A stretch of 64,000 nucleotides of DNA from Octopus bimaculoides. Lineage: Eukaryota. Location: the NCBI RefSeq assembly GCF_001194135.2, contig NC_068984.1, positions 126,270,426 through 126,334,425 of the forward strand, written 5' to 3'. Of this stretch, positions 1 through 64,000 are shown one piece after another. Below the pieces are notes generated by a model. The model was not told the origin of the DNA, searched no databases, and worked only from the letters and a program-made list of their open reading frames with translations. Both the position numbers and the translations under genes were made by a program. Each line of letters starts with the position of its first letter. Position 1 is the first letter of the stretch.

Positions 1-53
1 CAAAGACTGCAGACCTCTAGATAAAAAGAGAGGTTTAGAGGATGTCAACCTAA

Positions 54-342
54 AAGTGGCTGTGTGGTAAGTAGTTTGCTTACCAACCACATGGTTCCGG
101 GTTCAGTCCCACTGCGTGGCACCTTGGGCAAGTGTCTTCTACTATAGCCTCGGGCCGACCAAAGCCTTGTGAGTGGATTTGATAGACGGAAACTGAAAGA
201 AGCCCGTCGTATATATATGTGTGTCTGTGTTAGTCCCCTCCCCAACATCGCTTGACAACCGATGTTGGTGTGTTTACGACCCCTTAACATAGCGGTTCGG
301 CAAAAGAGACCGATAGAATAGTACTAGGCTTACAAAGAATAA
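54..342 (+). mobile_element. tRNA-derived SINE, family A
   Basis: Head TGGCTGTGTGGT...GGTTCAGTCCC, core CCTTGGGCAAGTGTCTTCTAC and internal (TA)n/(TG)n. More than 12 related copies in the window. Confidence 0.85.
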
Positions 343-394
343 GTTGAAAAGTTTTTTACTACAGAAATGTTATTGTCGTGTAATTTTTTTATTG

Positions 395-1216
395 TCATAA
401 TCCACAAAAGCAGTTGTTTCAAAAATTCCAGTAAAATCCTTTGAGATATTTTCAATTTTATTAGCAGCTTCCTTTATCATACGCCAAGCTTGTATGACAT
501 CTAAGCTTGATGTCTATAGGTAATCTGATACTGGAGTTGTTACATCAAATATTCATATAAGTGTAAATGCCACTAACCAGGTTTCAAATTTACAGATTTT
601 CTCTCAATTTTTGTGCTTCGTAGCGAACTGAACTTTTGAAATCCATAGCTTCACTTACTTGCTAAAGGTTTGAAAAAAATTTCCATTGACTGATTACTGC
701 AATTTTCTAAGTGCTCTACTTTTACTTGAGCATTTGGTTTGACCAATGTGTTAGATGTTTCTGACTGCCTGTTTTTGATTTTATTTGGTTTTCCCAAACC
801 TTAATCTTTTTATAAAAATCACTAAAAAAGTAGTAAGTTCGGTAAACAAGCCAAAAAGACTCACTGCTGGAACACACACTCTGCTTGCATCTTTAGAACA
901 TGTGCATAGCACCAAGTGTGGATATGGTTTAGGCAAGCATCTTTCATAAATGCCTAAAGGCCAGAATATATTTCACTCATACTAGGAGCTCCGTCAAATG
1001 AATCTCCAATACACTGTTCTAGAGTCAGAATTATCTCTGCAAGAGAATCACTTAGCAAGGTGTGTAAGCTTCTACCGCTTGAGTTCTCTACATTTACCAG
1101 ACGAACTAGTCTTTCTTTTACTCGGTCACCAACAACACATCTAAGAACAATGGCACATGACCGTGAATAGAGACATCTTGGGTAGAATCAATTTGCACTG
1201 AAAATATACCCACATC
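395..1216 (-). pseudogene. hAT-superfamily transposase remnant (ZMYM1-like type), with stops and frameshifts
   Basis: Manual minus-strand translation gives GIFSVQIDSTQD (first catalytic Asp), CIGDSFDGAPSM, HIHTWCYAHVL (CxxH motif) and FDVTTPVSDYL*TSSLDVIQAW. Confidence 0.8.
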
Positions 1217-3914
1217 TTTAACCTCCTTGACAATTTCTCCTTTAATCATGTAAGCAATAATATTAAATATTTTTGTCACAGTTGTTTTACTAAGTAAAGT
1301 TACGAATTTTCCACGCCCTTTTTGGAATGGTTGTTGTTTACCTTTTATAATAACTTTTTGTAAAAAACCAAAATTCCACCAAAATATTAATTTATTAATG
1401 AATCTTGAACTTTAATTGACACACAAGTGGACCTAGTCAAAAACTTCTGGTAAAATGTATTGCATAAAAGCATATCCTTCAATGATAGATAAATATTTTG
1501 TATTTGGAACTTCTCAGACATTTGTTCTGTCAACCAATCAAAATAGACTCACACAATTATTACTACTAAAAATGTATATGTTTCTTAAAAGCCGGAGATG
1601 AATTGTGAATAAGATAAAAATTTTCCAGGCTATTGGTTTCATCTATCAAGTTAAAATACATGCATAGAAGACAGGTTACAACAGGTGGACAAAAAGCTGA
1701 TAAACAAGATTCCAAGAGACTGGCAAAATAAATAAAAAAATAAAAAACAGAAAGAGGATAATCCCAAACAACATGAAAGGATGAACTGGATATATTTGAC
1801 AATAATTAAGGGTTTCCTATAACTGGGGATGGATCTCTAAAGCTGAAAGTTATAGAGATAAGAGGAAGAGGCACTTTGCCTACAAGTGGGGGAACAAAGG
1901 TTGATTGGTTGGTAAACATGGTGTACATACAATATTTTACTTATACACTCCTAAGTTAGAGTTATTAGTCCGGAAAATAATCATAGAGGCTTCTGTTGTG
2001 TTAGCATATATGGTGAAAGTAGCAGTCCAATAATTGTTTCTTTGTACAATTATTCTGCAATCATCTGAAATATATATTAGTTTCTTGATTGAATACAAGG
2101 GGATTTATTTGTGGGAAGAGTAAGTAGGATGTGTTACAAACTTTTTTCTCAGAGCAGTAACAACAGAAAATAGCTTTTGTTTCTGTTTCCCCCCTCCCCC
2201 ACCACTTGAAAACTGGTGTTAGTGTTTTTACATTCCCCCATAATTTAGTTGTTCAGCAAAAGAGAAAGATAGAATAAGCACTCGGCTTACAAGAAAAATA
2301 AGTTCTGAGGTCGATTCATTCGACTAAAAATTCTTCAAGCCTCAGCATGGCCACAGGCTAATCGATTGAAACAAATAAAAGATAAAAAGATATTTCTCAA
2401 ATAAAATTTGGATTCTAAAGGGTAAAAGAAAATTATGCGTTCATTAATTTTATAATGAATTTTCAAAAACATTTTTCAAATTCATACAAGCATTAGAATA
2501 TGCCGGCAACTACAGCCACTAATGAGAAAGCTTCTGCATTCTCACCAAATACCTCTCAAATGCACACCCTATTGTCTTAAAAATTAGGTATTAGATATAG
2601 CAGTTCTACTTACAATATGTCTAAGTAAAAGACTAGATAGTCCTGGCTGGAACGTTCTTAATTATTGTTTTCTTGGATAAGTTAGATAATAATCACTACA
2701 AAAGGAAAATCTTGCTTTGTGACAACACCTGGCCATATTTCCCAGAAAAGACTAATGTGCATTACAATAAGATGATTCTGTATATGAAAATATTGTTAAT
2801 CTCTCTTATAAAGTAAATTTGGAAGTGAAAGTGTCTTTACATAATCTAAATATTCTGTGCAGATCTATGAAGTTGGCAGGACTTTGACAATAGCTTTCTC
2901 TATCTGTACACAAACACTGTCATTAGAAGCAATTCCCATTAAGTTTTCTTTTTTTTTTTTTCAGCAATAAAATTCTCGTAACGAAAAGAAAAGCGTGATT
3001 AGCAATTCACATAATCTATATAGGTGGTAAACTATGAGTTTTGTGTTATAAGTTGTAAGTTTCACCACTTGTAAGAAATTAGCTGTAAGTCAAAAATGAT
3101 ACTCTTAGTCAACTATTGTTTCAGCCACCAAATTACTGCTAGACTGAATGGGGAAAGGTTGACCTAGTTAGCATTAGTGATAATTTATTCAGTTTTGTAT
3201 TGGGAAACCACGAATTCAAAAACAGTCGTCTATGTATCAGCTAAGAATTATCTTGTTCCACTTGAATCAGAAAATACATAGAATCACTGAACAAGGGACT
3301 AAACTCATACACACTTGATTCACTCGTATTTGCTATATTATGATTCTAGTAAGCATAATTTTTTGGTGAATGTGTTTATTAAGTGTCTACATTTACCTGG
3401 TGGACCTGATTTCAAAATATCGGTCAGTAAAACTCTAGTTGAAGTGGAATGAGCAAACAGCATCACAAATAGGATAAATAATTAGTACAAGAGTATTGCT
3501 AACATGGACTACAGAATGAAAACGATCTACATCTGTGGACCGAATAAAAGGTTTCGTTTGAAATTCCAAGTTACCAACTAGGCATCTAAAGAAGGCTGAA
3601 GGATACATAAAATGGCTGAAACAATGTGACTATAACAACCAAGATGAAGTCCCTTGCTTGAACATATCAGTAGATAATAAAACTGGAACAATCAGCTAGG
3701 ATCGTTCAGTAAAATTTGTAACTAAATACTATATTTACTCATGTATAATTCATACACATAATTTAGTGTTAAATCTTGGTTCAAAATGTTTTCATTTCAT
3801 AGTTTTAGCTTTTCCACATGTTTAGGACTAACGCACGACTGAACACAGCATATAAACAACACTGAAAAAAAGTTACCAGGCATGAATTTAGTCTTTAATA
3901 ACTTTCAAAGCTTT

Positions 3915-4119
3915 AAGGCGACGAGTTGGCAGAATCATTAGCATACCAGGCAAAAAGTTTAGCGGAATTTTTCCATCTTTACATTCTGAGTTCAAATTCC
4001 ACCAAGGTTGACATAGACCTTCATGCTTTGGGGTTGATAAAACAAGTACCAATTGAGTACTGGAGTCGATATGATTCACTTAACCTCCCACGAAATTGCT
4101 GGCCTTGTGCCAAAATTTG
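3915..4119 (+). mobile_element. tRNA-derived SINE, family B (GGCGGCGAGCTGGCAGAA head)
   Basis: Matches copies at about 4170-4328 (-), 14955-15125 (+), 40330-41126 (-, interrupted) and 57850-57930 (-). B-box-like GAGTTCAAATTCC. Confidence 0.8.
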
Positions 4120-4569
4120 ATACCAATAACTTTCAAAGATTATCTGTGACAAACCACATTTCATATTGGTTTCAGATTTTGGCACTAGGCTGGTACTTAT
4201 TTTATTGACATCAAAAAGAGAAAGGTCAAGTCGACCTCGATGGGAATTGAACTCAGAACATAAAGACGGATGAAATGCTGCTTAGCGTTTTGCCTGGCGT
4301 GCTAACGGTTCTGGCAGCTCGTCGCCCCAACCGCATTTTATATTATCCATATAAATAAATCCATGTGTACCTACACTAAAGTATGTGTATACAGTTAACT
4401 GGGTTGAATCACTTGTGAGTTTGCTATCTTGACTATGGATATGACACAAAACTGGCACTAGAATATGAAGCAGAGCTATCGATTCAACTGGTGCTAATCA
4501 CTAAAATCAATAGTTTGTACTGATAAAACTAGTAATTAGTTGAAACTATTGATTTTATTACTGAATCAG

Positions 4570-6146
4570 TATTGATTCAATAGGAGAATCACTTGTTTGG
4601 TGGCTTGAAAGCATGTTTGTGTGTGTGAGAAAGAGGGGGGGTAATATTCTCATAGTGATAAGGTTATTGTGAGCATTGAAAAGCAGGTGAACAAAGTTTT
4701 TTTGGCAGCACCAGAGCCCAAAGATTTTCAAGCCAGCAAGGGATGGTTTGACTGTGTCCAGAAACGGTTTAAAATAAAATGTGTTTCCCTGCATGGAGAG
4801 ACAGCATCAGCCGACAAAGAAACTGCCGAGAAGTATCTTGAAACCTTTGGGCAGATCATCGAGGACAATGGATACAAGCCAGAACAGGTTTTCAAAATGG
4901 ACGAGACTAGCATGTTCTGGAAGAAGATGCCTTCCAGAACGTACATCATGAAGGACAAAGAGCCCTAGGATTTAAGGCACAGAAAGACAGAGTGACACTA
5001 ATTGTGTGTGGTAATGCTGCTGGCTTCATGATGAAACCAGGACAAGTCCGCGAACCCGAGGGCCTTCAAAAATAAGAATAAAAACTTGCTGCCAGTCCAC
5101 TGGATGCACAACCCCAAGGCCTGGCTTACCAAAAGTCTAACTTTGAATTGGTTCCACCAATACTTCATCCATTAAGCCAAGGAATACCTCCAAAACGTAT
5201 GTATGGAATTCAAGGTGTTGTTTGTTGTGGATAGTGCTGGTGGTCACTCTGGAGTTGAATCACGAAGGAGGTTCAAGTCGAGTTCCCACCTGCTAACACC
5301 ACCTCATCCAGCCTATAGAGCAAGGCGTGATCCGTGCTTTCAAGACACTTTACACTCGGAACTCTTTCCAACACCTTTTGGACGCAATGGATTCGGACGA
5401 GAATTTCAAGTTAAAGGAGTACTGGCGTAACTTCATGATCGCAACGTGCCCGTCAGTCATCGACGCTGGTCTTAAAGACATGAAAAAAGATACCCTCATC
5501 GCATGCTGAAAGAAGGTGTGGCCAGAATGTGGTCAGGACTACAAGGGCTTCTCACCCGAAGATTTTCAGCACGAGGCTGTCAACAATGCGGTGAAACTGG
5601 CAAAGGTACTTGGAGGCGAAGGTTTTGACGACATCACGCAAGATGAGGTCAACAATCTCGTCGATGCCCACTCTGAAACCCTGACAGACGAAGATTTGTT
5701 GGAGTTAACTAAGTTTGTCAGCGAAGAGGAGGAGGAACCTCCAGATCCAGAGAAAGAGGAGGATGAGGTGGGCCTGACACTCGAACGCCTGTCCGACTTT
5801 TAAGGACAGCAAAGGAATTGCAAGGGAAGGCGAAAGCATGGGATCTCTATATGGTTCGGTCTCTCCAATTTAAAAATGACATCGATGCTACTATGCAGAC
5901 ATATAAAACTCTCTCACCACCTTGACGAAACAGTGACAGCAACTTCCCATCACAATGTTCCTTAAGCCCACCAAGAAAGCCCCGCAGGAACATACATCTC
6001 CTAAAACACTTGAAGAGGTGTCACCTGAAGAGCTTTAAATTTTTGCTGTGCAGTCATTACCTTCATTATTTTCATCATCAACATCTTAAATTAATATCAT
6101 TCATTATTGGTGAGTAACCGTACACTTTACTTTATTTTTTTATTAA

Positions 6147-6179
<33 letters not shown>

Positions 6180-6249
6180 TTATATTTTACGTTATATTTT
6201 GACATTAGAGGCATTTTTATGGACGACTTCCAATATTCGCGGGGGCTCT
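4570..6249 (+). mobile_element. Tigger/pogo DNA transposon remnant with decayed transposase (CENP-B HTH end, DDE_1 domain, acidic tail)
   Basis: ORF pieces DFQASKGWFD, SLHGETASAD, QVFKMDETSMFWKKMPSRTYI, KVLFVVDSAGGH, QPIEQGVIRAFKTLY and acidic EEEEE, broken by stops and frameshifts. The 3' end abuts the N gap. Confidence 0.9.
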
Positions 6250-6467
6250 NNNNNNNNNNNNNNNNNNNNNNNNNNNNNNNNNNNNNNNNNNNNNNNNNNN
6301 NNNNNNNNNNNNNNNNNNNNNNNNNNNNNNNNNNNNNNNNNNNNNNNNNNNNNNNNNNNNNNNNNNNNNNNNNNNNNNNNNNNNNNNNNNNNNNNNNNNN
6401 NNNNNNNNNNNNNNNNNNNNCTATCCGAAGAATTTTTATTCATTAAGATAGAAGAAATACATATAAT

Positions 6468-6510
<43 letters not shown>

Positions 6511-6849
6511 ATAAAATCAGTTTCACAGTACTGGGTTTTCAAACGAAAGTGACCTCTAAATATTAAAGAAATGTCATCCGAGAAAGACAGGCACATACAT
6601 ATTTATATATATGAATTAATGCGTTTATATCACAGGAAACGGCAAAGGTTTCAAGACATTAACTAGTTTGAAACTTTGATGCGTTTCAAACATCTACATA
6701 GTCTACCAAACAGCAACATTTCTATGATTATTGACTCCACGGTTGTTAAAGAAATAACCGAAATCTATGGGTTTATTTCTATACTGAGAGCTCTCCGGTT
6801 CTTCAGTATTTGGTGTCTGTTACAGTTATCTCACCTTGCAACACCAATA

Positions 6850-7656
6850 ATGGCGATCCACCTAACAAACCTCGTGTCGAAAACTTTAGACACGCGTATT
6901 CGGAGAACATGTGTGAACATTTTTAGGTTACTGTCGACATTTGATCACCGTTCATCAGATGCCGAAGAATTACCAAAGCCTCCAAAGAAACCGTACTCTA
7001 TGTTTTTTGAATTCTTAGATAGAAATCGCCCAGCGGTAGTTTCAAATAACCCAGGTATGAAAAATCCAGAAGTTATTAGTTTGATATCGAACATGTATCG
7101 TAATTTGTCTGAGGCCGACAAAAAGCTTTTGAAAGAGGAATCGACAAAAAGATTCCAGGCTTATAAGGAAGAATACGTTAAATTTAAGGCATCTTTATCT
7201 CCACAACAACTCCAAGCGATGACTGTGTTATCTCAGAAGAAAAAGGCCAGTCGCTTAAAAAGAGAAAAGAAGCGTGCTGAAAAGAAATACGGTCATCCAC
7301 AGAGGCCAATCAGTTCTTACGGCATTTTTGTACGGGAAAATAAAGGAAAACGTGGAAACATGGGTTTTATAGAGTTTTCCAAATACTTGTCACAAATGTG
7401 GAAAGAAATGCCAGATAATGAAAAGTCTGTTTATCATGATATGTCTATGGCCGAGAGAGAGAGATACGCTGCTCAAATGGTAGACTGGGAACAACTGATG
7501 CTGGAGGAAGGTCGGCCGGAGTTGTTACGAGGTTACACCAAAACGAAGGCAAAGAAAAAGAAAGCGAAAACGAAAGCTAAAATGAAAACAAAAACTAAAG
7601 CTAAGAAAAAAAGAAAAACTAAGAAAACGAGCAAGAAGAATCTTGAGGATTTTTGA
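6850..7656 (+). CDS. TFAM: Mitochondrial transcription factor A, single-exon CDS, 268 aa
   Basis: N-terminal presequence-like segment. HMG box 1 (PKPPKKPYSMFF...FKASLSPQQ), basic linker, HMG box 2 (GHPQRPISSYGIF...WEQLMLEEGRPELLR), collinear with human TFAM as recalled. ATG 6850 has A at -3 and G at +4. Confidence 0.93.
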   Translation: MAIHLTNLVSKTLDTRIRRTCVNIFRLLSTFDHRSSDAEELPKPPKKPYSMFFEFLDRNRPAVVSNNPGMKNPEVISLISNMYRNLSEADKKLLKEESTKRFQAYKEEYVKFKASLSPQQLQAMTVLSQKKKASRLKREKKRAEKKYGHPQRPISSYGIFVRENKGKRGNMGFIEFSKYLSQMWKEMPDNEKSVYHDMSMAERERYAAQMVDWEQLMLEEGRPELLRGYTKTKAKKKKAKTKAKMKTKTKAKKKRKTKKTSKKNLEDF

Positions 7657-7976
7657 TCTGCAATGTTTGAAAGTTTTGCGATCGTCTTAGAGCATTCTAT
7701 TTGAACAAGTAGGAAGTTATATTTTTAATTTGTTTTCATTTAATAATCTATCTAGCTATCTTATTATATACAAGAGCAGTATTAATTCCGAATAGCAATC
7801 TGTATATCTCAACGGGGATATACGGATCTTTTCTGTTTGGCTTTCACTTTTTGAAATTTTAAAATTTAGTATAACGATGTGATTTTTGATGCTGAATCTG
7901 ATGTTGCTGTTATTTTATTGTTCCAGAAAATTTTTAGGAAAATGTTACAGCGGTTTAAAGTTTGATTATTTTTACT

Positions 7977-8371
7977 GGTAATTTTTCAGATAGGTTAGAT
8001 TTGAAAAGGTAAATAAAAATTAAGGGGGAGATAAGTAGTAAAAGAAGGGACGAATCAGTCTAAGCGAAATCGTGGACTATCATTCAATTAGGAAATGTTG
8101 GAGACAACATTCTTCAGTGATTGGCACGGCGTCGACTAATGAATATGTATACATGTGAAAATTGTAATTCACCATATGGCCTTACTACATGTGCTGACGT
8201 TACTGATGGAGAATTATGGCACTGCAAGCGTTGTAAAAGGGGCAAATCTTTTCGTTTCCGTTCATTTTTTGAGAGGTCATATTTCGCCAGTGTTTAGGTT
8301 GTGAAAAGTAACTTCAATTATCTCCCCCTTAATTTTAATTTTTTTTAATCCAACCTAACTGAACAATTACC
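7977..8371 (+). mobile_element. Merlin-type DNA transposon, internally deleted, retaining the N-terminal zinc ribbon
   Basis: About 55-bp imperfect TIRs starting GGTAA, with a perfect 19-bp inner block. Flanks ATTTTTACT / ATTTTTACC (9-bp TSD, 1 mismatch). Internal LQ*LARRRLMNMYTCENC...DGELWHCKRC...SFRFRSFFERS. Confidence 0.8.
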
Positions 8372-8574
8372 ATTTTTACCCCCATCAGAAACAGGATTTG
8401 GAAGCTAGCATATTCTGCTAGCTTTCATTTAAAATGAAAAGCAATATATTACGACGATATAAGTTGTAAGAAGTTTTGAAATTTTAATAAGTTTAAATGA
8501 ATATATTTAAGAGATGAGGAATTATGTACATTATTTACAATTGACGGATATTTGTCCTCATCTTGTTTGTTGTT

Positions 8575-8618
8575 AACACGTTTCGGCTGATATACCCTCC
8601 AGCCTTCATCAGGTGTCT
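8575..8618 (-). ncRNA. Minimal hammerhead ribozyme, copy 1 (short deletion near the cleavage site)
   Basis: Minus strand GACAC-CTGATGA-A-GGCTG(gagggtatat)CAGCC-GAAACGT-GTTAAC. Confidence 0.6.
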
Positions 8619-8769
8619 TGGGGAAATTTCGAACCTAGGTTCTCATTCCTAATATTTCCATTGATGTCTAATGTCGGCTCCGTACCAATTAGATAATACA
8701 GTTCTATATTTAAGAGATGAGGAATTATTTACAATTGGCGGATATTTGTCCTCATCTTGTTTGTTGTTA

Positions 8770-8816
8770 AAACAACGTTTCAGCTGATATACCCTCCAGC
8801 CTTCATCAGGTGCCTT
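8770..8816 (-). ncRNA. Minimal hammerhead ribozyme, copy 2
   Basis: Minus strand GGCAC-CTGATGA-A-GGCTG(gagggtatat)CAGCT-GAAACGT-T-GTTTT. Canonical core with palindromic ACGT stem III. Confidence 0.65.
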
Positions 8817-10127
8817 GGGGAAATTTCGAACCTGGGAATGAGAACTCAGTGAATAACAAAATTAGATCCATCATGAAAAATTACAAAAAATACCAAATTT
8901 GAAAATTTTCACTCAATTTCAAAATCTTTGACAGCAATGGAAAAGACCCATTAGTTTTTTTGTCAGATAAAAGAATGAGAAACAAACGTTTGAACAGGCA
9001 TGTAAACAATTTAAAAACGAAAAATCTTCAACAAAATATTTTTGTGAAAAAATTACAAAAAAGCAAGGTATATGTTATGCTGTAGTAGTTCAGTTCATGA
9101 AAACAAAACATTTTTTGTAGCAAAGTTCAGAATATAGGTATTGATTGTAGTAGTTTTAAGCAGACAACAGCTTGGTACCAATGTGTCTGGCTTTCGATTT
9201 GCTAAAATTACCAAAAATTTGCAAAATTTAAAAGTTATTAACTTTTTGTTTATTAATTTATGGCAAAAATGAATTCCATTTCCATAATTAGCATACAAAT
9301 CTACTTCAATACACCAAATTTGAAATCAACTGGAACAAAATTAAAGGAACAGAAAAGTGAAAGTCAACCAAGAAAGATCTGGATATACCATAAGAAAGCC
9401 ACAATACTGTGGTATACATCTTCAGAAAGTGTCTCGTATGGATGTATAGTGCTAAAAAGTGTACAAGTAGCAGCAGCTGTTCCTGCTAGATATGTTTCAT
9501 GTGCTACTGGTACTTCTGTGCTTTTTTAGCACTATACTTCTATGTGAGGTTCCTTTTCCAGACAAATAGCACAGTATTGTGGCTTCCTTACAAGTATATC
9601 TATCCATGTTAAGATATACATATATGTGTGTGTTTCGAAACGTCTAGATAGAATAGAGACAGCTGATGAAGGGATATTCCAAGGGGCTTTCCGTTTTCCT
9701 ATGTGTTCGTTCCGTTGTCTGTAGTTTATTGTTCTAACGTCCTGTACCCTGATATGCATGTATATACACATGTAGATGTAAGTATGTACATATATGTGTG
9801 TATACATGTATATATATTCTTTGTATTATTATATATANNNNNNNNNNATAAGCATTTTAGTTTGCTTGAAGCACTGTAATACTGAAGAAAGAAAAGAAAA
9901 GAGAGAATAAGAAAGCTTCTTTCAATGCTGAAAGTTTTACAAAACCTTTATATTTCAGGTACAAAGACCCATCCTCAGACAGAAGCAGTCTGGATGCACC
10001 TATTACATTACCTTACTCAAACTTGTCAGTGTTAATGCTGAAAAGTTTGAGTAAGGTAACAGAATTGGTGTGACTGGACATTTGTAAAACTTTCTGCATT
10101 GTTGGAAGCTTTCTTATTTTCTTTATG

Positions 10128-10173
<46 letters not shown>

Positions 10174-10954
10174 AACCAGAGTATATGTCAGCCCAGTTAG
10201 AGGATCCCTTCTCTTGACCATACCTGGCACCATCAGTTGGTTTAGGCACTGTTTTGAGCAGAATAATATTAAGACTATTGAAAATGTTTTCTTAAACAAA
10301 TAGTATTCACTTCATGGATTTCTCTGATTTGCATGTGTTATTGTCAAACTAAAAAAAGATTCACCGAGTTGTAAAATTGTTTGGAGAAATCCGTAAAAAA
10401 AAAAAAAATCTGCCTCTTTTTTTGAGTAAGGAGTCAGGAAAATGTTAGCTGATAGAAAATATGTGAAGATAATCATTCAGTAGACAAACTGATTGAATTT
10501 CGGTGAATGGCTGTGAAGATAAACAAATATTTTGATATAGTTACCTTTTTTGTAGCTCCAAAATACATTACCATCAATTGTTTTGGCTTGACTCCAGTTC
10601 TTATTCATGGTAACGTTTTCATAACAGTTCTCACCAAAGAAGAAAAGAAGTTCCCAATTCTTCAAATTTATAACTTTCTTACCATGGAAGAACATACAAC
10701 TAAAGTTCCCAAATTCAGTACAGATGTTGTTTTTTTACAAATTCTCGTTGATACTATGTATATACAGTATTGCAAAAAAAAAATAATACGAATACTCAAA
10801 CAAAATATCCACATTCAGAGAATTGTTCTCTGGATAATCGCTGACATTTTAACATGCTGAAGTAAGACTCACATCAGAGTGCTGGTCACATATCTTATAC
10901 ATACATACAGACATCCTGGATTAGATCCACAATTGTTTTCTCTTCAGACTGGTG

Positions 10955-11090
10955 TTATGAAGGGCATCCGGCTGTAGAAACTCTGCCAAATCAGATTGGA
11001 GCCTGGTGTAGCCATCTGGTTTCACCAGTCCTCAGTCAAATCGGCCAACCCATGCTAGCATGGAAAGCGGACGTTAAACGATGATGATGA
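10955..11090 (+). mobile_element. Family D repeat (RTE-type 3' tail ending in (GAT)n)
   Basis: GAAGGGCATCCGGCTGTAGAAA...CCCATGCTAGCATGGAAAGCGGACGTTAAACGATGATGATG. Related copies at about 13650, 23010, 47130, 47700, 47945 and 53435. Confidence 0.7.
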
Positions 11091-11269
11091 TCTCAAAACA
11101 CTTTCACCCTATTCAGTTACTGTCTCTTTACAAAGCTCAAGTAAGTTTCACTTTGGAGTATTGCTCAGATATTTGGGAGAATACTGCTACTTCACATACT
11201 AACATCCTGGATTGCATTCAAAAGCAAACCATTCAGTTAACTGGCAAAAATTCACTCAAAATAAGATGA
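11091..11269 (+). mobile_element. CR1/Jockey-like LINE ORF2 C-terminal remnant
   Basis: LLSLYKAQVSFTLEYCSDIW...ILDCIQKQ resembles the LYKxxVRPxLEYCxxxW motif downstream of RT. Confidence 0.6.
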
Positions 11270-12975
11270 CAGAGATGTTATTTCTTCTAGGTTTTTAAAA
11301 AATTTCTGCTGACTTCTTTTGTACTTTTGAGCTTGCTAGATGAATACCCCTCTCCCCTAGGTATCACTCTTTTTGTCCTTATACAGTTTTTACATCCTAC
11401 CACTCAACCGTTTTTCCAGTCTTTTCTTCTGGCATAACTGCAGCCCTGCATTTATTAATAGGTTAAAACATTAAAAGAAAACAAAGCAATTCTTATTTTC
11501 ATCTTTTAGATTTATTATTTTCTAGACTACACTTAGCATTTCTAGGATGAAGAACCCACTTCTTTCTCTCAAACTCACATACCTGTGGGTATGGAACACA
11601 CACATCTGGCACCTCCATCTCACACACGTGTCTAGGATACAGTATATACTTCACACACTCAGGGATACATCTAGGATGCTGCACTCCACAAGCATACACG
11701 CATTTATGACAAAGTGTCTACCTCATGCACACACCTCTCGATTAGTACATACATACACATGCAATGAATTACCAATGTCACACATGCATATGCATCTAGA
11801 ATGGAGTACCCACCTTATTCACGTTTACGTAGAAAACTGCATCTGAAATAAATCATCTACTTGTGACAATGAAATTTTATTCAGTAAAACTTTTGAAACC
11901 TGTCCACAGTTTAACTTTTACTGTAGAAGATGTGAATGTGTCGAAAAAAGCTATGGAAACTGTCTCTGTGTTCAGTTAACAAATAAATGAATTATATTTT
12001 TACCTAAATTAGTTTCTTGTATGCTTAAGTATTTCAACTTTAGTAAAATATGAAATGAAAAAGACAAACTTTTCAATTTGATATGAGTAATTGTGTTACA
12101 TTTTATACCAACGATAAAAGTTAGTGACATGTTGAACAATGATTATAGAAAGAACAGAAATTCACATTTTTTCTTAGCTGTTTTTTCATAGGGTTCCACC
12201 TGCTTAATATTAGCCAGGATATATTTTATGGTGGAGGGAATATATTTGATTTTAAAAAAAAATAACTTCTATTCAGTCATTTGTTTTAAAATGACTATAT
12301 TTAAATTAAAGCCATCCATCACAATTTTATTTCTGAACCTATAATGATTATTTTACTAAATTCCTAATTATTTCCAAAATTAATAGAAACAACTAAGCAT
12401 TGTTTTTGATTAGAAATATGGTTATGAGGGAATTAATTTATTACAGTATTATATTCCATATAAAGATTGAAATCTAGTCTATGACCATTTTTTAATTTCA
12501 TTAAATATGTGCAATCAGTTGAACCAAAGACATTTTCCCACTCATTTATGACCCATTTATTTCACTCCTGTGTGAAAGTTTATTTTTATTTTGAAAAAAT
12601 TATGTGAAAATTTGCTCAAAATTTTCTCTTTTGTGCTCCGACTTTTTTTTCTAAATAAAGATTTAAGACTTGATTCATTACTTTTGAAACCAATTTATTT
12701 ATGTAGATGGCTGTGTGAAGAAAAAGTTGAAAGATGAATGATAGTCTTTTATATTTATTTAGTTTTTAAATCATCCTTTCAGGGCATCTTTCAGACAAGT
12801 CCAATTGGCATTCAGCTTCAATATCTGTTTTGGAAAATCTTATAATTGTATGAGTGAAGGCATGTTTAAATCAATATGTATAGAATAATTAAAGCTGAGA
12901 GTTCATATGATAAATGTGTGTATCTATATATGTCGATATATATTTATATATATATATACACACACNNNNNNNNNN

Positions 12976-13018
<43 letters not shown>

Positions 13019-16000
13019 TACAACAACAACAAAGATAGAGAAAGGTATACTAAATACCATACAAGAGAAATTTATTGGAAATATCTTTGCTTTCAGATAA
13101 AGTAATGAAATGTCTTGTGACAGTAGTGACTGACTCCAAATGAGAAGGGAAGATGATTTCAAGAATCAAGAATTGATATATCATTAAGGGAAAGATGATA
13201 TTTTAATCCTGGAGACAAGAGGACAGCTGTTGGCACATTTGTATCCCATTGGCCATCAGCAACACAGAAGTTGTCCTATCTTAACTGCAGCCATAAATAC
13301 AACTTAGACATCAATAAATGAATTTATTTTGTATGTTATTTGGTACACCTTTCTTTGTTGTTATTGTGCAAATTTATGCCACTAGCCATTCTGATTTGTT
13401 TGTCTCAGTTCATTTTCATTTTAACTATGCCAATAGATACCTTAGCCCATAAATGTTCTCTACTGTTTTTAGATATTGCATTTGTTGATGAAATGAACAG
13501 ATTATGCAATAATGAACAAAATCCTGAAATGTGATTTTGCACAGTTTAAATTTACATTGACAGATGATGCTTAAGAATGCATATGCAAATGTGAGGAAAC
13601 AAGGTGTTGACCTGCAGAAACCTGCAATTTATGTTGGTCTATCAGCCTACAGACCACATTAATTACAAGGATATATGGATTATCACAATCGTTTTTGTAT
13701 TAATGTTCATGTTTGCATGGGTTAGACAGATTGAGGAAGATTTTCTACAGCCAGATGCTCTCCTTGTTGCCAACCCTTACATGTTACGAAGCAAGGTAAT
13801 ATTTCCCCACAGCCAGACATGTTTTCATGGAAAATTGGAAACAAATGGCACTGTTTACATGAGTTAAACTCACAACTATCATGCAATGTCAAGGCAAGCA
13901 GACATACATATATGCATATATATGATAGTCTTCTTTCAGTCTTCATCTACCAAATTTAGTCACAAGATTTTTGGTTGGCCATATGCTATAGTACAAGACA
14001 CTTGCCCTATGTGCCGTGCAGTGAGACTGAACCCCAAACCACGTGGTTTGTAAGCAAGCTTCTTAACCACACAACCAATAACCCTTGTAGGAACAAATCA
14101 AAGTGAGAATCATAAAATATGCCACTGAAATTGAAATGTTAACCTAAGTTTTGTATTGTCCTATAATTACTGGTGTGTTCTAATTTAGCGCATTGTACGG
14201 AAAGTTGAAATGTTTAGATTTGGGTTACGAAAACTAATTTTTTTTCAGGAATCTGCTCAAGTCTCTTGTGATGACTAAGAAAGTCAAGGATCACTAAAAG
14301 TAATGCTTAGGATGTGTATATTGGATGTCACCAATTGTAATGGTATAATTGGTTTAGATATAAAATTTGACTATTATTGGTAGATTAGCATAAAGTTTGG
14401 TGGAGGCTACACATGACAAGTTGAGAAGGCTGCATGTTGGTAATTTCAGGATTCTTGAAATAAATTGACATCTCCGTAGATGTCTTGTTGGCTCTGTGCT
14501 GATTGGATAGTACTTTTATAAATTCCTCATTTCAGAAATAGAGAATTGTATTATCCAATTGGTATGGAGTTGACATAAGGCATCAAAGATTTATAAACCT
14601 TAGAAATTCACACTGATACTGCCTATGGGCATAGCATAGTAGATAAAGGCTTTGAAATGCAGTGCAATCATGTAGAGGCTCTGAGTTCAATCTCAGGCAA
14701 GGTACTAAAGCGAATCACAAGACACCAAAATGTAGTGAAAACAATAATCAAGATAAGGACACCACTTTTATTCAATCATTAGCAATTTTAATTACACTCT
14801 TATTTGAGTTGGAAGATTACAAATGCTAGTCTGTTAGAGAATTTCTGGTTGTTGTTGAACATGGCTCACTAAGTTAATATGAAAGGAAGCAGATAGTAAT
14901 AAAGCTCATGAAAGATTTGCCATTGATAAGTTGGTTGATAGAAAAAAAGAGTGAGAAAGGCAGCAAGCTGGCATCTTTACGTTCTGAGTTCAAATTCTGC
15001 CGAGGTTGACTTTGCCTTTCATTCTTTTGGGGGTCGATAAATTAAGTACCAGTTGTGTACTGGCATCGATCTAATCAACTGGCCTCCTCCCTAAAAATTT
15101 CGGGCCTTGTGACTAAAGTAGAAAAGTAAAAATTCATGAGAGAAATTACTGCTCTGAAAGTTGCAAAGTAGAGAGGATAAGAGGGGCATGTTACAACCAC
15201 CAAATGATGAGAGAAAAAGAGACATAGTAACTCTCTGACAGTGCTGAAGAAAGAAGGGATATTTTGTTAGAAATGTCTTGTTTTTATATTTGATCTCAAC
15301 TAAGAAATAGGTCTGTATAACAATGAAAATTTGGTAAGTTATCTGGGTTGAACTGAATGAGACAGGGAGTGGGGGAGGGGGAAGAATAGCTTGTATGCAT
15401 AGATGGCCATGATTTTACTTAGCTTGATGTGTCTTCTCAAGTATAGCAAATTACCAGAAGTTGCAGTCCCTTCTCATCTTTTCATACTTCTTATATACGG
15501 TTATTCCACCTCAGCTTTTGAAATGATGGGAATCTTTTTATGAAAAAAAGTATTTGGGAGAATTTATGATGTTTTTAACCATCTTCCCTCACCACTTTCA
15601 CTGGACCGATTTGGGCCCATTTTTTTGTTTGCACTACGCTCACATAAACCATGGGATAAGCCTTTTCAGTAAAAAATAAAAAAGCAAATATTTACAGACA
15701 GAAAGGTGATTTAAAGGAAATTTGACTGTTGTTTCTAGCACATCCCATGACCACCTCGTTTCTTCTTCACATGTATTGATGTTTTTCAATATTTCTCTCT
15801 ATAAAAACATTTATGCTATTAAAAAAAAAAATTTGGAAAATTTACATTTTCAACCTCTTCCTCCCATTGTTTCTGTTTGTAATTTTAAAATATTGGAGAG
15901 AGCATAAGGTCATTCCTGGGATTTTAAATCCAGTGATTAAAAAAGAGGTATGCAAAAGTTAATTTATCGTCTAATTTATTTTAATAACAACCTACTTTTC

Positions 16001-16329
16001 TGTTAGTTAATATATTTTTTCTTACACATGCACAGACTTGTTTGATTCGGGGGCGGGGGTTAGAAATTCAAATTACAATATTTTTTCTAACTTATAGCCC
16101 AGCAATGGACCACGCGTGTGTTACTTCTGCATCATCATTCCATAAAATGGGTTTATGGTGAGAAAATATTAAGATGGTCGTGGAATGTGCTAGAAACAAC
16201 AGCAAAGCCTCCTTTACATCACACACCCTTTCGTCTGAAAATATTTACAATTTGTTTTCTTTTACTGAAAATGCTTCTCCCACAGTTTTTAAGTGCAGAG
16301 TACAAAAAAAAAAAAAAAANNNNNNNNNN

Positions 16330-16600
16330 GAACAAATCGACCCCAGGACTTATTCTTTGGAAGCCTAGTACTTATTCTATCGGTCTATTTTGCCGAACCG
16401 CTAAGTCACGGGGACGTAAACACACCACCAGGCGATGCTGGGGGGGGGGGGACAAACACAGACACACAAACATACATATATATACATCCGACGGGTTTCT
16501 TTCAGTTTCCGTCTACCAAATCCACTCACAAGGCTTTGGTCGGCCCGAGGCTATAGTAGAAGGCACTTGCCCAAGGTGTCACGCAGTGGGAATGAACCCG
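16330..16600 (-). mobile_element. SINE family A
   Basis: Reverse-complement match to the family A body. Confidence 0.85.
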
Positions 16601-17404
16601 AAAAATATAAAATTTTCGAAAATTATTTTCCAACCATACTTTCCAAGGCCATGGTAAAAAAAAAATTGGAAAACTCCGTTAAAACGCAGAAAATCCAACT
16701 TATATGGGCGTCCTGATCCGAAACTCCGCCAGTTACGCACTGTTGTTTCAAACAAATCTGAAAACAAAAGGAAAAAAAAACAAAACAAAAAGGTACAGAA
16801 ATTAACGAAGATAGGGCTAGTAAGAACGATATGATACTCTTCCAAACATTTTTGTTCCCAAACTTCATCCCTATAATTTTAATCTGCATCCTCGGAAACG
16901 TATCTGAAAAAAAAAATCATTAAAAACATGTACTTTTGTAGAAAGTTATGAATAAACAAGATCGAGAGATAAATATTAGTTCCTATTCCTTTTGGCAGGC
17001 GATGTTAAAATTTTGTGATAAATTAACGGTAATTTCTTCCTTAGACATGAGACTTCGAATTTGGAGGAACGTATCATACCAACACCAGTTACTTAGTTTA
17101 TCTACTCTGGAAGGACAAAAGTTTGTTGCCCTCGGCGGCATTCAAACATCTTCAAACAGCTGTAGTTAAATACCGCACGTCTTTTTGTCCATGTTTTATC
17201 GCACCAAAGTTCATAGGCCACAGAACTACTTCTGAAGAACTACATTTTTTCTGCAAGCTTGTACGGTTTATATGAGGAAAAGAAATCTTCGCGGAAGTTC
17301 GGTATAACTGAGGTAGTGTACGTGATAAGTTATTGTAGGTGACATAATTACCCACGCAACGTAACTTATGGTTTGTCTTTATTGACCGGCTGTGAGTACT
17401 TTAA

Positions 17405-17485
17405 ACGACGTCAGCCAATCAGAAGGTTAATAAGTGTTCACGTGATTGGTATCTTCCACCCTCCCCCTTTCAGCGCCATCTTGCA
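17405..17485 (+). promoter_or_regulatory. SLC25A3 core promoter: CRE-like, CCAAT, E-box, inverted CCAAT, pyrimidine tract, YY1-like motif
   Basis: GACGTCA 17407-13; CCAAT 17415-19; TCACGTGA 17438-45; ATTGG 17445-49; C/T tract about 17452-17471; CGCCATCTTG 17474-83. Locally CpG-rich. Confidence 0.65.
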
Positions 17486-17500
17486 TTGTAGTCACCGGAG
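17450..17500 (+). other. SLC25A3: SLC25A3 non-coding exon 1 (start approximate)
   Basis: Donor GAG|GTTAGT at 17500/17501. A 151-nt intron ends in TTACAG at 17651, 10 nt before the ATG. Confidence 0.55.
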
Positions 17501-17661
17501 GTTAGTTCGCTTTCTCTCATCTCTCTTCTTATTTTTACCTTCTATTATTGATCATATTTATTTATTCAGTTAAATATTAAGACTTAAAGAACTGTCACAA
17601 CAATATCTATTGTCAAATGCTATAATTCTCTGTTTTGCCCCCATATTACAGGCTTTCAAAA

Positions 17662-17785
17662 ATGTTCGAGTCTCTTATAAAGGCAGCCAAGGTGAACCCA
17701 CCATTCAGTAATCCATTCTATGCCAAGTGCGAAAGCTTGCTGCCTGTTAATGAAACTCGGACAATAGCGGCAGCCAATGCAGCAG
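17662..17785 (+). CDS. SLC25A3: Mitochondrial phosphate carrier, coding exon 1 (MFESLIKAAKVNPPFSNPF...TIAAANAA)
   Basis: Presequence-like peptide. Donor CAG|GTGAGT, phase 1, joins in frame to the next exon. Confidence 0.85.
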
Positions 17786-19029
17786 GTGAGTCTTCATACA
17801 TCTTAATATAATAATCTATCAACCAGCACCTCTGTTATTATATCACAAAAGAAATAATAATTATTATTATAACTTGTCATTTCGTCATTTTCCACCTCGT
17901 TATTCACGTGGAGGTCGAACGAAGGCCTACTCTTAATAAAACATCGACAATTGTTCGTGACATTCTACTTGTTTTCTTTTTTGATGTGTGTTATTTTGCG
18001 GAGGCTACTTAACCTCGTGGTTACGTCGATCGAGGTAATCGAAAATTTTCTTTCTTTGAAGGCTGTTCAGCCACTCCTATCAAAAATATCCTGTCACAGA
18101 TATTTCCCCATTCTGTTTTACTCATTTCTCTCATCCTTATACATATAAGCTAAAGCTGTATTTAATGTTCTTTGTCTCATGATGTGTCAGTATAACTTTT
18201 GAAGATGTCAAGTTAATAAATGTAATAAACTGGCGAAGATGTGAAAGTGTTGTTGATGTAGCATGACCTTGTCTTTTTATTAAACTCCCGTGATAGAGGT
18301 TATGTTCACTGATGGAATCTTGTGACGGTCAATTTAGCCTTTCATCTTTCCGGGACCGATTAAATATCAACCAATTATTGCATCGACTAAATTCGCAGTT
18401 TTATGTCTTTAAAAATCATTATTATAGAAGCTATAATATGAATGCCGACTTGACAGGTGACTGTATTCATGTTTGAAGGACAACCACTGATCTGTTTCTA
18501 CCCTGTATACATACCTCACACTAATACACATAATACGTAAGTTAGCTTACTAATCCGACTTTTATCACTTCAGATGTCCTTGAGAATTAGTTTAATGCGA
18601 GAAAGTTAAAATCTTACTCGTAGTGTGTAATAAGTTGTCTAAATAACACGTTCAATCACTGTTTAAACTGTCATATGTGTGTGTCATTATTTCTGATCTT
18701 TGCCTAGTGTAGTCTTACATTCCCTGACATTCATGTTATCGTATCACTGAAGTATGTCTCCACAAAGGTGAAGTAGGTGATGTTGCTGTAGTATCCTGGT
18801 TACATAATACAAATGTTTTCTTAATCAAATTCCTGTCTCTGAATATAATCTCAGCTATTTTATTTACAAAAAAAAGTACCCTGCCATATGTTTTTGTCCT
18901 TCTCCAGTTGGGTTGGTGTCTTTTCTGATTTATTTCTGCTAAGAAAAATAATGCATGTACTGTTATGTTTTAAGTACCGAAAATAGATGTATTCAGATTA
19001 CTTCGATCTGTTTTCATATATTGATAGCG

Positions 19030-19350
19030 AGATTCCATAATCAGGGGGAGGTAATAAAAGTATTGGAAATCGACAACTATTTATGGAAATGCTTTTGTTT
19101 TTTTAAAATTATTATGTCATTTGCCGTGTACGTGTAAATCCGTGAATTGTTTTCAATAGACATCATCATTAATGAATTTATATTCTAATTGTGAACATCA
19201 GTAATGATTTAGAATTTTATATACCCATTAACTGATCTTCACACCAAAACGACTGAAAACATTTGGAAAATATGTACAATCTCTCAATTATGTGTAGCGT
19301 ACAAAGAACAACTTCACCAAGTCACTTCGATGAATACATGTGGCGTCAAT
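19030..19350 (+). pseudogene. Merlin (ISXO2-like) transposase catalytic-domain remnant in SLC25A3 intron
   Basis: GEVIKVLEIDN, NFIYPLTDLHTKTTENIW and SHFDEYMWR correspond to the VEIDE, NFVDPxTGxHTxxIExxW and SYLDEFMWR motifs. Confidence 0.65.
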
Positions 19351-20029
19351 TAAGAAACACGTGCTGATTGGTTCATCCTTTAAATTGAATACATAAAGGA
19401 CATTTTCAACTAAATAAGTCTACTTTTTTTTTAATCTTTAATAACTGAATATAAATTCTTTTCATAGATCTCTCTGATTTTGAGATGGGACCTCAGTACG
19501 ATCTAGGAGCTATTATCCTTAGATAACTCAATCACGAGTCACTGTATACAGTAAACTCATGATTCAGTTTTTGACACCAAGTTGACCTCCTTCAGTGTTT
19601 ATCTTGTGTATTCTTGATACCTTTACCCTTTATATTGTTTGCAAGTTTTTTAAAACTCTATTTCGGATATCTCCTTGACAATAGAACTCTGGAGTATTCC
19701 TCTAATATACTTCGAATGACCTCTCTCCGACAACATTAGGCGATCACCCTCTGTGTATAATTTTTCTACGTCATTTTAACTATTTTAAGATTGTCAAGAG
19801 CGACAGCCCATGTCGGACCTGTGGTGTTAGTACTTTAGGTTGGTTTTCTTGCTATTCTGGTGTTATAAAGTCATCTGATTATTTCTCTGGTAGCTGCTTA
19901 TCTATAGGGTTGGTGATTTGTCTCAATTCATGTTATATCAACTACTGCCGAGCAGATCTTTATTCCATTTGAAATCTAGATGTAAATCGTTTTAAACCTG
20001 TTGTATGTATCTCTGTGTCTATAGATAGG

Positions 20030-20370
20030 AGTGTGTGTGTGTGTTTTTTAATATATCGTGGTACTCCGTCGGTTCCAGTGAAATTAACGTGCAAGCGGCT
20101 GAGCACTCCATAGATACGTGTACCCTTAACGTAATTCTCGGGGAGATACAGTGTGACAAGGCTGGCCCTTTGAAATACAGGCACAACAGAAACAGGAAGA
20201 AAGAGGGAGAGAAAGTTGTGGTGAAGGAGTACAGCAGGGTTCGCCACCACCCCCGGTCGGAGCCTCGTGGAACTATAGATGTTTCCGCTCAATAAACACA
20301 CAACGCCCGGTCTGGGAATCAAAACCGCGATCACACGACCGCAAGTCTGCTACCCTAACCACTGGGCCAC
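20030..20370 (-). mobile_element. tRNA-derived SINE, family C
   Basis: Reverse-complement match to the 63585-63972 copy. Confidence 0.8.
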
Positions 20371-20374
20371 TTTT

Positions 20375-20401
20375 CCATCTATCTCTTTCTCTCTCTCTCT
20401 T

Positions 20402-20432
<31 letters not shown>

Positions 20433-20451
20433 TTCTCTCTCTCTCTTTCTT

Positions 20452-20512
<61 letters not shown>

Positions 20513-20550
20513 ATGTATGTATATATATATATATATGAGAGAGAGAGATA
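20375..20550. repeat. (CT)n / (TA)n / (GA)n compound microsatellite
   Basis: Seen directly. Confidence 0.95.
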
Positions 20551-21067
20551 TGCGTATGTATAGATAGTGTATGCAAGTGCTAATGTTGAAATTTTGCTTG
20601 TCACACTGCTTGAGTGTGGTGGTACTCTCGGCATTATAACCAGTCAATCTGCACTTTGGAAGACCTATGGAATATAAAAACCTAGTGAAAGTTGGCAACA
20701 GGAAGAGCATCTGGCCAGTTAATTCTGCCTCAAAATCAGTTCTCATCTTAGCCATATTAACTTAGATTAAGATGTTAAATGAATGATATGATATTTAACT
20801 GACTAGTGCCTCTTTTAGTCCTCCTCATTTATATAAAATAAACATTTTAAAAATTTATTTTTCCAACCTTAGTGAGGTACATTATATTTGCTATTGATTT
20901 ATTGACTAGAAATAGTTTATTATTTTGAATATATTAAAAATTATCTACTAACAAGAGTGATATCCTCTACATAAGATTAGCTTCATTATATTCTCTAACA
21001 ATTATATCACTTCTCACTGTATTTCTCATGACAATCCTGTTAAAACTAATATTTATTTCTTTTTCAG

Positions 21068-21372
21068 AAACCACCAGCTGTGAATATGGTTCTGCCAAAT
21101 ATTATGCTTTGTGTGGTTTTGGTGGTATTTTAAGTTGTGGTATTACACACACTGCTGTTGTTCCTTTGGATTTGGTAAAATGCCGAATCCAGGTTGATCC
21201 TGCAAAGTATGGCAACATTTTCAATGGTTTTAGAGTTACCATCAAAGAAGATGGAAAAGTTGGTTTAACTCGAGGATGGGCTCCTACATTTATCGGATAT
21301 TCTTTGCAAGGTCTTGGGAAGTTTGGTTTCTATGAAGTCTTCAAAGTAACATATAGTAATATACTTGGTGAA
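21068..21372 (+). CDS. SLC25A3: Mitochondrial phosphate carrier, coding exon 2
   Basis: TTTTCAG acceptor; ETTSCEYGS...VPLDLVKCRIQVDP...YSNILGE; GTAAGT donor, phase 0. Confidence 0.97.
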
Positions 21373-21624
21373 GTAAGTTTATTCTTAGTTCTCTCTATTA
21401 CATAAAACTATTAAGTTTACTTAATCTCTCACTAATTGCCACAATAGTTATATCTTACCAGATGTCACCATTGGCTGTTATTCACTAGATGTCATCGATA
21501 TGTTTCCACCAGATATCATAGTTATGACTGTAACTAGATGTTGTGATTCTCTCCCTGTATTATTGTCTACCAGGTGTCATCTTAGTTACACCTCATTGGA
21601 TGTCCTGTTGGAAATACTACTCTT

Positions 21625-21965
21625 TGACTTGTTTCAGTCATTTGACTGCGGTCATGCTAGAGCACCGAACAAATTGACCCCAAGACTTATTCTTTGTAAG
21701 CCTAGTACTTATTCTATAGGTCTCTTGCCGAACCACTAAGTTATAGGGGTGTAAGCTCATCAACGTTGGTTGTTGAGCGATGGTGGGGGACAAACACACA
21801 TAAATATATATATATATATAAACGACAGGCTTCTTTTAGTTTCCGTATACCACAGCCACTCACAAGGCTTTGGTTGGCTCGAGACTAGAAGACACTTGCC
21901 CAAGGTGCTACATGGTGGGACTGAACCCGAAAGCATGTGGTTGGGAAGCAAGCTTCTTAACATAC
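21625..21965 (-). mobile_element. SINE family A
   Basis: Reverse-complement match to family A. Confidence 0.8.
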
Positions 21966-22273
21966 AGCCATGCCTGTTGTGTATTATTTCATGGATCATT
22001 GATTTTAACAAAAGTTGGTATTTTACCAAAAGTTACATGGTTAGAGGTGTTGTGTGTAGGTGGATGTGTTAGTCTTTTTGTCTTGATGTGATGATTGTAA
22101 ATGAGCATCACCGTTTTAGAAAAAGTGTCCTTCGTTTGTCCTTCAGTGAAAACGTTTGGCCTTGGAGAAATATCTTAGTTGGAAACTAAGGGTTGCTGAC
22201 AGAAAGGGTATCCAGCTGTAGAAAATTTGCATCCAATCCAGATAAATGTAGAAGTGTATATATATATATATAT

Positions 22274-22620
22274 NNNNNNNNNNCACCACCTTGTCCCATG
22301 TCTTCCTGGGTCTACCTCTTCCACAGATTCCCTTCACAGTTAGAGATTGGCACTTCTTTACGCAACTGTCCTTGTCCATACTTATCACGTTACTGTACCA
22401 GTGCAGTCTCTCTTGCACACCATATCTGATCCCTCTTGTACCCAGTTTTTCTCTTGATGCTACGACTGTGTTGTACCTGCACACTGATGTTGCACATTCA
22501 TTTCTTTCAAGCCTTCACATGTCCTCTGTGGCCACAGCCCATGTTTCACTGCCATGTAGCATGGCTGTTCACACACAGGCATCATACAATTTGCCTTTCA
22601 CTCTGAGAGAGAGAGAGAGG
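22274..22620 (-). mobile_element. RTE-clade LINE ORF2 C-terminal remnant
   Basis: VQERLHWYSNV...CGRGRPRKTW. A similar remnant lies at about 24290-24560. Confidence 0.75.
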
Positions 22621-23239
22621 CCCTACCCAACCTACTCTTATTCTAGCAATTACACTTTTGGAGCACCCATCTCCTGATGCTAGTTTGGTCACCTAGATAA
22701 CGGAAGCTATCAACTACTAGGTATCCTCCCTGGCATTTGATGGAGTCTATTTTCTGTACATTTCTAGTGTTTATTGTATCTGTACATCTGCCACACATAC
22801 TGACTATATTCCATGTTAACCTTCCTCTGATATTGCTGCATCTCTTACATGTCCATAGCTTGCATTGGGTACATCTTATGAAGTTTCTACCTACACCGTT
22901 TCTACATTTCGAGCAGGACCTTCTAACACATAGAAAATTATATAAAACTAAAAATATTATACAGTAGAAAACTAAAAATTAATAAGAAAAGGTGTTACTT
23001 CTGCTGCACCTTGTTATTGTCATCATCTGTTTTCCACGCTGGCATGCATTGGATGGTTTGACTGGAGCTGGTAAGGTTGAGGGCTGCACCAGACTCCAAT
23101 TGTCCGTTTTGGCATGGTTTTTATGGTTCGATGCCCTTCCTAACACCAGCCACTTTACTGAATGTATTGGGTGCTATTTATGTGACACCAGCATTGGGAA
23201 CAATTCTGCTGTGGTGGACATATCTATCATTTTTTTTAA

Positions 23240-23386
23240 CCCTTTAGCATTTAGATTTCTTTGTCAAATGTATTGCTTATTCATTCACATTGTTTTGAAT
23301 TAATGTGAGAGGTTGGATATGGTCAGTTTTGGCATGAAACAAGTCAAATATTTGGGCTGGATGTAGCTGGATTAAATGCTAATGGG
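23240..23386. mobile_element. piggyBac-type MITE
   Basis: TTAA|CCCTTTAGCATTT ... AAATGCTAATGGG|TTAG. Related copies at about 27197-27262 and 30463-30619. Confidence 0.6.
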
Positions 23387-25151
23387 TTAGTGTCTGTCTT
23401 CCATGATGGCATGGGTTGGATGGTTTAGCAAGTGATAATGATCCAGCGAATTGTGCCAAGTTCCAGTGTCTGCTTCGGTTTGGTTTCTATGTCTGGATAC
23501 CCTTCCTGTTGCCAACCAGGGGTATATAGTATTGTGAGAGGTGGCTTTATGCTAGGTAATGAGAGGTTAAAGTAGGATACAGGGACAGAAACTGTTTTGC
23601 AATAGAATATAAGAGAAGTGGTTTGGATGATTGTAGATGAATGGGTAGGTAAGTTCACAAGTGTATGAAAGCAGAGTAGCAGATGGTTAGAGATGGAGGT
23701 GGAAGTGAATGGTCAACATGGCTTGCATGCATGGTGAATGGTAAATATAGGTTATGGGGAAGGTGGAAGCAATAAGAGGCAGCACAAATGATATGAAGTG
23801 TGGGTTGTGTGAGAGATGTACAGTGCCTGGGATGAGGTTAGAGGTATAAAGAGGTGGAAACAGTGGGAAATGAATATAGGTCATTAAGGTTGCCAATTGC
23901 AGACAGGACATACAGGAAAAAAGTGGCAGTGATAGGGGTATTCAGTGGAAAATGTACAGGATGATACTGAGAATGTTGGAAAGAAAGGAAATGGTTTCGG
24001 CGAATGAGTTGGAGCATAAAAAAAATGAGGAAAGAAATGTCTGCTGTTCCTCTCTCATCTAACTACTGCAGCTGACTGAAAAATGCTGTAGTCAGAAGAA
24101 CAGTGGTGGAAAGGAGGGTGTTAGAAAGATGAGTTCTTGGAGAAAGACTAGTCAAAAAGAGATTTCGTGCAGAGCCATAGGCATAAATGATTCATTTTTG
24201 CTGTGATAGGTGGGTCTTTTCAAGTGCATTCCTTTGTTATCTCTGTGAGGCTCAACATCCAGTGATTGTTCTTTTCTACTTTGTTCCACACCTTGGGTCT
24301 CCCTCTTCCAAGGGTTCCTTTCATGTTTAGTGATTGGCACTTTACGCAGCTGTCTACATGTGCATCATGACCATACCAGTGCAGTCATCTCTTTCACACT
24401 ACATCTCGTGCCTGTTATATCCAGTTTTCTCTCAACACATTTGCACTTTGTCATACATGGACACTGGCATTGCACATCCAGTGAAGCATGTTAGCTTCAT
24501 TCTTTAGCCGTCACATGCCGTCTGCATTTCACTATACCGTGTAGCATTGCTGTTTGTACAAAAGCTTCATACAATCTGCATTTCTATCTGAGTATAGCTC
24601 TCTAAACTTTTTCTAGTGACTGCTTTCAGAACATCCTCCCTCACTGCTAACTCGGTCCCTACTTAGGTTTGTTTGAGGTAGTAGACCGTTTCTATTTGGC
24701 ATTCAAGAAAATCTATTTCTTGTGTTGTTATTGTTTATTGCTCCTGTGCATTTGCCACAGTCAAAGCCTACATTATCTGTTAATCTTCCTGTAATTCCAA
24801 TATACCTTGTGTGTCCACAATCTACACTGGGAATACTGTCTGCAAATATCTACCAAAACCTTTTCTACATATTCAATAGGTCCATTTTCCTGGAAGGATA
24901 AGTGGTTTATTTGTTTTTCTGCTTCGATCTTTGCTAAGTTAACTTTAAGGCTCTTTGCAAGTGTACACGTATGTATGTGTGTATATATGAATTTAAATAA
25001 ATTGCACTTCATGTTTAAGGCTCTGATGAAGCTGTGAGGTGTTACTCAGGCACTCAACTGAGTCCATTGCATCTTATAGTGGAAACAGTTGTAAGCTTAT
25101 GAAGTTTGATAATCTTTTAGTCCTTTGTCATTTTTTTTTCTTATATAGCAC

Positions 25152-25495
25152 GGGAGTGGCTGTGTGGTAAGTAGCTTCCTTCCCAACCACATGTTCCAGG
25201 TTCAGTCCCATTGCGTGGCACCTTGGGCAAGTGTCTTCTACTATAGCCTCAGGCTGACCAAAGCCTTGTGAGTGGATTTGGTAGACAGAAACTGAAAGAA
25301 ACCTGTCGTGTGTGTATACGTTTGTGTCTGTCTCCCCCCTCCCACCATCGCCTGACAATTGATGTTGGCGTGTGTACGGCCCTGTAACTTAGTGATCCGG
25401 CAAAAGAGACTGGTAGGCTTACAAAGAATAAGTCAGCTTGTTCAACTAAAGGTGATGCTCCAGCATGGCCACAATCAAGTGATTGTGACAAAAGA
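25152..25495 (+). mobile_element. SINE family A
   Basis: Near full-length copy. Confidence 0.85.
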
Positions 25496-25530
25496 ATATA
25501 TATATGTACACATCTTGTTTCATCATTAGA

Positions 25531-25695
25531 CTGCAGCTATGGTGGGGCACCACCTTGAATTAAACCCCAGTATTTCATTTTTTGAGCCTAGTGCTTATTC
25601 TATCAAACTCTTTTGCTGATCCGCTAAGTTAATGGGGCACAAACATAGGTTGTCAAGCAGTGGTCAGGGACAAACACACACACATATATATACAG

Positions 25696-25733
<38 letters not shown>

Positions 25734-25868
25734 GACAGGCTTCTTTCAGTTTCACAAGGCTTTGGTCAGCTTGAAGCTATAGAAGACACTTGCCCAAGGT
25801 GCCACACAGTAGGACTGAACCTGAAACCATGTGATTGGGAAGCAAGCTTCTTACCACATAGTCTGCAC
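25531..25868 (-). mobile_element. SINE family A, inverted relative to the preceding copy
   Basis: Reverse-complement match, tail-to-tail with 25152-25495. Confidence 0.8.
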
Positions 25869-26583
25869 CTATATATATATATTACTCATTAACATTGAGA
25901 AACTGCAGTTTAAAAAGAAAGATTATAGGTTACATTCTTCTGTGGATGTAATTACATCAGTTCAGAATTGCTAATGATACAGCATTTACTAGCATTGATT
26001 ATCCAGAATGGAACCAATGATTAGCAATTGTTACAGGAACCACTTGGTAATGGTTGGTTATAATATACAGCCTTGTGAAGCTGTTGTTTAAATCTCATGT
26101 TGTGCCAACCCAGTTGGTTGTGGATTGCTGATAAATATCATTGAAGCAGTTCCCACATTAAAATCTGAACTGTTGACATTTGAAATCTGTTAACCAGAAG
26201 TCCTTGCTCTAATTTTAGATTGCTCCTTTAGTTGAAAAGTAAGCTTTATCTAATCCGCCAGATCTATGTATAAAGATTATGGTGTAATCATGCTTTTTTT
26301 TTTTTTTTTGGATATGTCCAGAACTACATTATCTAGTAGCTACAGGTTTTTTACTAAATCCACTACCAATTCTTTGTTATATTGAAGATTAAGACATAGT
26401 CTAGTCATAAGAAATATTGTTATGATAAGGTTCAATTGCACTTTTCTTAAATGTTTTTTTTTTTTTTACTTTTTCTTAAAATATATTTCATTTCTATGCA
26501 TGTTTATTATTATTATTATTATTTCTTTTTAAACTATTTCAACATATTTATTTCTGACCCTTTCATTCTGTTGTATGTTGTAG

Positions 26584-26765
26584 GAAAATACCTTTCTATG
26601 GAGGACATCTCTATATTTAGCTGCCAGTGCATCCGCTGAATTCTTTGCTGATATTCTTCTCTGTCCTATGGAAGCAGCCAAAGTGAAGATTCAGACATCT
26701 GCAGGTTATGCTAATACTTTGAGAGAATGTCTTCCAAAAATGATCAAGGAAGAAGGCATGTCTAG
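26584..26765 (+). CDS. SLC25A3: Mitochondrial phosphate carrier, coding exon 3
   Basis: TTGTAG acceptor; ENTFLWRTSLYLAASASAEFFADILLCPMEAAKVKIQT...EEGMS; AG|GTGAGA donor, phase 2. Absent from the ORF track. Confidence 0.97.
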
Positions 26766-27970
26766 GTGAGAAAACTTTTTTTTCCAGCATTATACACGTT
26801 TACATCATTTGAGAGTTAAATATTAACTGCCATGGCCTGTTACTGGCAGTTGTGTAAAGTTTGTAATGAACCACTGGTGGTACAAGTGTTTAATGTGTTA
26901 AGAAAATTTCATTCTCATTTCTGTTGTGAAAATGGCATTTTACACTAGAATTTTGATGAAGAGATAACATTTACAATAAATGTGATCTTTGTAAACATTT
27001 CTATAGATAAAAAATTAAGAATTACAATGATAGGAAAATGAAAAGGCAAAACCTGTCACATATAGAAAACTTCTTTTAGCATTTGTTAAAAAAAAATGCA
27101 AATTTAAAAATTTTCTCTCAGCTAATTATTCTTTAGATCTTGCAAATTTGTACAACTCATGTACAATATTGTACACATTCTTCCAACTGTATATTAACCG
27201 TTTAACATAGTTTTGAATTAATCATAGGGTTGGATATGGCTGGTTAAATGCTGAAGGGTTAAATACTCTGAAGTTGTCTCTCATACTTGCTACACTAATT
27301 GAATATTAGTCAAATGTTGTCTTTTTCCTATTTGTAATACTCTAGTGCAAGTGAGACCCACAACAAAATCCTTCTCCCACATCTATGACTACTGTTGTAT
27401 CCCAAAACACATCATTCGACTAATTGATATGGTGGTTGCTCACCAATACAATCTTATTGTCCCTTTGATTTGCCTTTCTACTGTTACTTCATTGGGCTCA
27501 GTTCCTTGGTGTGACTCATCTTGTTACCCCTTAATTTGGCCTACCTGGTTCACAAGTCCCTCTCATCCTACAATATCTACTTTTCCCAATCTTTATCCTG
27601 TTGGTATTGCATCTCTGCCCATGTTTTTTCCTGAAGCTTCTGTCACCTTGAAGAACAACTTAAACTATATTGGTCTCAATTTTCTCAAAGGACCTGTGAA
27701 GGCCACTGCCTTTCTCAGATGAAACCATTAAAAACAACAAAAGCTGCAATAAATATAGTAATGCAGATTTGACTATTGTATGCAATAAAAAAAAAAGTGG
27801 GTTTGAATACCTCTGGTGTATTCAAGAATAAAAATAATCACAGTATGTTTAAATGGGTATGTCTGAGGGTAGATAACCGAGTATTGGCAGCATTTAAATT
27901 AATGTATTTAATTTATAACTGCTTTTAGAATTCTATATTTAATATTGTTCTTTATTTTTATTTCTTCTAG

Positions 27971-28143
27971 TTTCTATAAAGGTATTGTTCCATTGTGGGG
28001 ACGACAAATTCCTTACACAATGATGAAGTTTGCTTGTTTTGAAAGAACCGTTGAATTTTTGTACAAATATGTTGTACCTAAGCCTCGTTCTGAATGTTCC
28101 AAACCAGAGCAGCTAGTTGTCACATTTGCTGCTGGTTATATCG
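27971..28143 (+). CDS. SLC25A3: Mitochondrial phosphate carrier, coding exon 4
   Basis: FYKGIVPLWGRQIPYTMMKFACFE...FAAGYI; TTCTAG acceptor and GTAAGT donor, phase 1. Confidence 0.97.
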
Positions 28144-29207
28144 GTAAGTTTTTATTATGCCTTCTTCTGGTAGTCTGTCATGTTGCATGTCAGTTATATC
28201 TTTGAAAATATCTGGGTATCTAAAGTTTTAATGCAATGTCTTGTAAAAGACTCTAATTACAGCCTGTCCTTGTGCGACTAACTTAGACGTCTCTGTAAAA
28301 CACTCTGTACATTCATCTAGCTGTCTATGCTGGCATAGATTATTACAGGTCTGCAATACAACATTCCATGAGTCTTAGTTTTGTGTTGCCTTTTTCTCTG
28401 AAGTTCAAGCGTCTCAGATCTGATATTATTTTCTCCTAAATCTCTCCTGGTGTACCTCTGTCAGAGATACATTTCAGGGAGTCTTCATGCAGCATATCTC
28501 TGCCTGTTTTGCACAAACATTTATACCAGTCCAGTTATTTTTTACATTGATTAATCTCCCTGATACTTGACTGAAGTTGCATATACTAAATCATTATTTT
28601 AAAACATGTATCAGATCATGTTCAATTTTATATTTGTCACTTGTCTCAATAAGTCTGTTATAAATACTGCTATACAACCTTACCAAGAGTCTATCATTTG
28701 TGCAGTGAAAGATTTTTGCTACAATTTTTCATAGGAGCTGCTTTATTGGCTTGAATGAAGTGTTAGACTGAAATACTAATGGAAATCCACCTGTTTGCTA
28801 AATCATTTATTCTGCTGTTACCCTAACTTGTATATAGCCTGAACATTTTTATGAGCCATTAGCCTGCATTTTAATTTATCCTTTAATTTATAAAAGCACC
28901 TATTGCTCCATATTCTGATGCAAATTTGAACTACTCTATTTTTCCACATCCATGACAAGATGGCTTGTTCTCCTATATTCATATTTTCATCTAAAGACTT
29001 AGGCTTCTCTAACTACTTTTTAGTGACTAATTTAATCATATTTCCACAATTTCACTAAATATTGCTAAATGTCCTAGCTTTCTTTGCTTAGATTTTTTTT
29101 TTTTATTGTAGAAAACTGAGAAAATTTGGATACTTATAAAGTAGAAATTTAAATATTTAAAATGTTAACCTTCCTACAATTTCAAACTTTTGTTTTCATC
29201 TTTTCAG

Positions 29208-29318
29208 CTGGTGTATTCTGTGCTATTGTATCTCACCCCGCCGACACACTCGTATCAAAACTGAACCAAGCTAAAGGGAGAAGCATGGGAGAAATTGTTA
29301 AAGAACTAGGATTTGCAG
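29208..29318 (+). CDS. SLC25A3: Mitochondrial phosphate carrier, coding exon 5
   Basis: GVFCAIVSHPADTLVSKLN...ELGFA; TTTCAG acceptor and CAG|GTTGGT donor, phase 1. Confidence 0.96.
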
Positions 29319-29855
29319 GTTGGTATATTCTATTTATTGATTGTTGGACACATTTTACTTGAGATAAATATAAAGCATGAGAAGTAGCAGTTAATTATTT
29401 CATGAGTGAGTTCACATTCATAGAACATTGTTTTAACATTTCTGTCTTGTGCCTCTAAGGTAATCAATCAATAAAACTATTAATATAAAATATGCTAAGT
29501 GCTGTAGTTGGTTGATTTTGTAACCTGCTTTTGATTGTTGGTTATAATTTTAACAATAAGCTTAAGAGGCATGAATGTCATACAGTTTCATATCTATGAT
29601 AAACCCGTGTATCTGAACATTTCTTAAAAATGTGTTAGTAATGTGTGGTTGAATAAATAGATGACATTGATCTGGTTTGTGCACTCACTGGTCAGTGCCA
29701 CACTCGAAATGCGTGATACATTAATGTAAAGTTGTGATTACTGGTCACCACTACAAACTAGATACTCCATCGAATGAATGAGAAAATTTCAAATATTAAC
29801 AAAAAAAAACTCCTCTATCTGACTACTGTTATTAATGCTGTTTGTTTTGTTGTAG

Positions 29856-30016
29856 GTCTGTGGAAAGGACTTGGTCCCCGTATTATCATGATTGGTACAT
29901 TAACAGCTCTGCAGTGGTTTATTTATGACACTGTAAAAGTAGTGTTTAAACTTCCACGGCCACCACCACCATCAATGCCGGAAAGTCTAAAGAAGAAACT
30001 TGGTATAGTTGAATAA
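29856..30016 (+). CDS. SLC25A3: Mitochondrial phosphate carrier, last coding exon
   Basis: [24 protein letters not shown]...[18 protein letters not shown]. Spliced CDS totals 1056 nt = 351 aa + stop. Confidence 0.97.
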
Positions 30017-30351
30017 GTTTAGGAACTGATGACATATCATCCTGTCCTGTTTTTTTCTCTCTCCTTCACTCTCTACAACCATAAACAGTTGATTAGTCCA
30101 TAAGTTGATGGAATGTTCCATCAGTAATTAGCAAAGAAGTTCAGCAACCCAACTGAACTGTTACAATGCTATTTGAGATCGTTTTTGCAGAATACCAATT
30201 CATGAAGCAATATTTAAGTTGCTAATCTTCACTGATCACTCCACTCGTGACTGCAGCAAAAACTGCAGTAGATGCAGCTGCAACAGTGGTGATGTTTCAC
30301 TTTATCCAGCTGCAAGCAACAACATTGTACAATGTACACCAGAACTAGTGA

Positions 30352-30357
30352 AATAAA
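30352..30357 (+). terminator. Probable SLC25A3 polyadenylation signal
   Basis: AATAAA about 335 nt after the stop codon, followed by a T-rich tract. Confidence 0.6.
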
Positions 30358-33300
30358 ATATAACTTAACTAATCTTTTTGTTCATCTTTTCTTATAACCC
30401 TGTGTTGATATTGTTATTGTTAACTAGCCCAAAGTCGATCCTGATCAGAGATGTATGTTTAACCCGTTAGTGTTCAAACTGGTCATATCCTGCCCAAATG
30501 TTCTAGATTTATGTTGATATCAGCCAGGTCAAGCCTCTCACACATCACCTACAATGTTACTTTAAACATAAACAGCTATACCATCTTGAAGCTATGAGAT
30601 AATACATGAATACTAAGGGTTGAGTGTTTTAGCCATTACAACCCTTTTTATTTTCAGAGGCTTCCCATTGTAAGGAATAATAACATTAAGTTGCTCTACA
30701 TATGACAGTTGGTTTTGGTTTGTATACATCCCTGTAACTTTGGCAAAAGAAACCAGTAGCATAAGTACTGGGGCTGATTCAGTTAAACACTTCCACATAT
30801 GTTCATTCAGTCCAAAGTTCAGTATCAAATTTGAATGTGTTGCAATTGTGAGTAGGAGCCAAAATATGGACATATTTGTGGAAGGTGTGTAGTGGTAGTT
30901 TAGGCTAAAAGAGACTAAATAATTGATTTTTTTTTTAAAATTTCATTCTTACAAGAAATAACATGAAGGTCATAAGGAAATTGATTTGCAAGTTGGTTGA
31001 ACTTAGCCAGCTTACTGATATCTACCATAGGCTTGATACCTTATTTTCACATAAAATAACCACTCAAGTGTATTTGTTTGTATATATTTTGAGTCTTAGT
31101 CAGAGGCAGTAAAGTGTCTGGGCCTCTTGAGAATGATAGGGTAAAGGAAATAAGAAAATACTAGCAGATTGTTGAAGAATGCAGGATATGAGGTTTTCTA
31201 TAGACTGGTGATCTGGTCCAAATGCTTACAACAGAGCAGACTGCTGTAAGCTTCCAACTAGCAGGTGTTGAACAGATGCAGTCCATCTGATAGGTTTAAC
31301 ATAGTTTCCATGTACCCAATTTCACTGAAGGAAATATTTACTCAGAGTGTTGTAACCATGTAATAGTGAAGCAACATTTATGTATGCATGGCCAGGCATA
31401 TGTGAATGTTGGAAAATGTCTATTTGTGGCTGATACTATAAAAATCAAAGCTACTGACATCATGGACAAAAAGGTACAGATACGGCTGTGTGGTTAAGAA
31501 GCTTACTCTAACATGGTTTCAGGTTTGGCTCAACTACACAGCACATTGGACTATAGTCTTCTGATGTAGCCCTGAACCAATCAATGACTTACGAGTTAAG
31601 AGCATTGTAGTTTGCTTGAAGCATTATAATACCAAAGGTAAGAGAAAATAGCTTCTGACAATGTGGAAAGTTTTACAAAACCTTTATATTTCAGGCACAA
31701 AGGCCCATCTTCAGTAGAAAATAGTCTGGGAAATGTCCAGTTATGTAGGTTCTGTTAACTCATTCAAATTACTTCTCTCTTTAGTGGATGGAAATCCATC
31801 GTATATATGTGTCTTGGTGAGTTTGTTCCCCCACCACTGCTTGACAGTTGGTTTTGGTTTGTATACATCCCTGTAACTGGCAAAAGAAACCAGTAGAATA
31901 AGTACTGGGGCTGATTCGGTTAAACACTTCCAAGGCAATATCCTCAGCATGGCTGCAGTCCAATGACTGAAACAAGTAAAAGACGCAGGATAGGTTTTAT
32001 TAATTTTGAGACCTCACTGAAGATGGTCAGTTTTGATGTGACAATTATGTGTATATATGTCTCTTATCATGTTCCAGGTACCACCTTGAATTTTTAGTCA
32101 AATAAATTGACTCCATTATAAGTCATCTTGTTAAACTTGGTATTCATTCTATTGGACTCTTTTGTCAAATCACTAAGTTATGTGGATGTAATCATACCAA
32201 CACCAGTGGTGGTAGGGGACATACATTTACACTATGGGCTTCTTTCAGTTTCTGTCTACCAAATCCACTTACCAGGTTTTGGTCAGCTTGAAGGTTACAG
32301 TAGAAAACTACATTCAGTGGGGCTGAACCCCAAACCAAGTGGTTGGGAAGCAAGCTTCTTATTAGGGTAGGAACTATTGTGGTTTTATTAGAGTTGTAAC
32401 AACTATATAAAAACGTTGTGGCACTGGGTAGTGTGTGGTGTTTTGTTGATTAACTGAAGGTCATTGATAGGAGAAATATGAAAAATAAAGTATTGCTTCT
32501 TAACTAATTTTGCAACTGATTAAATATGTGGCAAGACAAAGTTTGTATTCCATATTTTATGAAAAGCTTTGGGTTTTTTGTTACATAAGATTAATCTAAT
32601 TATTAGGGCCATCTGGACCACTGAGGTGAGACTGGGCCAACTTGATGTATATTTGATTCCCACACACCTTATATTGTTACCAGTCCTCTTTCACCAAGAT
32701 AGCTTAGTCAGTAGACTTTGCTCTGAAAAAGCATCCACATTCACTGCTCATTTTGCCTCCAGCCCAGCATTGTACATGAACAGTCTTCTGTGACTTCTAA
32801 CAATATACAGCACTCATATACAGATGCTACTACACTTCATAGAGGTATGATTCACACTCAACCTAAAAGCCTTATAACAAACATATGCTGAAACCATGAT
32901 CAGAAATCTTGATAGTCCTTCAATAAAAACATCTTAATCTAGTTACTTTGAACTACACAAAGATTCTGTCACTACATATCAAGAAGACAATCTTATATCT
33001 TATTCTCCAGTTGATGAATTTAAGTGTTTCCTTGTTTTTAAGGATGTTTCTGGGTTTATTTAGTGTAGAGAAAGTTTTGTATGTTTGATCTCTACAATGC
33101 TTGGTATTCAAAACTCCTATATCCATATTAGACTGTGTTGAGATGGGAAGCTTGTTTGATTGATGCTGGTGCCATAGTATATCATGATCTGTTCTAATGC
33201 CTTTTTTAGTGCTAGATGGTCATATTTTAAATTTAGAATGCAAGCAACTAGAACAGATACCTTCAGGCAACTCATCTGATGTTCTAGAAAGTGTGCTTAA

Positions 33301-33849
33301 TTGATGAATAAGTCAAATAAAACCCTCCTGAACTCACAATATCTTATCTCTCAAGGTGACCTTACAGGCATAACATTGCCAAAACTACATTACAAAGACT
33401 AAGATTTCTCTTAAAGGTCGGAAAAATAATTCAACTGATTAGTCAACTCTCACATGTTTGGGATGATGCAAACTTCTGAAACTGAATCCAAAAGCAGGTT
33501 TTCTATTCGTTTGACAAAGGCTCAACCATCTACACACTACAACCACTAGTTCATATATGTGGTTTATTCTTCATGCACCTTCATGAAAGATATAGAATAT
33601 ACACAAGGAAACCAGAAAAAATGACGTGTTAAACTGGATGCACCAAAGAAACAGTCCATTCAACAAAGCTACATTCAGGCTCAATGATTGAAATGAGAAG
33701 TGAATACAGCAATTTGGACACTGGAGATTTGACACAGTTAACTAGACACAACCTGTTTTGGTGACTACTTTTTGGCACTGGAGATAAACATGCATATGCA
33801 GAAATATCCACATACAGAGAGAATGAGAAATATCTGATGTAAAGTTGAA

Positions 33850-34150
33850 TCAGCAACATCAAAACAGCTCTGCTAAAATGTCTCGTACTCCTCAGTGTGA
33901 CTGCATCCCAGGAAAAGGGTGGTCTAGGCTGTGCACTAATCTTTTGACAACAGGCTCCTATGAGTCCTTGGGACTGAGATATGTTGCTGGCCAATTATTC
34001 TTGACAACACTCGAGATGCAACAGTCCAGGGGCTTCCAATCAGGAGAGCTTGGAGATCATGTGGTTACACAGTTTTCATGAGTCTTATCAGGCATAAATG
34101 CCCTCTCCTCAACACCTAGAGTTTGATACCTGGTGTCCTCATGGCACCAC
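33850..34150 (-). pseudogene. Tc1/mariner-type transposase C-terminal remnant (heavily decayed)
   Basis: *SPSSPDWKPLDCCISSVV resembles the WPPSSPDLNPLDYxxW motif. Confidence 0.45.
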
Positions 34151-34479
34151 ATGTTTAATAGAGGACACTGCCATTGTTGTGAAGTGAACTTAACCACTCA
34201 GTCATGCTTGTTTATATTTTATATTATGATTTCACTTAAGTATAGTAATACTAATAACCAGTTGTTAGAACTCAATATTGCTTCATAGTAATGCACCAGG
34301 AGAGTACAGAGTATATCAATTAATGAATGACAAAAGAACAAGTTATGTAATCACTTGCATAGGTTTCTGTTTCTGCTATATGAAGCAATACATTGAGGGC
34401 TGAGTGTGTTCATACAACATCTCTAGTGTCTCAGTTTTGGCATGGTTTCTATGACTGGATCATCATCATCCATCATTTT

Positions 34480-35300
34480 TAATCTGGGTTTTGTCCCCGT
34501 TAACAGGGGTCGCCGGATCTACCTCAATGCTATAGCAACTGCCCTCATACCATCTTGCCCGGTTTTGGGTGTCCTCCCTTCTCAAGCCAACCCTCTCAAC
34601 CTGTCCCCTCCACATATTCCACAGTCTACTTTGCTTTCGCTCTTCATTTACTTCAAACTCCAGCACCCTCTCCAGAACATGCCTATACCACTGCACTCCA
34701 TTCGCCATTCCACTGATTCCTCCAATTCCAGCATCCCCATCAAGTCCTCAGTCCTCCTCTTATCAAACAGCCTCATGCCACACATTTCTCTCTCTCTCCC
34801 TCAAATACCATGTCTCACTCCCATACAGCAATGCAGCTCTCACACAACTATAGACCTTTCCTTTCATTTTCAATGAGAACCTTTATCCATATAACAACAC
34901 TCCACATTCCCTGAACTTCACCCAGCCAAGTCTCTCTCTTGCTGTCACAGCTGCTTCACATCTGCCACTTACATTCACCCTATCTCCCAAATTACCAAAC
35001 CTCTCACCATTTCCACCTCGTCACATAGAGTTTTCACTGACTTTGCCAGCCCCCCAACTCCTTTCTCACATCTTCCACAAACAAACTCTTGCCAGTCTTG
35101 GGGTCACCTTCTTCATTTTTGTACACCTACCATGAATCTATTTCTCACATCTCGTACACAACACTGCATTTACCATTACCTTCCTCCAACATACACCACA
35201 TGGATCCACCTTACTAACACTTCTCCTTCCACCCCACTCACCATCACCTTTGTCTTCCCAAGGTTTACCTTCAAACACCTCCTTCCTAATACCTACGATT
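34480..35300 (-). mobile_element. RTE-clade LINE 3' remnant
   Basis: GVQWYRHVL...RREDTQNRARW, with a (GAT)n-type tail at about 34460. Confidence 0.6.
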
Positions 35301-36093
35301 TTACAGGGTTCATTTTTTTCATGGCATCACTACTACAGTGGTTGTTTTGTTCTTAGCAAGACTGAAGAATCTTCTCAACTGTGTGTTGTCTCTGCTTGAA
35401 AATGGGTGTTTTTTTTTCTTTCTGACACCAGCACTATTGAGACCACCTTATAATTCAGAAGATGGAAGAGTGTCTGCCACAAAAAGAGAGTGAAAATTTT
35501 AGGCGAGGTGTTGGAAGAAGTGGATTTATTGTGAGTGGGTAGTAGTAACAGAAGATGAAGACAAAGTGAAGGAGGGGGAAGTGTTAGAGCAACTTCTTCA
35601 AGTATTATGACCAAAAATGTGAATAGAAGAGAGTGGTGTGAAAGACCCAAGGAGAATGGGCATAGGCTGTGAAAGCACAAACATGATTTGGAAGAGTGGT
35701 ACAGATAGGAGAGTCTTCTCAGTTCCTTCACATGTCACTGTTGTACAGTAGTGTACTTTGCACACAAGCATCATGCAATCTGCCCATGACCTTGAAAATT
35801 AAATCCTTTGTTTCTAGCAGAGATAATATGTTCCTGAACTTTCTTCAGCCTCTTTTTATTCTGGAAACCACAGTTTTGGAATACCTGTTCCCATATTGCT
35901 GATTAGGTTTCCTAAACCTAGGTAACATGAGCTATCAACTACTTTGATAGAGCCATCCAAACATTTGAGGGAATTGCATACATACACACACGTTCTCTCT
36001 CTTTCCTTTCCCGAGCGTCTAGTAACATAATCTGTATCACGTCCTCACGTTGTGTTTTGTTGTTGTTTTGTTGTCTTTTTATTTTTTTGAACC

Positions 36094-36140
<47 letters not shown>

Positions 36141-37304
36141 ATGCGCAGGAATAGGGCTCTTGGGTAGCAAATACTATGAACCGCCCAGTGATATTTTCAA
36201 CAACTCTTCACCTAAAATCTCAAGGGTCTCCAATTCAGCATTATATGTATAAATAAATGAATTTCCGTCGAATCCAACAATGAATGTGACTGAATATTTC
36301 ACAGAAAAAATATACTTTAATGTAACTCTCAGGTAGAATCCGTATAAGCAAGGTTGACCTCTTGAATTACAATAGGCTTCTGCATAGTTTCTGTCTACTT
36401 AATTTCACTCACAAAACCAGAGACACACTAAGTCTATACCCAACAAAACATACAATTAGATCGAACTCTGGAACTTTCAATTGCAAGGTCAACTTCTAAA
36501 CCACTCAGCCATCCCCACATTTTATTTAATTGTATGTTAAAAGAAATATTTTAATAGTGCAATTTCAGCAACTAACTGATAAAACGATTAGAATGTTTAC
36601 AAATTACTGTAACATAAAATCGAACCGATCACGAGAGCATGATCTTTTTCGCCTGAGTGATGTGTAAATAATACAAGGTTTGTAACTCTTCAGTAAGTGA
36701 GGCCTAGCATTAGTAGAGGAAACCCATGTGCTGTTGTCTGGTTTCAGTTTAAAGGTATGTTATGTCTTTTCATCTCTCCCGCTCCGTTTTAAACTTCTCC
36801 CTCTCTCAGACATCTTTTGCAAAAATATATTAAATGCAGTAGTTCAGGAATTTTATTTAACGTCATCTATTATATTTTGACTTAGTTTCAAGAATGCGGT
36901 TTGTTATTATTTTCGTCTTCCAAACGTTGTTTTTGTATATAATGTGAAAAATAAAGAATACGAGAGAAGTATTAGAGGAACATTGTCTTTTTTTTTCTCT
37001 CATTAAACTCAAGCGTCGTCTTTCCTGAGGACAATTATCGACATACGAAACTAGTATAATTTATGAAATACAATAAGATTTCGAACAGATTTGGAGACAC
37101 AGATAAACAGAATGAAAGAAAGTCAGAACAGCGAAATTATTTTTCAGTTACGAAATCAAGAGAAAGGGTGTGGGGTCTGAAAAGTTAAACATAAGCTATT
37201 GTTCTATTTATTGCCTACCCTGTATCAAAGGTGACCAGATAATTGCATCAACAAAGACAACATATGAGTTGATTAGAAAATATGATACTTTCTTCAGAGT
37301 TAGA

Positions 37305-37488
37305 CAGCGCCAGATTTAGACCCGTCGAGGACCTAAGCAACATAAAAGTTTGGCGGCCCTTTGTTAAAAAATTCCATTCCAGGTTACGCAAAAATTGAAA
37401 TCGTAGGCTTTTAATTATTTCGAGGGCTCCTGTAGATTGTGAGGCTCTTTGTTGTAGTTTGGTTAGCTTTTGCCTATATCCGCTACTA
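37305..37488. mobile_element. hAT-type MITE (degenerate)
   Basis: Ends CAGCGCCAGATTTAG / CTATATCCGCTACTA; 8-bp flanks GAGTTAGA / GAGTTGTA (6/8). Confidence 0.45.
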
Positions 37489-38030
37489 GAGTTGTATCAA
37501 ACGTTTAACCAATTCTTTAGAATTCGAACGAACATTTTCCTATCGACTATATTTCATGGTTTAGAACATACACACTCACTTGCTGACCAACTGGACTGTC
37601 ACATCTCAGTCAAAAGACGGGTACTCCTCAAAACATTTTTCTAACGCAACACGAACTTACCGTATTCGGTCAATGTGTTCGACTTCTTGGGCAACGGAGT
37701 CCAAGTAACAGTTACGATATCCCGTCGGAAACATTTTAGTTCATTAATGAACATCATAATTTCATAGTTTTAACTCGTCTTTAGATCCGTGGTTTCGTGC
37801 CTGTTGCAGAAATCATCGGAAAGTTGAGGTTAATTCTCGGTCTGGGTTCGATTCTCTGTGTGTGTGTGTCATGAAGTTGCTCTCAATCCATTTTTGTTCC
37901 ATTTAAAATTCTCTTTCTAAATAATTACTAATATTATTAGAGTTTACAAATTTCAAAGTTGTTCAAGCGGTGTTGAGGGAAAATCCTCCCTTGTTGATAT
38001 TTCAACTGTTTTCTAATTTGCAAAAACTTT

Positions 38031-38595
38031 GGCACTATCATGCTATTAGCTGTCAGAAGTGAAAGTGCTCACTGCTAGTGAAGTATCTGTCTGTCTGCCT
38101 GCCTGTTGCTGGCCTGTCGATTCTTTGGCTTCTGACAGCTAATACCATGACTGGCCGGAGCGAGCTATATGTCTGTCTGTCTGTCTCTCTCTCTATCTAT
38201 CTATCTATTACTCGAAAGTTCGCGCGTCCGCGCTAGCTAGTCGTGAGTAGAAAACACAAATTTAATATAAAAACATATTTCCTGAAATTGCAAATTATTT
38301 AAAATATAAAAATATAATTTTCAACAGAGAGAATTTATCAAAATAGAAAACAAATGAAGTTTGAAGTTTAAAAATAATAGGATCGACCACTCACGACTAG
38401 CTAGCGCGGACGCGCGAACTTTCGAGTAATAGATAGATAGATAGAGAGACAGACAGACAGACAGACATATAGCTCGCTCCGGCCAGTCATGGTATTAGCT
38501 GTCAGTAGCCAAAGAATCGACAGGCAGGCAGGCAGACAGATACTTCACTAGCAGTGAGCACTTTCACTTCTGACAGCTAATAGCATGATAGTGCC
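38031..38595. mobile_element. Non-autonomous long-TIR DNA transposon (Merlin-like)
   Basis: Arms 38031-38248 and 38389-38595 are near-perfect inverted repeats starting GGCAC, around a 140-bp AT-rich spacer. Exact 8-bp TSD AAAACTTT. Confidence 0.85.
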
Positions 38596-40364
38596 AAAAC
38601 TTTAAATAAATAGATCGCCCCTAACACTAGTAAATGATTTTCGTTTATAAAAAAAATGCGCAAGTTAAAACAGCAATAATAATTTCTTTTATAATAATAA
38701 CGAGAATACTAGTCAAAGTCTAAATACTTTTCAGTTACTCTGTTGTTCTTTTTTTTAATTTTTTATCTAATCATTAATTTGTCTGTCAGCAATAAGTATG
38801 CTAGTCTGCACTTTAATTTTCATAGAGCAAGGCGTCCCGAGGTACCCAGTCTCTCTCTCTCTCCCCTTATATCTGTTTCTTTTTTTTTTTTTTTATCTGG
38901 CAATCCATCTCTCTTCTCTCACTTCATATTTGTTTCTTTGCCCATAAACCATTCCTCCAGTTCTCTATGGTAATTTGAGATTTGTTAGCTATAAAAAAAA
39001 AAAGTCAGTCCAGCTCTTTAAAGGCATGACATTAGTGATTATGTTGTGTCTTGTTTCTTAGTATTGACTTATTTTCTTTGTTGACGCCTTCTGCTAAATT
39101 CCCTTCAAATAAACGAATAAAATGACTCTGTTGTTAAGAAGTTTGGTTAGCAAGATTATACTTTAGGCCTGATCCCGTTGCGTGGCACATTGGTCAAGTG
39201 TCTTTTGCTGTCACCTTGTAAATTGAATTTAGTGGTGCGGGGATGGGGGTAAAGTGAATAATTTCTGATTTCTCCTTATTTTCTCTTTGCCCGTTTCAAA
39301 TCATGACATTATAAGTATTGCATCATCATTTTGTATTGCTACATTATATTCAAAAGTAAAAATTGGTCAGCATAATTGTCGTTGTTGAAGTCCAGAGAGT
39401 TTGGGATATATTCAGCTGACGGGTACTTTTTCTTTTTCAAAGAATTTTTCCTCATCTTTGAACCGATTATAATTGAAGTTGCTAAGTAAATATCTGGATA
39501 ATTTTTGGTATTTAACAATCAATATTCTTTTCTCTGTTGGATTCCAAGTCAATTCCTCCTCCCCCTCACTAATGTTTAATTTGATAATTTTCNNNNNNNN
39601 NNCAAGTCAATTCCTCCTCCCCCTCACTAATGTTTAATTTGATAATTTTCACACACAAAAAAAATGTCTAAAATAGGGTAAAATGAGTAATAACTAATTT
39701 CAATAATTTCTTCTCTTTAACTGCAAGGTGCATAAATATATCGTGAAGGGAGCCACTCTAGCAGATTATGAAGACGCTCTAGAGAATATTTTATGTTACG
39801 TTTTTGATTTAGTCGAATTTCGTTAGTTTCATATCATGTGCCATTCTCCATGATCCTTTGACTTAGATATTTAAAATTCTTGTTGCATTTCCGATTCTGA
39901 TGTCTAAGGACGGATATTGATGTGTATGAAACTGTTTCCAAATGCAATTCTGGAGTATTGAAGATATAAATTTACCTTACCTTGGACTACTCATTTTGCC
40001 CCAGGTAAATTTGTCTTGTATATGCTCGAAGAGAACGGTGATAATTTTCTGAAACAGTGTCCTGAATATGTTATGGTGTTTTTAATGCATTTAGGGAAGG
40101 TCATTTGCTTAGCTGATATAGTTTTTGTAAGGCAGTGAACATTTGTAAAAAAAATTTTTTTTTCTCAGTCTAAAATGCAGTAAAAACTCCTCATTGTGCC
40201 CCGGCCCCAATCAGAAACTATGCAGAAGCCTGTGTGTCATCTGTCCGTCCGTTCCCATGTTTCTAGACAGTACTGTTTATCTACGAGATACTTCTATTTC
40301 GTTACTGCCCACAAACAAGGACAAACGGATTAAGGCGATTATATCGACCCCAGTGCGTAACTGG

Positions 40365-40982
40365 GGATCTTTTTTAAAACGGGGGCCACATTTTTCATTA
40401 ACGAAACACTTTGAAACTTGGAACACTGGTAGAATGTGTCATATAAAACATCTTTTTCTCTTAGTCTTCTTTAAAAAAAAAGAAATCCATAAATTATTCC
40501 ATGTTAAAGTTGTCGTATTTCTGTAATTTCAACCAATCACTGACGTCCATTCAGCCGATATACATTAAGTGCCGACTACATAAACAAACGATTCTGAAAC
40601 AATTAACCCTAACCCTAACTCTAACCCTAACCCTAAGGTTAGGGTTAAAGCNNNNNNNNNNNNNNNNNNNNNNNNNNNNNNNNNNNNNNNNNNNNNNNNN
40701 NNNNNNNNNNNNNNNNNNNNNNNNNNNNNNNNNNNNNNNNNNNNNNNNNNNNNNNNNNNNNNNNNNNNNNNNNNNNNNNNNNNNNNNNNNNNNGGACGTC
40801 AGTGATTGGTTGAAATTATCGAAATAAGACAATTTTTTACATGAAATAAATTCGAATCCAAAAATATTTTTCTGTTCTATAACACAAAATAGATAAGTAT
40901 ACGAAGTTTGAAAGTCTTTCGGTACCAAAAACACTACGTAAAACATTAATGAAAAATGTGGCCCCCGTTTTAAAAAAGATCC
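40365..40982. mobile_element. Non-autonomous TIR element (Merlin-like) nested in a family B SINE
   Basis: Perfect 37-bp TIRs (GGATCTTTTTTAAAACGGGGGCCACATTTTTCATTAA); exact 8-bp TSD GTAACTGG. The flanks rejoin into a family B SINE. Confidence 0.88.
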
Positions 40983-41879
40983 GTAACTGGTACTTATTTA
41001 ATCGATCCCGAAAGGATGAAAGGCAAAGTCGACCTCGGCGGAATTTGAACTCAGAACGTAGCGACAGACAAAATACCGCTAAGCATTTCGCCTGGCGCGC
41101 TAACGTTTCTGCCAGCTCGCCGCCATCGAGATACTTAATTGACAACTTTCGTCGTCGTTTCTTTTTTTGTTCACTTTTCAGTTCATGCATGGGTTTGATG
41201 GAATTCATTGAAACAAACTTTCAACGGTTAATTGCCCTTCCTGTTACCAACCTTCACCTGTTTCCAAGCTAAGTAATATTTCCGCATGGCCAGACATATT
41301 TTTCACGGAAGATTAACATTAAATGACATAGTTTGCATGAAACTGACGCTCGTTCACAAACATCGCGTAATGTCAAGACATGGGACCATTCTCTTTCTCT
41401 TACTCGCGCGCACATTTATATACACACATACATGTATGTGTAGTAAGAAGTTGCTGTCCAGTCACATAGTTTTGAGTTCAGTTCCACTGCATGGCACTTC
41501 AGGAAAGTGTCTTCTATTATAGCCTTAGGCTGATCAAAACTTTGTGAGTAGACGTGGTAGACGGAAACTGAAAGAAACCTGTTGCTCGCGCGCGTGTTTC
41601 TGTCTCCTTGCCTTTACATCACATGATGTCTGGTAATGGGGAAATATTATCTATCCTACAAACAGGTGAGTGTTGACTACAGAAAGGGCATCCTGCCGTA
41701 GAAAATCCACCTCGACAAAATTTCGTTTGACCCATGCGGACATGGAAAAGTGGACCTTAAATCGATGAAAATAAATATAGTTAACGCACGAAACTCTCGG
41801 ACGTTGAGTCACTCTGTTACTTCTGCTAGATATTAATAAAAACATACATATACTCATATTTCGACTTATTTTAGAACAT

Positions 41880-42406
41880 GGTTGAGTCCATAAAATAGGA
41901 TTTGACTACACCTCCTTTTAGAGCATAGTTTAAGCTATCATTTCTTGGAAGAAAGTTTATGTTCCTATAACCTGTGTTAATTCTGTAACCCTTTAAAATG
42001 GAAGATAAGAAAGTTCATTTTCGGCACTTGGTTCTTTTCTTTTTCCGTAAAGGGAAACATGTCTCACAAGCAACCAAAGAAATATGCGCAGTTTACGGTT
42101 ATGTTTCTTTATCCGAAAGAACTGTACGGAAGTGGTTCGCAAGCTTCCGAGCTGGAGATTGTAGCCTTATTGATAAAGAGCGATCAGGCAGACCATCCAC
42201 TACAGATGATGACCAAATCAAGTCATTGAGAATAACCCACATTACACAACCCGAGAATTGGCAGAAAGCCTCAACCTATCAAAATCCGTCTTTCATGAGG
42301 ACCTGGTAAAGCTTGAGTACACAAATCGCTACGATGTTTGGGTACCACATGAGTTGAGTGAGAAGAACCTTTTGGAAAATCGGCACGAACTTTTCGGACA
42401 ACCCAT
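41880..42406 (+). mobile_element. mariner element remnant (N-terminal HTH, frameshifted, deleted up to the 3' TIR)
   Basis: MEDKKVHFRHLVLFFF...ERTVRKWFASFR...ERSGRPS, then VWVPHELS. TIR AAATCGGCACGAACTTTTCGGACAACCCAT followed by TA. Confidence 0.85.
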
Positions 42407-43881
42407 TAGTTGGGAAACTAGTTTCTTAATTGAACAGCCATGTCAAGGGAAGCAACTCTGAAATCCAAATTGATTAAAGATTGAATGTGGTCGTGCTGTA
42501 GAGTGTGTCTGGTAAACATGGTGACAAACTCTAGGCACATTTCTATGTCATTAGAACTCTTTGGAACGTGTAGTCCTACATATACATAGCAAGCATTAGA
42601 TTGATTGAGAAATTATAGAGATTTTGAATGAGAAGATATTTATTGATTAAGCAGTTAGGTAATTTAATATCTGCCTCAATGAATTCCTCTGGCCCATGCA
42701 AGCATGGAAAAGTGGATGTTAAAATGATGATGATGGTTATTTATTAAAGAAGAAACAAGCAAAAATGTAGCTTAACTTGAGAGTTATTCCAAAATTCCGT
42801 TAAGAGAAGGAATATGTGTCTCTGTGCGTGCACGTTTACATATACCAGTGTAAATTGCTGTAAATACCTTTTAATGTTTCCGTCTGTAAAAGGGAAGTAA
42901 ACTTCTGTTGGTTCTACTTGGGGAAGGTTCCGTCTCTACCATACATTCTCCTCGCTCAGTAATCTTTCATGACATTTCCTTGTTCATTATGAGGACAAGT
43001 GTGCTACTATCTTTCCATATACATTTCTTTTCAATGATAGTTTTGCACTCAGGGATATCTGATGTCATTGATCAAACACACACACACACACGTTTGCACA
43101 CACACACACACACGTATACGCACATACGCACGGACATATACACACGCACACATGCTGATAACATCCTTGGGGAATGAATGCATGAAGCAATGTTGAATGA
43201 AATGTTTTGCTCAGAAACGCAACAAAACTTCTGCCGTAGATTATTACCCACAATCAATGAACTGACACTGTTATATCTTGCTGACCCTGCCAATATAGAG
43301 TTATATGTACCAATCGATATAAACACGAGATCTATCCTCTTGCGGTGTTGCAGGGTATATCGTAGGACATAACTTATAGATGAAGCTATTTTCCTTCACA
43401 TTTATCTGACTTTCAGCCATTTATTGGTCATTCTTGTTCAATATATATATATTTTTTTAATCGACCTTTTTAATCTTTAATGATTGTTAATTGGTGCTTC
43501 TCCCCATTTTCTGCTTATCAACTCCCTAACATTATTTCAGACTGAAAAAATAAGACAGCTACAGGTTAGTTTTGCATAGTTACCTCCCTTTAATTAAAAA
43601 AAAAAAATAATAATTGTAACTATCCTGAAATGACTTGGTACATAAAATTTTCTCCTGATTGTCAACGTATATAACAATGTCTCAGACCGAAAATAGACCC
43701 AACTCAAGAGAACCATGTTCGGCAAATTGGTATCTTGAAAGTCAGCGTTGGCGTTTATTTTGTCTTGCCATCTGAAGTCCCATATCGTTGTTCTTTAACT
43801 CTGAGTGGTTAATTTTCCAGTCACCTTCTTCGACAATCAAAGACATAATGTCATCTAACCAAAAATTAAATTTACAGTAAC

Positions 43882-44050
43882 AGGCGCAGGCGCGACTGTG
43901 TGATAAGAAGTTTGCTTTCCAACCTCATGGTTCCAGGACAGTTCCACTGCGTGGTACCTTGGACAAGTGTCTTCTACTATAGATCCGAGCTGACCAAAGC
44001 ATTGTGAATGGATTTGGTAGTTGGAAACTGAAAGAAGCCTGTCGTATATA
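43882..44050 (+). mobile_element. SINE family A, 5' part
   Basis: Family A head and core. Confidence 0.75.
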
Positions 44051-44702
44051 TATATACTTATTAAATTTTAAGTCCGTTATTTATTCAATCGGTCTCTTTA
44101 TATATATATATATATATATATGTATAAATNNNNNNNNNNNNNNNNNNNNNNNNNNNNNNNNNNNNNNNNNNNNNNNNNNNNNNNNNNNNNNNNNNNNNNN
44201 NNNNNNNNNNNNNNNNNNNNNNNNNNNNNNNNNNNNNNNNNNNNNNNNNNNNNNNNNNNNNNNNNNNNNNNNNNNNNNNNNNNNNNNNNNNNNNNNNNNN
44301 NNNNNNNNNNNNNNNNNNNNNNNNNNNNNNNNNNNNNNNNNNNNNNNNNNNNNNNNNNNNNNNNNNNNNNNNNNNNNNNNNNNNNNNNNNNNNNNNNNNN
44401 NNNNNNNNNNNNNNNNNNNNNNNNNNNNNNNNNNNNNNNNNNNNNNNNNNNNNNNNNNNNNNNNNNNNNNNNNNNNNNNNNNNNNNNNNNNNNNNNNNNN
44501 NNNNNNNNNNNNNNNNNNNNNNNNNNNNNNNNNNNNNNNNNNNNNNNNNNNNNNNNNNNNNNNNNNNNNNNNNNNNNNNNNNNNNNNNNNNNNNNATAAC
44601 GAGCTTAAAATTTAATAAGTACTGGGATCGATTCGTTCGACTAAAATTCTTCAAGGTAATGCCCCAGCATGGCCACTATCTGCTGACTAAAAACAAAGTA
44701 AA

Positions 44703-45020
44703 CAATGGCCCAGTGGTTAGGGCAGCGGACTCGCGGCCTGAGGGTCGTGGTTTCGATTCCCAGACCGGACGTTATGTGTGTTTATTGAGCGAAAACACCT
44801 AAAACAAAAGCTCCACGAGGCTCCGGCAGGGTTGGTGGCGACCCCTGTTGTACTCTTTCGCCCCAACTTTCTCTTACTCTTTCTTCCTGTTTCTTGAGTA
44901 ATGCTGCGATGGACTGGCATCCCGTCCAGCTGGGGAGGAACACATACGGCATAGAAACCGGGAAACCGGGCCCATGAGCCTGGCTAGGCTTTAAAAGGGC
45001 GCATAAATAATAAATAAAAA
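44703..45020 (+). mobile_element. SINE with a family C head and a different 3' module
   Basis: Matches family C to about 44890, then TGCGATGGACTGGCATCCCGTCCAG...AGAAACCGGG and an A-rich tail. Confidence 0.75.
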
Positions 45021-45439
45021 GAAAGTTCACTATCAAAATAAGCTATGTAATTGGTAATTTAAGGGGCATAACTGGGTATATTATATTTTGACGTTTATCT
45101 CCCTTGCCTTTGTGTCGCGCTTGTCTACCGAAGTTTTTCACTTTATTCTATGTGCGATATTTTTACCATATTATCAATTTAGCAAATTCACCAGCATATA
45201 TTGGATTCTTGATGAATATTCCCCTAAAAAATCTACAAGAAATAAAAATATTAAATTTTACCGCTGAAGCTGATTTCATTTAACCTTGGATAAGGGTTTA
45301 AACTAATGACTTTCTTTCACCAAGGGACATGTCATTATTTCTTATAGGTTATTATAGAACAGTAAGACGTGTTATTAGTTAATATAAGTAATGAGCAGGT
45401 AGAATCATTAGAGCGTCGAAAAAAATTTTTTATGGTAAG

Positions 45440-46400
45440 ACAAATTTGATAGGAGGCTTCTCAATTCTAGGTTTGTTCCCACGTCTGAAATTTCTTTTCT
45501 AATTCTTCTATAGATTTAACTTTAAGAACCAGATTATTAGTATATATGAGTTCCCAGGGACAGTTTATCTTGATTTTATTTTTGAAGGCCTGGAGGATGA
45601 TAATGATGAATAAGAGAGGGCTGAGGGCTGAACCTTGATGGACTCCCACATTCATGCTTATTATTATTGCACTTATTATTGACTCTCACTTTATGAGTCA
45701 CGAAAATTTTTGAACATGCACAGGAAGGACGTAGCCACCCAACAACCATGAGAATTTTGCTCATACATTAGTATTTTGTGCAAAAAAAAAATCAAGGTTT
45801 GATACTTTTTGACTACATCAGATACTGAGCACGGCACCCTGTCAAATGCTAGGTACAGTGGCTTACTCTGAGCTAAGTTATTCCCTGCAGTTACCTCACT
45901 AGGGAAATAACACCTCTACTACTTTATTCTCAGCATAAAGCTGAACTGCATTTCATCTAGTTTAATTCTGCTTCTGATCGATTATGTTATGACTCTTTCC
46001 AATATCTTCATTGCTAGGCCCAATAATGTGATTTCTGTGAATTTCCTCTTTCTGATGCATCTCTTTTACCTTTATAGCAGTTTACAATGATATTGCTATA
46101 CCAGCTATTTGCCATTACACCTTCCTGTATTATCTTCATAACTATTTTGGTGACAAGCATGTGTCCTACTTTTCCACATATTTTGAGTACCCTGCAATTA
46201 TTCTATATGGGCCAGCTGATTTTCCTACCATCATATCCCTCATTGCTTTATTTACTATACTGCTGTCAACTTGTATTGCTGCCCACTCTGTTGGTCAACA
46301 TGAGGTTGATCCCCTTTACTCCATGCATTGTCTTCACTGAATTCCTTTCACTGTAGCACTTCCATGCTTCTTGGGAGAATTTACAAAAAAAACAACAACA
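45440..46400 (-). mobile_element. RTE-clade LINE reverse transcriptase remnant
   Basis: GKSAGP..., YKGKRDASERGN, MKILERV...LDEMQF, KPLYLAF and NVGVHQGSALSPLLF, with stops and frameshifts. Confidence 0.85.
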
Positions 46401-46570
46401 GACGAGGACAGGTGGTGTAAACAACAAAAAGATGTATTAGTTTAACGCTCGGGAATACAGAAAGTCTTTAACGTTTCGAGCTACGCTCTTCAACAAAAAG
46501 AATACGGAGAAAACAAGGAGAAAAACACGGAGAAAAAAAATTGAATGTTTTGGTCAGCGATCTATCATGG
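46380..46570 (-). mobile_element. Second Penelope-like terminal repeat with a hammerhead-like motif
   Basis: Homologous to 49625-49934. Minus strand CTTT-TTGTTGA-A-GAGC(gta)GCTC-GAAACGT-T-AAAG. Confidence 0.5.
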
Positions 46571-48177
46571 CGACTTCTTTCTTGATACCAGTATATAGAG
46601 CAAGTATGCTCTATCCTTCTGGATACACTTCTTACTAATGACATCATTGTTTTCCCTGACATACTGTTTTGTAATCTAGAATACCTGGTGTCTCTGTTTT
46701 TCATGTGGCAGAACATCTCTAAGTGTACCTGACACCTAACTTCCGTTCTACTTACTGGTTAATACTTTTTGTTTCCACCTTCCTTCCCAAATTTTCAAAA
46801 TCTGTCTCTTAGCTTTCATATACGTGTGTGTGTCTGTGTGAATGTTTACAAAAACTATGCCGAACTATAGATGGTGATATTATCTTTTCCAGTTAGCCTG
46901 CAACTGGTGATGTTAGTTGATATTTCCTGTCAACAAATCATTTGCTAGCTCTGTGCTCTTGGATTCTTCTTGAATTAAAAAAATCCCTTACTTGAAAAAC
47001 AGGTAAGAATTGACAACAGGAAGTGCATCTAGCTGTAAAAATCTTACCTAACCTATGCAAGCATGAAATAACAGATATCAAGCAAGACAAATGATACACA
47101 TCATCATTAAAAGTGTGTCACATCATCATCATCATTTAACATCCATCTTCCATGCTGGCATGGGTTGGATGGTTTGACAGGAGCAGGCAAACCAGAGGAC
47201 TGCACCAAGCTCCATTGTCTGTTTTGACATGGTTTTACAGTTGGATGCTCTTCCTAACAACAACCACATTACAGAGTTGACTGGGTGCTTTTTATGTGGC
47301 ACCAGTATGAGTGAGGTATGTTTTGGCATGGTTTTCATGACTGGATACTCTTCCTAATGCCAATCACTTTTCAGAGTGGACTGGGTGCTAATGAAATAGA
47401 GCCATTCCCTACAAGACATTTTAGAGGAAATAGTCCTCAGATAGGAGAGTTGGCCTGAAATGCCTGCATCAGAAGGGACTTCATTAAAGACACCCAAGGG
47501 TCAAGTGGTGTTGTTAAACCAGCTTCCAATGCTGGTCACAGCTGAACCATTAGATCATAGGCCTACTGAATCCCACTCTGCAACACCTTGAGCAAGTGTT
47601 TTTTTCCCTATATCCCTGGGCTGACCAAAGCCTTGTGAGTGGATTTGGTAGAAGGAAACTGAATGAAGCCCATCATGCTTGTGTTTGTGTGTACCCTTGT
47701 CTAGTCATTATCTGATGGTTGTAAATGAGCATCATTGTTATACAGGTGAGGTTGTTTATTTCAAATTTTCTGTAAAAAACATGTCTGGCTTCGAGAAAAT
47801 ATTACCTTGCTTGGAAACAGATGTGGGTTGGTGACAGGAAGGGCATCCTGCTATTGAAAATCTGCATCAGCAAATTCTGTCTAACCAATGCAAACATAGA
47901 ATAGTGGAATGTTAAATGATGGTGATGATGATTATATATATCATCATCATCATTTAATGTCCATTGTCCATGCTAGTTTGGGTTGGACAGTGTGACCAGA
48001 GCTGGCAAGTTGGGGAGCTGTACCAGATTCCAGTTTAATTTGGCCTGGTTTCTACAGCTGGATGCCCTTCCTAATTCCAACCAAAACCAAGGAATAAAAT
48101 AGAAGAATAAAGGAGTAAAAGTAGTTAGAAAGATATAGGCAGGAGAATAATTTTCACAACTCCTCTTTTTCCAGAGG

Positions 48178-48228
<51 letters not shown>

Positions 48229-49234
48229 CACACACACATACGTGCATGCACATGTGTGTGTGTATGTGTATGTTCTATATTTTCTGTATAGAGTTCTTTT
48301 CCGAATTGTAGTCTTTTCAGGTGTTTTTCTGAACTATAAATTGTGTGTACATACAGTCATACATGCACACACGTGTGTGTGTGGAAATACTCAACAAAGT
48401 TACATCTATTTCATTGAAAACCTCTCCAATTTCTTGATCATTTCTTGAAATACAAAATATAATGGTATTGTTAAAAAAAACCCCACAAACTGCAGTAACT
48501 GTCATTGACATGGTGCTAACTGGTTCTTTAACAAGCCATTCCAGGTCAAGGACAAGTTACCAATTCCAATACCAGTTCTTCACTGGAAAGTGGTAAACTA
48601 GCAAGAGATTTCTGTCACTTTACATCTGAGATTAAAAAAAAAACAGAAAAAAAAACAAATAAAATGTTTAAATAAAAATACAAATGAAGAAACAAAAAAA
48701 ACTTGTCATCCATTTACTACTTTATAATTTTGACAGCACTATCTTGTTTTTGTTGCTGTTCTAGTTATTGATGTTACCCACAAACAGCATTGCCAGCAGT
48801 AATTTCAGTTGTCATTCCAACAAATGCAGTGTTGTTGTTGTTAGTCTTTTTGTAATGGTTGTTGTTACTTTTCTTTATCACTTGTACAATTTGTCATTGT
48901 TGTGTCTGTCAGTGTTGCTTTTGTCATTGTTGTTGCTGTTGTCATTGTTATTTTCTTTTGTTTTACTTGTTTCGGTCATTTGACTGCGGCCATGCTGGAA
49001 CACTGCCTTGAAGGATTTTAGTCAAACATATCAACCCCAGTACTATTTTTATTTCTTTATTTTTCTATTTATTTTTTGAAGTCTGGTACTTATTTCATTG
49101 GTGTCTATTCCTGAACCACTAAGTTAATGAGACATAAACAAACCAACAGTGGTTATCAAGTGGTAAGAGAACAAACACAGACACAAACACACATACATAT
49201 ATGTCATACACACACACACACACACACATTTTCT

Positions 49235-49620
49235 TTTACTTTAGTCATTTGACTGTGGCCATGCTGGAGCACTGCCTTTAAAGGGTTTTAGTTGAAGAAA
49301 TCGGCCTCAGGGCTTATTCTTTGTAAGCCTAGTACTTATTCTGTTGATCTCTTTTGCCAAACCATTACGGAGACCTAAACACACCAGCATCAGTTGTCAA
49401 GTGATGGTGAGGGGACAAACACAGATGCAAAGACATGCACACGTAAATATGTATACATCTATACATACGACAGGCTTCTTTCAGTTTCCGTCTACCAAAT
49501 CCACTCATAAGGTTTGGGTCAGCCTAAAGCTATAGCAGAAGACACTTGCCCAAAGTGCCATGCAGTGGGACTGAACCTGGAACCATGTGATTTGGAAGCA
49601 AGCTTCTTGCCACACTGCCA
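49235..49620 (-). mobile_element. SINE family A
   Basis: Reverse-complement match to family A. Confidence 0.8.
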
Positions 49621-49624
49621 TATA

Positions 49625-49934
49625 TGTATAGTTGAAATTTACTGAAAAACAAAAAATGAACAACAAGCAGGTGTATTAGTTTGATGCTCGGGAAAGTGAG
49701 AAAGTCTTTTACATTTCGAGCCTACACTCTTCAACGGAAAGGAATAAGAGAAAATAAACAGAGAGAGAATGAAAAAAACTTATATAAAATACAAAATGGG
49801 ACAAGAACTCAAAACATCCAGACAGTTAGGTGATACAAAAAAGGGACAACAAAACATCCAGATAGATGATACAAAGAAAACAAGGATGGGTCTTTCGGAG
49901 TTTTCTTTCCTCAGTCGAGTTCCAGATTATCTTT
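49625..49934 (-). mobile_element. Second Penelope-like terminal repeat with a hammerhead-like motif
   Basis: Minus strand CTTT-CCGTTGA-A-GAGT(gtag)GCTC-GAAATGT-A-AAAG; runs into the N gap. Confidence 0.5.
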
Positions 49935-50859
49935 NNNNNNNNNNNNNNNNNNNNNNNNNNNNNNNNNNNNNNNNNNNNNNNNNNNNNNNNNNNNNNNNNN
50001 NNNNNNNNNNNNNNNNNNNNNNNNNNNNNNNNNNNNNNNNNNNNNNNNNNNNNNNNNNNNNNNNNNNNNNNNNNNNNNNNNNNNNNNNNNNNNNNNNNNN
50101 NNNNNNNNNNNNNNNNNNNNNNNNNNNNNNNNNNNNNNNNNNNNNNNNNNNNNNNNNNNNNNNNNNNNNNNNNNNNNNNNNNNNNNNNNNNNNNNNNNNN
50201 NNNNNNNNNNNNNNNNNNNNNNNNNNNNNNNNNNNNNNNNNNNNNNNNNNNNNNNNNNNNNNNNNNNNNNNNNNNNNNNNNNNNNNNNNNNNNNNNNNNN
50301 NNNNNNNNNNNNNNNNNNNNNNNNNNNNNNNNNNNNNNNNNNNNNNNNNNNNNNNNNNNNNNNNNNNNNNNNNNNNNNNNNNNNNNNNNNNNNNNNNNNN
50401 NNNNNNNNNNNNNNNNNNNNNNNNNNNNNNNNNNNNNNNNNNNNNNNNNNNNNNNNNNNNNNNNNNNNNNNNNNNNNNNNNNNNNNNNNNNNNNNNNNNN
50501 NNNNNNNNNNNNNNNNNNNNNNNNNNNNNNNNNNNNNNNNNNNNNNNNNNNNNNNNNNNNNNNNNNNNNNNNNNNNNNNNNNNNNNNNNNNNNNNNNNNN
50601 NNNNNNNNNNNNNNNNNNNNNNNNNNNNNNNNNNNNNNNNNNNNNNNNNNNNNNNNNNNNNNNNNNNNNNNNNNNNNNNNNNNNNNNNNNNNNNNNNNNN
50701 NNNNNNNNNNNNNNNNNNNNNNNNNNNNNNNNNNNNNNNNNNNNNNNNNNNNNNNNNNNNNNNNNNNNNNNNNNNNNNNNNNNNNNNNNNNNNNNNNNNN
50801 NNNNNNNNNNNNNNNNNNNNNNNNNNNNNNNNNNNTTCCAACTCACATTTGCCACCCCA

Positions 50860-50926
50860 CCTCTAGCAGCAGCAACACCACCACCACCCTTACTACTACT
50901 ACTACCACCACCACCTGCACCATCCT

Positions 50927-50959
<33 letters not shown>

Positions 50960-51080
50960 CATCACCGCCTATATCATCCTTACTACTGCTACCATCACCA
51001 CCTACATCATCCTTACTACTACTACCCCCATCCCCACTACTACTACTACCCTCACCCCATCCCCACTATCTCCCTACTCA
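50860..51080. repeat. (ACT)n/(ACC)n trinucleotide-based repeat
   Basis: Seen directly. Confidence 0.9.
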
Positions 51081-51247
51081 AATAGCATACATAGTCTAAA
51101 GATGCAGAAAGTAAACAAACAAATCAGAATATAATTATGTAATCTTGTAATCTTGCATTCAATTTTAAATGTTTTGTTAAGTGTTTATTCCTCATGTTTT
51201 GTTGTTGTTGTTGTTCTATCTTTTACAGCAGAGAACCGAAGAGAAAG

Positions 51248-51352
51248 ATGTTACGTGTTGCTTTAGGAACAGCTGTTACCGTGGCGCCAATGGTAATCTT
51301 CTTCCATGACAATATAGGTTTCATTGCAAAAGTTGAAGGAGCATCAATGCAG
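51248..51352 (+). CDS. IMMP2L: Mitochondrial inner membrane protease subunit 2 (peptidase S26), first coding exon only
   Basis: MLRVALGTAVTVAPMVIFFHDNIGFIAKVEGASMQ: hydrophobic anchor plus the catalytic Ser motif VEGASMQ. Acceptor TTTTACAG at 51228; donor CAG|GTAAAG directly after Q, matching the vertebrate exon end as recalled. Confidence 0.88.
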
Positions 51353-51509
51353 GTAAAGTAGCATCTTTGTACCAAAGTCCCTGAAATCCAACCCTCTAAA
51401 CCATAACTCCTTATCTCCCATTTTTTATACACCTATACCCCAGATTTTACCCCTGATCTTAACCCTTAGCCCCTTATCCTAACTATTTAACAGACTCTTT
51501 ACTCTTTTA

Positions 51510-51742
51510 CTCTTTTACTTGTTTCAGTCATTTGACTGCGGCCATGCTGAAGCACTGCCTTTAGTCGAGCCAATCGACCCCAGGACTTATTCTTTGTAAG
51601 CCTAGTACTTATTCTATCGGTCTTTTTTGCCGAACCGCTAAGTTACGGGGACGTAAACACATCACCATTGGTTGTCAAGCGATGTTGGGGAGACAAACAC
51701 AGACACACAAACATAGACACACACATACATATATATATATAC

Positions 51743-51773
<31 letters not shown>

Positions 51774-51913
51774 CATATATATGACAGGCTTCTTTCAGTT
51801 TCCGTCTACCAAATCCACTCACAAAGCTTTGGTCGGCCCGAGGCTATAGTAGAAGACACTTGCCCAAGGTGCCACGCAGTGGTTGGTAAGCAAGCTACTT
51901 ACCACACAGCCAC
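51510..51913 (-). mobile_element. SINE family A, near full length
   Basis: Reverse-complement match, with an (AAAGAGT)n-type tail. Confidence 0.85.
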
Positions 51914-52554
51914 TTCAGAACATTAACTAATTATATATGCATTTTTGTATCAAACACTCTTAGATCCAATCTTTTAAGCCCTAACTTCTAATCCTTACCC
52001 TAACTCCTTATTCTAAGTCATAACCCACATCTTTTATACTCGTCTCCTCTTCTTTACTTCTGATCTTAATTCCTAACCCGAAACATGCCACACCCCAGAC
52101 CACATGAATTAACTAATTATATGCAACCATGTTCATTTAAAACTTGCTCTAAAATGTTTATTCGCATTAAAAGAACATACAGTTTTTTAAAATCTTTTTA
52201 TTTGCTGGTCCTGTCATGTTAAGAGAGTGTGAAAGCCAGAGTCTATTAAACTACAAAGACTGTAAGTGACAGTAGCAGAATTAAAATGAGAGTGAGTTGA
52301 AAGATGAAGTGTTTATTACCCTTGTTGGAGTGACATTCTACAAAAGGAGAAAGAGTGAAGAAGAATTAAATTGATAGGAAGTTAGAGTAAGAGATTGGAG
52401 AGATAAAATGAATGTCACCAAGGCTTTTCACTTCAAAATGAAATCGTTTACATCCAGTTGATTGGATGTAAACGATGGCCATGTCATTAGGTGTCATGTT
52501 GAGTTCAGCTAACCCATGACCTGTTGCTCATCTTAAAATTACAGTTTTAAGATT

Positions 52555-52945
52555 TGTTGTTGTTGTTAACACTCCGTCGCTTACGACGTCGAGGGTTCCA
52601 GTTGATCTGATCAATGGAACAGCCTGCTCGTGAAATTAACGTGCAAGTGGCTGAGCACTCCACAGACATGTGTACCATTAACGTAGTTAATGGTGATATT
52701 CAGCGTGACACAGTGTGACAAGGCTGACCCTTTGAATTACAGGCACAGCAAAAACAGGAAGTAAGAGTGAGAGAAAGTTGTGGTGGAAGAGTACAGCAGG
52801 GTTCGCCACCATCCCCTGCCGGAGCCTCGTGGGGCTTTAGGTGTTTTCGCTCAATAAACACTCACAACGCCCGGTCTGGAAATTGAAACTGTGATCCTAT
52901 GACCGCGAGTCCGCTGCCCTAACCACTGGGCCATTGCGCTTCCAC
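52555..52945 (-). mobile_element. SINE family C, full length with TSD
   Basis: tRNA-like head with A box TGGCCCAGTGG; (AAC)n tail; TSD AGTTTTAAGATT on both sides. Confidence 0.92.
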
Positions 52946-54399
52946 AGTTTTAAGATTATGAAGGTAATGAAAAACTTTATATTAAAGTTTATGTTTGTGT
53001 AATTTATTCCATACTCAAATAAACCAAGGTTGTCCTATCTGAGCCCTCAAAAAAGTGGATGTTTGGATTGAAACTGTGAAAAGTAATTTTCTGTTTGCAT
53101 GACATCTCATCATTGGTTTAACATTTACTTTTCATTCTTGCATGTGTTGGACAAAGTTTATTGAAAGAGATTTTCTATGGTATGGAGGGCTGGAAACAAA
53201 TGACACTGATTAGATGATGGTGATGCTTATTTGCAACTATCATGTGTTGTCAAGACAAGGATAGGGACACACACACATAGTGGGCTTCTTTTAGTTTCCA
53301 TCTACCAAATCTACTCATGAAGTTTTGATTGGCCCAGGGCTCATGTAGAACACACTTGCCCAAAGTGCCACATCATAGGACTAAACCTAAAACCATATGG
53401 TTGTAGAGCAGACTTCTTAACTACACAGATATATCATCATTTAGCATCTGCTTTCCATGTTGGCATGGGTTAGACGGTTTGACTGGTGCTAGTAAGCCGG
53501 AGAGCTGCACCAAATTCCAGTCTGATCTGGCATGGTTTCTACAGCTGGATGCCCTTGCTAATGCCAACCACTCCAAGAGTGTAATAGATGCTTTTTATGT
53601 GACACCGGCATTGGCCACAGCTATGGTTTCACTTGGCTTGACAAGTCTTCTCAAGCACGGCATATCACACACACATGCACGCGCACGTGTATTTTTTGTG
53701 TCTCTGGTTAAGCTTATGTTTATACTGGTCTAAAAGCTGGACTTGTAATTTATGTTGTGCTTTCTTTTTTATGTCTCTAGAATAGACAAATAAGTACTGT
53801 GTTGCATATATCTGACCAAAGAGCTTCCAATAATTAGGTTAGAGGAAAGGAAGAGGTTATTCTCCGATCTGAGACCTGGCTTGAATGCTTGCAATAGAAT
53901 AGACTCTACTGAAGACACCTAAGAGCCAAGTGGTGGTGTTAAACAGATAGCCAAAACTATAGTAGATTTGGCTAAGATTCTGTGCTGTGGTATCATACCC
54001 CAAAACCATATAATTACAAAGATCTTAACCACACAGCAATGCCTGTAGCCCAGTGACATAGTTAATAGGAGAGTAAAGAAACAACTGTTGCCCCCTCAAA
54101 GCATATTTTTTCAAAATTGGCGCCTTTTCAACAATTTTTTTTCTTAACTCTTAGTTTCATACATAATGACATGGTTACTGAAACATGAAATTAATGAATG
54201 TAAAATACAATTATGTATATTATCACTAATGAAATATTTCATGTAATAAAAGAGAAATGTGTTAATTGTTTGGTATGTTTCATGGCCCCTTCTGTTTTTT
54301 TTATGTGCTTGATCTCCCCTAACTGGCTCCACCTCTGCTGCCACAATGTATCTTGCTCTCACTCAGCCATCTTCCCCTGTCTTTCTTTCTCCCACTCAA

Positions 54400-55742
54400 C
54401 ACCTTATTTAGTTCTCTCTATTCCCTTTCTCTCTTTCTCCCTCATCTCTTCCTCTTTCTTTCAACTCTCTCTCTCTCCCTCTTTCATTCTCTCACTCAAC
54501 TGTCTTTTTCTCATTCATCTCTCTTGCTCTACATCTTTCTTCTCTCTCAAGTCTCTCTTTCTTTCTTCTCTCTTAACTCTCTCTCTCTCTCAACAATCTC
54601 TCTCTCTCAACAATCTCTCTCTCTCTCAACAATCTCTCTCTCTCTCAACAATCTCTCTCTCTCAACAATCTCTCTCTCTCTCAACAATCTCTCTCTCTCT
54701 TCTCTCTCTCTNNNNNNNNNNNNNNNNNNNNNNNNNNNNNNNNNNNNNNNNNNNNNNNNNNNNNNNNNNNNNNNNNNNNNNNNNNNNNNNNNNNNNNNNN
54801 NNNNNNNNNNNNNNNNNNNNNNNNNNNNNNNNNNNNNNNNNNNNNNNNNNNNNNNNNNNNNNNNNNNNNNNNNNNNNNNNNNNNNNNNNNNNNNNNNNNN
54901 NNNNNNNNNNNNNNNNNNNNNNNNNNNNNNNNNNNNNNNNNNNNNNNNNNNNNNNNNNNNNNNNNNNNNNNNNNNNNNNNNNNNNNNNNNNNNNNNNNNN
55001 NNNNNNNNNNNNNNNNNNNNNNNNNNNNNNNNNNNNNNNNNNNNNNNNNNNNNNNNNNNNNNNNNNNNNNNNNNNNNNNNNNNNNNNNNNNNNNNNNNNN
55101 NNNNNNNNNNNNNNNNNNNNNNNNNNNNNNNNNNNNNNNNNNNNNNNNNNNNNNNNNNNNNNNNNNNNNNNNNNNNNNNNNNNNNNNNNNNNNNNNNNNN
55201 NNNNNNNNNNNNNNNNNNNNNNNNNNNNNNNNNNNNNNNNNNNNNNNNNNNNNNNNNNNNNNNNNNNNNNNNNNNNNNNNNNNNNNNNNNNNNNNNNNNN
55301 NNNNNNNNNNNNNNNNNNNNNNNNNNNNNNNNNNNNNNNNNNNNNNNNNNNNNNNNNNNNNNNNNNNNNNNNNNNNNNNNNNNNNNNNNNNNNNNNNNNN
55401 NNNNNNNNNNNNNNNNNNNNNNNNNNNNNNNNNNNNNNNNNNNNNNNNNNNNNNNNNNNNNNNNNNNNNNNNNNNNNNNNNNNNNNNNNNNNNNNNNNNN
55501 NNNNNNNNNNNNNNNNNNNNNNNNNNNNNNNNNNNNNNNNNNNNNNNNNNNNNNNNNNNNNNNNNNNNNNNNNNNNNNNNNNNNNNNNNNNNNNNNNNNN
55601 NNNNNNNNNNNNNNNNNNNNNNNNNNNNNNNNNNNNNNNNNNNNNNNNNNNNNNNNNNNNNNNNNNNNNNNNNNNNNNNNNNNNNNNNNNNNNNNNNNNN
55701 NNNNCTCTCTCTCTTCTCTCTCTCTCTCTCTTCTCTCTCTCT

Positions 55743-55774
<32 letters not shown>

Positions 55775-55950
55775 ATCTTCTCTCAACTCTCTATCTCTTT
55801 TCTCTCAACTCTCTCATTCAATGCCCTTTCTTTCTCTTCTCATCTATCACCCCCTCTCTATCTTCTCTTTCAATTTCCTTCCTCTCTTTCTTCTCAACTT
55901 CTTTTTCTTCTCACACAACTCTCTTTCTCTCTTCGTTCCTCATTTCCCTA
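54400..55950. repeat. (CT)-rich low-complexity tract with a CAACAAT(CT)n minisatellite, spanning an N gap
   Basis: About five CTCAACAAT(CT)n units at 54585-54700. Confidence 0.9.
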
Positions 55951-58787
55951 TGAAGTTCAGAGCATTATATCAATACCCCACAGATTCCTTTAACTACTCT
56001 CTATCAATACCCTGCCCCTCCCCCTGATTCCTTTAACCCCACCCCCACCCTGTTCCAAAGCTCTCCTCTATTATGAGGTCACATTAATGCATCCTTGCAG
56101 ATATGTCAGCCCAAACCTGACACTTCCATCAAACATCAATTTNNNNNNNNNNNNNNNNNNNNNNNNNNNNNNNNNNNNNNNNNNNNNNNNNNNNNNNNNN
56201 NNNNNNNNNNNNNNNNNNNNNNNNNNNNNNNNNNNNNNNNNNNNNNNNNNNNNNNNNNNNNNNNNNNNNNNNNNNNNNNNNNNNNNNNNNNNNNNNNNNN
56301 NNNNNNNNNNNNNNNNNNNNNNNNNNNNNNNNNNNNNNNNNNNNNNNNNNNNNNNNNNNNNNNNNNNNNNNNNNNNNNNNNNNNNNNNNNNNNNNNNNNN
56401 NNNNNNNNNNNNNNNNNNNNNNNNNNNNNNNNNNNNNNNNNNNNNNNNNNNNNNNNNNNNNNNNNNNNNNNNNNNNNNNNNNNNNNNNNNNNNNNNNNNN
56501 NNNNNNNNNNNNNNNNNNNNNNNNNNNNNNNNNNNNNNNNNNNNNNNNNNNNNNNNNNNNNNNNNNNNNNNNNNNNNNNNNNNNNNNNNNNNNNNNNNNN
56601 NNNNNNNNNNNNNNNNNNNNNNNNNNNNNNNNNNNNNNNNNNNNNNNNNNNNNNNNNNNNNNNNNNNNNNNNNNNNNNNNNNNNNNNNNNNNNNNAAAAA
56701 AAAAAAAGAAAAAAAAGAAAAACTATCAAAATACATATATACATACATATTTATAAATACTACACACATACAAAAAACAAATCTGTTAATTGAAAATATG
56801 AGAAGAAAAAATAATTAATTTATATAATGACACGAATGGGATTGGCTGTCTTTTTATTTTGACAATTGTTATGTTTGATTAATTCTTTGTTAAGTACCCA
56901 ACTCTCTCTTCCTTTCTCTTTCACACTCTTTCTCACTCACACCTTCTCTTACTCTCTTTCCCTCTGTGTACCACACTTTCACTTTCGCTGTCTCCCCCCC
57001 CCCGTCTCTCACTTTCATACTCTCTCCTTCTCTCTCTCTCTCTCTCTGTCTCACTGTAAGATGTTTTATTCTGCCATCAGTTATTGCACACACTTTTAGT
57101 CTTTGTAGCTCTACCATAAGATATCTCTTAACTCTATTAATCTGTATAGACACTATTGGTCTTCACAACTCTGCTATTAATTCTTCCATGTACTTGGCTC
57201 TCCTCTATCTGTCCTTTATAATCCCTTAAAGTATTTCTCTTCTATCAGCTCCCTCTAAATCCATATTCTATTTTTTTTGTTAATTAACATCATCATCATT
57301 GTCACCATCCTTATTGCTATCATCGTTGTAATCACCATTATAACATGCATGCTTTTCATTGCGTGCATAAATCAGATGGAATTCACTGAAGCAGATTTTC
57401 TGTGGCTGGATGCCCTTCCTGCTACTAACCTTCATGTGTTTCCTCATTGCCAGATATATTTTAATGGAAGACTAGAAACAAACAGCACCGCTTGTATGAC
57501 AATGATTCACGTTTACAGCAACTGTGTGATCTCAAGACAAAGAGACACAGATGCACACATAGCGAGACATGCATGCACGCACACACACACATTGAGCTTT
57601 TTTTAGTTTCTGTCTACCAAATTTATTAACAAGACTTTGGTTGGCCTGAAGCTATATTAGAAAACACTTGCCAAAAGTGTTACACAGTGGGAGATGGATC
57701 TAAAGCCATGTGGCTGGGAAGCAAATTTCATAACCATATGTCCAATTCTTCTTCCCTAGAGCATTGATCCCCTCATCCATCAAATTACCTCCTCACGTTT
57801 CCTCTGTTTTTTTCCTGCTGACATCAAACATGATCTATTCAAGTTGAGCAAAAACCCGAAAGGATGAAAGCTAAGTCGACCTCGGAATTTGAACTCAGAA
57901 CGTAAAGACAGACGAAATACCGCTGAGCATTTCGCCCGGTACAATTCTCTAGCTCAGAAGCTCCTGTCAAACCATCTAACCCATGTTAGCATGGAGAAAG
58001 AGACATTAAACGATGATGATGATGATGATGATTGCTTCTCAATATTGAATGTTTTTATTTGCAGAGCAAATATGTCACATTTAATTAACAAAGCAAAAGA
58101 AATTCAAAGATTAAAAAATCCTATCCTATAATCTGGAAATTTGGAGAAATCTTGAAAAAGGAATAATCAAAGAGATGATGTAGTAATAATAGAACAGCAT
58201 ATTGCTGGTGCAGAAATTCTTCATTGCAAAAAGAAATATAAAGATAATACTGCTGGAATTCAAAACATTGCCCATGAATATCGAAATTATGAAATACTGG
58301 ATAATTTAAGAGGCATTCATCATAATTTGACTTTTTAGAATGTTTCTCTTTTCCTCTAATTTCAGATAATGTTAACTCATTACTGCATTTTTCTTTTTTC
58401 TGACTCTGTTTAAAACAACTTAGGTGTGTTTACACTGTAAGAATTTTTAATTCTTTTTAGAAACTTTAATAAATATGAAATAAATTGTTCTTTTCTTTTT
58501 AACAGTGGAACTCAAAAAATAAGAAGTTATAAATAATAGCATGTAAAATATTGGGTTAAAAATCCCCTTGTAGGGAAAAAGATGAAGGCTGCTCCTAGGA
58601 CTCAAACCTACATCTTCTGTGAACATGACAGATTTGCTACCATTATACAAAGCAACTCTTTGAATTTTCTCTATCTGTTTTAGAAGCTTGCATGTTGTTT
58701 ACATCATAAGAATTTAAATTTTTTTTATTGTATTAGAGATCACTGCTGTTGTTGCTCAATGTTAGCTGATGTTACTATTTAAGTTAA

Positions 58788-59008
58788 CCCTTTCATTACC
58801 AACCCGGCTGAAACCGGCTCTGGCTCTGTAGTACAAATGTCTTGTTTTCATAAGTTTTGAATTAAAATCTTCCACCAAACCTTAGTCACAATTTATGTTC
58901 CTAACACTAGTTCAATGATAACTAAGTTATTTTACTAAATTCTTTGTTATATTCAAAGTAATTGAAAGAAACACAGAGCATCTCAAAATAAATACAGTAA
59001 CAAAAGGG
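58788..59008. mobile_element. piggyBac-type MITE
   Basis: TTAA|CCCTTTCATTAC ... GTAACAAAAGGG|TTAA. Related remnants at about 59215 and 59575-59775. Confidence 0.75.
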
Positions 59009-62000
59009 TTAATGCCAGTACTGGTCACTTGTACAAGTAGTTAGTATTGATTGCTGTTGTGTTAATAAATGGTGTTTGATGGCCGTTGTTGCTGTATTAG
59101 TTAGTAGCCATTGGTGGCCAGTGCTACTGTTCATTTAAAATAAATAATAAACAGCTAACTGTAAATATACAGGTTTTTCCAACTGATAACATTTTATGTT
59201 AAAAAAAGATTAACCCTTTTGTGACCAGAGTTCTAATGAAATACACTGATTATGTGTTTCAATTAATTTTGAAAATAATCAATAATTTGGATTTAGTAAA
59301 CTAATTAACTTTGTTATTATTAAGTTGATGTTTGAAATATAACCATATGGTTTTCAGATAAAATTATAATGGAATATTATAATTTAAATTTGAATACTTT
59401 AAAACCAGTAATTTTGTATCGTAGAACCAGGGAAGGTCTCAGGTGAGTTGGTATGCTTCCAAAAAGCCAAATATATCTCTGATCACTTTTTTAAATCACT
59501 AAAAAATACCAAGTTACTGAGTAATATCGTGTTTGAGGAGATTTGCAAAGCACATACACTTCACAAGTTAACCTTTCTATTACAATATTTCTATTGAAAT
59601 ACATTGCCTTTGTTTCAATTAATTCCAAAAATAATGAATTTCGTAACATAACTTGTTATTAAGCTAGTGTTTAGAACAAAAGTTCATACAAAATTTTGAT
59701 GGAGGGATTTTTTAAAAAAAGATAAAATTAAAACAAAAATTTTGCATCATGGAACCAGAGGTGCTCTCTCATAAAGGTTAATGAGGATCTAGTGAAATGC
59801 AATTTTAGATTTAGCAAAGCTGCTGACCTTGCAGTGGATAAGAATCAATGATGATAGTGGATTGGCCAGTATTGAGTGCATGGCATCTCTTACACTGTGT
59901 ACTATTGCTTACGAAAATGGAAGAGGTTAGTGCTCAATACTGATAGCAGTGGCTGCTGTGGTTGGTCAGTACTGGTTGAATCTGCTTTATTATTTAGTGA
60001 TCAATACTGGCTGTAGTTCTTTTGTTAGTTAGTGGACTGTATTGACCACAGCTGCTGCTGTTGTATATTCAGGCTGGAGATGTCCTCCATCAAAATAACT
60101 CCACTTATGATTCTCTTACATTTGGTTATAGTTTTTTGTTAAACCAAATGTTTTGTAAATTTGGTCTGAAACCACAATCTTATGATTTTGAGTCCAACAC
60201 CCTAATCACTTAGCCATGTGCCTCCACGTTACTTTAGTCCACTCAGCTGGTAAAAGTAAGTAATGCTGTGATAGACCAGCATCCAGTCAAGGGAGGAATA
60301 TATATTCCAGAGAAACCAGAAAACTGGCCCTATTTAGATTAATGTGGTCTAATCTAAATTCTTTCATGGAATTTACTGGTTCCCTAGTAGTTCAGTGCAG
60401 TGTAATGGTATATGGATATAGGGGTGGTTGTTGTTGTACAATTTTAGGTCAGTTTTAATCTAACAGTCACATGGTATGCAGTTAGTAATTGGCTGAATGA
60501 TAAAGTATAACTCACAAAGGTATCTTCCCAATTATACCATGTCTCTACCTACCTGAGGACTATACTGCATACTCTAACATTCAGGGAGGAATTGTTCGGA
60601 GTGCAATGTGATAATCTGGATGTGTTGTATTCCCTTCATTGTCTCTGTAGATGCTGGTGGTGCTACAGCAGTTGTAGGCAAAGTGGACTTAGTCAGAACA
60701 TGATGCATACTGTTCACTTGCACTTATTGTTAGTGGTGTGTATTCTAGCACAGCGTTTGGGATGAGTGAGTCTATTGATGTTGCATCTATTTTGTGTACA
60801 TGCTTACTTTATGTTTATCTGAACTGAGAGATAAGGGGGATGGTATTGTACTGGTGTGGTGGTATAGAAGTGCACTAGTTATATGATCATACAGTGGAAC
60901 AATGATATTGTGACACAGTGGTAAGATGTGGTGAGATGGTATTCTAGTTGTATGATGGTGTACTATTGTATGGTAGAACAAAGATGTGATAAGGTAGTTG
61001 TGTACTGATACACTAGTCTGTTGTGGTGATAGAGTGGTGTGGTAATACAATGTGGGATGTACAGTATGGTGACAGACTATGAATATGTAGTAGTGTAGTA
61101 CGGTGGTATATTGGTGTCATGATTATTGTTGTTTCACTCTAAATCAACCCTGATCAAGCTGACTTTTGATAAAAGACATTCCGTCCATGACCACTGACCA
61201 AGAGTATTATTCATCCTCTTATATAGAGTAGAGGTATAGAAGATATGCTACATATAAACATCTTAGGAGTATGTTTATATACATACATAGGCAATTCATC
61301 AATGATGAAATGTTGGGAGTCACATCAGAAGTCAGTCTGCTGGTTTCTGTTCTCAGTTGCTCTGCTCCAGATGTGGGCAGGACAGTCTTAGGAACACTAT
61401 AGGGCCCATGGGGAACTCAATGTACTTGGCCCTGTCGTATTTATTTATTGACAGCATGCCACAACAACAAACATAGTTTTAATCTAGCATTGGGCCCCTA
61501 GACCCATGACTTCTCCCTATCCTCCCTGGCAACTCCCCAATGTGCCTGGGTGTGGATATCAATGTTCAGTTTCTTCATGTTATATTAGCTACATCCATGT
61601 CTCTTAGTCAGTCCCTACCTTATTTTCTACTACCACTAGGCAACTATGAGTGGTGTATTTGTCTTGGTAACTGAGTTTCTTCCATTCTTTGGATGTTCCC
61701 AAGCTAGCTTAGGTCTCATTAAACTAATATCCTTTCCATGCTTGGAAGCTTGGTTTTTCTCTTGGATGGGAGTGTTCTTGATCTCATCTTTCTATTTCAT
61801 GTTTACGATCTGACTTGGGTATTTCATCAGGAATACATGCAATTCTTTGTATGTTTTTGCAGTGTATCATCCATACCTCTGATCTGTATAACAGGGTGGA
61901 TAATATTATTGCTCAGTATACTACTCAGTGAATGCATGTTGTTTAGTGGTTAGGGTATTCGGCTCACAATTGTAAGGTCATGAGTTCAATTCCTGGTGGC

Positions 62001-62348
62001 TCATTGAGTCCTTGAGCAAGACACTGTATTTCACTTTGCTCCAGTCCCACTCAGCTGGCAAAAATGAGTAGTACCTGTAATTCAGAGGGGACATTCTGTG
62101 TCGTGCTGTGTTAAGGGTATGCATGTCTGTGGAGTACTCTGCCACTTGCACATTAATTTCATGAGATCAGATCAACTGGAACCTTCATTACCATAACCGG
62201 CTGAAAGCCGAAACATACTACACAGTTCACATGGGCTGATATATGTTTGTTGTTCTACAGTTGCTCTCTGAACCGTTCGAATTCCAAGCTGACCTTACTC
62301 TTCCTGTAGTCTAATCTATCACTTAGCTCACCATCATTAATGATTGTA

Positions 62349-62576
62349 TTGGGTTGTCTGCAAAGTTTGTGCTGATTTTTAAAGGAAAGAAAAAGGTCAA
62401 TAAATACTTGCGATTACATTTTTAATTAACCATATATAAACCATTTTGTTGCACAATGCATCTCCATCTTTCCTTTAACTTGAAAATACCCTCTTCCCAG
62501 AATTGAGGTGGTTTCATGGCAAATAAGTCGAAAGGTAAGCTACTATAAATCGGCACGAACTTTCCGGACAACCCAA
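62349..62576 (-). mobile_element. mariner-derived MITE retaining the transposase C-terminus
   Basis: About 30-bp TIRs TTGGGTTGTC... / ...GACAACCCAA, with TA on both sides. The minus strand reads FAMKPPQFWEEGIFKLKERWRCIVQQNGLY. Confidence 0.85.
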
Positions 62577-63584
62577 TATTTCCCAGAGAGGTAAAGTGGT
62601 TTGTTTCTACCAGCTCCTTCCCTTTGATAATGGTGAACTCACTTGGCTGAGAAATAACAATTTCCATTCTACCAAATGTTCACTTTCAAGCTGAAATTTG
62701 AGCTTGAACCATCAAAAGCATACACCAAGCATTTGGTAATATGGGTACAATTACCAGCAAACTATTGTCTTTTTCAATATTTCTGTGGTCTTAGTCTTAG
62801 CTTCAAGGTGTAAACTTCATATAGGTTAACATCTTATCTTGTCCTACATGTCTACAACTTTAGTTGATTTGTTGAATGACTTCCTGACCATTGTTTTTTA
62901 GGGATATATTTAGAACTCCATTATCAAGTCTGCCTTTTCCTTATTTAAGGTGGTAAAGTTTTAGTTGAGAGAAATTTGGCTGCTATTTCTAGCAGTTTGT
63001 ACAATTACATGGAGGCTCTCACATTGGCTCAAATGATGTTATAATATATTCAATATCATGTCAAATTGTAATAGTTTGGATACTACCCTGTAGTGTTTAC
63101 CCTTCTCCATTCTTGTAGTACTTCTATTTCTTTTCCTTATCATCCTTGCACCACTCTTCTATTACTCTTGTTTGATCTATTACTCATCCTCCCCCATTTT
63201 AGTCCTATTCTTCTTTTGGGTTACCTCTGTACATTTTCTGTGTTAGCCATCTTCTGCTCCTATTTTTATCTTGTTACCCATTTGTGCATGTATACTTCTG
63301 TTTGTATTCAATATTACCCCTGTTTCTCTCCTTTGGCGTTATCCTTGTTTCTCACTTGTATAAATCCTGTTCCTTTCCTATTCTACTGCCATTTGTTAGG
63401 AGAAGAACATGGATAAGACTGTGTTACACCTGTTCCGCTGATTAACTCCTTTATTTTTAAACCCCTTTCCTTATTCTTCTGCTTACCCCCCTTTTTTTTT
63501 TGCTGCTTCCTCTCTAATCTTTTGCTGTGTTCCTTCTAAACCTCTCTGTATTATCCCTGTTTCTGATTGCATTAATCCTATTCT

Positions 63585-63972
63585 TGTGGAGGCGCAATGG
63601 CCCAGTGGTTAGGGCAGCGGACTCGCGGTCATAGGATCGTGGTTTCGATTCCCAGACCGGGCGTTGTGAGTGTTTATTGAGCGAAAACACCTAAAGCTCC
63701 ACGAGTCTCCGGCAAGAGATGGTGGCGAACCCTGCTGTACTCTTCCACCACAACTTTCTCTCACTCTTACTTCCTGTTTCTGTTGTGCCTGTAATTCAAA
63801 GGGTCAGCCTTGTCACACTGTGTCATGCTGAATATCTCCGAGAACTACGTTAAGGGTACACTTGTCTGTGGAGTGCCCAGCCACTTGCACGTTAATTTCA
63901 CGAGCAGGCTGTTCCGTTGATCAGATCAACTGGAACCCTCGACGTCGTAAGTGACGGAGTGCTAACAACAAC
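63585..63972 (+). mobile_element. SINE family C, full length with TSD
   Basis: A/B-box tRNA-like head, (AAC)n tail and 11-bp TSD AATCCTATTCT. Confidence 0.92.
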
Positions 63973-64000
63973 AATCCTATTCTCCACACATTTTACTCTT

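What the first reader, a model, noticed from the sequence alone, without database searches (positions are those of the whole stretch)
6850..51352. Three consecutive, co-oriented nuclear genes for mitochondrial proteins: TFAM - SLC25A3 - IMMP2L
Seen: every recognisable host gene in this 64 kb is on the + strand and encodes a mitochondrial protein (mtDNA packaging/transcription, phosphate import, inner-membrane peptidase). Known: the human orthologues lie on different chromosomes (10, 12 and 7), and coleoid genomes are heavily rearranged with new microsyntenies. Inference: this may be a lineage-specific, co-regulated mitochondrial gene neighbourhood, although chance adjacency of three genes is possible.
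Basis: partly seen in the sequence, partly recalled or inferred. Interest (0 to 1): 0.75.

Follow-up and report, generated by a model that had tools for sequence, protein, structure and literature searches.

The report
Three adjacent octopus mitochondrial-protein genes
Three genes for mitochondrial proteins really do sit side by side on one strand in this Octopus bimaculoides region, but the arrangement is young, about as common as chance predicts, and shows no sign of shared control, so it is ordinary.

Summary
The window is Octopus bimaculoides chromosome CM046604.1. On the + strand it holds an intronless TFAM-like ORF (6850-7656), a complete six-exon SLC25A3 (17662-30016) and the first coding exon of IMMP2L (51248-51352). 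The rest of IMMP2L lies beyond the window. Only transposon debris lies between the genes. Eight of the 11 assembly gaps are bridged collinearly by gap-free O. sinensis and O. vulgaris assemblies, and both species keep the same order and orientation.

The trio is lineage-specific, but nothing indicates co-regulation:
- The spacers are 10 and 21 kb of repeats, and there is no shared promoter geometry or motif.
- Random gene order predicts 0.9-4.4 such triples per genome.
- The three Octopus species are too close (dS about 0.25) for shared order to imply constraint.
- The octopod Argonauta hians lacks the TFAM-SLC25A3 adjacency.

In Argonauta, a chiton, an abalone and an oyster, SLC25A3 instead lies head-to-head with PDHB, another mitochondrial gene. 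No PDHB was found at that position in Octopus, where TFAM lies upstream of SLC25A3. The best reading is chance juxtaposition after a lineage-specific rearrangement. Interest is low. The conserved PDHB-SLC25A3 pair is the more interesting by-product.

The parts
6850..7656 (+). TFAM-like gene. The CDS is intronless and encodes 268 aa: an N-terminal basic presequence, HMG box 1 (aa 45-113), a linker, HMG box 2 (aa 150-214) and a Lys-rich tail. The stop codon is at 7654-7656.
   Evidence: Pfam HMG_box and HMG_box_2. Best PDB match is human TFAM, E 3.7e-25, gapless over aa 41-234. The O. sinensis orthologue is named TFAM-like. dN/dS is 0.15-0.18 against O. vulgaris and O. sinensis.
17662..17785 (+). 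SLC25A3 (mitochondrial phosphate carrier) exon 1, holding the start codon and presequence.
   Evidence: Splice model. Product 100% identical to XP_014784829.1. About 250 bp of the 5' flank is conserved with Argonauta.
21068..21372 (+). SLC25A3 exon 2.
26584..26765 (+). SLC25A3 exon 3.
   Evidence: It is joined to exon 2 across gap 22274-22283 in transcript L002.
27971..28143 (+). SLC25A3 exon 4.
29208..29318 (+). SLC25A3 exon 5.
29856..30016 (+). SLC25A3 exon 6, with the stop codon TAA at 30014-30016.
51248..51352 (+). IMMP2L first coding exon (35 aa: transmembrane segment and the start of the catalytic Ser box, GASMQ). A splice acceptor lies about 20 nt upstream of the ATG, so a 5' non-coding exon lies further upstream. 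The exon is followed by a gt donor. All other exons are outside the window.
   Evidence: Sequence read. 100% identical to the N-termini of XP_014784824/5 and CAI9722216, which are named IMP2. Exon 1 plus exon 2 gives a weak signal peptidase I match, TIGR02227 E 1.3e-3.
4669..5803 (+). Decayed pogo/Tigger-type DNA transposon ORFs upstream of TFAM. This is not a host gene.
   Evidence: DDE_1 E 1.7e-5. ORFs listed.
41998..42309 (+). Mariner (Mos1-type) transposase fragment in the SLC25A3-IMMP2L spacer. This is not a host gene.
   Evidence: HTH_48 E 6.9e-19. Adjacent HTH fragment.
7657..17661 (.). TFAM-SLC25A3 spacer of 10.0 kb, made of repeats and microsatellites, with gaps at 9838, 12966 and 16320. 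The equivalent spacer is 19.7 kb in O. sinensis.
   Evidence: Collinear with O. vulgaris L003 and O. sinensis L011/L010. No gene is called there.
30017..51247 (.). SLC25A3-IMMP2L spacer of 21.2 kb, made of LINE, mariner and SINE debris, with gaps at 39593, 40652, 44130 and 49935.
   Evidence: 30017-39013 is collinear with O. sinensis L010 and 47717-51496 with O. vulgaris L009. 39.0-47.7 kb was not independently covered. Only transposon domains were found.

Best explanation
These are three independent, ordinary housekeeping transcription units: TFAM-like, SLC25A3 and the 5' end of the very long IMMP2L gene. A rearrangement in the lineage leading to Octopus brought them next to each other. That they all encode mitochondrial proteins is most likely coincidence. 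Each gene presumably has its own promoter.

**Shown**
- The gene identities, their order and their orientation.
- Continuity of the assembly across most gaps.
- Presence of the same arrangement in O. sinensis (TFAM-SLC25A3) and O. vulgaris (TFAM...IMMP2L).
- Its absence around SLC25A3 in Argonauta and in non-cephalopod molluscs.
- The PDHB head-to-head SLC25A3 arrangement in Argonauta and three non-cephalopod molluscs.

**Inferred**
- PDHB head-to-head with SLC25A3 was the ancestral molluscan state, and Octopus lost or stretched it.
- The genes are regulated independently.
- The adjacency has no selective significance.
For: **Identities:**

**Same order and strand in other Octopus assemblies**
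- O. sinensis CM016862.1: TFAM at 1,941,295-1,942,098 and SLC25A3 at 1,961,799-1,980,916.
- O. vulgaris OX597817.1: TFAM at 168,320,386 and IMMP2L at 168,409,506.

**Recency:** intergenic DNA still aligns at 85-93% identity and TFAM dS is 0.25-0.28.

**Derived state**
- PDHB sits on the opposite strand, 1.1-5.3 kb upstream of SLC25A3, in Argonauta, Liolophura, Haliotis and Saccostrea.
- It is PDHB rather than BCKDHB: E 4e-56 against 5e-16.
- None of these species has an HMG-box or S26 gene within 10 kb of SLC25A3.

**Chance:** 0.9-4.4 triples, or 0.2-1.1 co-oriented triples, are expected per genome.

**Geometry:** the spacers are 10.0 and 21.2 kb of transposon debris, and there is no shared NRF-1-like motif.

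Against: - Expression, chromatin accessibility and Hi-C contacts were not examined, so co-regulation is unproven rather than disproven.
- Decapodiform cephalopods were tested only within 10 kb either side of the cuttlefish SLC25A3. That is too short a reach in a genome with such large intergenic distances, so a coleoid-wide block is not excluded.
- SLC25A3 has a mitochondrial-protein neighbour in every mollusc examined: PDHB elsewhere, TFAM in Octopus. That could hint that a mitochondrial partner is favoured.
- The location of Octopus PDHB is unknown. If it lies just upstream of TFAM, the run would be four genes long and chance would be a poorer explanation.
Confidence: 0.7

Rival explanations
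1. Functional neighbourhood. The three genes share a chromatin domain or enhancers, so that mitochondrial biogenesis genes are expressed together, and selection keeps them adjacent.
For: All three are co-oriented, encode mitochondrial proteins and have no intervening host gene. The arrangement is retained in three Octopus species. SLC25A3 also has a mitochondrial neighbour (PDHB) in other molluscs.
Against: The arrangement is absent in Argonauta. The retaining species are too closely related for this to be informative. The frequency matches chance. The spacers are long and repeat-filled and differ about two-fold in length between species: 10 against 19.7 kb, and 43.6 against 88 kb overall. There is no shared motif. 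Novel cephalopod microsyntenies are generally not co-expressed.
Confidence: 0.1
2. Insertion model. An intronless TFAM copy, arising by retroposition or a small transposition, landed in the ancestral PDHB-SLC25A3 intergenic region in the Octopus lineage. PDHB therefore still lies further upstream, giving a four-gene mitochondrial run PDHB-TFAM-SLC25A3-IMMP2L.
For: The TFAM CDS is a single exon in all three Octopus species. It lies upstream of SLC25A3, on the side where PDHB lies in four other molluscs. It is a functional gene under purifying selection.
Against: No PDHB coding sequence occurs in the window, or within 10 kb upstream of TFAM in O. vulgaris or O. sinensis. There is no poly-A tract or other retrocopy scar downstream of TFAM. 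Whether TFAM has introns in other molluscs was not established. No second TFAM locus was seen, although the search had limited sensitivity.
Confidence: 0.17
3. Scaffolding artefact. The adjacency was created by mis-joining contigs across the N gaps of the O. bimaculoides assembly.
For: There are eleven gaps in 64 kb. Three of them (39593, 40652, 44130) are not covered by an independent assembly. O. vulgaris has 88 kb between TFAM and IMMP2L against 43.6 kb here.
Against: Gap-free O. sinensis and O. vulgaris assemblies are collinear with window 1542-39013 and 47717-63305. In O. vulgaris, TFAM and IMMP2L are on the same chromosome, in the same orientation and the same order. A transcript joins the SLC25A3 exons across gap 22274.
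Confidence: 0.03

Closest known systems
Cephalopod-specific microsyntenies (Schmidbaur et al. 2022, PMC9023564)
   Same: Genes that are unlinked in other animals are juxtaposed in a coleoid genome after large-scale reorganisation. There are three genes with no intervening gene.
   Different: The published definition requires the block in Euprymna and at least one octopus. Here it is shown only in the genus Octopus, it is absent around SLC25A3 in Argonauta, and it was not detected within 10 kb in a cuttlefish. The paper's supplements do not name these genes.
Conserved head-to-head (divergent) gene pairs with a short shared intergenic region; here PDHB and SLC25A3 in molluscs
   Same: Two nuclear genes for mitochondrial proteins are kept adjacent. 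SLC25A3 is one partner.
   Different: The pair is divergent, with 1.1-5.3 kb between the CDS starts, and it is conserved across four molluscan classes. The Octopus trio is tandem, has 10-21 kb spacers and is confined to one genus. No PDHB lies at that position in Octopus.
Nematode and tunicate operons (my own knowledge: polycistronic clusters, often of housekeeping and mitochondrial genes)
   Same: Co-oriented consecutive genes with related functions.
   Different: Operon genes are about 100-1000 bp apart and are resolved by trans-splicing. Here the spacers are 10 and 21 kb of transposon debris, so an operon is excluded by geometry.
Human IMMP2L locus with LRRN3 nested in intron 3 (PMC3565204)
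   Same: Octopus IMMP2L is also a very long gene: the intron after the first coding exon is about 30 kb. In O. vulgaris, a single-exon LRR-Ig-(weak FN3) gene of 717 aa lies on the opposite strand just after the second coding exon.
   Different: This lies outside the window. Nesting is inferred because the downstream IMMP2L exons were not located. It is unrelated to the TFAM-SLC25A3 adjacency.

Membership tests
TFAM (mitochondrial transcription factor A) | Two tandem HMG boxes joined by a helical linker of about 30 aa | tested here: met
   Pfam places the boxes at aa 45-113 and 150-214. The alignment to human TFAM is gapless across box 1, the linker and box 2.
TFAM (mitochondrial transcription factor A) | Closer to TFAM than to other HMG-box proteins | tested here: met
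   Human TFAM scores 92 bits (E 3.7e-25), HMGB1 55 bits (E 6.6e-14) and yeast Abf2 36 bits. NCBI names the O. sinensis orthologue TFAM-like.
TFAM (mitochondrial transcription factor A) | N-terminal mitochondrial presequence and mitochondrial localisation | not testable with these tools
   The N-terminal 35 aa are Arg-rich with few acidic residues (sequence). No targeting predictor or experiment was available.
SLC25A3 (mitochondrial phosphate carrier) | Three Mito_carr repeats in a protein of about 350 aa | tested here: met
   Pfam Mito_carr E 1.2e-51 with 3 stretches.
SLC25A3 (mitochondrial phosphate carrier) | Orthology to named phosphate carriers; an intact, spliced, expressed gene | tested here: met
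   100% identical to XP_014784829.1 and 72-80% identical to vertebrate SLC25A3. All splice sites are canonical. A transcript contig, L002, encodes the protein.
IMMP2L (inner membrane peptidase subunit 2, S26 family) | Catalytic Ser box (G-x-S-M-x-P) after an N-terminal membrane segment | tested here: met
   The exon ends ...AKVEGASMQ, and exon 2 continues PALNP in the annotated proteins. There is a weak match to TIGR02227 positions 9-58.
IMMP2L (inner membrane peptidase subunit 2, S26 family) | Catalytic Lys box and the remaining S26 boxes; a domain-level profile match | tested here: inconclusive
   These parts are not in the window. The public Octopus models are truncated at 91-109 aa. Neither Pfam nor PDB gives a hit for the 70-aa fragment. 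The IMP2 name comes from NCBI and UniRef.
Cephalopod-specific microsynteny (definition in PMC9023564) | At least 3 orthologues co-occurring with 5 or fewer intervening genes | tested here: met
   This holds in O. bimaculoides (this window). TFAM-SLC25A3 are adjacent in O. sinensis, and TFAM and IMMP2L are 88 kb apart in O. vulgaris.
Cephalopod-specific microsynteny (definition in PMC9023564) | Shared by a decapodiform (Euprymna) and at least one octopus | tested here: inconclusive
   In the cuttlefish Acanthosepion pharaonis there is no TFAM, IMMP2L or PDHB coding within 10 kb of SLC25A3. The reach is too short for a genome with such large intergenic distances.
Cephalopod-specific microsynteny (definition in PMC9023564) | Absent outside cephalopods | tested here: met
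   A chiton, an abalone, an oyster and Capitella have no HMG-box or S26 gene within 10 kb of SLC25A3.
Co-regulated gene cluster | Shared promoter geometry (bidirectional or operon-like spacing) or a shared regulatory motif | tested here: not met
   The genes are in tandem with 10.0 and 21.2 kb spacers of repeats. No NRF-1-type palindrome lies near any 5' end.
Co-regulated gene cluster | Co-expression beyond that of unlinked genes of the same class; a shared contact domain | not testable with these tools
Molluscan PDHB-SLC25A3 divergent pair | PDHB on the opposite strand within a few kb upstream of SLC25A3 | tested here: not met
   The pair is present in Argonauta, Liolophura, Haliotis and Saccostrea. 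In Octopus there is no PDHB coding in the window, in the 19.7 kb between TFAM and SLC25A3 in O. sinensis, or within 10 kb upstream of TFAM.

The most novel reading that the evidence does not exclude
SLC25A3 sits in an old molluscan 'mitochondrial' divergent pair with PDHB. In the Octopus lineage this pair was remodelled by the arrival of an intronless TFAM gene. If PDHB still lies upstream, Octopus would carry a four-gene run, PDHB-TFAM-SLC25A3-IMMP2L. Such a run is much rarer by chance, and it might share a regulatory domain for mitochondrial biogenesis.
Probability: 0.08. Interest if true: 0.5.

Novelty: already known. Interest (0 to 1): 0.17.

Why it matters
If the trio were a selected, co-regulated unit, it would be a rare animal example of functional clustering of nuclear genes for mitochondrial proteins, and a handle on how coleoid genome reshuffling creates new regulation. 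The evidence points the other way. The adjacency is genus-level, matches chance frequency, and involves three annotated housekeeping genes. Its main value is as a calibration case: a shared functional class among three neighbours is expected about once per genome.

The by-product is modestly useful. A PDHB-SLC25A3 head-to-head pair is shared by four molluscan classes, yet PDHB is not found at that position in Octopus (nor within 10 kb of SLC25A3 in a cuttlefish). This is a concrete, testable example of an older microsynteny that was disrupted or stretched in coleoids.

Tried and rejected
- **Locating IMMP2L from memory.** tblastn with a from-memory human sequence was used only as a lead. It found one exon.
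- **Pfam on the IMMP2L fragments.** Neither the 35-aa exon nor the 70-aa exon 1 plus exon 2 fragment gave a hit. The PDB search also gave none.
- **Word-indexed protein search for the exon.** The exhaustive search then found the annotated proteins.
- **Looking up the window's own 310-aa TFAM model.** It is not on record, so the region left of the window could not be extended in O. bimaculoides.
- **Searching for PDHB coding.** tblastx against the window and against the O. vulgaris, O. sinensis and cuttlefish loci matched only a SINE-like repeat.
- **A weak tblastx hit suggesting an Argonauta IMMP2L exon 7 kb downstream of SLC25A3.** Direct inspection showed it was noise.
- **NRF-1 palindrome and CpG analysis of the 5' regions and of the molluscan PDHB-SLC25A3 spacers.** Nothing was shared.
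- **Retrocopy scars downstream of TFAM.** None were found.
- **Literature.** No paper links PDHB and SLC25A3 by synteny. The supplements of PMC9023564 do not name the genes. No paper lists neighbouring XP_0147848xx accessions.
- **Operon reading.** Rejected on spacing.
- **Hidden RNA genes.** Rejected.


Full report
**What the window is.** The sequence has 36.5% GC and contains 11 runs of N. Locus L001, from Octopus bimaculoides assembly GCA_001194135.2 (chromosome CM046604.1, 126,278,087-126,310,441), is 100% identical to window 7662-40016. That locus is the same assembly, so it is not independent evidence of continuity.

**Gene 1: TFAM-like.**
- A single ORF at 6850-7656 (+) encodes 268 aa.
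- Pfam finds two HMG boxes, at aa 45-113 and 150-214.
- Against all solved structures, the nine best hits are human TFAM. The alignment is one gapless stretch covering both boxes and the linker (E 3.7e-25, 92 bits). HMGB1 scores 55 bits and yeast Abf2 36 bits.
- NCBI names the 92%-identical O. sinensis protein 'transcription factor A, mitochondrial-like'.
- dN/dS against O. vulgaris and O. sinensis is 0.15-0.18, so the gene is functional.
- The CDS has no intron in any of the three Octopus species, and no poly-A scar is visible downstream.

**Gene 2: SLC25A3.**
- Six exons (17662-17785, 21068-21372, 26584-26765, 27971-28143, 29208-29318, 29856-30016) have canonical AG/GT boundaries and give 351 aa.
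- The protein has three Mito_carr repeats.
- It is 100% identical over its full length to 'phosphate carrier protein, mitochondrial [O. bimaculoides]' and 72-80% identical to vertebrate SLC25A3.
- A 1454-nt transcript contig encodes exactly this protein. This proves that the exons on either side of gap 22274-22283 belong to one mRNA.

**Gene 3: IMMP2L.**
- Only one exon is present, at 51248-51352 (+). It encodes MLRVALGTAVTVAPMVIFFHDNIGFIAKVEGASMQ. A polypyrimidine tract and AG acceptor lie about 20 nt upstream of the ATG, and a gt donor follows the exon.
- Pfam cannot score it, and the word-indexed search failed.
- An exhaustive phmmer search found two proteins that carry it at 100% identity, spliced to PALNPEGQRTSDYVFLNKWKAKNHHYIRGEVVSLI.
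- Their sources name them 'mitochondrial inner membrane protease subunit 2-like' (O. bimaculoides XP_014784824/5) and 'Mitochondrial inner membrane protease subunit 2' (O. vulgaris CAI9722216).
- The 70-aa fragment weakly matches signal peptidase I, TIGR02227, E 1.3e-3.
- Exon 2 is not in the window. In O. vulgaris it lies 30 kb downstream of exon 1.
- So the finding's end coordinate marks the end of exon 1, not the end of the gene.

**Anything between the genes?**
- The NCBI annotation calls only SLC25A3 in window 7662-40016.
- The O. sinensis annotation calls nothing else across the whole TFAM-to-SLC25A3 interval or in the 10-kb flanks.
- The O. vulgaris annotation calls nothing within 10 kb of TFAM or in the 10 kb upstream of its IMMP2L gene model.
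- My six-frame ORF survey shows only transposon debris: pogo/Tigger DDE_1, mariner HTH_48, weak RVT_1 and a SINE family.
- There are no tRNA or Rfam hits.

**Gaps.**
- Gap-free O. vulgaris (L003) and O. sinensis (L011) are collinear with window 1542-12838/13187.
- O. sinensis L010 is collinear with 13397-39013.
- O. vulgaris L009 is collinear with 47717-63305.
- Together these bridge the gaps at 6250, 9838, 12966, 16320, 22274, 49935, 54712 and 56143 in the right order.
- Two gaps probably hide sequence. At 6250-6420, O. sinensis has about 1.58 kb where the window has 245 bp. At 12966-12975, the sister species carry 3.4-4.5 kb of extra repeats.
- Gaps 39593, 40652 and 44130 were not covered.
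- A mis-join is still unlikely. In O. vulgaris, TFAM (168,320,386) and IMMP2L (168,409,506) lie on one chromosome in the same order and orientation.
- No gap touches coding sequence.

**Is the trio more than chance?** I assumed 1000-1136 mitochondrial-protein genes among 15,000-33,638 genes (my own figures from MitoCarta and the published octopus gene count). Random order then gives 0.9-4.4 runs of three per genome, or 0.2-1.1 if they must also be co-oriented. The category was chosen after seeing the genes, which weakens the case further.

**Is the trio conserved?**
- It is shared by O. bimaculoides, O. sinensis (TFAM, then 19.7 kb, then SLC25A3) and O. vulgaris (TFAM and IMMP2L 88 kb apart).
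- These species still align in intergenic DNA at 85-93% identity and have dS of about 0.25. Shared order at that distance carries little information about constraint.
- In the octopod Argonauta hians, the gene 5.3 kb upstream of SLC25A3 is PDHB on the opposite strand.
- Argonauta has no TFAM-like coding in the 10 kb upstream of SLC25A3 and no IMMP2L exon in the 10 kb downstream.
- In a cuttlefish, nothing is found within 10 kb of SLC25A3. This is inconclusive given the large intergenic distances.

**The unexpected result.**
- The same PDHB-SLC25A3 head-to-head pair occurs in the chiton Liolophura sinensis (1.1 kb between CDS starts), Haliotis cracherodii (3.5 kb) and Saccostrea echinata (5.3 kb).
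- The neighbour is PDHB rather than BCKDHB: E 4e-56 against 5e-16.
- The downstream neighbours differ between species (laminin, a RING/B-box gene, or none).
- Capitella has a tandem SLC25A3 duplicate and no PDHB nearby.
- The ancestral molluscan neighbour of SLC25A3 was therefore most likely PDHB, and the TFAM-SLC25A3-IMMP2L order is derived.
- No PDHB coding is detectable in the window, between TFAM and SLC25A3, or within 10 kb upstream of TFAM in O. vulgaris or O. sinensis. I could not locate Octopus PDHB.

**Mechanism.**
- The tandem orientation, the long repeat-filled spacers that differ about two-fold between sister species, and the lack of shared motifs all point to three independently promoted genes.
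- Schmidbaur et al. report that genes in novel cephalopod microsyntenies 'do not tend to be co-expressed', unlike those in ancient ones (PMC9023564).
- I therefore favour chance juxtaposition after a lineage-specific rearrangement (confidence 0.7).
- The alternatives are an insertion model with PDHB still nearby (0.17), a truly co-regulated neighbourhood (0.1) and an assembly artefact (0.03).

**Verdict.** All three genes are already annotated. Interest is low.

Noticed in passing
L004 1-10000; L005 1402-10000; L006 1-10000; L007 1-10000: PDHB (pyruvate dehydrogenase E1 beta) lies head-to-head with SLC25A3 in Argonauta, a chiton, an abalone and an oyster, with 1.1-5.3 kb between the CDS starts. 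This looks like a mollusc-wide divergent pair of mitochondrial-protein genes. It is not seen in Capitella, and no PDHB is found at this position in Octopus or within 10 kb in a cuttlefish. I found no paper describing it.
   Followed up: partly
L009 51272-53425 (O. vulgaris, outside the window): A single-exon, 717-aa LRR(x6)-Ig-(weak FN3) gene lies on the minus strand about 7.6 kb past IMMP2L coding exon 2 (about 5 kb past the end of the truncated gene model). No further IMMP2L exon occurs within L009. This mirrors human LRRN3, which is nested on the opposite strand in IMMP2L intron 3 (PMC3565204), and may be a very old nested arrangement.
   Followed up: partly
window 6250-6420: This gap sits about 430 bp upstream of the TFAM start codon. 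O. sinensis has about 1.58 kb between the flanking blocks where the window has 245 bp. Most of the TFAM promoter and 5' region is therefore probably missing from this assembly.
   Followed up: partly
window 12966-12975: This 10-N gap coincides with 3.4-4.5 kb of extra repeat-rich sequence in O. vulgaris and O. sinensis. Either sequence is hidden in the gap, or a transposon inserted in the sister lineage.
   Followed up: partly
window 55-344, 16330-16600, 21618-21976, 25153-25861, 49232-49621, 51499-51914: A SINE-like repeat family of about 300-400 bp is present in many copies on both strands, including SLC25A3 introns and the region just after the IMMP2L exon. It creates spurious ORFs such as ...SFSFRLSNPLTRLWSARGYSRRHLPKV... 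Copies are also abundant in O. vulgaris and O. sinensis.
   Followed up: no
L012 10001-13491 and 15684-16814 (Capitella teleta): SLC25A3 is tandemly duplicated in Capitella. The second copy is annotated as only 180 aa, but tblastn shows nearly full-length coding.
   Followed up: no
window 51248-51352 and public models P0125, P0126, P0128: The public IMMP2L gene models in O. bimaculoides (91 aa) and O. vulgaris (109 aa) are truncated after the second coding exon and end in non-homologous tails. The catalytic Lys-box exons are missing from both annotations.
   Followed up: partly
window 6676-7656: The public O. bimaculoides TFAM model (310 aa) starts at an upstream in-frame ATG. The O. vulgaris and O. 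sinensis models (267 aa) and the sequence conservation support the start at 6850.
   Followed up: partly
whole window compared with O. vulgaris OX597817.1 and O. sinensis CM016862.1: Intervals are much longer in the sister species. TFAM-SLC25A3 is 19.7 kb against 10.0 kb. The SLC25A3 gene is 19.1 kb against 12.4 kb. TFAM-IMMP2L is 88 kb against 43.6 kb. Either transposons expanded there, or repeats are collapsed in the gapped O. bimaculoides assembly.
   Followed up: no
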